Shown: positions 1-63,941 of the stretch, piece after piece
Numbering within the stretch: the stretch's first letter is position 1
Layout: the number at the start of each line of letters is the position of its first letter
NCBI GenBank assembly: GCA_963676915.2
Contig: CAXXVK010000070.1
Location: 1 to 63,941, forward strand
From: Myxococcota bacterium
GTDB taxonomy: Bacteria > Myxococcota_A > SURF-8 > G963663525
Length of the DNA: 63,941 bases
Reading direction: 5' to 3'
The notes under the pieces: model-generated
Databases searched by the model: none
Told to the model about the DNA's origin: nothing
The model's input: only the letters and a program-made list of their open reading frames with translations
Program-made: the position numbers and the translations under genes

Positions 1-1
1 G

Positions 2-283
2 ACGCATGAAGTCGGACAAAAAACCGTGAATTACTGGGGGCTTGCCGATACCTGTGGAAACGTGATGGAATGGGTCTGGGACGGCTACCGCTCGGATTAC
101 GAGAACGACATCAGCACCGATCCCGAAGGATACGAGTCGAATAGCAATCGGGTGCGTCGCAGTTCGGATTATGCCGACTATTCCAGGTATTGTCGTTCGG
201 CGTTTCGTACCGGCTATTCACGATTGTATCGTTCGAAAACTCTCGGATTCCGCATTGCCCGGACGACACCAACGACACCGTAA
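2..283 (+). CDS. Formylglycine-generating enzyme (SUMF1/FGE-sulfatase) domain protein, C-terminal part, 5' truncated by window edge
   Basis: Frame is open from position 2: [27 protein letters not shown]...RVRR...CRSAFR...TLGFRIAR, matching the FGE-family pattern N.wGL.Dm.GNV.EW and the terminal GFR motif. Confidence 0.8.
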
Positions 284-319
284 TGGAGGTTTCCGAAACA
301 TCCCGCCGAAGGCTGTGAT

Positions 320-2626
320 GTGAGCGAAAAACGAACGAAAAACAGCACTTTGAGGAAACTATACCCGATGAAGGGGGAGGCGGTTGTCCCCCCTCGGGTT
401 TTATACGGCTTGGTCGTACTATTCATTCTATGTTTTGGAAGCGGTTCGTTTTTTTCCGTAATCGCTGCCGAATCCGGGGGCGAACAGTCCCCTCCTGACG
501 GTCGCGTCGTTGCGGTTACCGGTGGGTGGGCCGTGCCGGATCTCGGTGCGGATGTTCTCGATACCTATTCGAAAAAACTGGCGAAACTCCTACCCGATGT
601 ATCCGAGCCGGGCGATGTGTCGGCGGATCGCGAGGTTCGTATCGGGCTGAAGACTCCGCACGGTTCGGTCACGCTTGCCATCGGGCCGCCGTCATCTGAA
701 GGGGTCTGCAATGAAACGCATTGCTGCCGTTGGGTTTGGGAAAGCGCCGAGCCGGATTCCTCCCGAGTTACATGGGAAAAGCAAGCTTGCCGAGTTGTGC
801 TGGAAACTCCGATATCCTGGAAATGGATCCAGGTGGCGACGGAGCACGTAGAAGATACGGGACAATGGCAAGGACCGCGACCTTTACCCAAGCAGAGCGT
901 GGAGTCCGTAGGGGATCACTGGACCGCCCATATGATTTACAGAATCAATCTTGTGGTTGATTTTGTCGCGTTGATTTTGTTTCTGGTGGCATTTGCGTGG
1001 GTTCTCAGGCGTTGTGAACGATCTTCAAAAGGAGCAGGAGAGGTCGCCTATCTTCTTGTAGGTATCGGAGTTTTCGCGTTTCTTCTTCGTTGCGGACTGG
1101 GTGTTTGGGCCTACATGCACGATTTCAACCATGGTCCGACCCTGGTATTTAAAATGGCCAACCTGGACGAATTCTGGCGCAAACGTGCCTTATACGGACA
1201 GGTGGTGTTTTTGTTCCATTCTCTGTTTCTATGGATGGGCCTTTTCACCGGAACGCACGGTATTTGCGGTCAATGCGCTCGTGGATGCCTCGGTTGCGCC
1301 GTTGGTGGGATTGATCGCCCGCCGAATCTGGCCGGAATCGCCTTTGACGTGGGTTTTGGCTGCTTTGTGTTTCGCGCTGTTACCCGTGCATATTCGCTGT
1401 GCTTCGAGTGAAATCACCATGGCGGTGCATGGGTTTTTCACTGTGGTGACGCTGTACGCCTTCATTGTGTTGCGACAGGAAAAACGCTTGTCACTGCTGG
1501 CTTTTTTCGCCTTGACATTGTTTCTCGCCGTGCAGACGAGGGAAGACGCCAACTTGCTCGTCGTGGCGGCTGTGGCGGGGTTCTTGATGGTGCGTCCGGC
1601 CTGGGGGCGGTGGCGGGATATTCGAGGCTGGAAATGGATCGTTGCGGGGTTGGGAATCGCCTGGCTCCCCCACTTGGCCTTTTTATGCGTTCATACGTTG
1701 CCGCAGATCGCCGGGCAGCTTGGAGATTCCAACCGTCTGCTGGAGTTCGTGTTCCAGGAACCGCGACGGGGGAACATTCTCAACAACTTGTTTATAGATC
1801 CCAACGTGGCGTTTCCTTTTGTGCCGCTGATGGCTGTATTCGGGTTTTGGGGGTTGCTGCGCCGTGACGTTCGTTTCGGACTTTGGCTCGCGGGAACGTT
1901 GGCCGCAATGGTTGCGCTGGCCAGCCTGAAAACCTATACCGATGTGGATCGGGTGCTGTTTCACGGGCAATATCAATCGGTTCTGGCCTTGCTGGTAGGG
2001 GGAAGCGCCTCCCTGTTCTCTCTCCACATTTTCAAGGCGAGAAAGCGGTTGGCCGTAGCTTTGGCGATGTTGGCTTTGGCTTCGGTTTTGATTCAACCCT
2101 TGTGGGCCAGAGCATGGATCGGAGAAGAACGCCTGTTGCAGAGCGAATACCGCCTGGAGGGGAAAGCGAAACAGGCTGTGGATGAGCCATGCAAAGTTGT
2201 TGCATTTACGGGAAAAGACCTGTCGGATCAAGTCTTTCCGCCGGTAATGGCGTACTTGCCGACTTGGGCGTTGCTGGATCGGCGGATCGTTTCGCTGGAC
2301 GAGTTTTTGGCGCGCAAAGAATCCGAAATCGATTCCGAAGAATGCATCCTGTTCTATCGTTCCTCGGCCTGTTATACGTATTCGTTCGATGAACTGGGGC
2401 TTTCAGAGGCTCAAACGCTCGTGGCGGCTTACGACCGTACGCGGGATTTATATAGAGATCGCGTGGAAGCGATGGAGCGTAACACCTGCCGCGAGATATT
2501 CCAGCGGTACGAAGCGAGTCCCGTTGTCGAGACGACGGTGGAGCGCCCCGACTGGGACGGCGGTAACATCCCCAGAAACGAATTGTGCTGGGATATTACA
2601 GGCTTGGAGCGGAGAAAAAGCCTTGA
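320..2626 (+). CDS. Multi-pass membrane protein, probable GT-C (ArnT/PMT-like) glycosyltransferase; apparent frameshifts near 1240 and 2572
   Basis: ORFs 320-1411 and 1101-2681 join into one polytopic protein (AYMHDFNHG loop, ALCFALLPVHIRCASSE, LAVQTREDA). An alternative frame at the 3' end gives QKRIVLGYYRLGAEKKP* ending at 2626, overlapping the next start. Confidence 0.55.
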
Positions 2627-3745
2627 AAAGCCACAATACACAAAACGCCGAAAAGGGTCGGATTGCCAGCAGTGTTGTTGATGGTGTTTCGGCGGTTTTC
2701 GACGGTTTGGACCTTGTGGTTTCCCGCGCTCTGGGACGGACACCAAAATCCATGCCGCTGTTGTATATCGATCTGCTCCAGCGTTGCAACCTGCGTTGCG
2801 TACCTGCGGGTTCGCGTCGGATTATCCGGTTTCCAGGCAGGAAATGACGACGGAGCAGATTCGGAAAATCCTTGAGGAATCCCGGCAGTTGCACACCCGG
2901 ATCGTCTCGTTCGGTGGTGGGGAGCCGTTCTTGAGGGACGATCTCGTCGAATTGATCGAAATCTGCGAAAACCTCGACTGGCGGCGCACGTCAATACGAA
3001 CGGAACACGCCTGAATGAAGAAACCATTGAAAGGCTAAGGGATTTTCAGCGGTTGACCCTCGTTGTAAGTCTGGATCATCCCGATCCCGAACGGAACGAC
3101 AGCATCCGAGGCCGTGGAGTGTTCGAGCGGGTACGGGACACGGTGGCTCGCCTGCGAGAGCGCGCTCCGAACGTGCATGTGGGAATCAACTGTGTGATCA
3201 GCCGGAAAAACGTTGCATCGTTGGAAGATATGGTGCGGCTGGCCGGTGGCTGGGGCGTCGATTCGATAAAGTTTACGCCATTTCATGACAACTTGAACCA
3301 CCGTTGGCGTGAATACTCCGAAAAATTCAGGCTTTCTTCTCGGGATTTACCGGTGTTGTCGAGACAACTGGAAGCCGTGCCGAGCCTTGCCAAACGCTTC
3401 GGTATGATGACGAATTCCCGCGCATTTCTGGACGGTATCCTGGAATTCGTGGCGGGACGGGCTCCTAAAATTCCCTGTTATGCCGGATATTTGTATGGCA
3501 ACATCGATCCATACGGTTTTCTGTTTCCCTGTTACGATCACCGCGAGCGGCTTGACGTGCTCGAATCGGGTCTTGTCGCTGCCTGGAAAAGTCCCACCAT
3601 GCGGCGAATGCGTCGCCGGGTGCGAACGTGCTCGTCTCATTGCTGGAACACAGGCAACGCCGAGCCGTCGATACGAATGGATCCGATCGTGATGGGGCGA
3701 TATCCAGGACAACTCTGGAAGATCTTCGTTTTTATCTTTTTTTGA
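2623..3745 (+). CDS. Radical SAM protein with C-terminal SPASM/Twitch-like Cys cluster; apparent frameshifts near 2800 and 2977
   Basis: Joined frames give QRCNLRC-x-x-CGF (CxxxCxxC), SFGGGEPFLRDD, AHVNTNGT, VSLDH, then CYAGYLYGNIDPYGFLFPC...CSSHC. The 3' end may also be shifted (alternative stop ~3758). Confidence 0.75.
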
Positions 3746-3792
3746 GCGAAAAAAGGTAAAAAGCGGAACAAATATGGTAAAAATGGACAAAA

Positions 3793-3969
3793 GAGCCTTT
3801 TGCATAAATCAGGATTTTGATGGTTTTTAGAATACCCATGTGTGCCATAGTCTTACGCACGAAGCGTGGAAGGCTGTGTTTTCAATGGTTTGCACAGTCT
3901 CCCGGACCTTCCGGTTCGTGAGGCTATGGTACCCTGAAGATTTGTCTTCGGGATTTATGCAAGAGGCTC
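3793..3969. mobile_element. MITE-like non-autonomous element, copy 1 (177 bp)
   Basis: Terminal inverted repeats GAGCCTTTTGCATAAATC (3793-3810) and GATTTATGCAAGAGGCTC (3952-3969) match at 17/18. AAAA flanks both sides. A related shorter copy lies at ~55609-55709. Confidence 0.7.
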
Positions 3970-4233
3970 AAAATACAATGAATCGACAGAGCACGTTTTT
4001 TTTAACAATGAAATTTCAGGATATTCGAAGAGGTTGAGATCGTTTTTCTAAAATAAAATGGGGGTTGGCATGAAGTGCATACACAACAAAAACTGTACAA
4101 ACTATTGCTAATTGGTGGCAGATTGGTTAACATTGTTTTCCAAATCTGCATCAGTGAACGATCCACGTTTGTCTTTTAGGGTTTTTGCGGAAGGATTGAT
4201 GCCGCGAAACTGGCAACCATTCAGGAGCTACCG

Positions 4234-4895
4234 ATGGCCAGAACAGTTGTATTTTTTCTTTTCATGATCGTAACGCTAACCTTTGCACCGATCATGGCAC
4301 AGGCGGAAACCGCAGCGAAATCGGCTGCACCGGCGGGCGAGAAAGCGCAGGCGGATTCGCAAAAACAGTACGACGTGAAAATCAAACAGCTCGAAGAGAA
4401 CATCTCCCAGCTGAAAGAGAAAATCTTTCGATCCAAGGCTCGTTTGCTGGTTCTCCAGGAAACGATCCTGAAGGGAGTCATCGCCGGCGCCAAGGCCGTG
4501 GTGGTTCACGAGGATCAACTCGGGGGGTTGTATTACCTCGAATCCGTCGCGTACTACCTGGATGGCAACCCATCTTCGGGCGTACGAACGAAAACGGTGA
4601 ACTCAAGCCGGGGACGGATCTCCAGGTCTACGACGGCAACGTCAACCCCGGTAACCATATGTTGACCGTGTACATGGTTTACCGTGGTCAGTCTTCCGTG
4701 TTTTCGTACATCGAAGGCATCAAGGTGAAGCTGAAAGCGAATTACGTCTTCAAGGCGGAAGAAGGCAAAGTGACCCGCGTGGACGTGAAAGGATTCGACA
4801 AAGGCGGCGTGACGGCGCAGTTCGAAAAACGGCCGGGCGTCAAGTTCGATTCCAACTATCTCGACTTCACGGAAATCGGCACGACCGCCAACTGA
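4234..4895 (+). CDS. Secreted coiled-coil plus beta-rich protein leading the Glt-like cluster; apparent frameshift near 4570
   Basis: Signal peptide (..PIMAQA) and IKQLEENISQLKEKIFRSKARLLVLQETIL. Restoring one base at ggcaacccatc joins ORF 4234-4665 to ORF 4659-4895 (GNPIFGRTNENGELK...NHMLTVYMVYRG). Confidence 0.65.
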
Positions 4896-4969
4896 GTCGA
4901 AGCGGTCGAACGTCCGGGTGTCTATCTCTGGAGTGAACCCTCGATGGGAGAAGCGTTTTGCGTAGCCTA

Positions 4970-7295
4970 ATGAAATTGACCGTTTTTCTTACGGTTTCGG
5001 TCCTTCTAGCGGGGACTGTCGGCGCCGCCGAGCCGTCGAAGGAGAAAAAAGAAATCCTCCGGAAGCTCGATGTGATCGAAGCCGACCTCGCCGGTGTGGA
5101 AGAGGAAATCAACATCAATCAAGGTCGTTACGTACGGACTATCGCTCGCCCGGAAGGCGAACATTTCGAGGCGCGGTACGAATCGGCGAAATTCCACTAT
5201 ACCGAAGAAGACTATGCCACAGCCGCCATTATCTTTAACGACCTGATCGAGTTCGAGAACGTCAAAGAACGTCCTGAATACCATGAAGTCCGGTACCTTC
5301 TGGGGGATTGCCTGTTTCGGAATCGCAATTTCGCCTTGGCTGTGCCGCACTTGATGAAGACCGTTGCCGAAGACGAACCCGGCGAACGGCGGCAACTGGC
5401 GATTTTGAAGCTCGTAGACTGCTTTGTGAACCTGCGGCAATTCGAAAATGCCCAGAAATATTACGAAATGTTGAAAGGTGGAGGCGCGGGAAAAGATTTT
5501 TCCGAAATCCAGTTCGATTACGCTCGTGCCCTTTACAATCTCGGACAGTGGGATCGGGCGTTCAAGGTGTTTTCCAACGTTCCCGACGATGGAACCTATC
5601 GCTGGCAGGCCGAATATCACTTGGGTACGATCAAAGTTCAGCAAGCAAAGGCATTGATCGTTCAGCGAAATGAGGATGAAGCGTCCTCGTTGCTGATGGA
5701 AGCCATGATAATGTTCGATTCATTATTGGATCGTACGCCTGTTTCGAAGGAACAGCGCCTCATTCGGGAGCTGGCGATACTTGCCGGAGCGCGAATCCGC
5801 GTGCAACTGGAACTGCTCGACGATGCCATGTCGATGTACCGTCGAATCGATTCGCGTTCCCCGTTTTTCGATCAAGCGTTGTATGAAATCGCCTGGGTGT
5901 TGTTGAAACAGGATAAATTGCAGGAAGCCGAAAACGTCATCGAAGTGCTGTTGGTGACGGTTCCCGGAAGTATTTTCGTTCCCGAAGCGCACCTATTGAA
6001 GGCCAATATCCTGATGCGACGGGAAGAGTATTCCGAAGCGGAGTTGCAGTTCAAATCCATTATCGACCGCTATTTGGGTACGGTGGAAACGCTGGATCTG
6101 ATGGTTGCCCAGTCCAAAGGGCAGTCGTCTGAAAAAATCCTGCAAATCCAAGCCTCGAAAAAGGGTGAGCTTTCCGTGACCGCCATGAACTGGCTGGGAC
6201 ATCGGACGAGTGTAGACCGCGCCGTTCGTTTGCAGGCGTTGATCGAGGAGGGGTACAAGGATACACAGCATTCTCAGCGTGTGATGGATGCTTTGGCTGT
6301 GCACTTGAATCAGAAAACAAGGCCAACATCTTTTCGAACCAACGTGAAGGTCGTGAAAAGGGCAAAGACGTGGAACATCGTCTTACCGGACTGGATCGTG
6401 ACCTGTTGGACCTCACCGCGCTTGTTGCCGGAGCGAGGGATGAAAAGAAACTGCAGAAAGCTCGCGAAAATCGTAAAGAACTCGAAGCGAAATACGCCGC
6501 CGTCCGAAAACCGAGAAGGAACGCAGCAAACGACGTATGAACAACCTGCTTCGGCTCGACAATCTGCGGCGCTCGGCCGACGGTCTCGAAAAGAGATCGT
6601 CAACAACATGGACCCCGTGATCGAAGACGTGCGGCGTCGTTATCTCTTCTGGAAGAATCACCCGGATGCTTCCCCGAGAAGCTTGCTGCCATCGAAAAAG
6701 AGTTGAACGACCTGAGAACCCAGAGAAACGAAGCGTTTAAAGCGACACGCACGTCTCTGAAGAAGTCAGCAAGCAACGGGAAATTACCAAGATCGGCGAT
6801 CAGGCTGAAAGCGAAGACGATAAAATTCGCAAGGATCTTGAAAAAGCTATCGAAGAAGAAAAGCGCCTTTTCGCGGCTCTTCCGGCAGGAGGAGCAACGG
6901 GGGAGATGATCGATCGTCTCAAGGAGCAGCGCAAACGTTTGGATCAGGCTAAAGAAGACAACAAAAAGTATCTGGCCGATCTGGAAGCGCTGGTCGCCGA
7001 ACAGGCGGCTTACCTGGCCGATCGTGTCGGTAGGGAAGCGAAGATTCTGCAGGAATATTACGGGGATGTGGTCAAATATAGAGAATTGGCCAGAGAACTG
7101 GCTGCGGAAGTGGCATTCGATAATCTACTTCACGTACGCAACATGTTCCATGAAATCGTGTTGCGGGCCGATGTGGGAAATGTGGATATCGCCTGGGAAA
7201 AACGGGACCGCCTGAGAGCGAAAATAGACCAATTGCTCAATCAGCGGACTCAGGAACAACAAGTTCTGGACCGGGCTTTTGCAACAGGGCACTAG
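4970..7295 (+). CDS. Secreted TPR/coiled-coil protein (GltC-like position); several apparent frameshifts between ~6320 and ~6905
   Basis: Signal peptide MKLTVFLTVSVLLAGTVGAA and TPR helices (RYLLGDCLFR, FDYARALYNLG, QALYEIAWVLLK). The C-terminal fragment 6906-7295 contains VLRADVGNVDIAWEKRD. Confidence 0.65.
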
Positions 7296-7306
7296 CGGGG
7301 CTTGCG

Positions 7307-10300
7307 ATGAAACAAGGCGGCTTTACGTCGAATTCGACACGAATTTTTACAATTGTTCTGATTTGTTGGCTTGCTGTCGGCACCGCTTTCGCTCAGGGGA
7401 ACCTGGGAGAAACTGCCGCAGATGACGCACTGCTGAAGTCCGTCGTCAAGAAAAGTCGACGGGTTCAGGCCGAACCGACCCAAGAGGATTTCGCTCAGGT
7501 CGAGGACGTCAAAAAACGTTTTGCCGAGCATGGAAAATCGTTTTACGAAGACATCCAAACCCGCATTCAAAACGAATATGATCGCAAAAAGAAAGAACTC
7601 GAAGAGCGATACGATCGTGAAGTCGAACTGCTCGAAACCAAGGAAATCGATGCCATTCTGGCGACCATCGAGCAGATCAAGAAGTTTCTCAAACGCTATC
7701 CCAACGAACCGAAATTCACGCCGGACGCTCTGTTCCGGTTGGCCGAACTATATTACCTGAAATCGAAAAAAGAATACGATCTCGACCGTCAAGGGGCGAT
7801 TACACGCTACGAGCAGTCGCTGAGGGACTACGACAACGCCTTGGAAGAATACGACAAGGCGATGAACCGGTGGTTCGACGAAGGTGGAAAAGGCCCGGAG
7901 CCGCAGCCGCCTGCCCCGAGCCTGCTCCGCCCGGCCCTGATTTTACGAAAAGTCTTGCCCTGTACGACTTGATTATTAAAAAATTCAAAGATTACCGTTA
8001 CATAGATGTTGTTTACTATCTGAAAGCTTTTGCCCATCAGGAGCGCGAGGAAACCGAGCAGGTGCGCTTGGCGATGAAAGCGCTGATCAAGGCACGACCG
8101 GACAGCCGCTATGTCGGTGAAGCCAACTTGCGTATCGGTGAAGCGTTTTTTTGCGGATTTCCAATACAAAGAAGCTTTAAAATATTTCAAAAATGCTCGG
8201 GAAATCGACGATCCCACGTTGCGTGACCAGGTTTTATACAAGCTGGCCAGCGCCTATTTCATTATCGGCGATTACGACAACGCGATCAAAACCTTCGGCG
8301 ATCTCAACGATTACTCCGAAGTCATGAACGAAGATCCCGAGTACTTGCGGCATTCCTATTTCCGGGAAGAGTCGATCAAGTACATTGCCTATTGCTACCA
8401 GCAAGGCAAAGGATATTGGAAAAAATCCGGTATTCGCAACGCGATCCGTTATTTCGACAAGCTTGGTCCCAAGCCTTGGGTCGGTGAAGTTTTCAAGGCT
8501 TTGGGCGATTACTACAAAAACACCACGCGCTGGGATGATGCCGTTGCCGCCTATCGGCAGGCGATCAAACGAGATCCCTGGAACCCTGGAAATCCGCAGA
8601 TCCAGGACCAGGTCATTCAGATGTATTTCCAGAAGAGCGACGAAAAAGGCCAGGCGCGGGAACGTCAGTTGCTGGCCGAGAGCTATTCTCCCTCCAGCGA
8701 GTGGGCCAAAAACAACGTAATGAATCCCGAAGCCGTGCAGGCGGCGCGGGAACTCGTGCAGGAATCGCTTAAAAATTCGGCGATGTACCAGCACTCTCAG
8801 GCGCAGATCGTTCGTGCCCAGGCCAAGGAAGCCACCGACGAAGGAGAAGAGGCGCGCCTGATGAGAGAAGCCAACGCTCTGTATCTCAAAGCGGCTTCAT
8901 TGTATTACGATTACCTTGTCAACTATCCCAACGATAACGATTACTACGAACTACGCTATTTGATGGCGGATGCCTACTTCTACGCCGGAAAGTATCGGGA
9001 GTCGATTCAGGAATACAAGGTCGTTCGGGACAGCAAGTTGTCGCGAGAGCATTTTGAAGATGCCGTGTTCGGTATTCTGATGGCCTACGACAATCTGATT
9101 GCGATGAAAAGCAAGACCGGACAACTGGAGGCAACGAAGGAAGAAGAAGAACAAGCTTCCAAGGACGTGCGAGAAGGAAAAATCACCGAAACGCCGTTCA
9201 ATGAAGACGAACAAGGTTACATCGATGCGGCGGACTACTATGCGATCCATGGAAAACCCGGTCAGGACAAGCACATCGATGAATTTGCCTACAATACCGC
9301 GTTTATGTATTTCGAGCACAAAAAGCTTGAAGAAGCACGTCGGCGCTTTGTCGAGTTCGTCGAAAAATTCCCCAAATCGCCACGGGCCGGTGATGCTGCC
9401 CGGAAGATCGTGGATACCTACATTCTTGTTCGCGATTGGGTGAAGGTGCAGGAATGGTCCCAGAAGCTGAGCGATCTAGAACTTGGCGAGGGCGACGAGA
9501 AACGCGAGCGCGTGCGCGGCGAGATGCAAAAAGTCCTGTCGCTGGCCATTGCCAAAAACGCCCAGGTCTTGCAGGAGCAAGGGAAATATCTCGAAGCCGC
9601 CGAAGCTTACTTGCGGGTGGTGGATCGTCAGAAGGACGATAAAGAAATCGCGGCGGCGGCCTTGTACAATGCAGCGATCATGTATGCCAAGGCCGATTCC
9701 CCGGCGAAGGCGATGGAGCTTTACAAGCGGATGGTGAAAGAATTTCCCGATGCTCCGTACGCGGCGACGGCACAATTCAACCTCGCCGATGCTGCCTATT
9801 CCAGTTACAACCTCGACGAAGCGGCGGTGGCTTTCCAGCGCTTGTACACCAAGTACCCCGTCAAAAAGGATGATCCTGACCGCGAAACCAATCTGAAGCG
9901 TAACTGCAACGCTCGGTATCTACATGCGGAGTTGATGGAATTCAATCACAAGTATTCCAAGGCGGCGGCGTTGTATGAAACCTATGTTGCCAAATGCGGC
10001 GATATGATGGAAGACGGCGCGGAAGTGCTGTTGAAGGCCGCCAAGCTGTATTCCAAGCTTGGCGATACCAAGCGGACCGACAGGATTTACAAGAAGTTCG
10101 TTTCCAAGTACAGCCGGGATAAAAAACAGCATCGCTGGGTGGTAGATGCCTATCGTCGCATGGGTGACATGTACTGGAAACGCAAGAAAACGACCGAGGC
10201 GAAAAAGTATTACAGCAAGGCGATCGAGTTTTTCCACGATCATCACCAACTGGCTGTAGATCCGCTGGCCAACGAGGCAGCGGCGGCATCCGAGTGGGTC

Positions 10301-10945
10301 TTTTTGGAGAAGGAATTCGACCGCTTCAAAGCGTACAAGATCCGCGCCAAACGGCAAGACAAGTTGATGAAAGAGTTCGAGACGAAGAGCAAAATGGCGT
10401 TGGAAATGGTGGATCGATACAAAACCATCTTCCAATACAAGTCGCCCGAACATATTCTCGCCGCGAAATTCCGTAGCGGTTTATGTCTCGAACTGTACGG
10501 AAATGCTCTTTTCGATGCTCCGGTTCCCCGCGACGTGGAACGCATGGGCGATGAAGCGATCTTCATTTATCAGGATCTGCTCAACGAAAAGACGCGACCG
10601 ATCTACAACAGCGCCACTCAACAATATATGGCGACCCTGGAAGAAGCTCAGAAAGCGAAACTGTACGATTCAGTGTGGATGAAACGCCTGATCGAAGCGC
10701 TCAACCGGCCGAATCTCCAGGAGTTCGTGACAGGCGAGTTCAAAGCGCGCAAGCAGGAAAAGAGTTCGTTCAGAGAAACTGTAATGGTGCCCCTGCGGAT
10801 GGATAACGGTAAGGAAGTCGTTCCGGCTTCTGCGCAGGAATCGGAACCGGAAGCCGAGTCCGCCGAACCCGGTGAAACAGAAGCTGTGGAAACCGAAGCG
10901 GTGGAGGGGGGCGAAGTCGCCGCCGCAAGCGAGAGCAGGGGTTGA
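7307..10945 (+). CDS. Large secreted TPR protein, GltD/AgmU-like; apparent frameshifts near 7920 and 8150
   Basis: Signal peptide, FLKRYPNEPKFTPDALFRLAELYY, and many TPRs (DQVLYKLASAYF, ALYNAAIMYAK, AQFNLADAAY). ORFs 7307-7972, 7870-8226 and 8111-10945 join into ~1200 aa. Confidence 0.7.
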
Positions 10946-11016
10946 TGATGACGGGTAGGAATCAGATGCAAGACTGCCGTTTGCGTTGGGTCATTTCCCG
11001 GTCTCGGGGTTGTACG

Positions 11017-13068
11017 ATGACAAAAGGTGTTTTGTTTCATACTGCAATGGTTGCTTTGTTGCTGTTCGTGGTCGTTTTGATGTCGTCTTGCGCAGGAAAG
11101 AGCGCCACGACGAAGACCGACGACGCCACCGCCGAAATGCTGGCCGTCGAACCGGTGGAAAGCCAACAACAACCCAGCGAGCCTGTGGAAGAAGCAGCTC
11201 CCGAACCCGCCGAACCGGAACCAGAGCCTGAAGCTGTGGAACCAACGGAGCCGGAAAGCGCCGAAGCTCCTGCCGAACCTGAAAAACAGAAGAAAAGTCA
11301 CGTTGTTACAGGTGTTGGTGAACCGAAATTCCGGGAAGCCGTCGAAGCGGCTCCGACCGATCCCGACAAGGCAAAAATGCTGTTCTCGGAAGCCTTGCAA
11401 ACGGATGAAAACCTTTACCAGGCCCACAACAACATCGGCGTGATCGAGATGTGGAAGGGGCAATATGCCCAGGCCCGGCAATCTTTCGGAAATGCGATTC
11501 GGTTGGAGCCGGAATACGAAGAACCTTACATCAACATGGCCTTTACCTGGACGCTTCAGGGCGACAGGGATTCGGCCTGTGGATATCTCGAACAACAGTC
11601 TCGGAAAACACCGGAACTGCTCGATGTTCGAGCGGCTTCTGCGCGGTGCATGGTCGAACAGGGACGCGTCCGTGACGGCATCGACGAAGCCAAGAAGATT
11701 TTGAAAGAAGACGAGCACAACGTTCGTGCGTTGCTGGCGATGGGGTGGGGATATTACGCCCAGGGCAAGCAGGAACTGGCCAACATGGTGTTCAACACCG
11801 TGAAAACGAAAGATCCGAACGAAGCGGAAGCCTATCACGGCATGGCGATCGTCGCTTTCAACGACAACCGACGTTCCGAAGCGAAAGCCTACTGGCAAAA
11901 AGCCGTTGAACTTCGACCGGATTTCCCGGAAGTTCATATCAATCTTGGTGTTTTTTACCTGGAAGATCAGGAGTTTGAACAGGCGCTGGCCAGTTTTGAC
12001 AAAGCCCTGGCTTACAATCCTTTGCTTGTGGAAGCCTACCTGAATCGCGGAAACGCCTTGGCCGGTTTGAACCGGGAAAAAGAAGCGCTCGCGATGTACG
12101 ACAAAGTGGAGCAGATGGACCCGGGTCGGGTGGAATTGCTGTTCAACCGTGGATTGATGAAACTTCAACTCGAACCTGTGCAGGAAGAAACGGCAACAGA
12201 GGGTGACAACACCGACGTAAACGAACTCGTGGCCCAGGTTGAAGGCAGCACGGAAAATGCCGAGCCGAAAGCGCCGGATCTTTCACGATTCGATGAAGAA
12301 ATCAGTGAATTGAAGAAAAAGAATGCGCGCATCGAAGAAGGTATTGCGCTGTTGAAGGAATACAAAAGCAAAGCCGGTAACCTACCTGATGATGATCCGA
12401 CGGATCAATACATCAAAGAAGCCGAGAGCAATATCAAGCGAAACGAACGCGAGATGATGGTTGCAGAAAAGAAAAAGCAACGTGAAATCAGGCGTTTCGA
12501 GGACGAGCAGGAAGAGGCTCGTTTGCGTGCCGAAGAGAATGCTCAACGGGCGGCTCAGGGTTTGCCGCCGTTGCCGGAACCTGGCAGTGAAGAAGAAATG
12601 ATGGACGAAGGTCTGCCGCCCGAGGGTGGTGAGGCTATGCCGGAAGAGGGTGTCGATGAGGCGCCGATGGAAGAAGCTCCGGTAGAAGGAATGCCCGAAG
12701 AGGCTGCTCCGGTGGAAGATGCTCCCATGGAAGAGGCTGTTCCGGCGGAAGAAGTTCCGGCCGAAGAAGCGGTTGCCGCTCCTCCGGTAGAAGAAGCGCC
12801 AGCGGAAGAGGCTCCTGTTGCTGACGAAGAAGCTGCCGTTCCGCCTCCACCCGAAGCTGAAGAAGGTGCCGTACCGCCGCCTCCGGCGGAAGAAGCGGTT
12901 GAAGCACCTCCGGCTGAGGAAGTGCCCGAAGCAACGGAAGCACCCGTGGAAACTCCGGCGGAAGAGGCGGTAGAAGCTCCTGTTGAGGAGACGGTAGAGG
13001 CGCCACCGATGGAAGAGGCTGTGCCGCCTCCACCCGATACGGTTCCACCTCCACCGGAGGGAATGTAA
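11017..13068 (+). CDS. TPR lipoprotein, GltE/AglT-like, with long acidic Pro/Ala/Glu-rich C-terminal tail
   Basis: Lipobox LMSSC, canonical TPRs (AHNNIGV, VHINLGVFY, AYLNRGNAL), a coiled coil, then ~150 aa of E/A/P/V repeats. Confidence 0.75.
   Translation: MTKGVLFHTAMVALLLFVVVLMSSCAGKSATTKTDDATAEMLAVEPVESQQQPSEPVEEAAPEPAEPEPEPEAVEPTEPESAEAPAEPEKQKKSHVVTGVGEPKFREAVEAAPTDPDKAKMLFSEALQTDENLYQAHNNIGVIEMWKGQYAQARQSFGNAIRLEPEYEEPYINMAFTWTLQGDRDSACGYLEQQSRKTPELLDVRAASARCMVEQGRVRDGIDEAKKILKEDEHNVRALLAMGWGYYAQGKQELANMVFNTVKTKDPNEAEAYHGMAIVAFNDNRRSEAKAYWQKAVELRPDFPEVHINLGVFYLEDQEFEQALASFDKALAYNPLLVEAYLNRGNALAGLNREKEALAMYDKVEQMDPGRVELLFNRGLMKLQLEPVQEETATEGDNTDVNELVAQVEGSTENAEPKAPDLSRFDEEISELKKKNARIEEGIALLKEYKSKAGNLPDDDPTDQYIKEAESNIKRNEREMMVAEKKKQREIRRFEDEQEEARLRAEENAQRAAQGLPPLPEPGSEEEMMDEGLPPEGGEAMPEEGVDEAPMEEAPVEGMPEEAAPVEDAPMEEAVPAEEVPAEEAVAAPPVEEAPAEEAPVADEEAAVPPPPEAEEGAVPPPPAEEAVEAPPAEEVPEATEAPVETPAEEAVEAPVEETVEAPPMEEAVPPPPDTVPPPPEGM
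12595..13065 (+). repeat. Low-complexity coding repeat (EEAP/PAEE/VPPPP units)
   Basis: Recurring gaagaggct/gaagaagc and ccgcctcc units encode EEA(P/V), PAEE and VPPPP. Confidence 0.8.
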
Positions 13069-13277
13069 ACGGTTTATCGGTCGAATCCTCTTCGAATCCG
13101 AGGAACGTTTTTCGAAAGAGGATGGGGATTTAGTGGAAAGAGCGAGGTTTCTGTAAGAAAAAGCAGCGTTTTTTCCGGTATGGGGAAAGAAGATAATGGT
13201 TTTGGCGGAAAAAAACCTTGAATTCGTGAGGTTCCTGAAGTAGCATCCGCCATACCCGATACCTTGCGAGGTTTGGA

Positions 13278-13517
13278 ATGAGAAAGTGGCTTTTCTTGCT
13301 TGCTCTGGTTGGGGGGATGGTCGTAGTGTCTTCGACTTCCGCTTTTTGTGCGGGCAAGATTCAACTGGAGGAAGGTAAAATCGAAGGCAAAATCGTTCGA
13401 CCGGAAATGTCTTTGATTCTTCATCGGGCCAAGATCGATTACGATACGTTACGAACGGATTACGATTTTCTTGAAAAGGTCGTGGATGCAGTGGAAAAGG
13501 AAGACGTTCTTCGCTGA
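13278..13517 (+). CDS. Small secreted protein, GltF/CglF-like
   Basis: 79 aa with a signal peptide. IQLEEGKIEGKIVRPE...LRTDYDFLEKV resembles the GltF 'IeG.l.kP...r.dF..el' pattern, and it follows the GltE-like gene. Confidence 0.6.
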   Translation: MRKWLFLLALVGGMVVVSSTSAFCAGKIQLEEGKIEGKIVRPEMSLILHRAKIDYDTLRTDYDFLEKVVDAVEKEDVLR

Positions 13518-13642
13518 AAAGGGGAGAAATTTCAGGCCATTGCAAAAACGATTGAAATAAACGAGACAGTTTCAGGAAATTTTGGGAAATAGTGCGTCTT
13601 ACGCACAAATTTTCGACTAGACAACTCTTAAGGAGGAAACAA

Positions 13643-14290
13643 ATGGAATGGTTGGGTGGTATTCAGAAGTTTATGATGGACGGCGGAGCGTTTATGTGGA
13701 TCATCGCCGTGGTTTCCGTTCTGGCGATCGGTGTCTCTCTTGAGCGCTTTTACTTCCTGTTCTTCCGTTTCAACATCAATGCGTCCCAATTCTGGACCAA
13801 CGTGCAGAAACTGGTTATGGCGAACAACATCGACCGTGCGATCAAGCTTTGCAACGCCGCTGGCAATGCGTCGCTGCCCAAAGTCATCAAAGCCGGTCTG
13901 ACCCGTGCCAACAAAGGTGAAATCGAAATCGCCAACGCGATCGAAGAAGCGACTCTGGAAGTTCTGCCGCAGTTGCAGAAGCGCACCAACAGCCTGTTGA
14001 CTGCCGCTCAGATCGCCACTTACCTCGGACTGCTCGGAACCATCTTCGGTATGATCGCGGCCTTCGAAGCCGTGGCCAGCGCCGCCCCCGAACAGAAAGC
14101 GACCGCTCTGGCCAGCGCCATTTCTATCGCCATGAACACCACCGCTTTCGGTCTGATCGTCGCGATCCCGTCCCTGGCGGTGCACATGGTTCTGTCCGGT
14201 CTGACGCAGAAGATCATTCACGAAGTCGATCAGTACTCCGTGAAGCTCGAAAACCTGCTCGTTTCGCGCAGCAAGGGTAGCGCCGAATAA
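13643..14290 (+). CDS. MotA/TolQ/ExbB proton-channel protein (AglR-like)
   Basis: AGGAGG Shine-Dalgarno, GGAFMWII...LERF, ATYLGLLGTIFGMIAAF and AMNTTAFGLIVAIP. Confidence 0.92.
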   Translation: MEWLGGIQKFMMDGGAFMWIIAVVSVLAIGVSLERFYFLFFRFNINASQFWTNVQKLVMANNIDRAIKLCNAAGNASLPKVIKAGLTRANKGEIEIANAIEEATLEVLPQLQKRTNSLLTAAQIATYLGLLGTIFGMIAAFEAVASAAPEQKATALASAISIAMNTTAFGLIVAIPSLAVHMVLSGLTQKIIHEVDQYSVKLENLLVSRSKGSAE

Positions 14291-14314
14291 GATTTCACGC
14301 TCCGGTTCGAAAAA

Positions 14315-14351
14315 CCTTCGATGAAAGACCGACCGGTTCTTTCATCGAAGG
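14315..14351 (+). promoter_or_regulatory. Intergenic 14-bp-stem hairpin between the TolQ-like and first TolR-like gene
   Basis: CCTTCGATGAAAGA (14315-14328) and TCTTTCATCGAAGG (14338-14351) form a perfect inverted repeat with no U-tract. Confidence 0.55.
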
Positions 14352-14403
14352 GCATCTATTAATTGCGTGAGAAATACTGGTTGGAACAACCCGGAGAGGC
14401 GAC

Positions 14404-15144
14404 ATGTCCAGGCGTTTAAACCGATACAAGAAACTTGCCGAAGGCAATGATATGAATCTCATCCCGATGATGAATCTCATTGCTCTTCTGATTCCGACTC
14501 TGATGATTTCGACAGAGTACCTGAAAATCGCAACGATCGCGGTTTCGTCTCCGCAGGTAGGACCGAAAAACACGGCTCCGGCAGATCCCAACAACGAAGA
14601 AAAAGAGAAACCTCTTCAGTTGACGTTGGGTGTGACGAGCATCGGCTTCTATCTCAAGTGCAATGTCGATGCCTGCAAGCCGCCCGAAGGCGTAGCGGCG
14701 ACCGGTGGACAAGGCGCGGATATCGGCAAGGTTCCCGTAGATGTGTACAACACTCGTGAAGAATCCGGAATCACGAGGGAGGTGCTTCGCATCTGGAAAG
14801 GTGCGGACGGTAAAAAGTACATGTTGGGTGTCAAAGAAGTCGATGATGAAAAAATCGATGATGCGCTGAAATCCTACAGAGAAAGCGGAAATCTCATTTC
14901 CTCGAAAGCTCAGGATTTCGACTATCCAGCTCTGCACAAGCGTCTGCGTGAAATTTACAAGCAGGCTACCGAGCAGAACAAGCCGGACAAGAGCCAGATC
15001 ATTCTTACGCCCGAACCGAAAATTCCTTTCCACAATCTCATTCGTATTATGGATGCCTCGCGATCCTATGTTGAAGTCGAAGGGGATGCGCCAAAGAAAA
15101 AGTTGATGTTCCCTCAGGTCGTCCTGAGTGCGGGTGTCGTGTAG
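14404..15144 (+). CDS. ExbD/TolR-family protein 1 (AglQ-like), with enlarged periplasmic domain
   Basis: MNLIPMMNLIALLIPTLM transmembrane segment; C-terminal FDYPALHKRLREI...IILTPEPKIPFHNLIRIMDASR...MFPQVVLS. Confidence 0.8.
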   Translation: MSRRLNRYKKLAEGNDMNLIPMMNLIALLIPTLMISTEYLKIATIAVSSPQVGPKNTAPADPNNEEKEKPLQLTLGVTSIGFYLKCNVDACKPPEGVAATGGQGADIGKVPVDVYNTREESGITREVLRIWKGADGKKYMLGVKEVDDEKIDDALKSYRESGNLISSKAQDFDYPALHKRLREIYKQATEQNKPDKSQIILTPEPKIPFHNLIRIMDASRSYVEVEGDAPKKKLMFPQVVLSAGVV

Positions 15145-15219
15145 TAGATTCCTTCAGCGCCTCTTCCTTGAAGGGGTGTGCCGTATTTGGCTGGAATTTT
15201 CTTCCGAGGAAAGAAAACG

Positions 15220-15807
15220 ATGAGCGATCAGGAAAAGAAAGAATTGACCCAAGAGGAACTCGAAGCTATTCAAGACTTCGAGGCGATCAAGGCCAAAAGA
15301 AAAGCTAAGAAAGCCAATCGTGGCGGGGCTGCAGAAGGCAATCTGTCGATTGACTCCCTGTTGGACATCTTGACCATCCTCTTGGTCTTCCTTTTGATGA
15401 ACTATTCTACGGACGTGACCAACGTTACGCCTACGGACGATCTTCAGCTCGTGAAATCCATCGAGATTGAAAAGACGCACAAGCAAATGGTTCCGATTGG
15501 AATCACCCGCGATTTCATCTTGGTCGATAACAAGCCTATCGTTCAGGTAAAAGACGGGCGCGTAAGCGCTTCCGCCAAGCGTGAAGGAGCTGACGGCTTC
15601 TTCATTACTCCGCTGTTCGACTCTTTGGAAGAAGAGGCGAAAAAGCAGCGAAAAATCGCTCAATACAACAGTTCCATCAAGTTCGAAGGTCAGATGATGG
15701 TGATTGTTGATGAGAATGTGCCGTATCGTTTACTTTCGGAAGTGCTGTATACGGCGGGACAAGCGGAATTCGCCCAGTACGAATTCGTTGTCCTGCGCAA
15801 CGAGTAA
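15220..15807 (+). CDS. ExbD/TolR-family protein 2 (AglS-like)
   Basis: LSIDSLLDILTILLVFLLMNYS transmembrane segment with the conserved Asp; VIVDENVPYRLLSEVLYTAGQAEF. Confidence 0.88.
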   Translation: MSDQEKKELTQEELEAIQDFEAIKAKRKAKKANRGGAAEGNLSIDSLLDILTILLVFLLMNYSTDVTNVTPTDDLQLVKSIEIEKTHKQMVPIGITRDFILVDNKPIVQVKDGRVSASAKREGADGFFITPLFDSLEEEAKKQRKIAQYNSSIKFEGQMMVIVDENVPYRLLSEVLYTAGQAEFAQYEFVVLRNE

Positions 15808-16017
15808 ACAGAAAAACCAGGGATCCAGGTCACTTTTTCGAAGGGGAAGCGCTCGGCTTGCGAATTGTAAAGGGTTGCGCGTTTGTTTGACAAAAAAGTT
15901 TCGCTGCCAGGAAATCCTGTGTTATATTATATGACACAGGATTATAGATTGAAGCAAACTAGCAACAACGCTCGTTCATTCGCTTTCAAGACCCGCGCCG
16001 CGTGAGAGGATCGTTTG

Positions 16018-17391
16018 ATGGCTGAAAAGAGCCCTGAGAGAATTCTTCGGATAGGTATTATACAGAGCGGCAAAATCGTGGAAGAGCGCCTCATGAGGCG
16101 ACGTTCTGCGGTAACGATCGGTACGTCGCCCAATGCTACGTTCATCGTTCCTTCCACGAGTGATAAATTCCCCAAATCTTTCTCGGTTTTCCAGGTACAA
16201 AAGGGAAGCTATTTCCTCGTTTTCAACGAGACCATGAAGGGTAAAGTCACCATCGGTGGTGAAATGCTCGAACTGGAAGCGTTACGAACGTCTGGGAAAG
16301 CGCACAAGTCCGGGAAAAATTTCCAGGTGCCGATTTCGGATACCTCTCGTGGTAAAATCACTATTGGAGATGCGACGTTATTGTACAATTTCGTCGCCGC
16401 TCCTCCGATACCTCCGAAGCCCCGGCTTCCTGCCTCTATTCGTGGTGGTTGGGTCAAAAGTATCGACTGGGTGTTTGCTGCGGTGGTTGTTGGATCATTT
16501 CTGGCGCACTCCGCATTGTTCGGAGCAGCTGCGATGGCTCCGACTCCTAAAAAAATGTCTTTAGAAAAAGTACCCGAACGTTTTGCAAAGTTCGTTGTCG
16601 AAAAAATGCCCGAACCCGAACCTCCTCAAGAAGAGGAAGTGGCCGTAGAAGAGGGGCCGGGCGATGCGGTTCTCGAAGAGAAACCGCAAAAGGTCGAAAA
16701 AGCCGAGCCTAAGAAAAAAATGACGGATGAGCAGCGGGCGGCGGCGGAAGCTGAACGGCGACGAAAGATCGCCGAGAAAGTTTCAAACACGGGTTTATTG
16801 CAATTATTGACTGCAAAGGGACCGGGTGGCAGCAATACCATGGGTGCCTTGGTCGATACTCTTTCCGATGGTCAACGAATGGGTTCGATTTCCGATGCCA
16901 TGGAAGGTGTTTCGAAGCTGGCGGTTGCCGATGACGCAAGCAATCGTGCCAGGCGTGGCGTTGGTAGTGGTGGTGCTTCCGGCGGGACGCGAGATGTGGG
17001 TAACCTTGACGTAGCCGCAGGTGGTGGAAAGAAAACGACCAAACGCGCCGAGAAGAAAGTCAAAGCAAAGATGGCTTCCGGTCGTGCTGATATTATCGGT
17101 AGCTTCAACCAGGCCTCTTTGAAGCGTACGATTCGACGCTACGAGCCTTCCATTCGTAGTTGTTACGAACAGGAACTTCGGAGGAACCCGAAGCTTTCCG
17201 GTAAAGTCTACATCGATTTCACGATTGGTGTGACGGGTAAAGTTACGCGGGCTTCCGTAGGACGAAGCAGCCTGAAAAGTCGCGCTGTAGAGTCTTGTAT
17301 TGTCGCTCGTGTGCGGGGTTGGAGATTCCCGAAACCGCCGGACGGAGAAGTTGAAATTACATATCCGATCGTTTTCAGTGCCGCTCGTTGA
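16018..17391 (+). CDS. GltG/PglI-like TonB-type energy transducer (N-terminal FHA-like beta domain, one TM helix, AgmX/PglI C-terminal domain)
   Basis: ILRIGIIQSGKIVEER N-terminus, TM segment with a TonB-like S-x3-H (SFLAHSA), Pro/Glu/Lys linker, and IRSCYEQELRRNPKLSGKV...CIVARVRGWRFPKP...ITYPIVF. Confidence 0.82.
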   Translation: MAEKSPERILRIGIIQSGKIVEERLMRRRSAVTIGTSPNATFIVPSTSDKFPKSFSVFQVQKGSYFLVFNETMKGKVTIGGEMLELEALRTSGKAHKSGKNFQVPISDTSRGKITIGDATLLYNFVAAPPIPPKPRLPASIRGGWVKSIDWVFAAVVVGSFLAHSALFGAAAMAPTPKKMSLEKVPERFAKFVVEKMPEPEPPQEEEVAVEEGPGDAVLEEKPQKVEKAEPKKKMTDEQRAAAEAERRRKIAEKVSNTGLLQLLTAKGPGGSNTMGALVDTLSDGQRMGSISDAMEGVSKLAVADDASNRARRGVGSGGASGGTRDVGNLDVAAGGGKKTTKRAEKKVKAKMASGRADIIGSFNQASLKRTIRRYEPSIRSCYEQELRRNPKLSGKVYIDFTIGVTGKVTRASVGRSSLKSRAVESCIVARVRGWRFPKPPDGEVEITYPIVFSAAR

Positions 17392-17483
17392 CTTTCGTCA
17401 ATATCGACTTAAGGTTCTAGAAAACGTGACGAAAGAAAAAAGTGTCACAAAAAAAGAAAAAAGTTAATTCGGTTGACAAAGCC

Positions 17484-17512
17484 TTGACACTGATATATAT
17501 GTAATCTAAACT
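17484..17512 (+). promoter_or_regulatory. Candidate sigma70 promoter
   Basis: TTGACA (17484-17489), 17 bp spacer, TAAACT (17507-17512). A second TTGACA sits at 17473 with an A-rich upstream tract. Confidence 0.5.
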
Positions 17513-17666
17513 TAAGCACCAAGTGACGTTAACATAAAGAATTGATACTTTTACAAATTGAACGGGGATGGCAACGATAGGTTGTTGTGTTTCAAATCTA
17601 AGGTTTGAATGCAATAGCTTCCCAATTTGAACTTAAATCTATTCAGAGAATGAATAGGGGGAAAGA

Positions 17667-18356
17667 ATGAAACGTTTGCACAAAATTTTACTTCTCGGCA
17701 TGGTCGCGGCATTTTTGGCCGTAGTTGCTTTGCCTGCATCCAGTTCTTGGGCGCAGGAAAAGGATGCCATGAGCAAATCCAGTTCCGCTTCTGCTAAAAA
17801 GCTCGCGCAGAAGTCCAAGACGGAACTTGCTCAAATCAATGCTAAAATCAAAGCCTACCAGGCCAAAATCAACGATCCGAAAACTCCTGCTGCACAAAAG
17901 AAGGTGTATAAGGATAAGTTGAAAAACTTGAAAACCTATCGTGGCCTCATCGTGAAGACGATGAAAAATGCGGAAAAATGTAAAGATGATAGCTGCTACG
18001 AGCAAAATCTCGCTGTTTTGAATAAAGTGGGAGTTGCTGCGGATAAGGTTCCTGAGGCTGCTGCAGCTGACGCTGCGGCTACACCGCAGACTGCTATGGC
18101 CGCTGCATCAACCCCGGAAACTCAGGATACGCAAGCCACCAACAAAGGCGATGCTCTTCAGACTACGGTAGCCGATGCTACAGCCGCTTCCAGTGTGCAG
18201 ACTGGTGGTCGTATCGGTGGTATCGATACCGGTGGTAGTGCTCCGCCTTCCGACCCGAATACAACAGGTACTTCGGCCACGGATCAGGCTTCGACTACCG
18301 GTGAGACCGGCGGCGGAGATTCTCCTGATGTCGCACCTCCTACAAGCCCGAACTAA
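17667..18356 (+). CDS. Secreted protein: Lys-rich helical domain with Cys pair, Thr/Ser/Ala/Gly-rich disordered tail
   Basis: Signal peptide (..SSWA), KCKDDSC, and a low-complexity C-terminus ending PDVAPPTSPN. Confidence 0.7.
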   Translation: MKRLHKILLLGMVAAFLAVVALPASSSWAQEKDAMSKSSSASAKKLAQKSKTELAQINAKIKAYQAKINDPKTPAAQKKVYKDKLKNLKTYRGLIVKTMKNAEKCKDDSCYEQNLAVLNKVGVAADKVPEAAAADAAATPQTAMAAASTPETQDTQATNKGDALQTTVADATAASSVQTGGRIGGIDTGGSAPPSDPNTTGTSATDQASTTGETGGGDSPDVAPPTSPN

Positions 18357-18368
18357 TCATGAAATCAA

Positions 18369-18402
18369 GCTGTCGGAAGATAAAAAACCGTCTTCCGGCA
18401 GC
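18369..18402 (+). terminator. Stem-loop after 17667-18356 (weak terminator or mRNA stabiliser)
   Basis: GCTGTCGGAAGA...TCTTCCGGCAGC inverted repeat followed by TTAT. Confidence 0.4.
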
Positions 18403-18441
18403 TTATGAATAATTTTGATAAAAATTAAAAAGGGGAACGTT

Positions 18442-19833
18442 ATGAGAAGAATGAAGAAGGTAGGACTCTTGGCAAGCTTGCTCCTCGCGGGCTTGCTTTT
18501 CGCCTTGCCTGCTGCAAGTTTTGCACAGTCTGCTGCAGCAAAGGCAGATATCAAAAGCGGCGCCAACAATCAAGCCAAGGGTTTCAAGGTTGGCAAGCTC
18601 GTGATTCATCCTGGTATCAGTTTGCAGAATGTGTACGATACCAACGTGCAGGCCAAGCCTTCTGGAGAAGAGCTTAGCGACTACATCCTGCGAATCGTTG
18701 CTGGTCTAAAACTCAACTATCCCGATCCCGATGTCTCTTTCACATTGGATGCTAATGCCGGGTATGCTCATTATTTCGGCTTGGACGAAGATGATAGTGG
18801 TAATGATACCAGCGAACTTAGCAACATTACCGGTCAGGTTCGTGCGACGTTGACGCTGTTCCCCTCCAATACCGTCGGCGGCTGGATCAACAACAACTTC
18901 CGTCGTTTGGCCAGCCCGGAGCAGGTGGCGACATTGACCACCACGGATCGTATTTCCAATGTCGCCAACGCCGTGATGAGCATCAAACCCGGTGGTGGAC
19001 AGCTTCGTTTCTTCATTGGGTACACCAACAGCCTTATGATTTACGAAGATACGGCTGCAGAAGAAAACAACTGGATCTCGCATAAAGCCAGCGTCCAGAG
19101 CGAATGGGAATTCCTTCCGGAAACCGCGGCCTTCGCAGATTTCAATTTCTCTTATCGTACGTACAATGATTTCAAAAAAATCGCTTATAACGGTTCCATC
19201 AATGGTGTAAATGAATCCGGGACAGCGGGTCTGTATACTCAAGAAGCTCCCGACGCCATGCCGATTCGTTTTAAACTCGGTCTGAAGAGCCGCTTTACGG
19301 ATTGGTTCTCGATGACGGCGGCTGCCGGATACGGAAACACGATGTCGGTCAATGGAACCGATGATTTCAGCAGCGTGATTGCCAACCTCGAAGGTCGTTT
19401 TGATTTTACTCGAAACACCATGCTTCGTGTTGGTTTCACACGTGACTTTGCTCCTGCACCTACCTATTGGTACACGGCAAACAACAAAATTTACACCGAA
19501 TTCAAGCAATTGTTGCTGAACGAGCAAATCACTCTTTACTTGTATGGTTCGTTCGACGCGATTCAATACGGTCAACCTTCCAGCGGTGCGCTCGCCAGCC
19601 TGACGAAATACACGGGTAGCGAGCGGGATCGTACGGATATGGTGGCTACCGTGGCTCCGTCGATCAAATACGCGCCGATTCCGTTTTTCCAGATGGAACT
19701 CGGTTATCGTATGAGCACGAAAATCACGGATTACGAACTGTATTCGGACGATAGCGACAAAGCGAATACGAATCCTTCCAAGTACGATTACATGAGGAAC
19801 GAGATCTTCCTCAAGTTGGAATCGATCTACTAA
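18442..19833 (+). CDS. Outer-membrane beta-barrel, probable polysaccharide-export porin partnering the adjacent OPX (EpsX/Wzp-like)
   Basis: Signal peptide, GFKVGKLVIHPGISLQNVYDTNV start typical of capsular/EPS barrels, alternating beta-strands, terminal aromatic (LKLESIY), adjacent to a wza-like gene. Confidence 0.72.
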   Translation: MRRMKKVGLLASLLLAGLLFALPAASFAQSAAAKADIKSGANNQAKGFKVGKLVIHPGISLQNVYDTNVQAKPSGEELSDYILRIVAGLKLNYPDPDVSFTLDANAGYAHYFGLDEDDSGNDTSELSNITGQVRATLTLFPSNTVGGWINNNFRRLASPEQVATLTTTDRISNVANAVMSIKPGGGQLRFFIGYTNSLMIYEDTAAEENNWISHKASVQSEWEFLPETAAFADFNFSYRTYNDFKKIAYNGSINGVNESGTAGLYTQEAPDAMPIRFKLGLKSRFTDWFSMTAAAGYGNTMSVNGTDDFSSVIANLEGRFDFTRNTMLRVGFTRDFAPAPTYWYTANNKIYTEFKQLLLNEQITLYLYGSFDAIQYGQPSSGALASLTKYTGSERDRTDMVATVAPSIKYAPIPFFQMELGYRMSTKITDYELYSDDSDKANTNPSKYDYMRNEIFLKLESIY

Positions 19834-19854
19834 GATTCGTTTGACCTAAGCATT

Positions 19855-19892
19855 AACGCCTGAGGGAAGGTTTTCCTTCAGGCGTTTTTTTT
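19855..19892 (+). terminator. Rho-independent terminator
   Basis: AACGCCTGAGGGAA...TTCCTTCAGGCGTT stem followed by a T-run. Confidence 0.8.
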
Positions 19893-19958
19893 GGCAAAAG
19901 TTCGTCGTTTGCGGTAAAAATCGTACCGTCTTGTAAAAAACGACATAAGGGTAATGAT

Positions 19959-20618
19959 ATGAAAAAACAAAAGTACCTTTTTCTAAATGGAATATTGATT
20001 GCGTTGTTGTTGATAACGGGATGCGTTCATTCAAAGCAGGCAAACAGAGGTGAAGAAAGAGGGAAAAGCATAGGTTCAAGTGGGCAAAATCGTGAAGAAA
20101 TGGGAACCCAAGGACCGAAAGATTTAATTAGTCAGGCGGTGTTAGGACCGTCAGACGTGATCGACATACAGGTCTTTAAAGAAAAGGACTTGAGTGGTGT
20201 CTATCGTATCAACAACGACGGTACCATCATCTTTCCGTTGATCGGTTCGATCGATGTGGACGGGAAGACCGCCAACATGGTCGCTACGGATTTGCAGGAA
20301 GGGTTGAAGACCTACTTGAAGAAGCCGTATGTTTCCGTTTTCGTAAAGGAATTCAATAGCAAAAAAGTCTATGTTTTCGGCCAGGTCAAGCGTCCGGGAA
20401 CGTTTAAATTCGAAGAGCGGATGAACGTGGTTCAGGCTATCACACTTGCTGGTGGTTTTTCGGAACGCGCCGCTCGGGATTCGACAAGCGTTACGCGAAT
20501 CGTCGAAGGTAAGGAAACGCGCATTACCGTCAAAGTCGATGAAATCGGGCACGGTAGAGCACCGAATTTCTTCCTGGAACCGGGCGATATCGTTTACATT
20601 CCCGAGGGCTTTTTCTAA
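19959..20618 (+). CDS. wza: Short polysaccharide export (OPX/Wza-family) lipoprotein: Poly_export + SLBB domains only
   Basis: Lipobox LITGC, LGPSDVIDIQVF...DGTIIFPLIG, VYVFGQVKRPG...AITLAGGF and LEPGDIVYIPE. The protein ends at 219 aa with no C-terminal OM helix. Confidence 0.88.
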   Translation: MKKQKYLFLNGILIALLLITGCVHSKQANRGEERGKSIGSSGQNREEMGTQGPKDLISQAVLGPSDVIDIQVFKEKDLSGVYRINNDGTIIFPLIGSIDVDGKTANMVATDLQEGLKTYLKKPYVSVFVKEFNSKKVYVFGQVKRPGTFKFEERMNVVQAITLAGGFSERAARDSTSVTRIVEGKETRITVKVDEIGHGRAPNFFLEPGDIVYIPEGFF

Positions 20619-20738
20619 ACCTTTCGAAGGATTCGAAAGATCGGCGCTCCAAAAGGCAAGGCTAAAAGAGGGGGAAAAGCGACGTCGCCAAAGACGATCG
20701 ATAAAGAAATTCTGTCCTGGAGGCAAGCCGATACGATT

Positions 20739-22661
20739 GTGGTTTGGAGCTTTTTCCTTGTTTCTGTGATCGTTTATGCCTTTTTGTCCTGTCGTGACAT
20801 GCTTTGGAACGATTCGGCGGAGATCGTCGTTGCCGCGCGGACTCTTTCTGTTTTACATCCAAGTGGATATCCCTGGTACAGTCTGATGACCTCTGGGCTG
20901 TGGTTTCTTCTGGGTTCCTGGGGAGCATTTGCAGTCAATGCTTTCTCAGGAATCGGCGCTGCGGTCTGTGTTTTTCCCTTGTATGCTGCGGCTCGACGAT
21001 GGACGAACTCCTCTTTGCTTAGTCTTTCCTTTGCGATTGTTTTGGTTTTCAGCCTGGAAATGCTGACCTTTGGAACGCTTGCCGAAGTGTATACCTGGCA
21101 TGTGGTATTACAAGCGATCCTGTTTTACGGCTTCGTCCGATGGTTTTCCCTTACTCCCGCACAACGAGAAACCTCAAAAGAACGCCGCTGGCTGCTGTGT
21201 ACGGTAGCCGGTGGTTTTGGGTTCGGGATGGCTCATCATCTCACCACCTCGTGGTGGATTCCCGTTTTCGTCGTGCTGGCAATCGTTTTTCGAAAAAAAT
21301 TTCCCAAAGATTTTCGTTTTTGGATCACGGCTTGTCTCATCGCGGGAGTCGGACTTTGCAGTTACGCTATACTTCCGTGGCGATCCTCTGAGCAGCCCTT
21401 TCTTGATTACGGGGCGACTTCTGCAAGTTTCTTTCACTTCTTGTCGCACGTAACGGGGCAGATGTTCGGGTATCGGCTGGGATTCGCGGGGTGGGACGGT
21501 CTTGCGCGCAACGGCGGTATCTTTTTGGAGTCCCTAGGGAAAAACTGGCCATGGCCGTTGTTTGTCGGAGTCCTACCCGGACTTTTTCGACTTCGTGACC
21601 TTCGAAAAGAGGTCTTACTGACTTTAGGCGTTTGGTGGATTTGTGGCCTGTTGTTTTGCCTGTTGTATACCGTACCCGATCCGGAAGGGTATTATTTGGC
21701 GCTATACCTTCCTCTGGGGGGCGTGGCTCTCGTGGGGTGGGTGACCATCCTTCGGTGGGTGGTAGCGTCACGATGGAAGAAAGCGGAATGGCTGCTTCCG
21801 GTGGTTTGCGTGTTGCTGGTGCTTCCGCAGACCTTGCAGGCCGATCGCTCGGAAGACCATTCCTTGAGCGATCTCACCCGTCTTCTGTGGCAGGACACGC
21901 CGAAAGGAACCTTGTTGATCACTCAGGATCTCAGCCTGATGTTTTCGACGGTATCGATGCAGTTGGACAAAAAAATACCCAAGGAAAACCGTGTCGTGGC
22001 GGAATACCTGCTGCCTTTGCCCTGGTATCGGGAGCATCTTCGAACACAGTATCCCGATCTGAAATTTCCTCGGGATATCGAAAAAGACCTGATTCGCAGA
22101 GTAGAAGAAGCGAACGATATCCAAGGGAAAAAGCACGGTGATGCTATGCAGCGTCTGGCGGGAGAGATTGCACGTTCTCTGGCCGAGTGGAATCTCGATG
22201 AGAGAGACGTACGATTGTATCGAGCGGAAAACATGGACATTCCTGACCGTTGGGGAACGTGCTACCTGTTGGATCAAGGCTTGACGGCTCAGGTGTCGCG
22301 AACCAGGCGAAAGGCTCCGTTGTGGAATTGTAAGGTGCCTGAACGGTATCGAGAGCCGAACGGTTGGAGTCCTGGAGAAACGACAGTAGCAACCCGTCTG
22401 GCCACCTCCTGCAATCGTCTGGGAATCCGGTTGTATGAAAGCGGCAGAAATGCCGAAGCGCTTGCGGCGATCCGGCAAGCGGTGAAAATAGATCCCGAAT
22501 ACGATGCAGCATATAAAAACCTGGGTGTATTGTTGCTCAATCGCTTTCAGGACGAAGAGGGTGCGCGAGCGGCCTGGATTCGATACCGGGAGTTGGCGGG
22601 ACATCGCATGGATGCAGCGATTCGAACATGGTTGGAGAGTCACAAGGAGTCCAATCCATGA
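20739..22661 (+). CDS. DUF2723/TMEM260-like GT-C glycosyltransferase with C-terminal TPR
   Basis: WNDSAEIV...LHPSGYPWY, LAEVYTWH, GMAHHLT, multiple TM helices, terminal TPR (AYKNLGV). Confidence 0.8.
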   Translation: MVWSFFLVSVIVYAFLSCRDMLWNDSAEIVVAARTLSVLHPSGYPWYSLMTSGLWFLLGSWGAFAVNAFSGIGAAVCVFPLYAAARRWTNSSLLSLSFAIVLVFSLEMLTFGTLAEVYTWHVVLQAILFYGFVRWFSLTPAQRETSKERRWLLCTVAGGFGFGMAHHLTTSWWIPVFVVLAIVFRKKFPKDFRFWITACLIAGVGLCSYAILPWRSSEQPFLDYGATSASFFHFLSHVTGQMFGYRLGFAGWDGLARNGGIFLESLGKNWPWPLFVGVLPGLFRLRDLRKEVLLTLGVWWICGLLFCLLYTVPDPEGYYLALYLPLGGVALVGWVTILRWVVASRWKKAEWLLPVVCVLLVLPQTLQADRSEDHSLSDLTRLLWQDTPKGTLLITQDLSLMFSTVSMQLDKKIPKENRVVAEYLLPLPWYREHLRTQYPDLKFPRDIEKDLIRRVEEANDIQGKKHGDAMQRLAGEIARSLAEWNLDERDVRLYRAENMDIPDRWGTCYLLDQGLTAQVSRTRRKAPLWNCKVPERYREPNGWSPGETTVATRLATSCNRLGIRLYESGRNAEALAAIRQAVKIDPEYDAAYKNLGVLLLNRFQDEEGARAAWIRYRELAGHRMDAAIRTWLESHKESNP

Positions 22662-23206
22662 GCTTCACTCGCAATTTGATGCTGGTATGGTCGTTTTTGT
22701 GCTTTGGGATTGTTTTATTACCGATACAAGGTTGGGCCGAAGAACCATCGGAGACTGAAAAAGAATCTGCCGTTTCTGCCTGGCGTCTGGAACCGATGGT
22801 CGGAGCGGGAGGACTTTTTTCGCGAGGAGCGAGCAATCCTGTCTTGTTGACCGATGTCAGATTTTCGTACGTTTTCGAGGATTTCTGGCGGCTTGGATTT
22901 ATGCATTCCTCGCGTTCTCTGCCATGGAGGAAGGATCGAAGTTTCTTTCATATTCCCGGTGTCGAAAGCGAAATCCGCCCGTTATCCTGGCTGGGGTGCG
23001 GGGTGGGTGTCGGTCCTGCGCTCGCCACTTTGAAATCAGGGAAAAGCCGTGAATTCGCTACGGGATTCGGGTGGACGTTGCATGTTTCCACCGAATGGCT
23101 ACCGACACGGCACGTTGGGATAGGCGCAAAAATCTTTTTGCAACAGATGCTTGTTCGTCGCTCGTTGTACTCGGCGGTCGGAGGTGTCGCCGGAGACCGG
23201 TGTTAG
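22658..23206 (+). CDS. Hypothetical exported protein, possibly a small OM beta-barrel
   Basis: Signal peptide (..QGWA), Gly/aromatic alternating strands, overlap with the upstream stop (ATGA). The 3' end is uncertain. Confidence 0.5.
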   Translation: MSFTRNLMLVWSFLCFGIVLLPIQGWAEEPSETEKESAVSAWRLEPMVGAGGLFSRGASNPVLLTDVRFSYVFEDFWRLGFMHSSRSLPWRKDRSFFHIPGVESEIRPLSWLGCGVGVGPALATLKSGKSREFATGFGWTLHVSTEWLPTRHVGIGAKIFLQQMLVRRSLYSAVGGVAGDRC

Positions 23207-23239
23207 TCTGGTAATGTCTGCGTAGAGCGAAACCTGCGT

Positions 23240-25408
23240 TTATGGAGTGGTGAATTCCTGGATCTGGATGTTGTCGAGGTTCTCGATTCTTTCGTGATTG
23301 TAAATCGTTGTGTGAGAGCCGTTGACGGTGTGATACAGGTGGTCGTACAGTTCCATCAACGAAGCTTCTTGATTCTCCCGGGCAAAGCTGACGAATTTGT
23401 GGGCGAAGCGGTCGGCGGTCCATGCGCCGGTTTCGGGGTCGTATTCAGACCCCAGAGAGCTTTCATACCCATTGGCTCCACTGAAAAGCACAACGTCCGT
23501 CAGATTCCAGGATTCGTTTGCAAGCTCTTCCCCATGGCCCCGCCGTAGCAGGCTTCCAATTTGATCAAAACCTGACGAAATCGGTCGTTTTCCTGCATAT
23601 TCAAAAACGTATCGGCCAGCAAAAACGGATCGAGCAAATCGTTTTCCCCGAGGAAGACGCCGTTGCGGCTTCCATGCCCTACGATGAAGACGTAAAGGTT
23701 GTCGGAGGCCGTGCTTTCGATCACTTTGGGAACTCGAATACTTGCCTCACCCGCGAGGATGTCCATAAGATCGAGAGCGGTGATATCCTCCAGCAGATAA
23801 TCGATGGTAGCGTCTTTGTAGACGTTCGGGCCTTCTTTTTCGTTTCGAACCACACCGGGAAGCTTGTTGTCGGGATGGTTGGCGATATCGTCGGCAACAA
23901 TCAGAATGATGTTGTCATCCGACAGGCCGAGGCTGCGCAGCATCTGATAGTCCGCCAGAGCATCGGCCTGATGGCGGTAGTTCTGCCAACCGGATGACGT
24001 AGCGATGACAAGCGCCCAGGTTCCCGTTTTTTCAGGGAGTTCGGAGCCTGTTCCACCCGAAAGGCTTTGCATGTTTTCATCGGAAGCGATGGATTTGAAG
24101 ATGGCCTGTGTAGACTGCGATCCCGCGCTTTGACCGTCTTTCGACGATAGGTATTCTTTGACGACAAATTCACTGTCTTCGATTTCCCAGACCCCGAAAA
24201 TGGATCGTACGAGGTCGGTGTGGTCTTCCTCGTCGTATTCCAGCGGTCCCGTCGCACCGGTGATGTCCGGTAAGGTTCCCTGTCGGATCGCTTCCATGGC
24301 TTGGATCATCCCGTCGCCATCCCATTCGGTTTTTTCCCCGCGAGCGTCTACGATCTCCATCATCGCGTCGGCTAAGGTTTCTCCTCCTTCGCCTTTCGAT
24401 TGTTGAAGACCGTAGGCGATGATCGCCAGCGCGTCGTAACAGTTGGCGGCGTAGGCCGAGGGGATGTGACCGAAATGTTTCTTGTAGGCGTATTGAAAAC
24501 CGCCGACGGGATCGAAGCCCATTCCCAGGCCGCGCAACCCTTCGGCTTTACCCGATGTTTCCGTTACGACCGAGGTATACGTGCCGCCATCGCTGAACAG
24601 CAATTGGGCCGTTCCCCCTTTTTGCTTGTAAGCGTCGTATTGTTCTACGATACAGATTGCCGTTTCCGGTCGGAAGGAACGGCGAAAATCATTTCGGGAG
24701 CGGCGGCCAGCAGACCCGCCATATGTGTATCGCAGGTTTCGTTTGCCTGGTCATATTGTTCGAGTCCCGCCACTTTCATGTCCATTTCCGTAGCGAAAAG
24801 CCGAACCAGTCGAAAAACGTCGCTCCGTAAGTGTCGGTGGAGGTAATCAGACCGACGGATTCCACTTCTTCCTTGGCGGCAACGATAAACATGGTGCGTA
24901 GCTGGGCCACATCCGATTCCAGCGTTCGCCAGATGTATTTCTGACCGGCGAAAGCTTTGAAGATCATGGCTGCCGTGGCGGCAGGTGTAACCAATACTTT
25001 TTTCTGTTGAATGAATTTTTCGGCGAGATTGAACGTGTCCGATGAGGAATCTGTACCGATCACCGCCACGATGTCATCATCGTCAAGTAGCTCCTGTGCC
25101 GCTTCTTCCACATCCATCTTGCCGATGTCTTTCCAGACGAGTTTCAAAGGGTGTCCGTCGATTCCACCGGCAGCATTGACGTTTTCTACGGCCCATTCCA
25201 GGGGTTCTTCATAGCCGAGTTCGGCAAGACCGGATTTCGGCAGAAGAACGCCCACTTCCACGGCACTGCCGGAAAGCTGTACCGAACCGTCGTTCGTGCA
25301 GTTCTCGGTTTTTTCGCAGTCGTTGCAGCCGGAGCAGGCAAACAGGTGGAACAGCATTGTTCCGAAGAGTATAAAAGTGGTGATTAGCGGTATTTTTCGT
25401 TCGGACAT
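23240..25408 (-). CDS. Lipoprotein fusing a type I periplasmic-binding (LivJ-like) domain to a C13 legumain-like cysteine peptidase; apparent frameshifts near 24790 and 23500
   Basis: N-terminal part: VGVLLPKSG...AVENVNAAGGIDGHPL, YAANCYDA, DITGATGPLEYD. C-terminal part: WALVIATSSGWQNYRHQAD, FIVGHG (catalytic His), LEACYGG (catalytic Cys). Built from ORFs 24776-25459, 23500-24603 and 23240-23491. Confidence 0.75.
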
Positions 25409-25477
25409 CGTACGGTACCTTGATCTCGAAGCGAAGGTGTTTCCCCCCAGTTGATCCAATGAACTGATAGTAAGTGA

Positions 25478-26158
25478 TTATACCCGTTTTTTTGCAAGAT
25501 ACACTATACTTTCATGCTGGTGGTCCATTTCTCGAAATTCACAGTGAGCCGGTTCCATCCATTGATGGCGTTCGGCGGATTGTATCTCGAATCCATGGGT
25601 TTGGAACAGTGCTTCCGTCATTTCCCGTGACATAAAGCGGTAAAAATACTTGTCGCGGTACAGATATTCTCCCGCTCCCAGTGACGTCATGTCAATGGAG
25701 GCGATACCGTCTTTTTCGTCGGGAATGTTGCAGAGCAAAAGACCTCCCGGGGCGAGGACTCTGGAGATTTCACCCAAGGCAGCGTCGAGATCCGGCAAGG
25801 TTTCGGCGGTGTCCCAGAGAAGGACGAAAGAGAAAAAACCGTCGGAATACGGGAGTTTCGACAGGTTGCAGGAGACTGTCTCGACCTTCGACCGAATGGG
25901 GCCATCGATTTTATTCAACGCATGTTCGGAGGCATCGCAGGCATAGCAGCATCCCGGTAACGTCAGCAATGCCGCCAGATTCCTTCCTTCACCGGTCGCG
26001 GCGTCGAGAATGTTGGAATGCTCGTGCAGCGATGTGGCTATCCGTTCGAGGAAGTGCTCCAGGGCGGGAGTCGGAGAAAACCCCCATACGTAATCCGGGA
26101 CTCGTGCGTACAAGTCGTCCCAAGCCTGAATGTTCTTGTTGTCGCGGTTCTTGCTCAT
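25478..26158 (-). CDS. Class I SAM-dependent methyltransferase
   Basis: ILDAATGEGRN (motif I), LPYSDGFFSFV and EISRVLAPGGLLL. Confidence 0.85.
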   Translation of the reverse strand: MSKNRDNKNIQAWDDLYARVPDYVWGFSPTPALEHFLERIATSLHEHSNILDAATGEGRNLAALLTLPGCCYACDASEHALNKIDGPIRSKVETVSCNLSKLPYSDGFFSFVLLWDTAETLPDLDAALGEISRVLAPGGLLLCNIPDEKDGIASIDMTSLGAGEYLYRDKYFYRFMSREMTEALFQTHGFEIQSAERHQWMEPAHCEFREMDHQHESIVYLAKKRV

Positions 26159-26243
26159 GGAGAGGCATCATAGCATGGGATGGGTAAATTTCTGAAAATT
26201 TGATTGAAAATGGACGATTTTCAGCAAAATGGTGTGAGATAGC

Positions 26244-27206
26244 CTACTTGTGCTGTTGGCTGTTGTTTCTGACGATTCGGGCGTTTCGTTTCAGGCGTTG
26301 CAGATCGATGCGCATCAGTGCGGTTCCCTCGAAACGTTTTCTAAAAGCTTCATCGTTTTCCAGGGCGCCGATTTCGTCGAGCGGAAACCGTGCGGGAAGC
26401 TTTTCGATCGCGAAATCGGGAGTATTGGTGGGAGCGATGTCACGGTTGTAGGGACAGACCTGCTGGCAGGTGTCGCAGCCGAACAGTCGATTCCCCATGG
26501 TTCGTGCCAACTCTTCCGGGATGTCCCCTTTGTGCTCGATGGTCAGGTAATTGATGCAGCGCCGCGCATCGAGAACGTAAGGCTCCCGTAGCGCTCCGGT
26601 AGGGCAGACATCGAGGCAACGGCGGCAATCCTTGCAATCGATGTCTAGAGGGGCATCCTCGGGCCAGGAAAAGCTACTTACGACCGTGGCCAGGAACAGA
26701 AACGAGCCGTGTTCGGGGTGAATCAGGCAGGTGTTTTTCCCGATAAATCCCAAACCGCTCTGCTGAGCGTAGGCGCGCTCGAAAAGGGGGCGACTGTCCA
26801 CCGTCGCGGTGTGGTTTCCACCGAAAGACGCCAGCCACGTCACCAGCTTTTTCAGCTTTTTACGAAAGACGTTGTGGTAGTTCCGGCCTCGTGCATAGCG
26901 CGAAATGACGCCGTAGGGAGCACTTGTTTCCGTGTTTTCAGGTTTTGTCGCGTAACTCAAGGCTAGGACCAGCACGCTTTTTGCATCGGGGAGCAGGTCG
27001 CGGGCTTCTCTGTGACGGTGATGCGGGGCGGTAATCCAGTCCATCCCGGCGTGCATTTCTTGCGAAAGCCACCGGTCGAAGGCTTCTTGATGGTTTGGAG
27101 GAAGGCTGGCCGGAGCAAAGCGCACGAAAGCGAATCCCAATTCTCCGGCCTTGGCGATCACGTCTTCGCGCAAAGGCGGAGGTGGAGACTCGGAACGATG
27201 GGACAT
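26244..27206 (-). CDS. queG: tRNA epoxyqueuosine(34) reductase
   Basis: ISRYARGRNYH, VDSRPLFER, GFIGKNT, CKDCRRCLDVCPTGA, DARRCINYLTIE and FGCDTCQQVCPYN. Confidence 0.93.
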   Translation of the reverse strand: MSHRSESPPPPLREDVIAKAGELGFAFVRFAPASLPPNHQEAFDRWLSQEMHAGMDWITAPHHRHREARDLLPDAKSVLVLALSYATKPENTETSAPYGVISRYARGRNYHNVFRKKLKKLVTWLASFGGNHTATVDSRPLFERAYAQQSGLGFIGKNTCLIHPEHGSFLFLATVVSSFSWPEDAPLDIDCKDCRRCLDVCPTGALREPYVLDARRCINYLTIEHKGDIPEELARTMGNRLFGCDTCQQVCPYNRDIAPTNTPDFAIEKLPARFPLDEIGALENDEAFRKRFEGTALMRIDLQRLKRNARIVRNNSQQHK

Positions 27207-27225
27207 GAAACACCCTGGGAAAATG

Positions 27226-27250
27226 AAAAAGCCTCCCCTTTCGGGGAGGC
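27226..27250 (-). terminator. Rho-independent terminator downstream of purA
   Basis: GCCTCCCC-TTTC-GGGGAGGC preceded by AAAAA, i.e. a U-tract on the minus strand. Confidence 0.8.
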
Positions 27251-27257
27251 CGGAGAA

Positions 27258-28550
27258 TCAGTTTTCCGGTCGGAAGGGATTGCTTAGGATGATGGTGCTG
27301 CCTCGTTGCGGTCCTAGTGAGATCAGCACGATAGGCGTGTCGGCGAGTTCTTCGATGCGCCGGAGGTAGGTCTTGACCTTATTGGGCAGATCTTCCCAGG
27401 TGCGGATTTCGCTAATGTCTTCCATCCAGCCGTCATGCTCTTCGTAGATCGGTTCGCAGTCGGTAAGAACCTCTGGGAAGCAGGGGAATTCTTCGAAGCG
27501 CTCGTTGCCTCGTTGATAACCCACGCAGATTTTGATTTTTTCCAGCTTGGAAAGCACGTCGAGCTTGGTCACGGCCAGACCTGTAAAGCCGTTGAGCCGC
27601 ACCGCTCGGCGCAGGACGACGGCGTCGAGCCATCCGCAACGACGGGGGCGGCCCGTGGTCGCTCCGAATTCCTTGCCTTCCGCCTGAAGCATTTCACCCG
27701 TTTCGTCGTTCAGTTCCGTGGGGAACGGACCTTCGCCAACGCGGGTGGTGTAGGCTTTGGTGACGCCTACGACATCGTTGATTTTTCCCGGTCCGATGCC
27801 CAGCCCGCAGCAGGCGGCACCGGCCAGGGTGTTCGAGGACGTGACGAAAGGATAGGTGCCGTGGTCGATGTCGAGCATCGTTCCTTGTGCGCCTTCGAAA
27901 AGAATCTGGCGTCCCTGGTGAATGAAGTTATCGACATACAGGGCCGTGTCGTCCATGTACGGTCGCAGCAGGTTGCCCGATTCGAGGGCTTTGGGAAGGA
28001 TTTCGTCCACTTCCATCGGAGTTTCGCCATAGTATTTTTCGATGACGAAGTTGTGGTATTCCAGCGCGAAACGGATCTTCTTTTCCAGAATTTCCGCGTC
28101 GAGCAGATCCCGCATTCGCAGTCCTCGCCGGGCGGCGCGGTCTTCGTAACAGGGACCGATACCACGGCCGGTGGTGCCGATTTTCAAGCCTTTTTCCCTC
28201 AGAGCGTCGAGCTTGCGGTGGTAGGGCATGATCACGCTGGCGTCGTAGCTCAGGCGCAGACGGTCGGTGTTTTTCAAGTAGCCATGTTGCCGCAGAAGCT
28301 GGATTTCCGACCACAGCACCTCGGCATCGACAACCAGGCCGGAGCCGATGACGCAGGTTTTTCCTTTGTGCAACACCCCGGAAGGAACGAGGTGAAGGAT
28401 GGTTTTCTTGCCATCGACGACCAGGGTATGACCTGCGTTGTTGCCTCCCTGAAAACGAACGGTCGCATCGGCGAACGTACTAAGAATATCGACGACCTTG
28501 CCTTTTCCCTCGTCTCCCCATTGGGAGCCTACCACGACGACGTTTGCCAA
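27258..28550 (-). CDS. purA: Adenylosuccinate synthetase
   Basis: GSQWGDEGKGK, RFQGGNNAGHT, IGTTGRGIGP, EGAQG and GATTGRPRRCGWLD. Confidence 0.98.
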   Translation of the reverse strand: MANVVVVGSQWGDEGKGKVVDILSTFADATVRFQGGNNAGHTLVVDGKKTILHLVPSGVLHKGKTCVIGSGLVVDAEVLWSEIQLLRQHGYLKNTDRLRLSYDASVIMPYHRKLDALREKGLKIGTTGRGIGPCYEDRAARRGLRMRDLLDAEILEKKIRFALEYHNFVIEKYYGETPMEVDEILPKALESGNLLRPYMDDTALYVDNFIHQGRQILFEGAQGTMLDIDHGTYPFVTSSNTLAGAACCGLGIGPGKINDVVGVTKAYTTRVGEGPFPTELNDETGEMLQAEGKEFGATTGRPRRCGWLDAVVLRRAVRLNGFTGLAVTKLDVLSKLEKIKICVGYQRGNERFEEFPCFPEVLTDCEPIYEEHDGWMEDISEIRTWEDLPNKVKTYLRRIEELADTPIVLISLGPQRGSTIILSNPFRPEN

Positions 28551-28622
28551 AGCATGCCTTCCTTTGCCCTCCTTCCATTATGCAAAACCGGATAAATGGA
28601 AGTATTTACGGGCGGTTAATGA

Positions 28623-29579
28623 TTATTTGAGCATCTCTTGGTTGACGATGTTCATTGCACGGTCCTCCAACAGGTAGGCGGCCACTTGATCGGCGGCAGC
28701 CACCGCGCAGTTATCCTGTGCTTCTTTCGTACTTGCCCCGAGATGCGGCGTACAGATCACGTTGGGATGCTGCACCAGCGGGTGATTCTCTCCGGGGGGC
28801 TCGGTGGCGAAAACGTCCACCGCCGCACCGGCGATTTTTCCTTCGTTCAGGGCTTCGAGAAGGGCGTCCTCGTCCACGATGCCACCACGGGCGGCGTGAA
28901 TCAGGTACGTCCCGTTTTTCATTTTATGGAAAGCGGCCTTATCGATCAAGCCCCGAGTTTTTTCTCCCAATGGGACGTGAATCGTCAGGATGTCCGCCTC
29001 GGTCAGCAAGGTATCCCAGTCCACCGGTTTTACGCCGTTGCCGTAGATTTCGGCAGCGGAAAGAACCGGGTCGAAACCGATGACGTTCATGCGCAGACCC
29101 AAGGCGCGGTCCGCAACGATCCGGCCGACGCGGCCAAGACCCAGCACGCCCAGGGTTTTCCCGCAGATTTCATGGCCCAGAAGGCGGCTTTTGGCCCATT
29201 CACCGGCCTTGAGCGTCGCCGTTCCCTGGGGGATGTTGCGCATCAGAGACATCATCAGCGCGATGGCGTGTTCGGCGGTGGTGGTGGTGTTCTGACCGGG
29301 GGTGTTGCTGACACGGATTCCCAGCTCACCGGCTCGTTTTTTATCGATATTGTCCGTACCGGTTCCGGCGCGGGCGATGAACTTCAGCTTGGAAGCGTTG
29401 TCCAGGATCTCGCTCGTAACTTTGGTGGCGCTACGAACGACCAGTCCTTCGTACTCGCCGATGATTTTGGCCAGTTCTTCGGGGCTGAGTCCGGTATTGA
29501 CATCCACATCCAGCCCTTTTTTACGCAAAAGGCTTTCGGCCAGAGGGGACATTTTGTCGCTGATCAGCACTTTCGGCAT
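28623..29579 (-). CDS. serA: D-3-phosphoglycerate dehydrogenase, short form without regulatory domains
   Basis: VVRSATKV, RAGTGTDNID, GVLGLGRVG, AARGGIVDE, DVFATEP and TPHLGAST; 318 aa; downstream of a class V aminotransferase. Confidence 0.85.
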   Translation of the reverse strand: MPKVLISDKMSPLAESLLRKKGLDVDVNTGLSPEELAKIIGEYEGLVVRSATKVTSEILDNASKLKFIARAGTGTDNIDKKRAGELGIRVSNTPGQNTTTTAEHAIALMMSLMRNIPQGTATLKAGEWAKSRLLGHEICGKTLGVLGLGRVGRIVADRALGLRMNVIGFDPVLSAAEIYGNGVKPVDWDTLLTEADILTIHVPLGEKTRGLIDKAAFHKMKNGTYLIHAARGGIVDEDALLEALNEGKIAGAAVDVFATEPPGENHPLVQHPNVICTPHLGASTKEAQDNCAVAAADQVAAYLLEDRAMNIVNQEMLK

Positions 29580-29593
29580 GATGTTTCCCCTTT

Positions 29594-30733
29594 TCAGCCG
29601 TTGAAGACTTTGGCGGCCGCACCGGCAGCCGTGCCCATGACCACATTATATCCGAACGACGCCAGACCTTTTTCGATGGCCGTCAGGGAGTTGTAGACAT
29701 CCCATTCGCACAGATATCCCATGTGGGAGACGCGGAAGATTTTTCCTTTGTAGGGATCTTGTCCACCCGCTACGGCTACGCCGAGATCGTCGCGCATGGA
29801 TTTGACGAACGCTTTGCCGTCGATGCCTTCGGGAACCCAGGCGCTCGTTACCGAGGCGGCGGGGGCATCCGGGGCGAACAGCTTGATGCCGATAGCTTCC
29901 AGTCCGGCGCGGGTGGCGGCGGCCATTTTTTCGGTGCGGGCAAAGAGGTTTTCCAGCCCTTCTTCCTGCATCAGACCGAGATTGTGGTTGAGTCCGATGA
30001 TCAACGTAACGGCACTCGTGAAATTGGTGGTGTCGTTTTTGTAGTGTTTTTTGCGCTCTGTGGCCAGGTCGAAATAAAAATGCGGGCATGTGGCGGTTTC
30101 GTTGAGTTTCCAGGCTTTCTCGGAAACGCCGACGACGCTCAATCCCGGAGGCAGCATCAAGGCTTTTTGCGAGCCGGAAATCATCACGTCGATGCCCCAT
30201 TTGTCCATCGGAACGTCGAACGCACCAAGCGCGGTGATGGCGTCCACCACGAGGATGGTGTTTTCACGCTGTGCGGTCAGTTTGGCGATGGCTTCGATGG
30301 GATGCGCTACGCCGGTGGAGGTTTCGCTGGCCTGAATGTAAACACCTTTGGCGTCGGGATGGTCGTCGAGGGCTTTTTGCACCACGGCGATGTCGATGGC
30401 TTGACCCCATTCGGCGGTCAATTCGATGCCTTCGATCCCGTAGGCTTTGAAAATTTTGTCCCAGCGTTCGCCGAATTTTCCAGCGTTGACGTAAATAGCC
30501 TTGTCACCGGGGGATAAAAAATTGGTGACGGAGGCTTCCATGCCGCCGGTACCGGTCGAAGCCATGACCAACACGTCGCCTTCAGTCTGGAACAACCATT
30601 TCAGTTTCTTCAACGTTTCGGCGAAAATGGCCGAGAATTGCGGCGTCCGATGGTGAATGATCGGATGAGCCATTTCCAAAAGGGTGGATTCCGGAATCAT
30701 GACCGGACCCGGCGTATAAAGATACCGTTTCAT
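29594..30733 (-). CDS. Class V PLP aminotransferase (serine-glyoxylate/phosphoserine aminotransferase type)
   Basis: YTPGP, HHRTPQF, STGTGGME, SETSTGV, VVDAI, SGSQKALMLPPGL (PLP lysine) and FRVSHMG. Confidence 0.9.
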   Translation of the reverse strand: MKRYLYTPGPVMIPESTLLEMAHPIIHHRTPQFSAIFAETLKKLKWLFQTEGDVLVMASTGTGGMEASVTNFLSPGDKAIYVNAGKFGERWDKIFKAYGIEGIELTAEWGQAIDIAVVQKALDDHPDAKGVYIQASETSTGVAHPIEAIAKLTAQRENTILVVDAITALGAFDVPMDKWGIDVMISGSQKALMLPPGLSVVGVSEKAWKLNETATCPHFYFDLATERKKHYKNDTTNFTSAVTLIIGLNHNLGLMQEEGLENLFARTEKMAAATRAGLEAIGIKLFAPDAPAASVTSAWVPEGIDGKAFVKSMRDDLGVAVAGGQDPYKGKIFRVSHMGYLCEWDVYNSLTAIEKGLASFGYNVVMGTAAGAAAKVFNG

Positions 30734-30980
30734 GACGACTCCTTTTTCAAAAAAACAAATTCAATCTCTAAACCCAAAATACCCTGTTCTCGGATGGCTT
30801 TTCAGCCAAACTTGAGTGATGTACTTCGGGATGCAAACAATGTCAAGGGTGAGTGCGAATTCGCGAACCGTGGGGGAATAATCTATCACGAAACGGGGGA
30901 AGAATACCCGATGGTTTTGCTCGTCTTTTTGAACGTTTCCCATTTGGGTCCATCGCGGCGGTGAATTTTTTGTAAAAAAA

Positions 30981-31011
30981 ATGGGTCGGGCTAATTTTTA
31001 GCCTGACCCAT
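30981..31011. repeat. REP-like palindrome, family A
   Basis: ATGGGTCGGGCTAATTTTTAGCCTGACCCAT; a near-identical core lies at 63828-63850. Confidence 0.7.
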
Positions 31012-31014
31012 ATC

Positions 31015-31093
31015 GAAGGACGGGGATTGTATCCCCGTCCACACGTTTGTCTTCTCATAGCAAAACGTGCGGAGCAGGATACAATCCTGCTCC
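31015..31093. repeat. REP-like doublet, family B, copy 1
   Basis: Hairpins GGACGGGGAT-TGT-ATCCCCGTCC and GGAGCAGGAT-ACA-ATCCTGCTCC; an inverted homolog lies at 50472-50549. Confidence 0.7.
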
Positions 31094-31153
31094 ATCGAGA
31101 CACGTAAAATCCTTGTATTTCTAAGAAAACAGCGACTTTCCCACCATTCTGAA

Positions 31154-33838
31154 TCACGCCCGTTCACCGTTGCGGATTTCGATTCTCTGGACAATCCACG
31201 AGCAGACGGTGGCGGTGACCAGCGCGAAAGTCAAGGTCCAGCCCAAGCGGTTGACCGGCAGCACCGGCACGATCTGGAGCGTAAGAAACGCCACAGCAAG
31301 TGTAAGCATGACTTTGCGCGAGGCTCTAAACGACGCCGCGAGGTCCGGTGCGCTTTTCGTGCGGACCTGGCTGACGATTACCCCGAGCGGCGGCAGCATC
31401 AAAAAGATCGCAATGGTCGTGGAATCGATCTGCAACCCGGTCAGGACGACGAACGCCAGCGTAGCGGCGGGGATCATCACGGCAGGTAGCAACGGTGTGA
31501 TCCACTTCTTGTTTCCGGAGAGAATCAGGGGGAGCAGCGCACCGAACAGAATCAACAGGCAGGCCGCCAGACCCAGGAACAGGTAAATCATCTGCTCGCG
31601 TTCGATCGCCGGTTTTACGACGGGGAAGCCCGAAACTTTCGGTTCGAAGGTGACCGGAAGGCTGGAACCGTCCCGTTTTTGTTGGAGAAAATCGTACAGC
31701 AGACCTTCGATTCGTGAACGGATCACCGAAGCGTCCGGTCTCGATTCGGGAATGGGCAGCAGACCGGCAACGGTATGGACGTGGTGGGCTTCCTGTTTCT
31801 GGAGCGCCAGTGCGTGGAGCATGGAAACGATGGAATCGAGTGTATCCTCCTCGAAACCGTTTTCTTCATCGAGCGAGCGCAGAATCATTTTCAACTCGTC
31901 ATCGCTCGCCCCGGCCAACAGACGTTGAGCCAGATGCAGACTCTGGGATGGATCGAAGTCCATGGGGGAAAGGTCGCTTTGCAGGTATTCGTCGACCTTT
32001 CGGCTGGCTTCGGTTTTCGTGGCGGTCGAGAACGGGCGGTCGGCTTCGCTGACGGCGCGGTCGAGGTTCGCATCGGCAAAGTCGAGTCGGTAGATCGATG
32101 CGATGTTCTTCAGCCGGTGACGGAGCCGAGCGTTCGGTGTGTCGAAATGCAACGTTTTGACGGCGTTTTTTGCTTTTTGAATCACGAAATCGAAATAGTT
32201 TTTCTGCTGCTTCGGATCGTCGAAGGTTTGGGGAACAATGCGGGCTACCACAAACGCCCGATCTCGTTCCGGGCTGACGAGCGGCAGAATATCTTCGTTC
32301 CCTTCGAGGAAAAACCACAGGTTTTTCAACTGTTCCCGTTCGGGAGGGATCTGGTCGCGGCGATTCATGGCGAGACTCAGATACCGCAGAATCTGGGCGA
32401 TGCAGCGAACGTCCGAAATCTCATCCATCGCCATGATCTGTTCTTCGATTTCCTCCACCCGTTTGACGTTTGCCGGTTCGCGCATATCGGCGCTGAAATC
32501 CAATTGCAGGTAGGCCGACCCCCCGAAGTTACGGTCGAAAAAGCGGTTGGCCTGACGAGTGGGCGAATCGGGCCGGAAAAGCTCTTCCATGTCCGTATAG
32601 ATATGCAGGGAAGGCAGGAAAACCGAGAAGCCGACGACGATGGCCACCACGATGACAAGGCTTTTTTTCGGGGAAAGGTGAACCGTGCGAATGGCTTTGT
32701 CCGTGATGGGCTTTCGTTGGACGTTTTTATCCAATACGGTCAACATCGGCAGGAAACCGATAGGAACGAAGAGCATCAGGCAGGCTAACCCGATAGCGCC
32801 GGAAAACGCGAAAGAGTTTAAATGTCCCAACGGCAAAAACGACAAAACCAGGAACATCGCCGCGCAAATCATTAACTTACCCATGTCCGCCGAGGGAAAA
32901 ACGGGCTTGCCGGTGGTGGAACCTTCCTCTTTGAACCATTTGCGGGAGGCGCTCGCGAACGTGATGGCGCCGAACAGAATCAGCGGGATGGCCGCTGTAC
33001 CGCTGGTAGAGTCCATCTCCATGTTCAGCAGTCCATGCAGTCCGAAACACCACAGCAGGGGAATACTTACTGCTACGGCCATGAGCGTCAACCGCCATTT
33101 GCGACCGCTCGTCCAAAACGTACCTGCAAGCAATACGATGGCAAAGATCGGAACCAGCCAGGGTAGGGCGTCGAGCACGCGCTTGACGATCTGCAACTGC
33201 ACGAACGGTCCACCGAAATAGTAGGCTTTGAGAGGACCGCGTTCGGTCTCGGTGATTTTCATCACGATCTGAGCGACTCGATCCTGGTTGGCGCTGCTGT
33301 CGAGACGTACGATAATGCTGTAGGCTTTGAAATCCCGACTGACGAAACTGCCGGGGATCTGGCTGTCGGAAAGAATCCGTTTTTTCAAGAGTTCCGTTTC
33401 TCGCTGGGTGCGGGGAAATCGGCTGAGCATCAAATCGGCGTGCAGGATGCCGTCTTCGCCTTCACGGATCGTGCTGACGTTGGTCAGGCTCCGTGCCGTG
33501 CGAACGCCCAGCTTCTTGAGATCCTCGATTTTTGCCGTGATCGTTTTCAGCCGATGGAGGGTGTCTTCGTCCAGCAACGGTTCCTCGGGATCTTCCAGGC
33601 CGATGATCAACGTACGCAACGAGCCGGAATCTCTTGTAAAATTCAGCCAGTGGGCGACATCCGGGTTGCTTTCCGGGATGTAGGCGGTGGGGTCGTCGGT
33701 AAAGACGATGCGTCCCGTACCCCACAAGGAGTAGAGGGTAAGAACCAGAGTAAGTGCCAGAAAGAAATAGGGAAAGCGCTGGCACAAGGCCGCAATGCCT
33801 GACCACATCTCGTTGCAGTGTTCGAGAAACTGTTTCAT
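31154..33838 (-). CDS. MMPL/RND-superfamily membrane protein
   Basis: Two repeats of TM + large periplasmic loop + 5 TM, with motifs RSLTNV, YYFGGPFV, FFDRNFGGS and KVSGFPVV. Confidence 0.75.
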   Translation of the reverse strand: MKQFLEHCNEMWSGIAALCQRFPYFFLALTLVLTLYSLWGTGRIVFTDDPTAYIPESNPDVAHWLNFTRDSGSLRTLIIGLEDPEEPLLDEDTLHRLKTITAKIEDLKKLGVRTARSLTNVSTIREGEDGILHADLMLSRFPRTQRETELLKKRILSDSQIPGSFVSRDFKAYSIIVRLDSSANQDRVAQIVMKITETERGPLKAYYFGGPFVQLQIVKRVLDALPWLVPIFAIVLLAGTFWTSGRKWRLTLMAVAVSIPLLWCFGLHGLLNMEMDSTSGTAAIPLILFGAITFASASRKWFKEEGSTTGKPVFPSADMGKLMICAAMFLVLSFLPLGHLNSFAFSGAIGLACLMLFVPIGFLPMLTVLDKNVQRKPITDKAIRTVHLSPKKSLVIVVAIVVGFSVFLPSLHIYTDMEELFRPDSPTRQANRFFDRNFGGSAYLQLDFSADMREPANVKRVEEIEEQIMAMDEISDVRCIAQILRYLSLAMNRRDQIPPEREQLKNLWFFLEGNEDILPLVSPERDRAFVVARIVPQTFDDPKQQKNYFDFVIQKAKNAVKTLHFDTPNARLRHRLKNIASIYRLDFADANLDRAVSEADRPFSTATKTEASRKVDEYLQSDLSPMDFDPSQSLHLAQRLLAGASDDELKMILRSLDEENGFEEDTLDSIVSMLHALALQKQEAHHVHTVAGLLPIPESRPDASVIRSRIEGLLYDFLQQKRDGSSLPVTFEPKVSGFPVVKPAIEREQMIYLFLGLAACLLILFGALLPLILSGNKKWITPLLPAVMIPAATLAFVVLTGLQIDSTTIAIFLMLPPLGVIVSQVRTKSAPDLAASFRASRKVMLTLAVAFLTLQIVPVLPVNRLGWTLTFALVTATVCSWIVQRIEIRNGERA

Positions 33839-33879
33839 GACGGACCTATCGAGGCTGGGAAGGATCGGAAAATACGGAG

Positions 33880-34470
33880 TTACTCCGCGTATTGGTCGAT
33901 GATGGCCTCCAAGGCGGCGTTATCATCGGGTGAGGTGTCGCCGAGTGGCGGTTGAGGTGTCTTGGAGAACTCTATACCGTTTGCCTTGGAATTGGCAACA
34001 GAAGATTTTCCGGTTTTTTCCGATGATGTGGATTTTTGGGGAACGGCCTCGGGTTCCCCCGCACCATGGGTGGAACGCAAAACGCTGGAACCTTGTGGCA
34101 GATCGCGAGAATTCGCGATTTGTTTGCGGGCGTTTTGTTTCCGTTTGTGATGGTTTAGGGCGTTTTTCGACGTGTTTTTGCGATAATCTCCGGTTTGTCC
34201 GGCGATGTTCTGCAGACCGTCGCTTTGCTCGGACCGCTTGAAGCCGATCGAGCCGAGGATCCCGTCATAAAAGGGTTGAAGTTTCCGTATCCCGAACAGA
34301 TGGTCTCCATGTTCGAGGGGCGTTTTGCCTTCGATGTGAAGCGCGCCCAAAGCCCAGATCACTCCCAGAACGGCAAAAACCTTCAGAACGCTCTTGGTCT
34401 TTTTCAGAAAATTCGCGAAAAAAGGCGAAGAGTTTTTTTTGGAAGATTTGGATTTACCGCGCTTTGCCAT
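33880..34470 (-). CDS. Hypothetical single-pass membrane protein
   Basis: Basic N-terminus, one hydrophobic segment, disordered C-terminus; co-oriented with the MMPL gene. Confidence 0.55.
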   Translation of the reverse strand: MAKRGKSKSSKKNSSPFFANFLKKTKSVLKVFAVLGVIWALGALHIEGKTPLEHGDHLFGIRKLQPFYDGILGSIGFKRSEQSDGLQNIAGQTGDYRKNTSKNALNHHKRKQNARKQIANSRDLPQGSSVLRSTHGAGEPEAVPQKSTSSEKTGKSSVANSKANGIEFSKTPQPPLGDTSPDDNAALEAIIDQYAE

Positions 34471-34817
34471 ATCGATTCCGAAATGTGACCATGAAATTTA
34501 TAGTCAGTATACTGATTTGAAAGCAAAATGCAAGTCTCAATCCAAACGGAATTTCGTTTTCGGCATAGAGGAGACTTTTAAGAAAGGCAGATTTGTGGAC
34601 GCTTTGACACCTAGTAGCTAAGGTTAAGAGATTCTTTAGGAATTTGTTCATTTTAGGGGCGATCTTCGCTGGGATATTGTTCTGAAGTCGTCATGATGCA
34701 TTTGACTTGTTCTCCCCTGAAACTAATGGTAATCTATTATTCGCATGGAGCCGATGCGTTCCAGCGATCCTTTTTTTCGGGGGTTCGGAATCTTTTTCCT
34801 GGGGTAATGCACGCCAT

Positions 34818-36734
34818 ATGCGTACGAATTTGTTTACAAGCGATGGCTTGGCCATCGATTTTCGGAAAATCGACGATCGGTTGAATGTCCGTCATTTGTC
34901 GGAAGTCACGATGGAAACCCTTCCGGGGGCTTCGTCGATCCTTTTGCTGAATCAGCAGGAATTCGAGCGTACGCCCTCCCGCGCCCTGATGCCTTTTATG
35001 CGTCGTGGGCTGCGCCTCATTGTGTTCAATACCGATTCTCCCGAACCACGGGTGCCGCCGGAGTTCAGCCGGGCGTTGCACGCCTGGATTCCCGTTATCG
35101 ACGAAACCTCTCGCGATTTCCTGATTACCTCGCTGGTTCGCAATGCGGTCGATCAACTGATCCTGAGAGAAAACAACCTCCGGCTGAGTTCGGATCTGGG
35201 AGAAATGACCCGCGTCGGTGCGGCGCTTTCCAGCGAAAAAGACAACACCAAGCTGCTGGATTTGATCCTGCGGCGTTCCCGGCAATTGGCCCAGGCGGAT
35301 GCCGGATCGATTTATCTTGTGGAAGAAGGCGAAAACGACGAGCGCCGCCTGCGGTTCAAGTACACGCAGAACGACTCGGTGCCGATCGAGATGTTCGAGT
35401 TCACGCTGCCGATCAACCGATCCTCCATCGCCGGATACGTTGCGATGACCGCCCGGCCGTTGATCATCAAAGATGCCTACGACATCGGCCGTGAGTATCC
35501 GTTCCAGCATCAGCGCTGGTTCGACAAAAACAACAATTATCGCACCATTTCGATTCTTACTGCCCCGATGATGAACCTCAAGGGCGAGGTGGTCGGTGTG
35601 TTGCAGTTGATCAACCGCAAGCGCGACGGCCAAGCCTTGCTGGTAGATCCGTATACGGCAATCACCATGGTGGAGCCGTTCGACGAGCAGGCTACAGCTG
35701 TGGTGGAATCGCTGGCCTCGCAGGCGGCGGTATCGCTCGAAAAAAACCTGCTGCACGAATCGATCAAAGACCTGTTCGAAGGCTTCGTCAAGGCGTCGGT
35801 AACCGCTATCGAATCTCGTGATCCAACCACCTCCGGTCACTCCGAGCGCGTGGCGCTTTTGACCGTCGAGTTGGCCAAAAAGGTGGACAAGGTTTCGAAC
35901 GGCACCTACGCTCCGACCTTGTTTTCCCAGGAAGATTTGCAGGAACTGCGGTATTCCGCTTTGCTGCACGACTTCGGTAAAGTCGGCGTTCGCGAGCATA
36001 TTCTGGTCAAAGCCGACAAGCTGCATCCGTGGCAGGCTTCCGCGATTCAGGGGCGCGAAAAGTACATTCGCAAATTGATGGAAGCCAACCTATGGCGAAA
36101 ACGATTCGAACTGCTGAAAAACGCTGACCCGCGAGAGGTGGAACGCAGACTGGCGGAGCTGGACGACGAAGACCGCCGACTTATGACACAACTCGAAGAG
36201 TACATGTCGGTGATCTGGGAGTCGAACATGCCCAAGGTTCTGGAGGGTGGAAATTTTGAGAAACTCCAGGAAATCCAGAAGTTTACCGTGTTTGATGGAG
36301 ATGAAGAAATCCATCTGCTCGAACAAGAGGAGACGGCGATTCTTTCGATTCCCAAAGGGTCGCTGACCGACGTGGAGCGGTTGGAAATCGAATCCCACGT
36401 CACGCATACCTATGAATTTTTAAAGAAAATCCCCTGGACCCGCGAACTTCGCCGGGTACCGGAAATCGCGTACGGACACCACGAACGACTCAACGGCACC
36501 GGATATCCACGAAACCTCGCGGCTCCGGAAATCCCCGTGCAATCCAAAATGATGGGCATTACCGATGTCTTCGACGCCCTGACGGCTTCGGATCGACCCT
36601 ATAAAAAAGCGATGTCCCACGAGCGCGCGTTGCAGATTATCGGTTTCGAGGTCAAGGACGGCAAACTCGACGGCGAACTGTTCGATGTATTCCGTGAATC
36701 GGAAGCCTACCGCGTCGTGGAAGAGAACTCCTGA
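34818..36734 (+). CDS. GAF + HD-GYP cyclic dinucleotide phosphodiesterase (start uncertain, 34818 or 34911)
   Basis: GAF: ADAGSIYL, SIAGYVA, VVGVLQLINRK. HD-GYP: RDPTTSGHSERVA, LLHDFGK, HHERLNGTGYP, DVFDALTASDRPYK. Confidence 0.92.
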   Translation: MRTNLFTSDGLAIDFRKIDDRLNVRHLSEVTMETLPGASSILLLNQQEFERTPSRALMPFMRRGLRLIVFNTDSPEPRVPPEFSRALHAWIPVIDETSRDFLITSLVRNAVDQLILRENNLRLSSDLGEMTRVGAALSSEKDNTKLLDLILRRSRQLAQADAGSIYLVEEGENDERRLRFKYTQNDSVPIEMFEFTLPINRSSIAGYVAMTARPLIIKDAYDIGREYPFQHQRWFDKNNNYRTISILTAPMMNLKGEVVGVLQLINRKRDGQALLVDPYTAITMVEPFDEQATAVVESLASQAAVSLEKNLLHESIKDLFEGFVKASVTAIESRDPTTSGHSERVALLTVELAKKVDKVSNGTYAPTLFSQEDLQELRYSALLHDFGKVGVREHILVKADKLHPWQASAIQGREKYIRKLMEANLWRKRFELLKNADPREVERRLAELDDEDRRLMTQLEEYMSVIWESNMPKVLEGGNFEKLQEIQKFTVFDGDEEIHLLEQEETAILSIPKGSLTDVERLEIESHVTHTYEFLKKIPWTRELRRVPEIAYGHHERLNGTGYPRNLAAPEIPVQSKMMGITDVFDALTASDRPYKKAMSHERALQIIGFEVKDGKLDGELFDVFRESEAYRVVEENS

Positions 36735-36802
36735 GAATCGTTTGGTTTTCGGTGTTTCTCAAACGATCCTCAGGAATTTCAGGTAAATAGATTGGGTACG
36801 GT

Positions 36803-38029
36803 TCAGTGCCTTCCGCCACCGCCGCCGCCGGGATTCATCATGGACTCGGTAAGCTCCGTGATGATTTCGCCGTTTACGGTTACAGTGCCGTCGTTCAACT
36901 CTCCCACACCATTAAAATCGAACGCCGAGTTGGCTTCGACATCTATCGTGCCGCCATTGATGTAAATGTCGCCGTTCGAATCGAACCCATCCGTGTCGCC
37001 ACTTCCGACTTTCACATAGATCGTCCCGCCGTTGACCTCGATGACGACGCTGTAAGCCGAACTACCTTTTGAGGCGTTGATACCGTCATCCGTGGCGTAG
37101 ATGTTGATGTCACCGTTGTTGATCTGAATAAAGGTTCCTTCGATTCCTTCGGTGCTGGTTTCGATGTCGATGATTCCACCGTTGATCTGGACATAACTGG
37201 TCCCTTGGATACCGTCATCCGCTGCGGAAATCTTCAGTGTTCCTCCTGCGATATAGATGAAACCGACAGAGTCGTCATCCTCGTTTTCGCTGTGAAGAGC
37301 ATCTTTGCCACTGTTGATGGTCAACTCTCCGTCGTTGATACAAATGGAGTCGTTGGCCTCGATGCTGTCCAGAGCCGAGGTGATGACCAAAGAACCGCCC
37401 GTGATTTTCAAATCATCTTTGGATGAAATGCCGTTTCCTTGGGACGAGACGATCTCCAGGCTTCCCGTTCCGTTCAACACAAGGTCATCTTTGCTATAAA
37501 TCACCGCGTCCAGGTTCGTGTCCCCGTCCGGCGTAAAGGTTCCGGAGACTTTCATGGTGTTGTCGCTGTATGTTGTCGTTAGGAAGACTTTATCCGCCTG
37601 TTTGACATAGATCACCGGTGAGTCTTCATTGGTCACGGACACGCCGTCCAAGACAAGCTGCACCTTCGCTTCGTCGTCCGTATCCACAACAACCGTGGCG
37701 TTCTCTACATTGCCACTGATAACGAAGACGCCTTCTTCGGTGATGGTCACCTCTTCGTCACTATTCAACTCGATGTACTCGGCTTCGGACGTATCGGCGG
37801 TTTGCTCCAGATCTCTGTCCGTGAACATTTCATCACTATCGTCGCTGATGCTGTCATAATTGTTGGTATTGGAACCACTGGAACCACTGTTGCTATCGTC
37901 GTTGACTTCGTCGTTTGGATTCGTGGTATCGCCGGAATCACTCGATCCGCAACCCGATCCCGCCAAAGTGAACAGCAGTAAAAGGCTAAGAACTACAATG
38001 TATTTGGTGTTTTTCATCTGACTTTTCAT
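36803..38029 (-). CDS. Cthe_2159/DUF4353-family carbohydrate-binding beta-helix lipoprotein
   Basis: Lipobox GSGC, VTITEEGVFVISG, KVQLVLDGVSVT, DAVIYSKDDLVLNGTGSL, repeated GG.l.I...DG units, GDTDGFDSNG. Confidence 0.85.
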   Translation of the reverse strand: MKSQMKNTKYIVVLSLLLLFTLAGSGCGSSDSGDTTNPNDEVNDDSNSGSSGSNTNNYDSISDDSDEMFTDRDLEQTADTSEAEYIELNSDEEVTITEEGVFVISGNVENATVVVDTDDEAKVQLVLDGVSVTNEDSPVIYVKQADKVFLTTTYSDNTMKVSGTFTPDGDTNLDAVIYSKDDLVLNGTGSLEIVSSQGNGISSKDDLKITGGSLVITSALDSIEANDSICINDGELTINSGKDALHSENEDDDSVGFIYIAGGTLKISAADDGIQGTSYVQINGGIIDIETSTEGIEGTFIQINNGDINIYATDDGINASKGSSAYSVVIEVNGGTIYVKVGSGDTDGFDSNGDIYINGGTIDVEANSAFDFNGVGELNDGTVTVNGEIITELTESMMNPGGGGGGRH

Positions 38030-38129
38030 TGTACATCCCTTTCTCTAAACCCTACGATTTGAACTCGTATCGTATCCCGAACCGAAGTTCCATCGACGAA
38101 AAACAGCACCAGAGGTGCGTAGCTTATTC

Positions 38130-38162
38130 AATCTAACCATATGAATCTTAAAGATTTCTTAA
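38130..38162 (-). promoter_or_regulatory. Candidate OmpR/PhoB-family operator plus -10 element
   Basis: Minus strand TTAAG-N6-TTAAG (38162-38147) followed 11 bp later by TAGATT (38135-38130). Confidence 0.45.
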
Positions 38163-38471
38163 GGCGTTGATTTCATTGGATACGGACCCCTGCACGTCAA
38201 GAAACGAATTCCCCCGGTTTTCACTGGCTTCTCGTTGATTTTGCCCGGAAAATATGGTCTTATGAGAAAAGGGGGAGTTCCTATGTGCGGCCCGGAGGGA
38301 GTCGTTTGGGGTTCAAAGGCTCGCTGCGGGGAGGAACGATTCGCTTTTCAGGCTTGAAACGCGGGGAAAACAACGTACATTATTTGGAATTCGGATGATA
38401 AACGGCCTCAGAAGTCCGTGGATGAAAACGATTGGAAAAAGGACTTCGGGACCGAGGAAAGGATTGCGATT

Positions 38472-40412
<1,941 letters not shown>

Positions 40413-40460
40413 GTGTAAAGGAAGGTACTGATTTCGCTGGGATTTCGGGAAGGTAGCACG

Positions 40461-41336
40461 ATGGGCGACAAGGAATACGACGGCATCTGGCGGTTTCGAA
40501 ACGGTGAGATCGATTTTCGGCGACGGACGGCGATTATGGGAATCGTCAACGCCACGCCGGATTCTTTTTCGGATGGTGGGCAATTTTTCGACCGGGAACG
40601 TGCGGTCGAACAAGGGCTGAAGCTTGTGGAGGATGGCGCGGATATCCTCGATATCGGAGGGGAATCGACGCGTCCCGGCTCCGAAAGCGTTTCGGTCGAA
40701 GAAGAATTGCGACGAACCGTGCCGGTGATTCGTGATCTGGCTCGAAAAGTGTCGGTACCGATTTCCATCGACACCACGAAAGCTGTCGTGGCGCGGGAAG
40801 CGGTCGAAGCCGGGGCCGAGATCGTCAACGACATCTCCGCCGGAACGTTCGATCCGGAAATGGTCGAGGTGGTTCGGTCGTTCGACCATGTGAAGTTCGT
40901 ATTGATGCATACGTTGGGAAATCCCAAGACGATGCAAAACGATCCCCGGTACGATGATGTCGTGTCCGAGGTTTTCCAGTTTTTGAAAGAGCGGGTGGAA
41001 CTCGCCGAGAAAATGGGAATCCCGCGGGAGCGCATTGCCGTAGACCCGGGAATCGGTTTTGGAAAGACGCTGGAACACAATCTGTTGTTGCAGAGAAGGT
41101 TGAGTCATTTCAAAACATTGGGATGCCCGGTGTTGTTGGGTGCATCGCGTAAATCGTTTATCGGGTTGCTTACCGGTTTGCCGGTGGATCAGCGTTTGGA
41201 AGGCTCGTTGGCGAGTTTCGCATTGGGGGTTGCCAACGGAGCGGACATCATCCGGGTGCATGATGTGAAGGAAAGCCACGCGATGCGCCTTGTTGCGGAT
41301 GCCATTGTTGGAAAAAGGTCGGAATTTTCATTGTAA
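40461..41336 (+). CDS. folP: Dihydropteroate synthase
   Basis: IMGIVNATPDSFSDGG, DIGGESTRPG, DPGIGFGK, SRKSF and RVHDV. Confidence 0.97.
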   Translation: MGDKEYDGIWRFRNGEIDFRRRTAIMGIVNATPDSFSDGGQFFDRERAVEQGLKLVEDGADILDIGGESTRPGSESVSVEEELRRTVPVIRDLARKVSVPISIDTTKAVVAREAVEAGAEIVNDISAGTFDPEMVEVVRSFDHVKFVLMHTLGNPKTMQNDPRYDDVVSEVFQFLKERVELAEKMGIPRERIAVDPGIGFGKTLEHNLLLQRRLSHFKTLGCPVLLGASRKSFIGLLTGLPVDQRLEGSLASFALGVANGADIIRVHDVKESHAMRLVADAIVGKRSEFSL

Positions 41337-41412
41337 TTCAAAGAGTCGGTTCCTGAATCACGCACGGTGCAAAGCCATGGTCGCACCGTGATTTTGCGGG
41401 AGAATTCGAAAC

Positions 41413-42360
41413 ATGTTCGAAAGCCTGGTGGCCGATACAATCGGGAAAGCGCCCGCGCTCAAGATCGTCGCAACCGTCGCGGACCTGTTGATCATCTGGT
41501 ACGTCATCTATCGCCTGGTGCTGGTGATTCGAGGGACCAAGGCGGTGCAGGCGTTGATCGGGTTGGTCCTGCTGTTGATGGCTTATCTGGCGGCTCGTGT
41601 GTTGAATTTGACGGCCTTTTACTTTTTGTTGGATAACTTTTTCAGCAATCTGCTGATTATTTTCATCGTCGTGTTTCATCAGGATATCCGCAAGCTGCTG
41701 TCCCAAATGGGGCAGAATCCGTTTTTTCGGCGAGTGGGTACGTTGGAGGAAGTGTTTTATATCGAAGAGCTGGTCAAAGCGGCCAGCACGTTGTCTTCGA
41801 AGAAGATCGGCGCGCTGATCGTCATCGAGCGCGGAGCGGATCTGACCGAATACTCCGAGGATGGCACGAGGATCGATGCCGCCGTCAGCAAAGAACTGAT
41901 TCTGGCGATCATGCACACGACCTCGCCGATTCACGATGGGGCGATTCTCGTCCAGGACCGAATGATGACTTTCGCTGGTTGCGTCCTGCCGCTCACAACC
42001 AACCCCAGGCTTTCCCGAGAATTGGGTACCCGCCATCGGGCGGCGATCGGCATCAGTGAGGAAACTGACGCTTTGGTCGTGGTGGTCAGCGAGGAAACGG
42101 GGAAAATCTCCTTCGTTTCCGATGGCAAAATCACTCGTGACCTGACGCCTTCCATGCTGAAAAAAGTACTGCAACGCGCCTTGGGGATGGTCGGACCGGC
42201 GAGCTCTCAATGGAGCCCTGGTGAAAGCGACCCCGCCAAGCGTCGCACCACCGAGCAACGGCGCTCGATCAGCTCCACGATGATGACGAAAATCGCCGAC
42301 GCTCAGAAAAAACGGGAAACCTCCACCGTCGAACAACAGCGGGTGGAGGATGCCTCATGA
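41413..42360 (+). CDS. cdaA: Membrane diadenylate cyclase (c-di-AMP synthase)
   Basis: Three N-terminal TM helices, IGALIVIER, PIHDGA, GTRHRAAIGISEETDA and VSEETG. Confidence 0.95.
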   Translation: MFESLVADTIGKAPALKIVATVADLLIIWYVIYRLVLVIRGTKAVQALIGLVLLLMAYLAARVLNLTAFYFLLDNFFSNLLIIFIVVFHQDIRKLLSQMGQNPFFRRVGTLEEVFYIEELVKAASTLSSKKIGALIVIERGADLTEYSEDGTRIDAAVSKELILAIMHTTSPIHDGAILVQDRMMTFAGCVLPLTTNPRLSRELGTRHRAAIGISEETDALVVVVSEETGKISFVSDGKITRDLTPSMLKKVLQRALGMVGPASSQWSPGESDPAKRRTTEQRRSISSTMMTKIADAQKKRETSTVEQQRVEDAS

Positions 42361-43331
42361 AATTTCACGTTCCCCGGCGAATCTATGCATTTTTGTTCGA
42401 AGCCCTGACCGAAAACATTGGCCTGAAGATATTCTCGTTCGTACTGGCCGTGATTTTCTGGTTGCTGATCATGGGCGTCGAGGACGAAATCCAGACCGTC
42501 ACCTTGCCGATCAAATACCAGCTCCCGACCGATAAAGTCCTGCTGGAGGATTTGCCCGAAACCGTTACGGTTGTATTGCAGGGGAAACTCGTCGAATTGA
42601 AAACCTGGGATCCCCAAAAGGAAATCGTTGTCGATTTCACGAACGCCAAGCTTGGAAAAACCATCGAAAACCTGACCGACAGTCAATTCAAAGTGCCGCG
42701 AAGCATTGCGATCACGCGAATCAGTCCGGTACAGATAACCGCGCATTTCGCCACGAAAATTTCGAAATCGGTACCGGTCGAAGCGCGTTGGAAGAGCGTG
42801 CCTGAAAAAGGGTACAAACTCGCCGAGATCAAGATCGAGCCGGAAAAAGTGCTTGTGGAAGGTGAAGAAAGTGAGATCCGATTCCTACCGTCCATTAGTA
42901 CGATGCCGATTGATTTGACGGGGAAAATGACAAGTTTTTCCGTCGATATCGGGTTGGAACGGGTAGGAAAAAACGTTTTTTTCCCTGGTCGTGAAACCGT
43001 GAAGGCGTACGTCAAATTGGAACGTATTCTTGTGGAACAGACGTTTACCGGCCTTCCGATTCGCTGGCGGGGAGAACTGACCGATCCGAGTTGGAAACTG
43101 GACCCGACTACCGTTTCGTTGACGTTCAAAGGACCGGAAGAAATTCTGAAGAAATTGACCCTCAAAGATCTGGTGTTGTTCGTCGATGTACAATTGGTCA
43201 CCGAAAACTCGAAAGAGGGCGATATCGTTCAGCCGCAACTATGGCCGTTGCCGGATTGGGCGAAGGGACTGGTCGAGGTCCAAACACCGCTGCCGCAGGT
43301 AAAGCTCGATCGCTTGAAAACAACGCCATGA
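42357..43331 (+). CDS. cdaR: YbbR-domain CdaA regulator
   Basis: NIGLKIFSFVLAVIFW anchor and three P..V.v...G YbbR-like repeats; overlaps the cdaA stop. Confidence 0.85.
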   Translation: MKFHVPRRIYAFLFEALTENIGLKIFSFVLAVIFWLLIMGVEDEIQTVTLPIKYQLPTDKVLLEDLPETVTVVLQGKLVELKTWDPQKEIVVDFTNAKLGKTIENLTDSQFKVPRSIAITRISPVQITAHFATKISKSVPVEARWKSVPEKGYKLAEIKIEPEKVLVEGEESEIRFLPSISTMPIDLTGKMTSFSVDIGLERVGKNVFFPGRETVKAYVKLERILVEQTFTGLPIRWRGELTDPSWKLDPTTVSLTFKGPEEILKKLTLKDLVLFVDVQLVTENSKEGDIVQPQLWPLPDWAKGLVEVQTPLPQVKLDRLKTTP

Positions 43332-43376
43332 TCGAAAAACTGTCCTGGAGGCCGACCGGCAAGGTAATGGAGAGCG

Positions 43377-44996
43377 ATGTGTAAATTCGGAGCGAAGAAC
43401 CTGTTGGGAGGCTGGACGGTTGCACTGCTTGGGTTGTGGCTTGTTTGTGGCTGGATCGGCCCGGTTTTCGCAGATGAGCCAAGCTTCGAGCGTCCATCTG
43501 AAAACGGATCGTCTTGTACCGAACTCCCGGACGGAGCCTCTTGGCGGGTGACACCCGAATGGCTCTGGTTTCTTGCCTTAGAAGAAGCGGAACGCCCCTC
43601 GGTCGAGGAGGCCGAAGCGTTCGATCGAAGCCAGAAAGTGTTTTTAGATCGGCTGTTTACGGCGTTGGACGCTCGTTTTACGACCTGGAACAAAAAGAAT
43701 CCTCGCCTGGTCGGTGGCTTACAGAACCTGTTGGCGGATGTGGCGGCGATGGCTCGTTTGTACGATCCCACTCGGGAGTACAAGTTTTCCTTCCATAAAT
43801 CGATTCAGTTGCGATTGCAGACCTTTTTGAAGTCTCGCCGTTTCGAGCGTACGGCCAAACGATTGACACCCGCTCCGGTACCGCCGGAGCCATCCTCCGA
43901 TGCGCGAAAAGCAAGAGAATACGCACGGATGTATTCGATCAATCTCGCTCGTGAGGAAGGCTGGGTGCAGGCGGCGATTCTGCTGCACCTCGTTCGTAGC
44001 GAACCGGAGCTTCGGGAGGCTCTAGAAACGTATCACGACCACGCACGGGCACTTCACGATGCCTCGCCTCATTGGGATCGTCTGATCGAAGCTGGAAAAA
44101 GCCTGTCGTTCGCTTTGCCGCAGGATATCGAAAACGAAGAAAATCTAGAGGCGTTGCAACGTGCTTACGAAGCGAACGAAGGCGACCGAGTGCCGGGAAC
44201 GCTTGGTGCTGGTGGTGGACCGGCGTGGAAGCCTTTTGCGGTTCTTACATTCGAAGGTGCCGATTTTACTCGGGATATTCCCGAGAGTTGGCAGGGGCGT
44301 CCCGGTCCTTGGAGCGGAGCGTTGTCGCTGTTGGCCGAAGCGGGGTATCGGCGTCTCGAATCCCGGCGTGAAATGGATCGCATCGGAAAAGCGCCTTTAG
44401 GCCACCCGGAAATCTGGGAGCCATGCTTGGGACTTGCAAAACTGGAAGAAGATTTCTCGCCTCAATCCGTGGCGGCCTGTTTCGTTCATCGAGTCTCGGT
44501 CGCTTCTCGAAACGGTGGGGATTCCGTGGGTGAGCAGCCGATGAAATTCGCGGCACGAGCGAAAACCTATGCTGCTTTGGCGGATTTGGCGCAAAAAGCT
44601 TCCGTGCTGGTTCCAAATCCCAAGCGCGATATCTGGTGGCGCTGGGCTGGACGATTTACCCAACTGGCCCGGCTTTCTCAGGAATCCGGCGGAGAGGATT
44701 TTGTGCCCCCTCCTTCTTTGGGATGGGAACCCGAGCGAAAACCGGATTTAGGCTTGCCGATGCTTTGGCGGATTTCCGGTGGTGGGAGTGGAGAAACGTC
44801 CTCGGCGCGTCTGGGGATGGCTTTCTGGCGTTGCCGAGTACGGTCTTTCGAGCCGGAGGCCGAAGAGATGGAAACTTCCCGCGCCGTGGAACTTTTCGTG
44901 GAATACGGCGAGAGTGGCGGTGGTTATCCACTAAAGGGGGGCAAAGCGATTTTTGAGACGTCCCGTTACCTTCCTTTACCTTACCTTAAGGATTAG
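43377..44996 (+). CDS. Hypothetical exported protein
   Basis: 539 aa ORF with a signal-like N-terminus (..GPVFA); no motif recognised. Confidence 0.55.
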   Translation: MCKFGAKNLLGGWTVALLGLWLVCGWIGPVFADEPSFERPSENGSSCTELPDGASWRVTPEWLWFLALEEAERPSVEEAEAFDRSQKVFLDRLFTALDARFTTWNKKNPRLVGGLQNLLADVAAMARLYDPTREYKFSFHKSIQLRLQTFLKSRRFERTAKRLTPAPVPPEPSSDARKAREYARMYSINLAREEGWVQAAILLHLVRSEPELREALETYHDHARALHDASPHWDRLIEAGKSLSFALPQDIENEENLEALQRAYEANEGDRVPGTLGAGGGPAWKPFAVLTFEGADFTRDIPESWQGRPGPWSGALSLLAEAGYRRLESRREMDRIGKAPLGHPEIWEPCLGLAKLEEDFSPQSVAACFVHRVSVASRNGGDSVGEQPMKFAARAKTYAALADLAQKASVLVPNPKRDIWWRWAGRFTQLARLSQESGGEDFVPPPSLGWEPERKPDLGLPMLWRISGGGSGETSSARLGMAFWRCRVRSFEPEAEEMETSRAVELFVEYGESGGGYPLKGGKAIFETSRYLPLPYLKD

Positions 44997-45214
44997 CGGG
45001 TACGATGAATTCTGTGATGGAAATTTGTTGGTGTAAAAGCCGTAACCTCTCTGATATACCCGGGAAAGGTTGACTTTTTCTAAAAGTGGTATCATTATTA
45101 TATAACCATGAAGCATACGAGATACAACCGAGCCGACATCCTTTCTAAAAAGCTGAAAACGATGAAGGCGTGCGAGAGACGCTCTCGCTTTTTTATGCCA
45201 GGAGGTGATTTTCA

Positions 45215-45424
45215 ATGAGAATCAATCGGGAATTCGATCAAACCACTACGGACAGCATCGCCAGTTTGAAGCGTGAACACGAGGAATTGGATCGCAAACT
45301 GGAAGCGTTGAATGTCCGAGCTTATCTGACCCCGCAAGAGCAGGTCGAGCGCAAGCGCATCCAGAAACTGAAACTGTTGAAAAAAGACAAGATCGAAATG
45401 TTGCAGCGGCGCGGAAGCCACTGA
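45215..45424 (+). CDS. DUF465/YdcH-family small protein
   Basis: GGAGGTGA Shine-Dalgarno; LKREHEELDRKL...LTPQEQVERKRIQKLKLLKKDKI. Confidence 0.85.
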   Translation: MRINREFDQTTTDSIASLKREHEELDRKLEALNVRAYLTPQEQVERKRIQKLKLLKKDKIEMLQRRGSH

Positions 45425-45432
45425 GCTTTTTC

Positions 45433-45457
45433 ACCCCGCCTTTCGGCGGGGTTTTTT
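45433..45457 (+). terminator. Rho-independent terminator
   Basis: CCCCGCC-TTTC-GGCGGGG followed by TTTTTT. Confidence 0.88.
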
Positions 45458-45613
45458 AATGGCTATCTCTCCCCTCTTTTTTTCTACCCTTTCGAACCTG
45501 TTTCACGAAATATTACCGTTATTATAGCCGTTATTATTTGGTTTTGGTGTTCAAAGGGTGTGCCATAGGCCAACCGCAGGTTGCCCATGAATATTGTTTG
45601 TACACGGGCAAGC

Positions 45614-45654
45614 AGACGTTTCACGTCGCTTGGCCCGTGCCCCCCATCGTTTCC
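45614..45654 (+). repeat. 41-bp repeat, family C, copy 1
   Basis: 36/41 identical by eye to 46632-46672; overlaps the hairpin CACGGGCAAGC...GCTTGGCCCGTG. Confidence 0.65.
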
Positions 45655-45829
45655 AGGAATCACTATTGTGAAAACCAAATAACAACCGCTATAAATCACC
45701 GAAAAAGAGTGAGTTTTTGTGGTTTAGTATGAAAGTGATCGAAAAATAATATTTAAGGAGTCTGGCTCCTGCGCTTTGCTGGGTAAAATATTATGCACAA
45801 ACAGTGATGTGTAGGGATTTAAGAATTGA

Positions 45830-46579
45830 ATGAAAGAGGGAGCCATGCCGAGACTGGTGCATTTGTCGGATATTCATGTGGGACTGAAATATCTGGACGG
45901 CGATTACGCCAACGACGCCAAGCTGTTCGAGTATATCAAAGCAAACCACGCCGGAGATACGATCCTGATTACGGGTGATCTTGTCGATAACGGCTGGAAA
46001 AGGGAATACGACCGGTTGGATAAGCTGCTGAAAGACGTGAAAAATCTCGTCGCCGTGCCGGGAAATCACGACTATGGAACCTTGGGGCTGAACTACTCCC
46101 TCAAGGCGCGTCATCGCTTCGCCGAACGCTTCGGAGTCCCTGACAAGACTTATCCGCTCGTCAAACGAATCATGAAAAAGCAGGTCGAACTGATTCTCCT
46201 GGATTCCGACGCCCGCAATTCCGAATTGCTGGCCCGAGGACGGATCAACAAGCCTCAACTCGCCCGCCTCGACGAGCATTTGACCAAACCGACGGCGGCC
46301 AAACGGGTGCTGCTGCTGCATCATCATCCCTGGGATCGTAATCTTGGAGAAGAACTGATCGACGGCGAGGCATTCTGCGACGTCGTCAAAGGTCGGGTGG
46401 ATCTGATGCTTTTCGGACATCACCACAAAGCCAAGCAATGGGGAACGCGGTGGAATAACGAAAAGCTGAAGATTCCCGTCATTGCCGCTGCCGCAAAAAC
46501 GCCGGATGCAAAATATTTCCACACCTACGAATGGGATAAAAACGGTACGTTGCACGTCGAAAAAGTGAAATATCGATAG
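45830..46579 (+). CDS. Calcineurin-like metallophosphoesterase (Icc/CpdA-like)
   Basis: HLSDIH, ITGDLVD, VPGNHD, LHHHP and LFGHHH. Confidence 0.88.
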   Translation: MKEGAMPRLVHLSDIHVGLKYLDGDYANDAKLFEYIKANHAGDTILITGDLVDNGWKREYDRLDKLLKDVKNLVAVPGNHDYGTLGLNYSLKARHRFAERFGVPDKTYPLVKRIMKKQVELILLDSDARNSELLARGRINKPQLARLDEHLTKPTAAKRVLLLHHHPWDRNLGEELIDGEAFCDVVKGRVDLMLFGHHHKAKQWGTRWNNEKLKIPVIAAAAKTPDAKYFHTYEWDKNGTLHVEKVKYR

Positions 46580-46631
46580 GGATGATTGCCGATACGAGAT
46601 TCCTATCCTTTTCGTAAGGGAGATCGTTCGT

Positions 46632-46672
46632 AGACGATTCACATTGCTTGGCCCGTGCCACCCCTCGTTTCC
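46632..46672 (+). repeat. 41-bp repeat, family C, copy 2
   Basis: AGACGATTCACATTGCTTGGCCCGTGCCACCCCTCGTTTCC, a direct repeat of 45614-45654. Confidence 0.65.
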
Positions 46673-46809
46673 CCATGACATTAAACGTTTCGGATCAGGC
46701 TGAAAACCTGAACCGTCGGAGTTTTCGCGTAGGTTGCTTCGATCAGGATGGTGCGAGAAACAGCGTGAAACGACCCGTTGACTCTGGCGGTCGTCATGAA
46801 TGTTCCCGG

Positions 46810-47409
46810 TTAACGTGCCATGCGATATTCGATGTTCACCAGCCTCCAGGAATTGTTGAAGCGCCGGACGATGATCTTGTGCGGAACCGGCTTTTCTTTG
46901 GAAAGAAGTTCCACGGCATAGGTCTGGTCTGGGCGTGCCTCGATCGTCGCTACTTTCATCGGCCATTCCAGGCGTTTGAACATTCTCATCGCTCGGCGGT
47001 GCAATTTTTCCTTGAGGCTTTTTTGCCCTTCCGGTGTTTTGATCAACTGCTGGTAGCCTTCTTTTTCTCTGGAGGGCAGACGCTTGGCGTGCAACTCCAG
47101 CCACTGGCGGGTATCGGCGAAGCTGTCGAGGTTTTTCCAACCGAGTTTCTGCACAGCCCGAATGTTACCGACCACAAAACGTTCGATGGTCTTGTGCAAC
47201 TCCAAAGATACCTGCGATTCCGACTCTTTGCCTTCGATGGTTGTTTTTTCGATCGGGGAGGACGGTGATTCGCCTGCCGGTTTTTCAGGACTTTCAACTA
47301 CCGGAGCCGAGCAAGCCGCTATCCACAGCACGAATGATAAACAAATACCTAGTGCTGCGGCAGATCGCCAAGCCGGTAAAATACGAAATATTGTTATTTT
47401 TCGAACCAT
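46810..47409 (-). CDS. Hypothetical lipoprotein
   Basis: Lipobox-like IAAC; overlaps the end of nadD; C-terminal RRFNNSWRLVNI. Confidence 0.55.
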   Translation of the reverse strand: MVRKITIFRILPAWRSAAALGICLSFVLWIAACSAPVVESPEKPAGESPSSPIEKTTIEGKESESQVSLELHKTIERFVVGNIRAVQKLGWKNLDSFADTRQWLELHAKRLPSREKEGYQQLIKTPEGQKSLKEKLHRRAMRMFKRLEWPMKVATIEARPDQTYAVELLSKEKPVPHKIIVRRFNNSWRLVNIEYRMAR

Positions 47410-47969
47410 TCCATTCCTTCTCGTTCAAGTTTGTGCCATTCGTCAAGTACCGTGCGCGGAACCAGGAGCGAAACATCTTTTCCCTGGCGCATCCTGCACC
47501 GGATCTCGGTACTGGAAACATCGGGGAACACGAGCTTGTCTTCTTCTGCCACGGCGTGGCCCAATCGCCCGAACCAGTGGATCGGCGTGGTGGCTTCGAT
47601 AGCGTCCCAACGGTACCAGGACTTCGTTTCTTCCCGAATATCGCTACCCAATGCCAGTGAAAAACGATGCTCGGGATATTCCCGCCGAAGATGTTCCAAA
47701 GTGTGAAGCGTTCGCGATACCCCGCCGAGATCGTGTTCCACCCGGCTGATTTTCGCCCGTGGTTCCAGCGGTTCGATGAGTCGTTGGCATAGTCGAACCC
47801 GCGCCTCGAACGGCAACAACGCTTTGTCGAAAGCATGGTGCGAACAAGGCAACAACCACACTTCGTCCACCTCGCAGGTTTCCAAGAGCGCCAGCACGAT
47901 CATCTGATGCACCACATGAGGAGGATTGAACGATCCGCCGTACAGCGCAATGGAACGAGGGGAGGTCAT
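47394..47969 (-). CDS. nadD: Nicotinate-nucleotide adenylyltransferase
   Basis: IALYGGSFNPPHVVH, SRTLHTL, LGSD, WYRW and VSSTEIR. Confidence 0.88.
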   Translation of the reverse strand: MTSPRSIALYGGSFNPPHVVHQMIVLALLETCEVDEVWLLPCSHHAFDKALLPFEARVRLCQRLIEPLEPRAKISRVEHDLGGVSRTLHTLEHLRREYPEHRFSLALGSDIREETKSWYRWDAIEATTPIHWFGRLGHAVAEEDKLVFPDVSSTEIRCRMRQGKDVSLLVPRTVLDEWHKLEREGMEWFEK

Positions 47970-47973
47970 CGGC

Positions 47974-49227
47974 TCATTCTTCCTCGGGAATCGTCTCTTC
48001 GTTCATCTCATCGGGAGGAAGATCTTCGCTCGGTAGATCCTCCGGCGAAGTATCCTCAATATTTGCTGGAAGATCGCCGCTGGGAAGATCCTCTTCCGGT
48101 GGAGCGTTGTCCGGTGCCAGGTTATCTTCAACCGGCGCGAAGCGTTCCGGGGGTTCCATGGCACGCATGTCGTCGGACATTTGCTCGGGAGTGGGTGCCA
48201 CGCCCTCGGTTTTGGGTAAAGGTGTCTCCTCGAAGGGACCATCCTCGCCATCGCCCGGTCCCGGTCCCGGTCCGGCAGGAACATATTGCTCGCTGGCGTC
48301 TCGACCTGCCCGATAATCTTCCAGCAGGTGTTTTTCGCAAATCTTTTGTCCGGGATGCACGATCGGTTCGAGCCGCCAGAAATGATTCTTTTCAGCCATT
48401 TTGGCATCCAGGGGCTTTCCGGTATCGCGAAGCGATTTCAGATGTTGAAACACCATGTAACGCTGAAGGTATGTTACCCGGTCGGTGGGGTCGTACTTGT
48501 TCGGACCGCCGTCGAAACCGAAATCCGTGCAGATATCCACGTATTCCTCGGGAAGTTTGTCACAGGTGAAGTTGTACGGGTCCACATCATTCTTCAATAC
48601 GTATCGGGTCAACTGATACAGGGGAAAAAGCAGCCGTTGGGGAAGTGCAGGCGTTTCGGGAAACTCCAATTCCCGGATTAGGCGGCGCGCCTCGTCAGAC
48701 GGAACGTCGTCCAGCAACAAATGCAGCATGAATCCTGTCAGCGAAAACGATAAACATTGGTCATACAATTCTTTGGCGGTCGGAATGGGGGACCGCAAAA
48801 TCATTTGACACCAGCGAAGATCTTTCGTGTCGTAGGCTTTGCAAATACAATGTTGAATGAACAGTTCATCGATCATCGGAAACGGACTGCTGAAAAACGC
48901 CAGCATGTCTTTGTCATTGAAAGCCAGGCCGTCTTTGATGAGATTTCGAAGCACCATTTCCCGCTTGCCGAAATCCACTCCATCGAATTGGTACACACGT
49001 TTCCCGCTGGCCAACCGGGATCGGTCGATTTCATCCTGGGTTTGGGGCATATAGTCCACAACGACCTTTCGATCCACCACCAGTCGTCCGGTTTCCTGTT
49101 CCGTTTTTTGGGGAGGCGGCGGCAGAGGCGATTGGGTCGCCCTGAAATAGATTTCCATGCCGACGACCACAAGGGCCAGGCCGACAACGGTTCCGATCAC
49201 TTTTTTCAGCACGGGTTTGCCTCCCAA
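47974..49227 (-). CDS. Hypothetical membrane-anchored protein with Cys-containing periplasmic domain and acidic tail
   Basis: N-terminal TM helix, several Cys residues, C-terminal EDLP repeats. Confidence 0.6.
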   Translation of the reverse strand: MGGKPVLKKVIGTVVGLALVVVGMEIYFRATQSPLPPPPQKTEQETGRLVVDRKVVVDYMPQTQDEIDRSRLASGKRVYQFDGVDFGKREMVLRNLIKDGLAFNDKDMLAFFSSPFPMIDELFIQHCICKAYDTKDLRWCQMILRSPIPTAKELYDQCLSFSLTGFMLHLLLDDVPSDEARRLIRELEFPETPALPQRLLFPLYQLTRYVLKNDVDPYNFTCDKLPEEYVDICTDFGFDGGPNKYDPTDRVTYLQRYMVFQHLKSLRDTGKPLDAKMAEKNHFWRLEPIVHPGQKICEKHLLEDYRAGRDASEQYVPAGPGPGPGDGEDGPFEETPLPKTEGVAPTPEQMSDDMRAMEPPERFAPVEDNLAPDNAPPEEDLPSGDLPANIEDTSPEDLPSEDLPPDEMNEETIPEEE

Positions 49228-49351
49228 TGACGTATTTCGTAGACCACAATCGCTTCGGCCAAAATTTCCGGGATCGATTCCGCACCATCCCTCAACCTCT
49301 GCCGATTGTTCGCATTGTACCGAAAACAGCCGAGAATTCCAAGTCTCCAGG

Positions 49352-50455
49352 TTATCCGGCTAGTTCGCGGTACAATTCCAGGTATTGTCGGGCCATTCGT
49401 TCCGGATGGAAGCGGTCCAGCGTAGTTTCCCGAGCGGTATCCCCCAGTTTTTTACACGCTTCGTCGTCCAGCGAACGGACGGCCTTCCAGGCGGCGGCGG
49501 CGTCTCCCGCAGGGGTGACGATGCCGTTGGTTTCGTGCTCGACAGCTTCCGTCAGGGAAGGTAAATCCCCCACGATAACCGGTTTTCCGGCGGCCATCGC
49601 TTCGAGCAGCGCCAGCGGGATGTCCATTTTCGCAAACAGGGTTTCGACCGGAAACACGACGCCGTCGGCGGCATGAAGAAGGGCGGGTAGATCCTCGACT
49701 TCTCCTATGAAATCGATACGTTGCTTGATGTCAAGAGTCTCGGCAAGCTCTTGAAGTTTTCGCACGTTTTCAGGGGTTTCATGGGTCTTTTGCCGATAGG
49801 CCAGGGCTAGTTTCAAGCCGGATTCTTCAGCAGGAAAGGTTTCGATCAGGCGATGGGCCGCTTGGGAGTGTTCCACGTCTCCAGGGTACAGCCAGATCCG
49901 TTCGTCGTCTCGCCAACCCAGGCGTCGGCGCAATGTTCCGGCGTCTTCGTGCTCGGCGGGATCGAAAGGCGGGACGGCGGGACGCACCAACCGGATGTCC
50001 CGACCCGTTTCTTCGGCAAGTTTCCGCTGGGTGGCACGGCTGACGGCCACGTCGAGATCGGCGAACAAGCAAGACGCCGTAGGTGCCGCGCAGTGGGTAT
50101 GCAACACCGGGTCATGGCCCCGCATTCCGACCGCCAATCGCACCAGACGCACGGTGGCGGGATTGGCCTGGAAAAAGAAATGCACGAGGTGGTTGGAATC
50201 GGGCTTGAAGATTCGCAAAAACAGCCGTGCCTTGTTCCAGGTTCCGAACCCGGCGTCGGGATAGATCGCTTCGGCCTTACCCAGGTTCGGATCGAACGAC
50301 GCTCCCGCCGTCAGGAGGTTGGGACGAAAGCCCCGAGCCTGCACCGCCAACGTCCAGGCCAGACGCTGGGAGGCATTGCGCCATGGAGGCTCCAAAGGAG
50401 CCGTGGCGAATAGAATTTTTACAAGATCCGTATCGGTTTTCATGGTTGGTACCAC
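49352..50455 (-). CDS. Glycosyltransferase family 4 (GT-B)
   Basis: FIGEVEDLPALLHAAD, PLALLEAMAAGKPVI, EAVEHETNGIVTPAGD and RMARQYLELY. Confidence 0.88.
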   Translation of the reverse strand: MVPTMKTDTDLVKILFATAPLEPPWRNASQRLAWTLAVQARGFRPNLLTAGASFDPNLGKAEAIYPDAGFGTWNKARLFLRIFKPDSNHLVHFFFQANPATVRLVRLAVGMRGHDPVLHTHCAAPTASCLFADLDVAVSRATQRKLAEETGRDIRLVRPAVPPFDPAEHEDAGTLRRRLGWRDDERIWLYPGDVEHSQAAHRLIETFPAEESGLKLALAYRQKTHETPENVRKLQELAETLDIKQRIDFIGEVEDLPALLHAADGVVFPVETLFAKMDIPLALLEAMAAGKPVIVGDLPSLTEAVEHETNGIVTPAGDAAAAWKAVRSLDDEACKKLGDTARETTLDRFHPERMARQYLELYRELAG

Positions 50456-50471
50456 TTCACAATGTTATTCG

Positions 50472-50549
50472 AAAGAGCAGGATTGTATCCTGCTCTTTGC
50501 GTTTTGCCTTGAAAAAAACGTACGGATGCAGATGCAATCCCCGTCCTTC
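50472..50549. repeat. REP-like doublet, family B, copy 2 (inverted, partly degenerate)
   Basis: AAAGAGCAGGAT-TGT-ATCCTGCTCTTT ... GCAATCCCCGTCCTTC; the reverse complement aligns with 31015-31093, including the spacer GCAAAACG. Confidence 0.7.
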
Positions 50550-50563
50550 AAAATGGTTTCCTG

Positions 50564-50659
50564 GTGGGTGCCACGGTCTTTACCCTGAGGGCAATGGTCG
50601 TGAGATTCCAATAGGTTGCACGACTATCGATTCTTCGAATCAAAGACCGTGGCACCCAC
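50564..50659. repeat. 96-bp element with perfect 18-bp terminal inverted repeats
   Basis: GTGGGTGCCACGGTCTTT (50564-50581) and AAAGACCGTGGCACCCAC (50642-50659). The CCGTG-C-ACCC end resembles family C. Confidence 0.7.
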
Positions 50660-50672
50660 TAATAAGCTTTAA

Positions 50673-50743
50673 GTAGGTCGGGTGATTTTCACCCGACAAT
50701 TTTCGAAAAAGCCCCTTTGTGTCAGGTGAAATCACCCGACCAC
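50673..50743. repeat. Inverted pair of GTAG-type REP palindromes (family A variant)
   Basis: GTAG-GTCGGGTGA-TTT-TCACCCGACA and the inverted TGTCAGGTGAAATCACCCGACCAC. Confidence 0.72.
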
Positions 50744-50798
50744 CTAGGATTTTTCCTACCAAAAAATTCACATCCGGATGCAATCCCCATCCATCAAG

Positions 50799-52445
50799 TT
50801 ATTTCTCCGCCGGTTCGGAAGACCAGGTGGACGGATCGAGTAGACTTTCGCAATCAATGAACGTGGCCCCGGCAGGATCTTTCAAAGGGGAATAACAATA
50901 CTCGAAAAGATCGACGATTTCGGTAATTCGTACGAAACTTTCCAGGATTTCACCGTTTTGATCGGTCGTGTTGCGATCCGGGATGTATTCGTATTCACCG
51001 TCCGAAATGTCGTCGTCCCATAAATCCCAGTACGTCACTTCGTTGTAATGCTTCGCTCCCTCGGCATAGTGTTTCTGTACGAGGCGAGCCTCTTCGTTTG
51101 TCAGAGGAAGCCCGTAAGCCGCAGCCAGAACCAGCCACTGGGCTACATCCGGCATCCACAACGACTCGTTTTCGGCGGCGGGATCGTGCACGATTTCGTC
51201 CGCCCGTGCGACAAGACCCGCCAGCAGGTTTTTCGCAGTCGAGGTGTCTCCCATCGTCAGCGCCAAAGACATCGCCGTGATGTGGTACCCCCAGATCATG
51301 TTCGAGGCCCAGAACTGCGCTCCAATCGCGACATCCTCGTAGCCACCGCCGTCACCCTGGCCGCAGTCGTTGTCGAGAGCGGTTCCCGTGGCAATGTAGG
51401 CTGTAGATATTTTCGCATTGCATTCGGCGTTGGGAAAAACAACTTCGAAATTGGTAAAGCTCGAAAAATCCTCAGGAAGTCCCGCGTCGGTCACAGGAAG
51501 AAACGGCTTGCCTTCGGAGTCCTTGGAACGGATCTGGTAGGCGTTCTCGACGATATCTCCCGTCATGCCGCGAAGTTGTCCCAACAGTTTTTCGGCGGCG
51601 GTCTTCAACTCGGCGTTCTGAGTCTCGTTCACCACGCGAATCAGCATCGGAACGCAGCGATATAAATAGGGAAAATCATCCTTCGAGCGCTTGTTGCGCA
51701 CGTAGATATCACCCCATGTGGGATTGTCCGGGTTGTGCCAGGTGTCGTGACGGCGTTCCTCGATATCGTAGCGAACACTATCGTAATCGATCGCAGCAAT
51801 GCGACCGCCATCCAGTTCGTATTGATGATTCCGATGGAAGATCGCCCGTGCCATGAGCGTATCTTCCACGGGGTCTTCGTCACCCCAGACATAGCCGTCG
51901 TACAAAGCCGACAACCCGCGAATCAAGTCCAGCGCCAATTCCCCGGCCGCTTCGTCGCCGGAGGTCATATACAGCGACAATGCCGGTACCAGCACACGTG
52001 TAACTTTGGCCGTGGAGTTGTCCGAAGGTCTATGCCAGCGGATGGTGACGACACCGTTTTCTTTCACTGCATAAGCGTTGGTCCACCAGATCCGGTATCC
52101 CGGTTGATTCCAGGGGTTGTCGTGGGCTAGTCCCAAACTATGCCGCCAGGCCCAGCGAAAATAGTCGCTATGCTTGAAAAAAGCGGTCATGGTCTGCGTG
52201 AAATCGCCAACCTCTTCCTCGCTCACGGCTTCGCCCGCCACGGGACGTTCGACCGTCACAGCCAGCGATTTCGGCGGAACGGGCCACTCGCCCGCTACGG
52301 TTTCGCTTTCTTGCTCGGAAATTTCCTCATCACCATTCCCTGTATGGGAGGTGTTGTCGTCCGAACCGCAGGCGGCAAAAACCAGACAAAACACGAAAAA
52401 AAGAATCATCGTGCGACGATTTGCTAGTAAACGAACGGCCATCAT
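50799..52445 (-). CDS. Hypothetical lipoprotein (Trp/Asp/His-rich, possibly enzymatic)
   Basis: GGAG upstream of the ATG at 52445, lipobox FAAC, ~548 aa globular sequence. Confidence 0.7.
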   Translation of the reverse strand: MMAVRLLANRRTMILFFVFCLVFAACGSDDNTSHTGNGDEEISEQESETVAGEWPVPPKSLAVTVERPVAGEAVSEEEVGDFTQTMTAFFKHSDYFRWAWRHSLGLAHDNPWNQPGYRIWWTNAYAVKENGVVTIRWHRPSDNSTAKVTRVLVPALSLYMTSGDEAAGELALDLIRGLSALYDGYVWGDEDPVEDTLMARAIFHRNHQYELDGGRIAAIDYDSVRYDIEERRHDTWHNPDNPTWGDIYVRNKRSKDDFPYLYRCVPMLIRVVNETQNAELKTAAEKLLGQLRGMTGDIVENAYQIRSKDSEGKPFLPVTDAGLPEDFSSFTNFEVVFPNAECNAKISTAYIATGTALDNDCGQGDGGGYEDVAIGAQFWASNMIWGYHITAMSLALTMGDTSTAKNLLAGLVARADEIVHDPAAENESLWMPDVAQWLVLAAAYGLPLTNEEARLVQKHYAEGAKHYNEVTYWDLWDDDISDGEYEYIPDRNTTDQNGEILESFVRITEIVDLFEYCYSPLKDPAGATFIDCESLLDPSTWSSEPAEK

Positions 52446-52497
52446 GAACTCCGGGTTTCGCAGATTGAACGAGGCGCTCCACTGTAGAACAAACTTC

Positions 52498-54393
52498 CTA
52501 CTGAGGCGTATTTTCTTCGGTTTTCTCGGGTGGAACGTACGAGTCACCGTACAATTCCCACCACCGCTTGACGACTTTTTTCGCTACCGGCGCCGCTGCA
52601 CCCGATCCCGATTCCCCATGCTCGATGACGACGATTACGGTGATTTGCGGGTTTTCCACCGGAGCGTACGCCGCGAATAATGCATGATCTTTCAAAAGAT
52701 ATTTGTCGCGGCGGCGACGGTTTTTGGGTAGACGGGCGACCTGCGCCGTTCCGGTTTTTCCGGCGAATTTCGGTTCCTCCAGCGCGGAAGAATGAGCCGT
52801 TCCCTTCGGGTGATTGACCACGCGGTCCAAACCTTGTCGGACGATATCCCAAGTGAAGTCGTCAGCTTCGACCTGCCAGCGGATGCTTGGAGAATACGTC
52901 TCCAATGGCTTTCCGTTGGAGGTGGAAAGTCCTTCGACGATCATCGGCTTGAAAATGTTCCCGCCGTTGGCAATGGCGGCATACAGCACTGCCAATTGCA
53001 GCGGCGTAGTTTTCGTATCTCCCTGTCCGATAACGTGGGACATTGTATCCCCGACGAACCAGCGGCGACGATGAACCCGCTTGTGGTATTCTAAGTCGGG
53101 AAGCACTCCTGCCGATTCGCGGTTGAATTCGATACCGGTGTGTTGACCCAAGCCGAAATTTTTCGCCCATTTCCAGATATTTTCCGCACCCAGCAACTCG
53201 CCGACTTCGTAGAAATACACGTCACAGGAATTCTGCAACGCCATCGGTAGCGATTGATACCCGTGTCCGCTGCGTTTCCAGCAGTGAAACACGCGATCAC
53301 CAACGCTTCGGTAACCAGGACAATAGAAGATCGTTTTGGGTTCGACGACCTTTTCTTCCATCGCGGCGACGGCTGGAATCGGTTTGTAGGTGGAACCGGG
53401 ATAGTAAGCCGCCTGAGAGACTTTATCCAGCATCGGGTCTAAAATCGAATCGTTGAGTCTGCGCCATTCGCTGCGTCCGAAGCCCCTTACGAACATATTC
53501 GGATCGAACGCAGGTTTCGAATAATACACGAGAATCCGTCCGGTGTTGACTTCCATCGCCACCACCGCGCCCGCTTCATGGTTAAAGGCATCTTGCGCGG
53601 CTTGTTGCAATTCGATGTCGATCGTCGTCCGCACCGTTTGTCCGACTTCCGGCTGAATTTCCTTCACCGGACCCACGATCAACTCGGTTTCTTTCAGACC
53701 TTTGACACGTCCTCGGGCATCGACCACGCGCATTTTCCGACCATCGCGACCCCGCAAGCGCGCTTCGTATTTCTTTTCCAGCCCCCATTTTCCGATTTTG
53801 TCGTTGCGGCTATACCCTTTGGACTTGAGAGACTCCAACTCCCGGTTGTTGATACGGGCGAGGTAGCCGGTCAGGTGGGCGGTCAACTCCCCATAGGGAT
53901 AATGACGACCCGGAGCAGGCAAGACCTCGACGCCGGGAAGTTCCAGTTTCTCGGCGGCCAAAAGTGCGACTTGCTCTCGGCTGATGTCCACATCCAGCAA
54001 CATTTGCTGATAGCGCGATGCTCCCCGGCTGCGCATCAACAGGTCTTCCAACTCGGCGACCTCGACGGGCGAGAGGTTCAACACGCCTTCCAACTTGACC
54101 ACCGTTTCCTGCACCTGAGAAACAAACGCAGGGGTGATATACACGTTGTAGCTGGGACGGTCTCCGGCCAGAAGACGTCCTTTGCAGTCGAGAACCTCGC
54201 CTCGGATGGCGGGGAGCCTGCGTTCCTGGATATAATTGTCCTGGGAAAGGATGTTGTAGTATTCGCCTTTATTCAGTTGCAGATAGGCCAGGCGGAAGGT
54301 CAGCACGAAAAAGACCAATACCAGCACCAATACCGGCAACCAGTAGCGGCCTTTATACGTTTCCTTGTTGTTGAATCGCGATACCAGCCGCAT
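52498..54393 (-). CDS. mrdA: Penicillin-binding protein 2 (class B transpeptidase)
   Basis: N-terminal TM helix, PAIRGEVLD, RHYPYG, IGKWGLEKKYE, PGSTYK (SxxK), SCD and GKTGTAQ. Confidence 0.93.
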   Translation of the reverse strand: MRLVSRFNNKETYKGRYWLPVLVLVLVFFVLTFRLAYLQLNKGEYYNILSQDNYIQERRLPAIRGEVLDCKGRLLAGDRPSYNVYITPAFVSQVQETVVKLEGVLNLSPVEVAELEDLLMRSRGASRYQQMLLDVDISREQVALLAAEKLELPGVEVLPAPGRHYPYGELTAHLTGYLARINNRELESLKSKGYSRNDKIGKWGLEKKYEARLRGRDGRKMRVVDARGRVKGLKETELIVGPVKEIQPEVGQTVRTTIDIELQQAAQDAFNHEAGAVVAMEVNTGRILVYYSKPAFDPNMFVRGFGRSEWRRLNDSILDPMLDKVSQAAYYPGSTYKPIPAVAAMEEKVVEPKTIFYCPGYRSVGDRVFHCWKRSGHGYQSLPMALQNSCDVYFYEVGELLGAENIWKWAKNFGLGQHTGIEFNRESAGVLPDLEYHKRVHRRRWFVGDTMSHVIGQGDTKTTPLQLAVLYAAIANGGNIFKPMIVEGLSTSNGKPLETYSPSIRWQVEADDFTWDIVRQGLDRVVNHPKGTAHSSALEEPKFAGKTGTAQVARLPKNRRRRDKYLLKDHALFAAYAPVENPQITVIVVIEHGESGSGAAAPVAKKVVKRWWELYGDSYVPPEKTEENTPQ

Positions 54394-54451
54394 TCAGCCG
54401 CCCCGTTTCTGGGGATGGAAGTTGTATGGCTCTCAAGCCCGGAATGCCAGG

Positions 54452-55381
54452 TCAGGGCTTGTCTGTCGAAGCCTCCTGTTTTTGCTCTTCTTCGGCCTTC
54501 TTCTCGGCATCGAGAATGCGCTTGAGTCCCTTGAGTTTGCTCTTCTGCTTGGCTTCATCCACCCAGAACAGCCGCAATTCGCTGGCGTCTTCTTTTTCCG
54601 GGCGTTTGGCGCCACGAACCAGCGGAGGAAGTTTTTCCATCATCATTTCGGCACGTTGGCGGAACTCGAACCCCGCTTTTTTCCAACCGGCAATCTGCTT
54701 GTAGACTTCCATCGCTTCTTCGTACAGGAACATGTCGTACAGGAATTTCGCATAGCGGTCACACAGGCGCGCCGTCTTGCGATCTTTCGAAAACAGCCAG
54801 GCGAACATCTCGCGGGTACGTTCGAAATCGCCGATCGGGATTTCATCCTGGTAGATTTTTTCCTGTTTTTTGTTGTTTTCGTCCGTTTCTTCGATGATTT
54901 CCTCGCGGACACGGATTTGTGGTTCGCCCATTTCGCAACCGGTGACCGCACAATACTTGGCAAGCGCCGGTGTATACGGTTTTTTGCGAGCCAGGTAGGC
55001 GATGAAATCGACGGTGGCTTTTTCGATCATCGGTTTCGTATCGATGCCGGGACATTTAAGAGCCTTGAACTCTTCCATCATCTTGTCCCAGGTCTCCAGG
55101 TCTTTCGAGTCGGCCAGCATCTGCACGAAGCTCTTGACCTGCGTCTCGCATTGCTCTTTTTTCTGTTGTTCTAGGCTTTTGCGCCAGCCAGCCAGCAACG
55201 TATCGGCGTTGGGAATTTTTCCCTCTTCTTTCACGCCTTTTTCAAGGAGTTGAATGGCACCCTCATAGTTTTCCAACGATGCTTCTTTCTGGGCTTTTTC
55301 CAATGCGGAAGGCTCGCAGCCCATGAGAAGCAATGCGAACAGAAAGGCAAACAACAGTCCAAAACGAGATATTTTCGGCAT
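54452..55381 (-). CDS. Hypothetical helical lipoprotein
   Basis: Lipobox LMGC; Lys/Glu-rich, TPR-like helices. Confidence 0.65.
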   Translation of the reverse strand: MPKISRFGLLFAFLFALLLMGCEPSALEKAQKEASLENYEGAIQLLEKGVKEEGKIPNADTLLAGWRKSLEQQKKEQCETQVKSFVQMLADSKDLETWDKMMEEFKALKCPGIDTKPMIEKATVDFIAYLARKKPYTPALAKYCAVTGCEMGEPQIRVREEIIEETDENNKKQEKIYQDEIPIGDFERTREMFAWLFSKDRKTARLCDRYAKFLYDMFLYEEAMEVYKQIAGWKKAGFEFRQRAEMMMEKLPPLVRGAKRPEKEDASELRLFWVDEAKQKSKLKGLKRILDAEKKAEEEQKQEASTDKP

Positions 55382-55608
55382 GATTGGCTCCAGTACAGTG
55401 GGATCGATTTTCCTATCTCGTTCGATACCATACCCTCAAGGGTTCGTCAAACCACCTCCGGTTCAGCGAAGTTTTCTTTTCGGTTTGGTTCGAATTTTCT
55501 CGATTTTGTTCTACATAGCTCCATTGTTCGCGCTTTTCAACCCTCCGTTCCCATGAAAAATCTTCGTTGGAACATGGGTCCGATCCTGCAATAAAAAACT
55601 CATTGGTA

Positions 55609-55709
55609 GTGGCTTTTGCATCAATCAGGGTTTTGATGGTTTTTATAAAACCCATGTGTGCCATAGTCTCACCCCGAAGATTTATCTTCGGGATGTATGC
55701 AAGAGGCTC
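55609..55709. mobile_element. MITE-like element, copy 2 (internally deleted, degenerate left end)
   Basis: Shares CTTTTGCAT-AATCAGG-TTTTGATGGTTTTTA, CCCATGTGTGCCATAGTCT and GAAGATTT-TCTTCGGGAT-TATGCAAGAGGCTC with 3793-3969. Confidence 0.7.
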
Positions 55710-55842
55710 GGTAGAAAATAAAAAGAGATCTTCTCTCGAAAGAATCTTCGTTTTGCTTAGGAGTCCTTTTTGTATTATGCTAGGAAAAAGCGATGGATGA
55801 AATGGCATAGCCCCCGAATCGGGGAACGAAAGGAGCCACGGC

Positions 55843-56301
55843 GTGTCGGATCAAAAGGAACGGATTCGCAAGGCCATCGATAAGGCGTTTCTTTTCGAAA
55901 CGGTGGATTCGGATACCAAAGATACCCTTGCGAACATGGGCACGTTGCAGGAGTTTCAGCCGGGAGACGTGCTGATCCATCAGGGAGACGACGGAGACTG
56001 CTTTTATTACCTGATTGAAGGTCAAGTGCAGATCGCGGCGACCAAAGACAACCAGACCGCCGTACTGGCCAATCTGGGAGAAGGCAGTGTTTTGGGTGAA
56101 ATCGCCCTTTTGACGGGTGAACCCCGCACGGCGAATGTCACGGCCATGGAACCGACCCAGGCCATCCGTTTTCCCGAAGAGGTTTTGACCGACACGCTCG
56201 ACGATTTCCCGAAAGTCAAGGAATTGCTGGCTCGCGTTTTGGTGTATCGCGCCAAAAGCACCATCGTTAAATTTGCACGTCTTCGACAAAATCAGGCTTG
56301 A
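55843..56301 (+). CDS. Stand-alone cyclic nucleotide-binding domain protein
   Basis: FQPGDVLIHQGDDGDCFYYLIEGQV and LGEIALLTGEPRTANVTA; no HTH domain. Confidence 0.9.
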   Translation: MSDQKERIRKAIDKAFLFETVDSDTKDTLANMGTLQEFQPGDVLIHQGDDGDCFYYLIEGQVQIAATKDNQTAVLANLGEGSVLGEIALLTGEPRTANVTAMEPTQAIRFPEEVLTDTLDDFPKVKELLARVLVYRAKSTIVKFARLRQNQA

Positions 56302-56315
56302 GAAGGAAACCCGGT

Positions 56316-57935
56316 ATGAATACGGTGCGCTGGAAATGGCTTACAATGGGATTCCTGGCCATGTCGATGCTGGTCTTCTGGATCGCCTGCACGGAGGAAT
56401 CCCTCAGTGATTGCGGACTGGGCCAGGAAAAAGTCAACGGTGTCTGTCAGGCATTGAACGTCTGTCAGGATGGCTATGTATTGAATTCTACAGGGAATTG
56501 CGTTCGTCAGGACGTGAATCAGAACCCGGACGACGATCTTACCCCCGACAGCCCGGACGACGCAATCGAAAACGATGAAGAAGACGATACGGATACGACC
56601 GTCATCGAAGGTGCGGGGAGTTGCGCCGACCCATATATCATGAACGGCGACTCGTTCGAGTTTCCTGAATCCCAAAGGGAATTCAAAGGAAATTATCTAA
56701 GTAATATCAACGGTGAAGACTGCCTTCCCGACACCCCCGGTGGTGTCAAAGGCTACGGCTACGAGGCTATCGTCAAGGTTCCGATGGAAAGCGGCGAGTC
56801 GATCCGCGCCGAGATGTATATGGCCGGTGAAGATGTGCTTTTGTACGTTCTGGAAGGCGGCTGCTACGATACCAGTGATTGTCTGGGGCACGAAGACAGC
56901 GGGCAGGACGATTTCATCGAATTTCTTTCCTTTACGGCTCCGAGAACCGCTGATTATTACGTGGTGTTCGATACTCACGAAATTACGAACGGGAATTTTT
57001 CGGGGATCATCGAACGAATCACCGAGACCGACGGCGACACCGACGAAGACGCCGAGGTCGTTCCGGCGCTGGTTACCAAATTGGAAATTCCCATTTCGGA
57101 TCTGCTGGCGGACAAAGGTACGGACTGCGGATTCGAGACGTACCCGATTCAAGAACTGGCGATGAGTTTCCGTAATTTCCCCAATTCCGACACCTTCTTT
57201 TTCATGACCGACGCCGGGTATCTGTCAGCCACCTGGAACGGCGCATTTATGGAGAACTGGTCGGCTACCGCCAGCGCACTCAACGGTGAAGGAAACTGCA
57301 ACGATCCGGCGTTCATCGTACGGGACCGCGACTTCAACGGCGGCGTCGAATTGAAATTGTACGAAAAAGCCGACGGTATCGACGGTGTGAGGCGTCTGAC
57401 GGGAATCAACAATTGCGGAACCCTGACCAGCTACACCCTTCCAAGCACCTTGAACATCGATGAGACAAGCTGTCTGTTCAGTATCAATACGGGAATTCCC
57501 CGGTACTATATCTGCGACCGAGAAAATAGCTATATTTACGAATTTTCCTGCACGGACGATCCCGACAACACGGGAAGCAAAATCATCGCCCAGAGTCGAA
57601 CGCTCGATGTGGGATTGATGGTAAGTGCTTTTACGGGAATAACCTACAGTGGCACGTTGGTTTCGGCCACCACGGACGGTGCGGGACGTGGCGACGGCAT
57701 CAGCTATACCGGGAAAATCTGGGTTTTGATCGATTATGATCTGTACCAGGTGGTGTACCGCATTTCGACCGTCAACGCGATCCCGGAAATCCTGTACAGC
57801 GCTTCGGTAGACCAAAAACTGTCCGGGTTGCAATACCATCGGGAGGTCGAGGAACAGCGCTTTTACGGCGTCACCGGCGATGCGGAAGATCCGAATATCG
57901 TTATTTTCTCCAAAAACTCCGCCATCATTCGGTAG
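56316..57935 (+). CDS. Secreted multidomain lipoprotein (Cys-rich N-terminus, PPC-like beta-sandwich, beta-rich C-terminus)
   Basis: WIAC lipobox-like site, CGLGQEKVNGVC...CQDGYVLNSTGNC, DVLLYVLEGGC...LSFTAPRTADYYVVFD and acidic DGD linkers. Confidence 0.65.
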   Translation: MNTVRWKWLTMGFLAMSMLVFWIACTEESLSDCGLGQEKVNGVCQALNVCQDGYVLNSTGNCVRQDVNQNPDDDLTPDSPDDAIENDEEDDTDTTVIEGAGSCADPYIMNGDSFEFPESQREFKGNYLSNINGEDCLPDTPGGVKGYGYEAIVKVPMESGESIRAEMYMAGEDVLLYVLEGGCYDTSDCLGHEDSGQDDFIEFLSFTAPRTADYYVVFDTHEITNGNFSGIIERITETDGDTDEDAEVVPALVTKLEIPISDLLADKGTDCGFETYPIQELAMSFRNFPNSDTFFFMTDAGYLSATWNGAFMENWSATASALNGEGNCNDPAFIVRDRDFNGGVELKLYEKADGIDGVRRLTGINNCGTLTSYTLPSTLNIDETSCLFSINTGIPRYYICDRENSYIYEFSCTDDPDNTGSKIIAQSRTLDVGLMVSAFTGITYSGTLVSATTDGAGRGDGISYTGKIWVLIDYDLYQVVYRISTVNAIPEILYSASVDQKLSGLQYHREVEEQRFYGVTGDAEDPNIVIFSKNSAIIR

Positions 57936-58236
57936 GAAAAAGGTTAAAACTACTGCAAATTCTAAGAATTGAGTTCCATGTCTCACTGCCTTAGACAGGG
58001 AGTCCGTGAAGCTTTTACACAGCCTTCCGGTTTTCCGTCGCGAGATGGTCCCAATAAGGGAAATTCGCAATAGTTTACATTGGAACAGGTTCATGCCGTC
58101 GGGTTGAAAACCGACGTGAAACGAAGGTCAAGGTCGGGAGACCTGAACCAACGGAACGGGCGACGAAATCGTTGATGGAAACGCAAGATACAAAAGAACG
58201 ATTTCCGACTGTACTTTGTAACGTCCCCTGAATTCG

Positions 58237-60189
58237 ATGACGGGATGGGTCGTGAAAATATCCATCGTTACCAAAATCTTCGCCCTTTTCGCTCTCGTCA
58301 TTCTGATGTTTGCCGGGGTGTCGTTTTATGCGGTAAAGGAACTGCGTCACATCGGGCAATCGCTGTACGATGTCAACGAGGGTTTCGTACCCCTGACCCG
58401 TGTGATCGCCCGACTCGACACGGCACAGAAAAACCAGTCCATCGACATTCAAAAAGTGTTCGAAGCGCGAGAACCTTACGTTCGCGGTGTGCTGGTTCGG
58501 CTGGTTCTCAAATATTTTCCACAGGTTCTGCAACGGCAGATCGGCCAGTCCTTCGCTCACTGTACGCGCATGGAACTCGTTACCCGCGACCCCGAACGAC
58601 TGGCCTTCGTTCGTCAGCTTCGTACACGCCTCAAATCGGTCGAAGCGCGGGAAAAGGAACTGGAGAGCATCGCCCAGGACGTGCTGGGCCGCATCAGCCG
58701 GGAAGAAGGCTGGATGCCGTCGGAGGAACAGGAACAGGCCGTGCGCCTGGCCGAACGAAATTTCGCCCGTGAAATCCAGCAGGTGGACGATTTCCTGGAC
58801 CGGGAGATTTCCCGCAACGTCTCGCGTGTCGAGCAACAGGGAGATCGTGCGATGTGGGCGGCGACGATTCTAACCTTTGCGGCGCTGATCCTGGGATTGG
58901 CGCTGACGCTGTTGTCGTTGCTGACCCTGAAACCGATTCGCGGCCTGACGGCGGCGGCGCGGCGGATCGGAACCGGCGATTACAGCCAGCCGATCGAGGT
59001 GCGTTCCACCGACGAGTTGGGTGTTTTGGCGCAAGAATTCGATACCATGCGGAGAACGTTGCAACACCGTGAGCAGGTGCTTCAACAAAAACAGGAAGAG
59101 CTGTCCCGAACGCTGGACGATCTGCGTACCTTGACCATTCATTACCGTAACATCCTGAAAAACCTTTGGTTGGGTGTGCTTGTCACCGATGAAAAAGGTC
59201 ATCTGCGAACCTTCAACCCTTCTTCCGCTCGCCTGTGGGAACGTGATCTCGAAACGTTTATGGGTCGTCCTGTCGGAGAGTTACCCCTGAAGGAACACCA
59301 AACGTTGGGAGAACGAATCGACATCGACCAGGCGCTTCGTGCACGTCGATCCATGACGCTGGAGGCCGTCGAGTTATCCGAAGAACGCCGGGTCGATCTC
59401 GCCGCCGTACCGTTTTTGGACGAAACAGGTGTATCCAAAGGAATGCTGTTGATCGTCGAGGACGTGACCCAACGCCTGATTACTGCCGAAAAGCTGTTGC
59501 ATTCCGAGAGGTTGGCAGCCGTTGGACGTATCGCCGCCAGAATCACCCATGAAATCCGCAATCCGCTTTCGGCTTTGGGCTTGAACGTCGAGATGCTCGA
59601 AGACGAACTGGACGACTACTCCCGGCGCGACGATGTATTGCCGATGCTGCGGATCATCACCAAGGAAGTGGACCGGCTGCACCAGATCACCGAAGATTAC
59701 CTGCATTTCGCTCGAACGCCCAACCGAAAACCCGCCATGGTGAATCTCGTGACGGTGATCGAAGAAACCGTGCGCCTGCTCAGTCCGGAATGCCAATCCC
59801 GAAATGTGGATTGCGAATTGAAGGTTACCGAAGCGGAGATGATGAGTTGGGCCGACGAAAACCAGGTGATTCAAGCCCTGCAAAACCTGATGCGCAACGC
59901 CATGGAAGCCATGCCCGACGGCGGCGAGTTGCGTGTTTCGATGGAAAGACAGGACGGCGAAATCGTCGTTTCGGTTGCGGACCGGGGACAGGCGATCCCC
60001 GAAAATTTGCGTGAAAAAATCTGGGAGCCGTTTTTCTCGACCAAAGAGACGGGAACGGGCCTGGGTCTGGCGATGACAAGGCAGATCGTGCAGGAGCACG
60101 GAGGACAGTTGACCTATCGTGCCCGTGAAGGCGGCGGTTCGATTCTTTCGATGAGTTTTCCAACGGTGGAGGAGACGAAAAAAGCATGA
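58237..60189 (+). CDS. Sensor histidine kinase (2 TM, HAMP, PAS, HisKA, HATPase; NtrB/NtrY-like)
   Basis: [16 protein letters not shown] (HAMP), THEIRNPL (H box), [28 protein letters not shown]. Confidence 0.93.
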
Positions 60190-60710
60190 GCCAAAAACCG
60201 GAAAAAGACGACTCCTTCGCGCAAAAACTGATCGAAACGCTCGATCTCGTACCCTTGGAAGTCGAAGGCGGACTGTTCCACGAAACGTATCGCTCGACCG
60301 AAACCATTCCGAACGAAGCTCTACCGGAGCGCTACCGGGGAGAACGCTGTCACTGTACCGCGATCTACTACCTGTTGACGCCCGGCAAGGTATCGCGCTT
60401 GCACCGCTTGGCGTCGGATGAGATTTTTCACTTCTACCTGGGGCGTTCCATTACGTTTTTGCTGCTCTTCGAGGATGGCCGATCCCAGAGGGTGCGACTC
60501 GGAACCGACTTCGAACGCGGCGAGCGTCCCCAACTCATCGTGCCACGAGGCGTCTGGCAAGGAGCCTACCTGGAAGAAGATGAAGGTTTCGCCTTGATGG
60601 GAACCACGGTAGCCCCAGGCTTCGAGTACATCGATTTCGAAGTTGGAAATGCCGACGAACTGGCCACAATTTATCCCGACCGGGCAGAGATCATCCGAAA
60701 ACTTTCGTGA
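60186..60710 (+). CDS. Cupin_5/DUF985-family protein
   Basis: EGGLFHETYRS, TAIYYLL, HRLASDEIFHFYLG, PRGVWQGA and TVAPGFEYIDF. Confidence 0.9.
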   Translation: MSQKPEKDDSFAQKLIETLDLVPLEVEGGLFHETYRSTETIPNEALPERYRGERCHCTAIYYLLTPGKVSRLHRLASDEIFHFYLGRSITFLLLFEDGRSQRVRLGTDFERGERPQLIVPRGVWQGAYLEEDEGFALMGTTVAPGFEYIDFEVGNADELATIYPDRAEIIRKLS

Positions 60711-60752
60711 CAAGTGGTTCATATTGGAATGTGTTGAACTGTATTTTCCTGT

Positions 60753-60778
60753 AAAAACGGCGCCCATAAAGGCGCCGT
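60753..60778 (-). terminator. Terminator between convergent genes
   Basis: ACGGCGCC-CATAAA-GGCGCCGT preceded by an A-run. Confidence 0.6.
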
Positions 60779-60800
60779 GAAAAAGGGATGAGAGGATAGA

Positions 60801-62704
60801 TTACCGGGCAGCGGCTCCGGTTCCTTTGATGTCGATTCGGACGAACGACGAATCGAAGGTAGTCGAAAGCGGACCGTTGTTGCTCATTTCGTGCTCGATG
60901 ACGAGTTCATCCTCGACGAGACCTGCCGACGTCGGCGCGAAGCGTACGGTCAGCGTCGTGCTTTCACCGGGAGCAATGGAGTGCGGAAGCGCCTCGGCAA
61001 CATCGTAGGTGAATGCGCTATTGGTCACTTCGACGCCTCTTCAAGACCCCAGCGGGAGCGTTTTCTCCCGCAATATTGCGAACCACGACCGAAAGAGTTT
61101 TTTCCGTACCGACGAGAACGGTTCCGAAATCCAATTGGGTCGGACCAACCCAAACCTGCGAGGATTCGCAATACGAACCGAGAAGGGCGCAAGTGGTTCC
61201 TTCGCTATTGATCACGCTGGATTCCGAGTCGCACCAGATGGAGCGTGGATTCGAGCAATCCAGCGGATCGAGCGGCAAAATGCTTCCGTCGCCATCCTGT
61301 GGATTGGGAAAAGAACTTGTCTCCGAAAGGGGGACCGTCTCGAACGTGACGTTCTCTTCTTCCGTCCAAACGACATCCGCCACTTTCCAAAGAATGCCAG
61401 CCGCCGTAAAGACCTGTTGCCACTGTTGGGTTCGTTGACCGTTTACGTAAACATTTACGGTCGCGGTTGCCGGGTTTTGTTCGGTAACGGATTCGTCCGG
61501 GTCCGAGAAGAAACGAACCACGATACGATATTTTCCCGGCGCGGGTTTGGGAATCTCGATCAGTTCCGGTCCCCAACCATCCACATCGTCGATGGTCATA
61601 ACCGCATCGTCCAACGATTGTTCGGGATCCCCCCAGTTGGCGGTTGGGTTGATAAAACCGCAGGTGTCCTCCAAGCGTTCTTCCCAGGAAATATCCTCTT
61701 CGGACAGGTCGAACGAATAGGGGAACGGCGTTCCGTCTTGATAGCCGAACGTGCCATTGTCCGCAATAGCGAACTAGGAACAGATCGAAATCCGTATTGT
61801 TTCCCTGATCCCAAACCAGCTCCACGAAAAAGGAGGATTCATCGGTAGCGATGATTCGGCAACCCGATTCATCACAATAGCAGTTGGGTTCCCAGGGGAA
61901 ACAGATTGTGTAAACCGCCGTGTCGCCTTGGGCGAGGGTGTTGTCTTCACCGGTTTCCTCATCGTCCGCTTGTCCGTTGTCGTTCATATCGGAAACCAGA
62001 AGGAAAGCCTCGCTGATGGTTTTTTCCAACAGGCCGTCCGAATCGACGTCGATCAGGTAGGAACCATCCGGCAGCGGCTCCAGGTTCGTCCAGTCCACAG
62101 CACCGTTCAGATCGACCAGGTTCAGCGCGACGACGAAGGCTTCCTCTTCTCCTTTGTTCCACTGCCAGACTCCGGTTTTCTTTTTCAGCGAAATCGCACC
62201 CCCCAAATCGGCCTCGAACCTCACCGGAGAGTCATTTCGGGTGCCGCTGGCGATAAACGGCGCTTCTCCGTCCTGTCCTTCCAGGATTAACGACAGCACG
62301 GAATAAGAACCCTCCGTCGGCAGGTAAGCTTTCAATCGGACCTCACCGGTATCGAACAATTCGAAAGTTTTGGGGCTGTCGAAAGTGAACGATTCCGTGG
62401 TTCCATCGTCCTCATTGTATAGCGCCAGTCCTCTGAGGCTCAGCTTCACCGATGTCCATACCGTCGGTTGCGCTCCGGCCCAAACCGGCACGAAGGCATC
62501 CCAACCCAAAACCACGATCGCCGGGTTGCCATCCGTGGAGCCGTTACCCAGCGTATGAAAGGACAAATTGGTCGGCTCGTCCGTAAGGCTGTCGCGATCT
62601 CCCGATGGTTCAGGCTGATAGGTTCCTGAGTCGCTTTCGCATCCGGCCACCAGCCAGATGCAGGCCAGCAGCATGGCCAGAATTTTTGGGAAAAGTTGTC
62701 TCAT
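60801..62704 (-). CDS. Multidomain surface lipoprotein (N-terminal beta domain, YfaP-like domain, C-terminal ASH/Ig-like domain); apparent frameshifts near 61700-61760 and 61040
   Basis: Lipobox VAGC, VELVWDQGNNTDFDLFL, IDDVDGWGPELIEIPKPAPGKYRIVVRFF, and PTQLDFGTVLVG...SIAPGESTTLTVRFAPTSAG across three ORFs. Confidence 0.65.
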
Positions 62705-63618
62705 TTTTTCACTCCTTGCTCTGTTTTGTCGTTTGTTGTGGTCCGGGACTTCTTCCCCGGTCGTTCCCGACAAAGTTTGAATAATTGCAAATTGACTCTG
62801 AGAATTTCTTCGATGGGTTCATCTTCGGCGACGATTTCTTCTACCTGACTGAGGAAATCCTCAGCCAGCTCCCTGATTTTTTCGCTTTGGTTTTTCGAGA
62901 GTGCCAGCGTGCTGCCGACGACGAAACGATGGTCCTGAGACTGGCCGTCGATGGCTTCTTCGGCGAGTCGGATCATGGCTCGGTGATAGTTGCGAACGGC
63001 CAGCCGGGCCACCGGGTCGCGGTCCGTACGGTCTTCGGGTTGACCTATGAAAGGGTTGCTCTGAACGAGTTTCCCTTTAGAGTCTCGTTCAAGAAAGCCG
63101 AGATCCAAAAGTCGCTCGATTCCTTTTTCGGCCTGGTGAGGGGTGATTTTAGGAAACATTCGTTTGGCGATGCTTTTGGGGGCTTCCTCAAAATCATCGA
63201 GCGTGACCATGGCTCGAAGCGCGGGGAGATACCATTCCTCGTAGTATTCCCATCGAATGTCCGAACCGCTTTTTCGTTGTTTCGTCTCACGAAACTGACG
63301 CATCTGACGGAGGTACTCGTTGCGATCTTTATCGGATTTCGCCTGATTCATCGCCGACATCAGGGACAAGTATTGCGACTCCCGGCTGCTGAGTCCGAAA
63401 GCCCGTGCATACCGGGTTGCAGCCGTACGGCTCAGCGGTGAACGACCTTCGACGATCTGCCAGAAATGGTTGGACGTCGAACTGAATCCCGCTTTTCTCT
63501 GAATGAAACTGTAGGAGAAATTCCGATCCCGTTCGTTGCATTCTTCGTAAGCCGCTTTTAAGAACGACCGGTAATCGTTGAAATCGAACACGGAAACGTG
63601 AAGTTTGTGTTTTTTCAT
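62701..63618 (-). CDS. TIGR02147-family protein (HTH-like N-terminus, DUF4423-like C-terminus)
   Basis: VFDFNDYRSFLK...FSY...KAGFSS, YYEEWYLPALR, NYHRAMIRLAEEAI and VNLQLF; AGGAGG Shine-Dalgarno. Confidence 0.85.
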   Translation of the reverse strand: MKKHKLHVSVFDFNDYRSFLKAAYEECNERDRNFSYSFIQRKAGFSSTSNHFWQIVEGRSPLSRTAATRYARAFGLSSRESQYLSLMSAMNQAKSDKDRNEYLRQMRQFRETKQRKSGSDIRWEYYEEWYLPALRAMVTLDDFEEAPKSIAKRMFPKITPHQAEKGIERLLDLGFLERDSKGKLVQSNPFIGQPEDRTDRDPVARLAVRNYHRAMIRLAEEAIDGQSQDHRFVVGSTLALSKNQSEKIRELAEDFLSQVEEIVAEDEPIEEILRVNLQLFKLCRERPGKKSRTTTNDKTEQGVKK

Positions 63619-63823
63619 GGACTGTTACCTCCTGGTTTCAGGATAGAAGAATCCGTTTGGGAGTCAAGATTTACAAATTTTTTTCGTGTATAATTGCTAC
63701 ATGAAAAATTATCTTAAATAGGCTATAAATACATGAATTAACTTGTAATAAATTAATTTAAACAAAACAGTAAAGACTGTTTTAACAATAAAAATACTAC
63801 GTGAATGATAGGTGAATGTTCGC

Positions 63824-63851
63824 GTAGGTCGGGCTAATTTTTAGCCCGACA
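63824..63851 (+). repeat. GTAG-type REP palindrome, family A
   Basis: GTAG-GTCGGGCTAA-TTT-TTAGCCCGAC-A with a perfect 10-bp stem. Confidence 0.72.
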
Positions 63852-63941
63852 TCAGGCAATTGATCCCCCCCCTTTTTGAACAATTTTTCCGTCTGTAACT
63901 TATTGAAATTATTGAAGCTCAAAAACGACAAAATACCTTTG

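Follow-up and report, generated by a model that had tools for sequence, protein, structure and literature searches.

The window analysed here (one stretch of 63,941 nt from an uncultured Myxococcota bacterium) contains a myxobacterial cluster that links genes for a proton-driven envelope complex resembling the gliding machine with those for a polysaccharide export pore of the outer membrane. The cluster is a match to the G4 Glt-paralog cluster of Myxococcus xanthus (MXAN_1919-1923) together with wzpB/wzaB (MXAN_1916/1915), with the motor genes embedded; this match was made on the order of the genes, on protein sizes taken from the literature, and on locus tags. The reading as a whole, i.e., an ortholog of G4 plus wzpB/wzaB that carries its own TolQ/TolR-type motor and in which a pmf-driven complex would work on the Wzp/Wza translocon or its polysaccharide, was given a probability of roughly 0.55. 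The arrangement recurs among numerous relatives; from it, a role can be proposed for a paralog cluster that has been of unknown function since 2011.

Gene content of the cluster

Twelve genes, all on the + strand, were placed at 4234-20618 by reading of open reading frames (ORFs) and by Pfam/NCBIfam profile searches. Their order is secreted helix/beta-sandwich protein, GltC-, GltD-, and GltE-like TPR proteins, small secreted protein, TolQ/ExbB, two TolR/ExbD, GltG-like protein, secreted protein, 18-stranded barrel, and Class-3 OPX. All twelve had been listed in this order and orientation in a preliminary description of the same DNA, and all are present; the indels that split three of them had gone unmentioned there. 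The features of the region are as follows:

4234-4895, + strand: gene 1, secreted protein with signal peptide (split into 4234-4665 and 4659-4895)
4958-7295, + strand: GltC-like secreted TPR protein with TPR Pfam matches (split into 4958-6706, 6703-6909, and 6906-7295)
7307-10945, + strand: GltD-sized secreted TPR protein of ~1210 aa (YbgF-like repeats, 91 bits)
10942-13068, + strand: GltE-like TPR lipoprotein (GltE NF033758 match; lipobox LMSSC)
13278-13517, + strand: small secreted protein of 79 aa at the position of GltF (signal peptide)
13592-14290, + strand: TolQ/ExbB/AglR-type proton channel subunit (PF01618, MotA_ExbB, 84.2 bits)
14404-15144, + strand: TolR/ExbD paralog 1 (PF02472, 33.5 bits)
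15178-15807, + strand: TolR/ExbD paralog 2 (PF02472, 32.8 bits)
16015-17391, + strand: GltG-like TonB-type protein (AgmX/PglI domain, GltG, and TonB_C matches)
17484-17512, + strand: promoter-like site TTGACA-17-TAAACT, a consensus match only, within the 276 bp that precede the secreted-protein gene
17667-18356, + strand: secreted Lys-rich 229-aa protein, probably helical (signal peptide)
18415-19833, + strand: outer-membrane beta-barrel of 18 strands, candidate Wzp-type porin (BBP2_2; likely start 18442)
19855-19886, + strand: terminator-like hairpin of the barrel-OPX gap (stem of 14 bp followed by a T run)
19959-20618, + strand: Class-3 OPX lipoprotein of WzaB type (Poly_export and one SLBB; 219 aa)
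20739-22661, + strand: TMEM260-like protein with a GT-C glycosyltransferase fold and C-terminal TPR (PF11028, 48.9 bits)

The components of a stator were found, i.e., a MotA_ExbB subunit and two ExbD/TolR subunits, of which paralog 2 retains the transmembrane Asp in the alignment and paralog 1 carries Asn at the site of the proton-accepting Asp of TolR/ExbD. Across loci, this site was Asn in 17 of the 23 ExbD1 rows, and the paired ExbD2 had Asp wherever it was present. The roles were reversed at L074, L031, L035, L040, and L051 (Asp in ExbD1, Gly in ExbD2), and L053 had Asp in both paralogs; L081 and L084 had no ExbD1 row in the alignment, and ExbD2 of L084 had Gly. As read from the alignment, this residue pattern indicates that the motor is under selection.

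In the GltG-like protein, a membrane segment and a charged linker lie between a conserved N-terminal domain and a C-terminal AgmX/PglI (TonB_C-like) domain; the latter belongs to NF033768 (residues 366-455, 106.4 bits, cut-off 40). Against the GltG model itself (NF033760), 178.8 bits were reached, far under the cut-off of 650. The family of the GltG-like protein comprised 296 full-length homologs; TonB_C was found in all 17 members of the family alignment, and no FHA domain was detectable by Pfam.

The GltC-like protein scored 38.3 bits against GltC (NF033756, cut-off 450; 25.4 bits for the intact congener), and the GltE-like protein scored 86.2 bits against GltE (NF033758, cut-off 225; 93.5 bits for the intact congener) and 123 bits against PrsT (cut-off 312), its likely start lying near 11017 as judged from the N-terminus. 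For the GltD-sized protein, a weak paralog was found on contig C20 of the same genome. Gene 1 was conserved in 41 related loci and had no family match among Pfam/NCBIfam profiles; the model of an ortholog (pLDDT 77.6) predicts a helix of ~40 residues and an eight-stranded beta-sandwich. The label “GltF-like,” given earlier to the small protein, reflects just its position and size; a profile search returned no family match; homologs were kept at 76 of the 80 related loci, and MXAN_1920, which occupies the equivalent position in M. xanthus, has 91 aa.

At the 3′ end, the OPX protein (PF02563 at residues 59-129, SLBB at 135-214, no C-terminal membrane helix) falls into Class 3. It matched M. xanthus sWzaB (PDB 9N9A) with an E-value of 1e-52 (182 bits) and ends where sWzaB ends. 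The lipobox Cys was invariant across 30 orthologs, and Lys-Lys stands at the position of the published WzcB-binding twin Arg. A Poly_export search of the own genome returned this protein as its single match, and one Wzc-type PCP was found on another contig. The barrel neighbour of a Class-3 OPX is provided by the gene ending 126 bp upstream, whose product matched BBP2_2 with 33.4 bits (cut-off 23.7) and was predicted by AlphaFold2 to form 18 strands (pLDDT 80.7, pTM 0.76), with residues 30-52 of its N-terminal part disordered. A PDB sequence search with the barrel gave no match, and its model superposed on AlgE and OccK with TM-scores of about 0.45-0.54. The 229-aa protein has a 55% identical ortholog in the same-genus genome G018 and lies where most relatives have a conserved 185-230-aa secreted helical protein; it matched neither the profile of that secreted family (from 51 loci) nor Pfam. 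Membership of the TMEM260-like gene in the system is doubtful: it adjoins the OPX gene only in the same-genus genome (59% identity), with no real homolog among the 80 related loci.

Counterparts among known systems

The G4 cluster was described as MXAN_1919-1923 (Luciano 2011 supplement), and WzpB and WzaB are MXAN_1916 and MXAN_1915 (PMC12819527, PMC9603273), which bears out the likeness, drawn in the preliminary description, to a paralog cluster that adjoins wzaB and a barrel gene in M. xanthus. Both loci have the order GltC-, GltD-, GltE-like, small, GltG-like, barrel, and Class-3 OPX, and protein sizes are of the G4 type, with 809/1111/490/91/447 aa published for MXAN_1923/1922/1921/1920/1919 (Luciano 2011 supplement) and 781/1220/689/79/458 aa in the intact same-genus cluster, the GltE-like protein being longer here. 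They differ in that ExbB and two ExbD genes lie between the small and GltG-like genes of the present locus, whereas G4 has no motor genes, and in that two genes (MXAN_1917/1918) separate G4 from wzpB where one is found here. A polar MXAN_1922 insertion left gliding and soft-agar spreading of M. xanthus normal (Luciano 2011, Fig. S5 legend), whereas loss of wzaB, wzpB, or wzcB reduced swarm spreading; G4 is thus dispensable for exporting BPS in this species, where wzpB/wzaB probably have their own transcript. No link between G4 and WzaB/WzpB was found in the searchable literature, which treats G4 (unknown function) and WzaB/WzpB (BPS export) apart, and neither PMC12819527 nor PMC9603273 mentions Glt or TonB.

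The 3′ genes resemble the Class-3 OPX/Wzp translocon (WzaB-WzpB-WzcB) in the ~200-aa lipoprotein with Poly_export, one SLBB, and no membrane helix, in the adjacent 18-stranded barrel, and in the PCP encoded elsewhere, but neither a motor nor TPR proteins figure in the published translocon model. The genes before them correspond to the “core complex” of Luciano 2011, i.e., gltC/D/E/G and aglR/Q/S in one cluster, reported for Gammaproteobacteria, Geobacter, and Fibrobacter with unknown function and, in proteobacteria, with an extra gene. Homologs of all these genes were found in one region here, with Glt-like TPR, GltG-like, and three motor genes co-oriented; here a barrel and an OPX gene follow, and the locus belongs to the Myxococcota, for which that survey had the genes dispersed.

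The literature on Agl-Nfs describes a Glt paralog complex with a TolQR-type motor that moves Wza-exported polysaccharide around spores, the polymer leaving via a Class-3 OPX and a barrel (ExoA/ExoB), which is a likeness to the present locus. The nfs genes, however, include GltA/B/H-type barrels, borrow the Agl motor, and are encoded away from their exporter, whereas here the exporter lies within the cluster and GltA/B/H homologs are absent. The synthase-dependent exporters AlgK/AlgE, PgaA, and BcsC, in which periplasmic TPR scaffolds are coupled to 16-18-stranded porins, offer an analogy in working only; there is no shared sequence family, and the present locus has separate Glt-type TPR polypeptides and a proton motor.

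Linkage of the two modules and proposed function

Conservation of the barrel-OPX pair beside Glt-like genes in other genomes had been put forward as a check, and the pair was indeed conserved there. Among 54 related loci with at least 9.5 kb of downstream flank, the barrel was found at 47, the OPX gene at 38, both at 37, and neither at 6. In a phylum-wide sample of 201 genomes, counted among the GltG-like matches listed, at least 78 genomes had an OPX gene 2.0-2.8 kb (8.7 kb in one) downstream of the GltG-like gene on the same strand. An ExbB ortholog (at least 47% identity) lay 1.2-2.0 kb upstream at 76 of the 150 GltG-like matches listed; among these matches, 44 had both neighbours, 32 had the motor alone (no OPX adjacent), and 34 had the OPX alone. 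The embedded motor, earlier presented as an unusual trait, is therefore not one, since it recurs at these 76 matches and core complexes had already been published by Luciano 2011.

The proposed mechanism was drawn by analogy with Agl-Nfs and with the published Agl-Glt structural model, in which GltC binds periplasmic N-terminal strands of outer-membrane barrels and GltF connects three partners, namely GltC, GltD, and the C-terminal domain of GltG. Proton flow through five ExbB subunits and their two partners ExbD1 and ExbD2 (of which one bears the Asp) would be converted into motion of the GltG-like TonB-type protein, which would drive a periplasmic assembly of the GltD- and GltE-like proteins and the small GltF-position protein. 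The GltC-like TPR protein may tie this assembly to an outer-membrane module consisting of the Wzp barrel and the Wza ring in place of GltA/B/H/K-CglB. The output is likely accessory: the translocon might be positioned or moved in the envelope, or the emerging polysaccharide might be handled or deposited on the surface, as Agl-Nfs does with the spore-coat polymer. The machine probably does not supply the basic export step, because the PCP-OPX-porin route can perform export alone.

A less probable but serious alternative is that two separate systems are neighbours by descent, i.e., that the Glt-like motor serves another envelope task and the barrel-OPX pair, uncoupled from it, serves only a Wzx/Wzy pathway with its PCP. 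The two modules are apart in whole families: all six barrel-OPX pairs examined in family f12 lacked a Glt-like gene at distances of up to about 10 kb, and Sandaracinaceae-type loci kept the barrel with the OPX absent. The cluster may also be subdivided by the strong terminator-like hairpin between barrel and OPX and by the promoter-like site before the last three genes. Both elements are present as first described, although promoter-like sites were not enriched in the region (9 found versus 13.0 ± 3.9 in shuffles). The unaffected motility and spreading of the MXAN_1922 mutant point the same way, as does the published Class-3 OPX model, which requires just PCP, OPX, and porin. Against separate systems stands the fixed distance and strand of OPX and barrel behind the GltG-like gene in the at least 78 of 201 genomes, held across protein identities of about 35-50%, while other neighbours in the window were not kept (12 of 13 flanking genes occurred in 0 of the 80 loci; purA occurred in 6). 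Moreover, at loci with 6-8 kb insertions the barrel-OPX pair and the small gene upstream of it still follow the cluster.

Frame breaks and less probable assignments

Three genes are broken by 1-2-nt indels in this assembly (74 contigs, 90.8% complete) and are intact in the same-genus genome G018 (about 225, 781, and 1220 aa). Gene 1 has a 1-nt deletion near 4572, and its intact 225-aa ortholog lies at L088:1085-1762; the intact 781- and 1220-aa orthologs are likewise at L088. Frame breaks in the GltC-like gene lie at about 6318, 6504, 6594, 6677, and 6763 and include several 1-nt deletions; the last piece of this gene (6906-7295) aligns with the C-terminus of single 666-794-aa ORFs at other loci. 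In the GltD-like gene, 2 nt are inserted near 7916, and a T run near 8153 carries one extra nt. If the breaks were real, the system would be dead in the source organism, and the presence of at least eight of them in three genes, compared with an intact cluster in the same genus, is what a decaying pseudogene array would show. Such decay is unlikely, however: most breaks consist of one base lost or gained at a short homopolymer, and other genes in the window are split too (radical SAM at 3053, binding protein at 23500-25459), a pattern that fits assembly error in a genome of 74 contigs; the nine remaining genes of the cluster are intact.

A canonical Agl-Glt gliding machine is a very improbable reading, and the preliminary description had also leaned away from it. 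The locus shares with that machine an AgmX/PglI C-terminal domain, GltC-, GltE-, and GltG-like matches with TPR proteins in the C/D/E positions, and an Agl-like stator of TolQ and two TolR. It nevertheless scores below every equivalog cut-off, for GltG, GltE, and GltC by the wide margins given above, and has no GltA/B/H/I/K or CglB match. No GltA/B/H/I/K family was matched among the 18 ORFs scanned with NCBIfam profiles, in keeping with the absence of gltA/B/H barrels and gltI/J noted before, and the sole GltJ match (57 bits, cut-off 450) was the GltG-like protein itself. A more canonical-like Glt cluster lies on contig C20, where GltG reached 295 bits in a truncated frame and the next match, CglE, exceeded its cut-off. 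In M. xanthus, moreover, gliding does not require the counterpart G4.

An XrtA/PEP-CTERM exosortase-linked exopolysaccharide locus (PrsT TPR lipoprotein, EpsL-type barrel, and short export protein) is the least probable assignment, for although PrsT (123 bits), TIGR03027 (119 bits), and TIGR03016 (28.6 bits) were the top NCBIfam names for three of the proteins, these scores lie below the cut-offs of 312, 180, and 90.85 bits, the 90.8% complete genome gave 0 exosortase matches, and the OPX protein is far nearer to WzaB.

Gene content and reading frames of the cluster

Genes were called from an ORF listing combined with family scans over the forward strand of the cluster-bearing contig (C70, ~52% G+C), which belongs to a genome of 5.18 Mb in 74 contigs with 90.8% completeness. 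Both approaches confirmed the 12 genes of the preliminary description and their order, with a Glt-like envelope complex and its motor followed by an outer-membrane barrel and an export lipoprotein (OPX, Wza-type).

Genes of the cluster (window coordinates, strand, description, evidence)
4234-4895, +, gene 1, secreted protein (ORF listing and family scans)
4958-7295, +, secreted TPR protein, weakly matching GltC (family scan)
7307-10945, +, secreted TPR protein, ~1210 aa, GltD-like (family scan)
10942-13068, +, TPR lipoprotein (GltE 86 bits, PrsT 123 bits, both below cut-off)
13278-13517, +, small secreted protein, 79 aa (ORF listing)
13592-14290, +, MotA/TolQ/ExbB protein (family scan)
14404-15144 and 15178-15807, +, two ExbD/TolR proteins (family scan)
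16015-17391, +, GltG-like protein, 458 aa (AgmX/PglI C-terminal domain, 106 bits, cut-off 40)
17667-18356, +, secreted protein, 229 aa, without family match (family scans)
18415-19833, +, barrel (BBP2_2)
19959-20618, +, OPX lipoprotein, 219 aa (Poly_export and one SLBB domain)

The GltG match of the 16015-17391 protein was partial (178.8 bits vs a cut-off of 650), and no FHA domain was found with Pfam in 17 members of its family. Among 80 loci of relatives, the 79-aa protein was kept in 76 and gene 1 in 41. The model of a gene-1 ortholog consisted of a helix and a beta-sandwich, for which the PDB held no convincing match (best E 8.7e-4, TM ≤0.46, small targets). Directly upstream of the barrel, 51 loci encoded a secreted helical protein of 185-230 aa; a profile of this family matched neither the 17667 protein of the window nor its congener, and the 17667 protein is equivalent to the family by position only.

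Three cluster genes were split in the assembly, i.e., gene 1 (frame shift near 4572), the GltC-like gene (spread over three ORFs), and the GltD-like gene (out of frame near 7916 and back in near 8153). The corresponding locus of a same-genus genome (L088 in G018) carried the full cluster in identical order with all genes intact (gene 1 ~225 aa, GltC-like 781, GltD-like 1220, GltE-like 689, small protein 79, ExbB 215, ExbD 255 and 195, GltG-like 458, secreted protein 225, barrel 458, OPX 220). By DNA alignment, the breaks were indels of 1-2 nt, several of them at short homopolymers. Other window genes also look broken: ORFs 320-1411 and 1101-2681 overlap, a radical SAM/SPASM fragment occupies 3053-3745, and one periplasmic-binding-protein domain is spread over 24776-25459 and 23500-24603, of which the second carries a peptidase C13 domain as well. 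This pattern agrees with an assembly prone to indel errors. The breaks may reflect real gene decay in this organism; most likely, they are assembly errors.

A PEP-CTERM locus was rejected, with no exosortase found in the genome. In line with the preliminary description, the cluster was likewise rejected as a canonical gliding machine: every gliding equivalog scored far below its cut-off and the GltA/B/H/K/I and CglB families had no match within the cluster. The same genome carries a separate GltD/E/G-like set on contig C20, in which the GltG-like gene (295 bits despite a truncated frame) is followed by CglE above cut-off. The AgmX/PglI C-terminal domain was also detected above cut-off in each of two short tandem ORFs on contig C43 (76263-77138, frames of 178 and 195 aa), and was present in a 656-aa frame beside a glycosyltransferase on contig C51.

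Conservation of the cluster in Myxococcota

The GltG-like protein had 296 full-length homologs (E ≤1e-10, 35-48% identity). A scan with one genome per species found 309 relatives, from which 80 loci were kept, all titled as Myxococcota-type MAGs, and tblastn of the window proteins against them returned the same order throughout. The barrel-OPX pair, placed beside the Glt-like genes in the preliminary description, kept this position in other genomes: among loci with at least 9.5 kb of downstream sequence (n = 54), the barrel was present in 47, the OPX in 38, both in 37, and neither in 6. Upstream sequence of 3 kb or more was available for 74 loci, 23 of which had the motor. As a control, 12 of 13 other flanking window genes occurred in 0/80 loci and purA in 6, all from one Sandaracinaceae-type group; the barrel-OPX linkage is thus not general neighbourhood conservation. 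In the window, purA (27258-28550, -) lies on the strand opposite to the cluster and a few kb beyond its downstream end; the Sandaracinaceae-type loci L038, L047, L054, L055, and L059, which have the barrel and no OPX, show the same placement.

To reduce bias, 201 genomes spread evenly over the phylum were searched as well. The GltG-like profile matched in 164 of these at E ≤1e-20, and the best 150 of 704 matches, from 131 genomes, were listed. OPX was matched at E ≤1e-25 in 119/201 genomes (122 matches, all listed; nearly all genomes with a single match). In at least 78 genomes, it lay on the same strand as a listed GltG-like match and 2.0-2.8 kb (8.7 kb in one case) downstream of it. Among the matches listed, both genes were present but apart in 18 genomes, some on different contigs, and 23 genomes had an OPX without a GltG-like match among the best 150 of 704. 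For ExbB, 84 of 150 listed matches were compared (every one with E ≤2.6e-54, and another four, weaker, from the same contigs), placing it 1.2-2.0 kb upstream of 76 of the 150 listed GltG-like matches. These 150 divided into 44 with motor and OPX, 34 with OPX only, 32 with motor only, and 40 with neither.

Correspondence to the G4 and wzpB/wzaB loci of Myxococcus xanthus

Luciano et al. 2011 (PMC3169522) described a "core complex" of unknown function, made up of gltC/D/E/G and aglR/Q/S, which some proteobacteria, Geobacter, and Fibrobacter carry as a cluster; they also defined the M. xanthus paralog clusters G3 (nfs), G4, and G5. G4 consists of MXAN_1919-1923, with products of 447, 91, 490, 1111, and 809 aa in that order (Luciano 2011 supplement); its gene order is identical to that of the window cluster and its protein sizes are nearly so. 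WzaB is MXAN_1915 and WzpB is MXAN_1916 (PMC12819527, PMC9603273), which puts G4 two genes away from wzpB/wzaB and bears out the preliminary description, in which such a paralog cluster adjoins the wzaB/barrel pair.

The window OPX matched PDB 9N9A, identified in its paper as M. xanthus sWzaB, at E 1e-52 over residues 59-219, reaching the last residue; the twin arginines that bind WzcB, the Wzc-type partner (PCP), were replaced by Lys-Lys in the alignment. The barrel was modelled with 18 strands (pLDDT 80.7, pTM 0.76), as in the published Wzp porins. Foldseek with this model returned generic large barrels only (best target-normalised TM ~0.5, 18-stranded OccK and AlgE), and a PDB sequence search gave nothing above noise. 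The cluster OPX was the only Poly_export gene of the genome. The sole Wzz/GNVR/tyrosine-kinase PCP is encoded among housekeeping genes on contig C12 at ~26160-28390 (L095:17661-19889, - strand); it is itself an orphan, with ruvB, lpxC, an AIM24-family gene, and adenosine deaminase as neighbours and no glycosyltransferase, Wzx, or Wzy nearby.

Both the G4/core-complex cluster type and the Class-3 OPX/porin translocon are already known. Their linkage was not found in print, although image figures of the Luciano 2011 supplement may show the G4 neighbourhood. On MXAN_1917-1922, Luciano 2011 was the only literature found, and no paper was found that mentions WzaB together with GltG, GltD, or AglR; PMC12819527 and PMC9603273 contain 0 mentions of Glt or TonB, and PMC9601211 names glt only as a gltB control strain. 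The function of the G4 paralogs has been unknown since 2011, and wzaB/wzpB have so far been treated as lying apart from their own biosynthesis genes, without explanation. Through the phylum-wide linkage, the two become a single hypothesis that can be tested in a tractable model.

Possible coupling of the complex with the translocon

According to the AlphaFold-based model of Agl-Glt, GltG is held by the AglR5-AglQ-AglS stator and binds GltD through its TonB-like C-terminal domain and its linker; GltF connects GltG with GltD and GltC, and the outer-membrane barrels are gripped by GltC at their periplasmic N-terminal strands (PMC11761067). Agl-Nfs follows the same plan and moves the Wza-exported spore-coat polymer (PMC3858216). 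Mapped onto the cluster, this plan would make a Wzp barrel and a Wza ring the outer-membrane module, and favours an accessory role driven by the proton motive force (pmf), in which the complex would position the translocon or handle its polymer; PCP, OPX, and porin would be enough for export itself. In the barrel model, the N-terminal residues 30-52 were disordered.

Functional coupling of the Glt-like complex with the translocon is slightly favoured (probability about 0.55), and several results speak against a tight coupling. In one family of the phylum sample (f12), 6/6 barrel-OPX pairs examined had no Glt-like gene within ~10 kb; all 18 of its genomes had the OPX, no more than weak GltG-like matches, and no match for ExbB at 1e-40. 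In the Sandaracinaceae-type loci, the barrel directly follows the GltG-like gene without an OPX. A terminator-like hairpin (14 bp) separates the barrel and OPX genes of the window, and a promoter-like site precedes the last three genes. Motility on hard and soft agar was normal in an M. xanthus mutant with a polar MXAN_1922 insertion; loss of wzaB, wzpB, or wzcB reduced swarm spreading. A complex prediction of barrel, OPX, and the GltG-like C-terminal domain (residues 340-457) gave no support (score 0.00 in two runs, performed without controls) and does not bear on their binding either way; going by the Agl-Glt model, the GltC-like protein would be the better candidate partner. If coupling holds, the OPX class reported to be the most widespread, Class 3, would gain a motorised partner for its translocons in many myxobacteria.

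An improbable extension would make the G4-type complex the pmf energiser of Class-3 OPX/porin secretion, with the GltG-like TonB protein and the GltC-like connector opening or driving an otherwise closed Wzp barrel or pulling the polymer; some Wzx/Wzy-type outer-membrane export would then be energised, and the machines for gliding and spore-coat assembly would have derived later from this accessory of the exporter.

The two ExbD paralogs have one proton-accepting transmembrane Asp between them (window 14404-15807; loci L007-L084), which argues for a working motor. ExbD1 carried Asn in 17 of 23 ExbD1 rows, paired with Asp in the matching ExbD2; the roles were swapped (ExbD1 Asp, ExbD2 Gly) in L074, L031, L035, L040, and L051, L053 had Asp in both, and L084 had Gly in ExbD2 and no ExbD1 row. 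In a quick tree built from 73 GltG-like rows, with 11 loci left out for ORFs <430 or >560 aa and two own-genome paralogs on long branches as outgroups, motor-bearing clusters fell in basal grades and motorless ones were nested inside. From this tree, motor plus exporter would be the older state, a hint rather than a proof. An older motor-exporter state would lend concrete support to gliding and spore-coat machines having grown from a polysaccharide-handling device. Glt and Nfs have reportedly been argued to derive from a capsule-assembly system.

In some relatives, the GltG-like gene and the barrel are separated by additional genes, encoding an MshEN-domain protein (L033:11394-12353, L044:11433-12518, L050:8199-9200) or a cNMP-binding protein (L072:12448-12891, L041:12226-12675), the latter preceded in both loci by a conserved ~340-aa protein without family match; the MshEN-domain and cNMP-binding proteins may be regulators of the system. 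The OPX gene of the window is followed (20739-23206) by genes for a TPR-bearing, TMEM260-like GT-C glycosyltransferase and for a 192-aa secreted protein; only the same-genus genome keeps the two in this position, at 59% and 57% identity. Unrelated window genes include a Cthe_2159 carbohydrate-binding-domain protein at 36803-38029 (-) and a DUF4423 protein at 62701-63618 (-).
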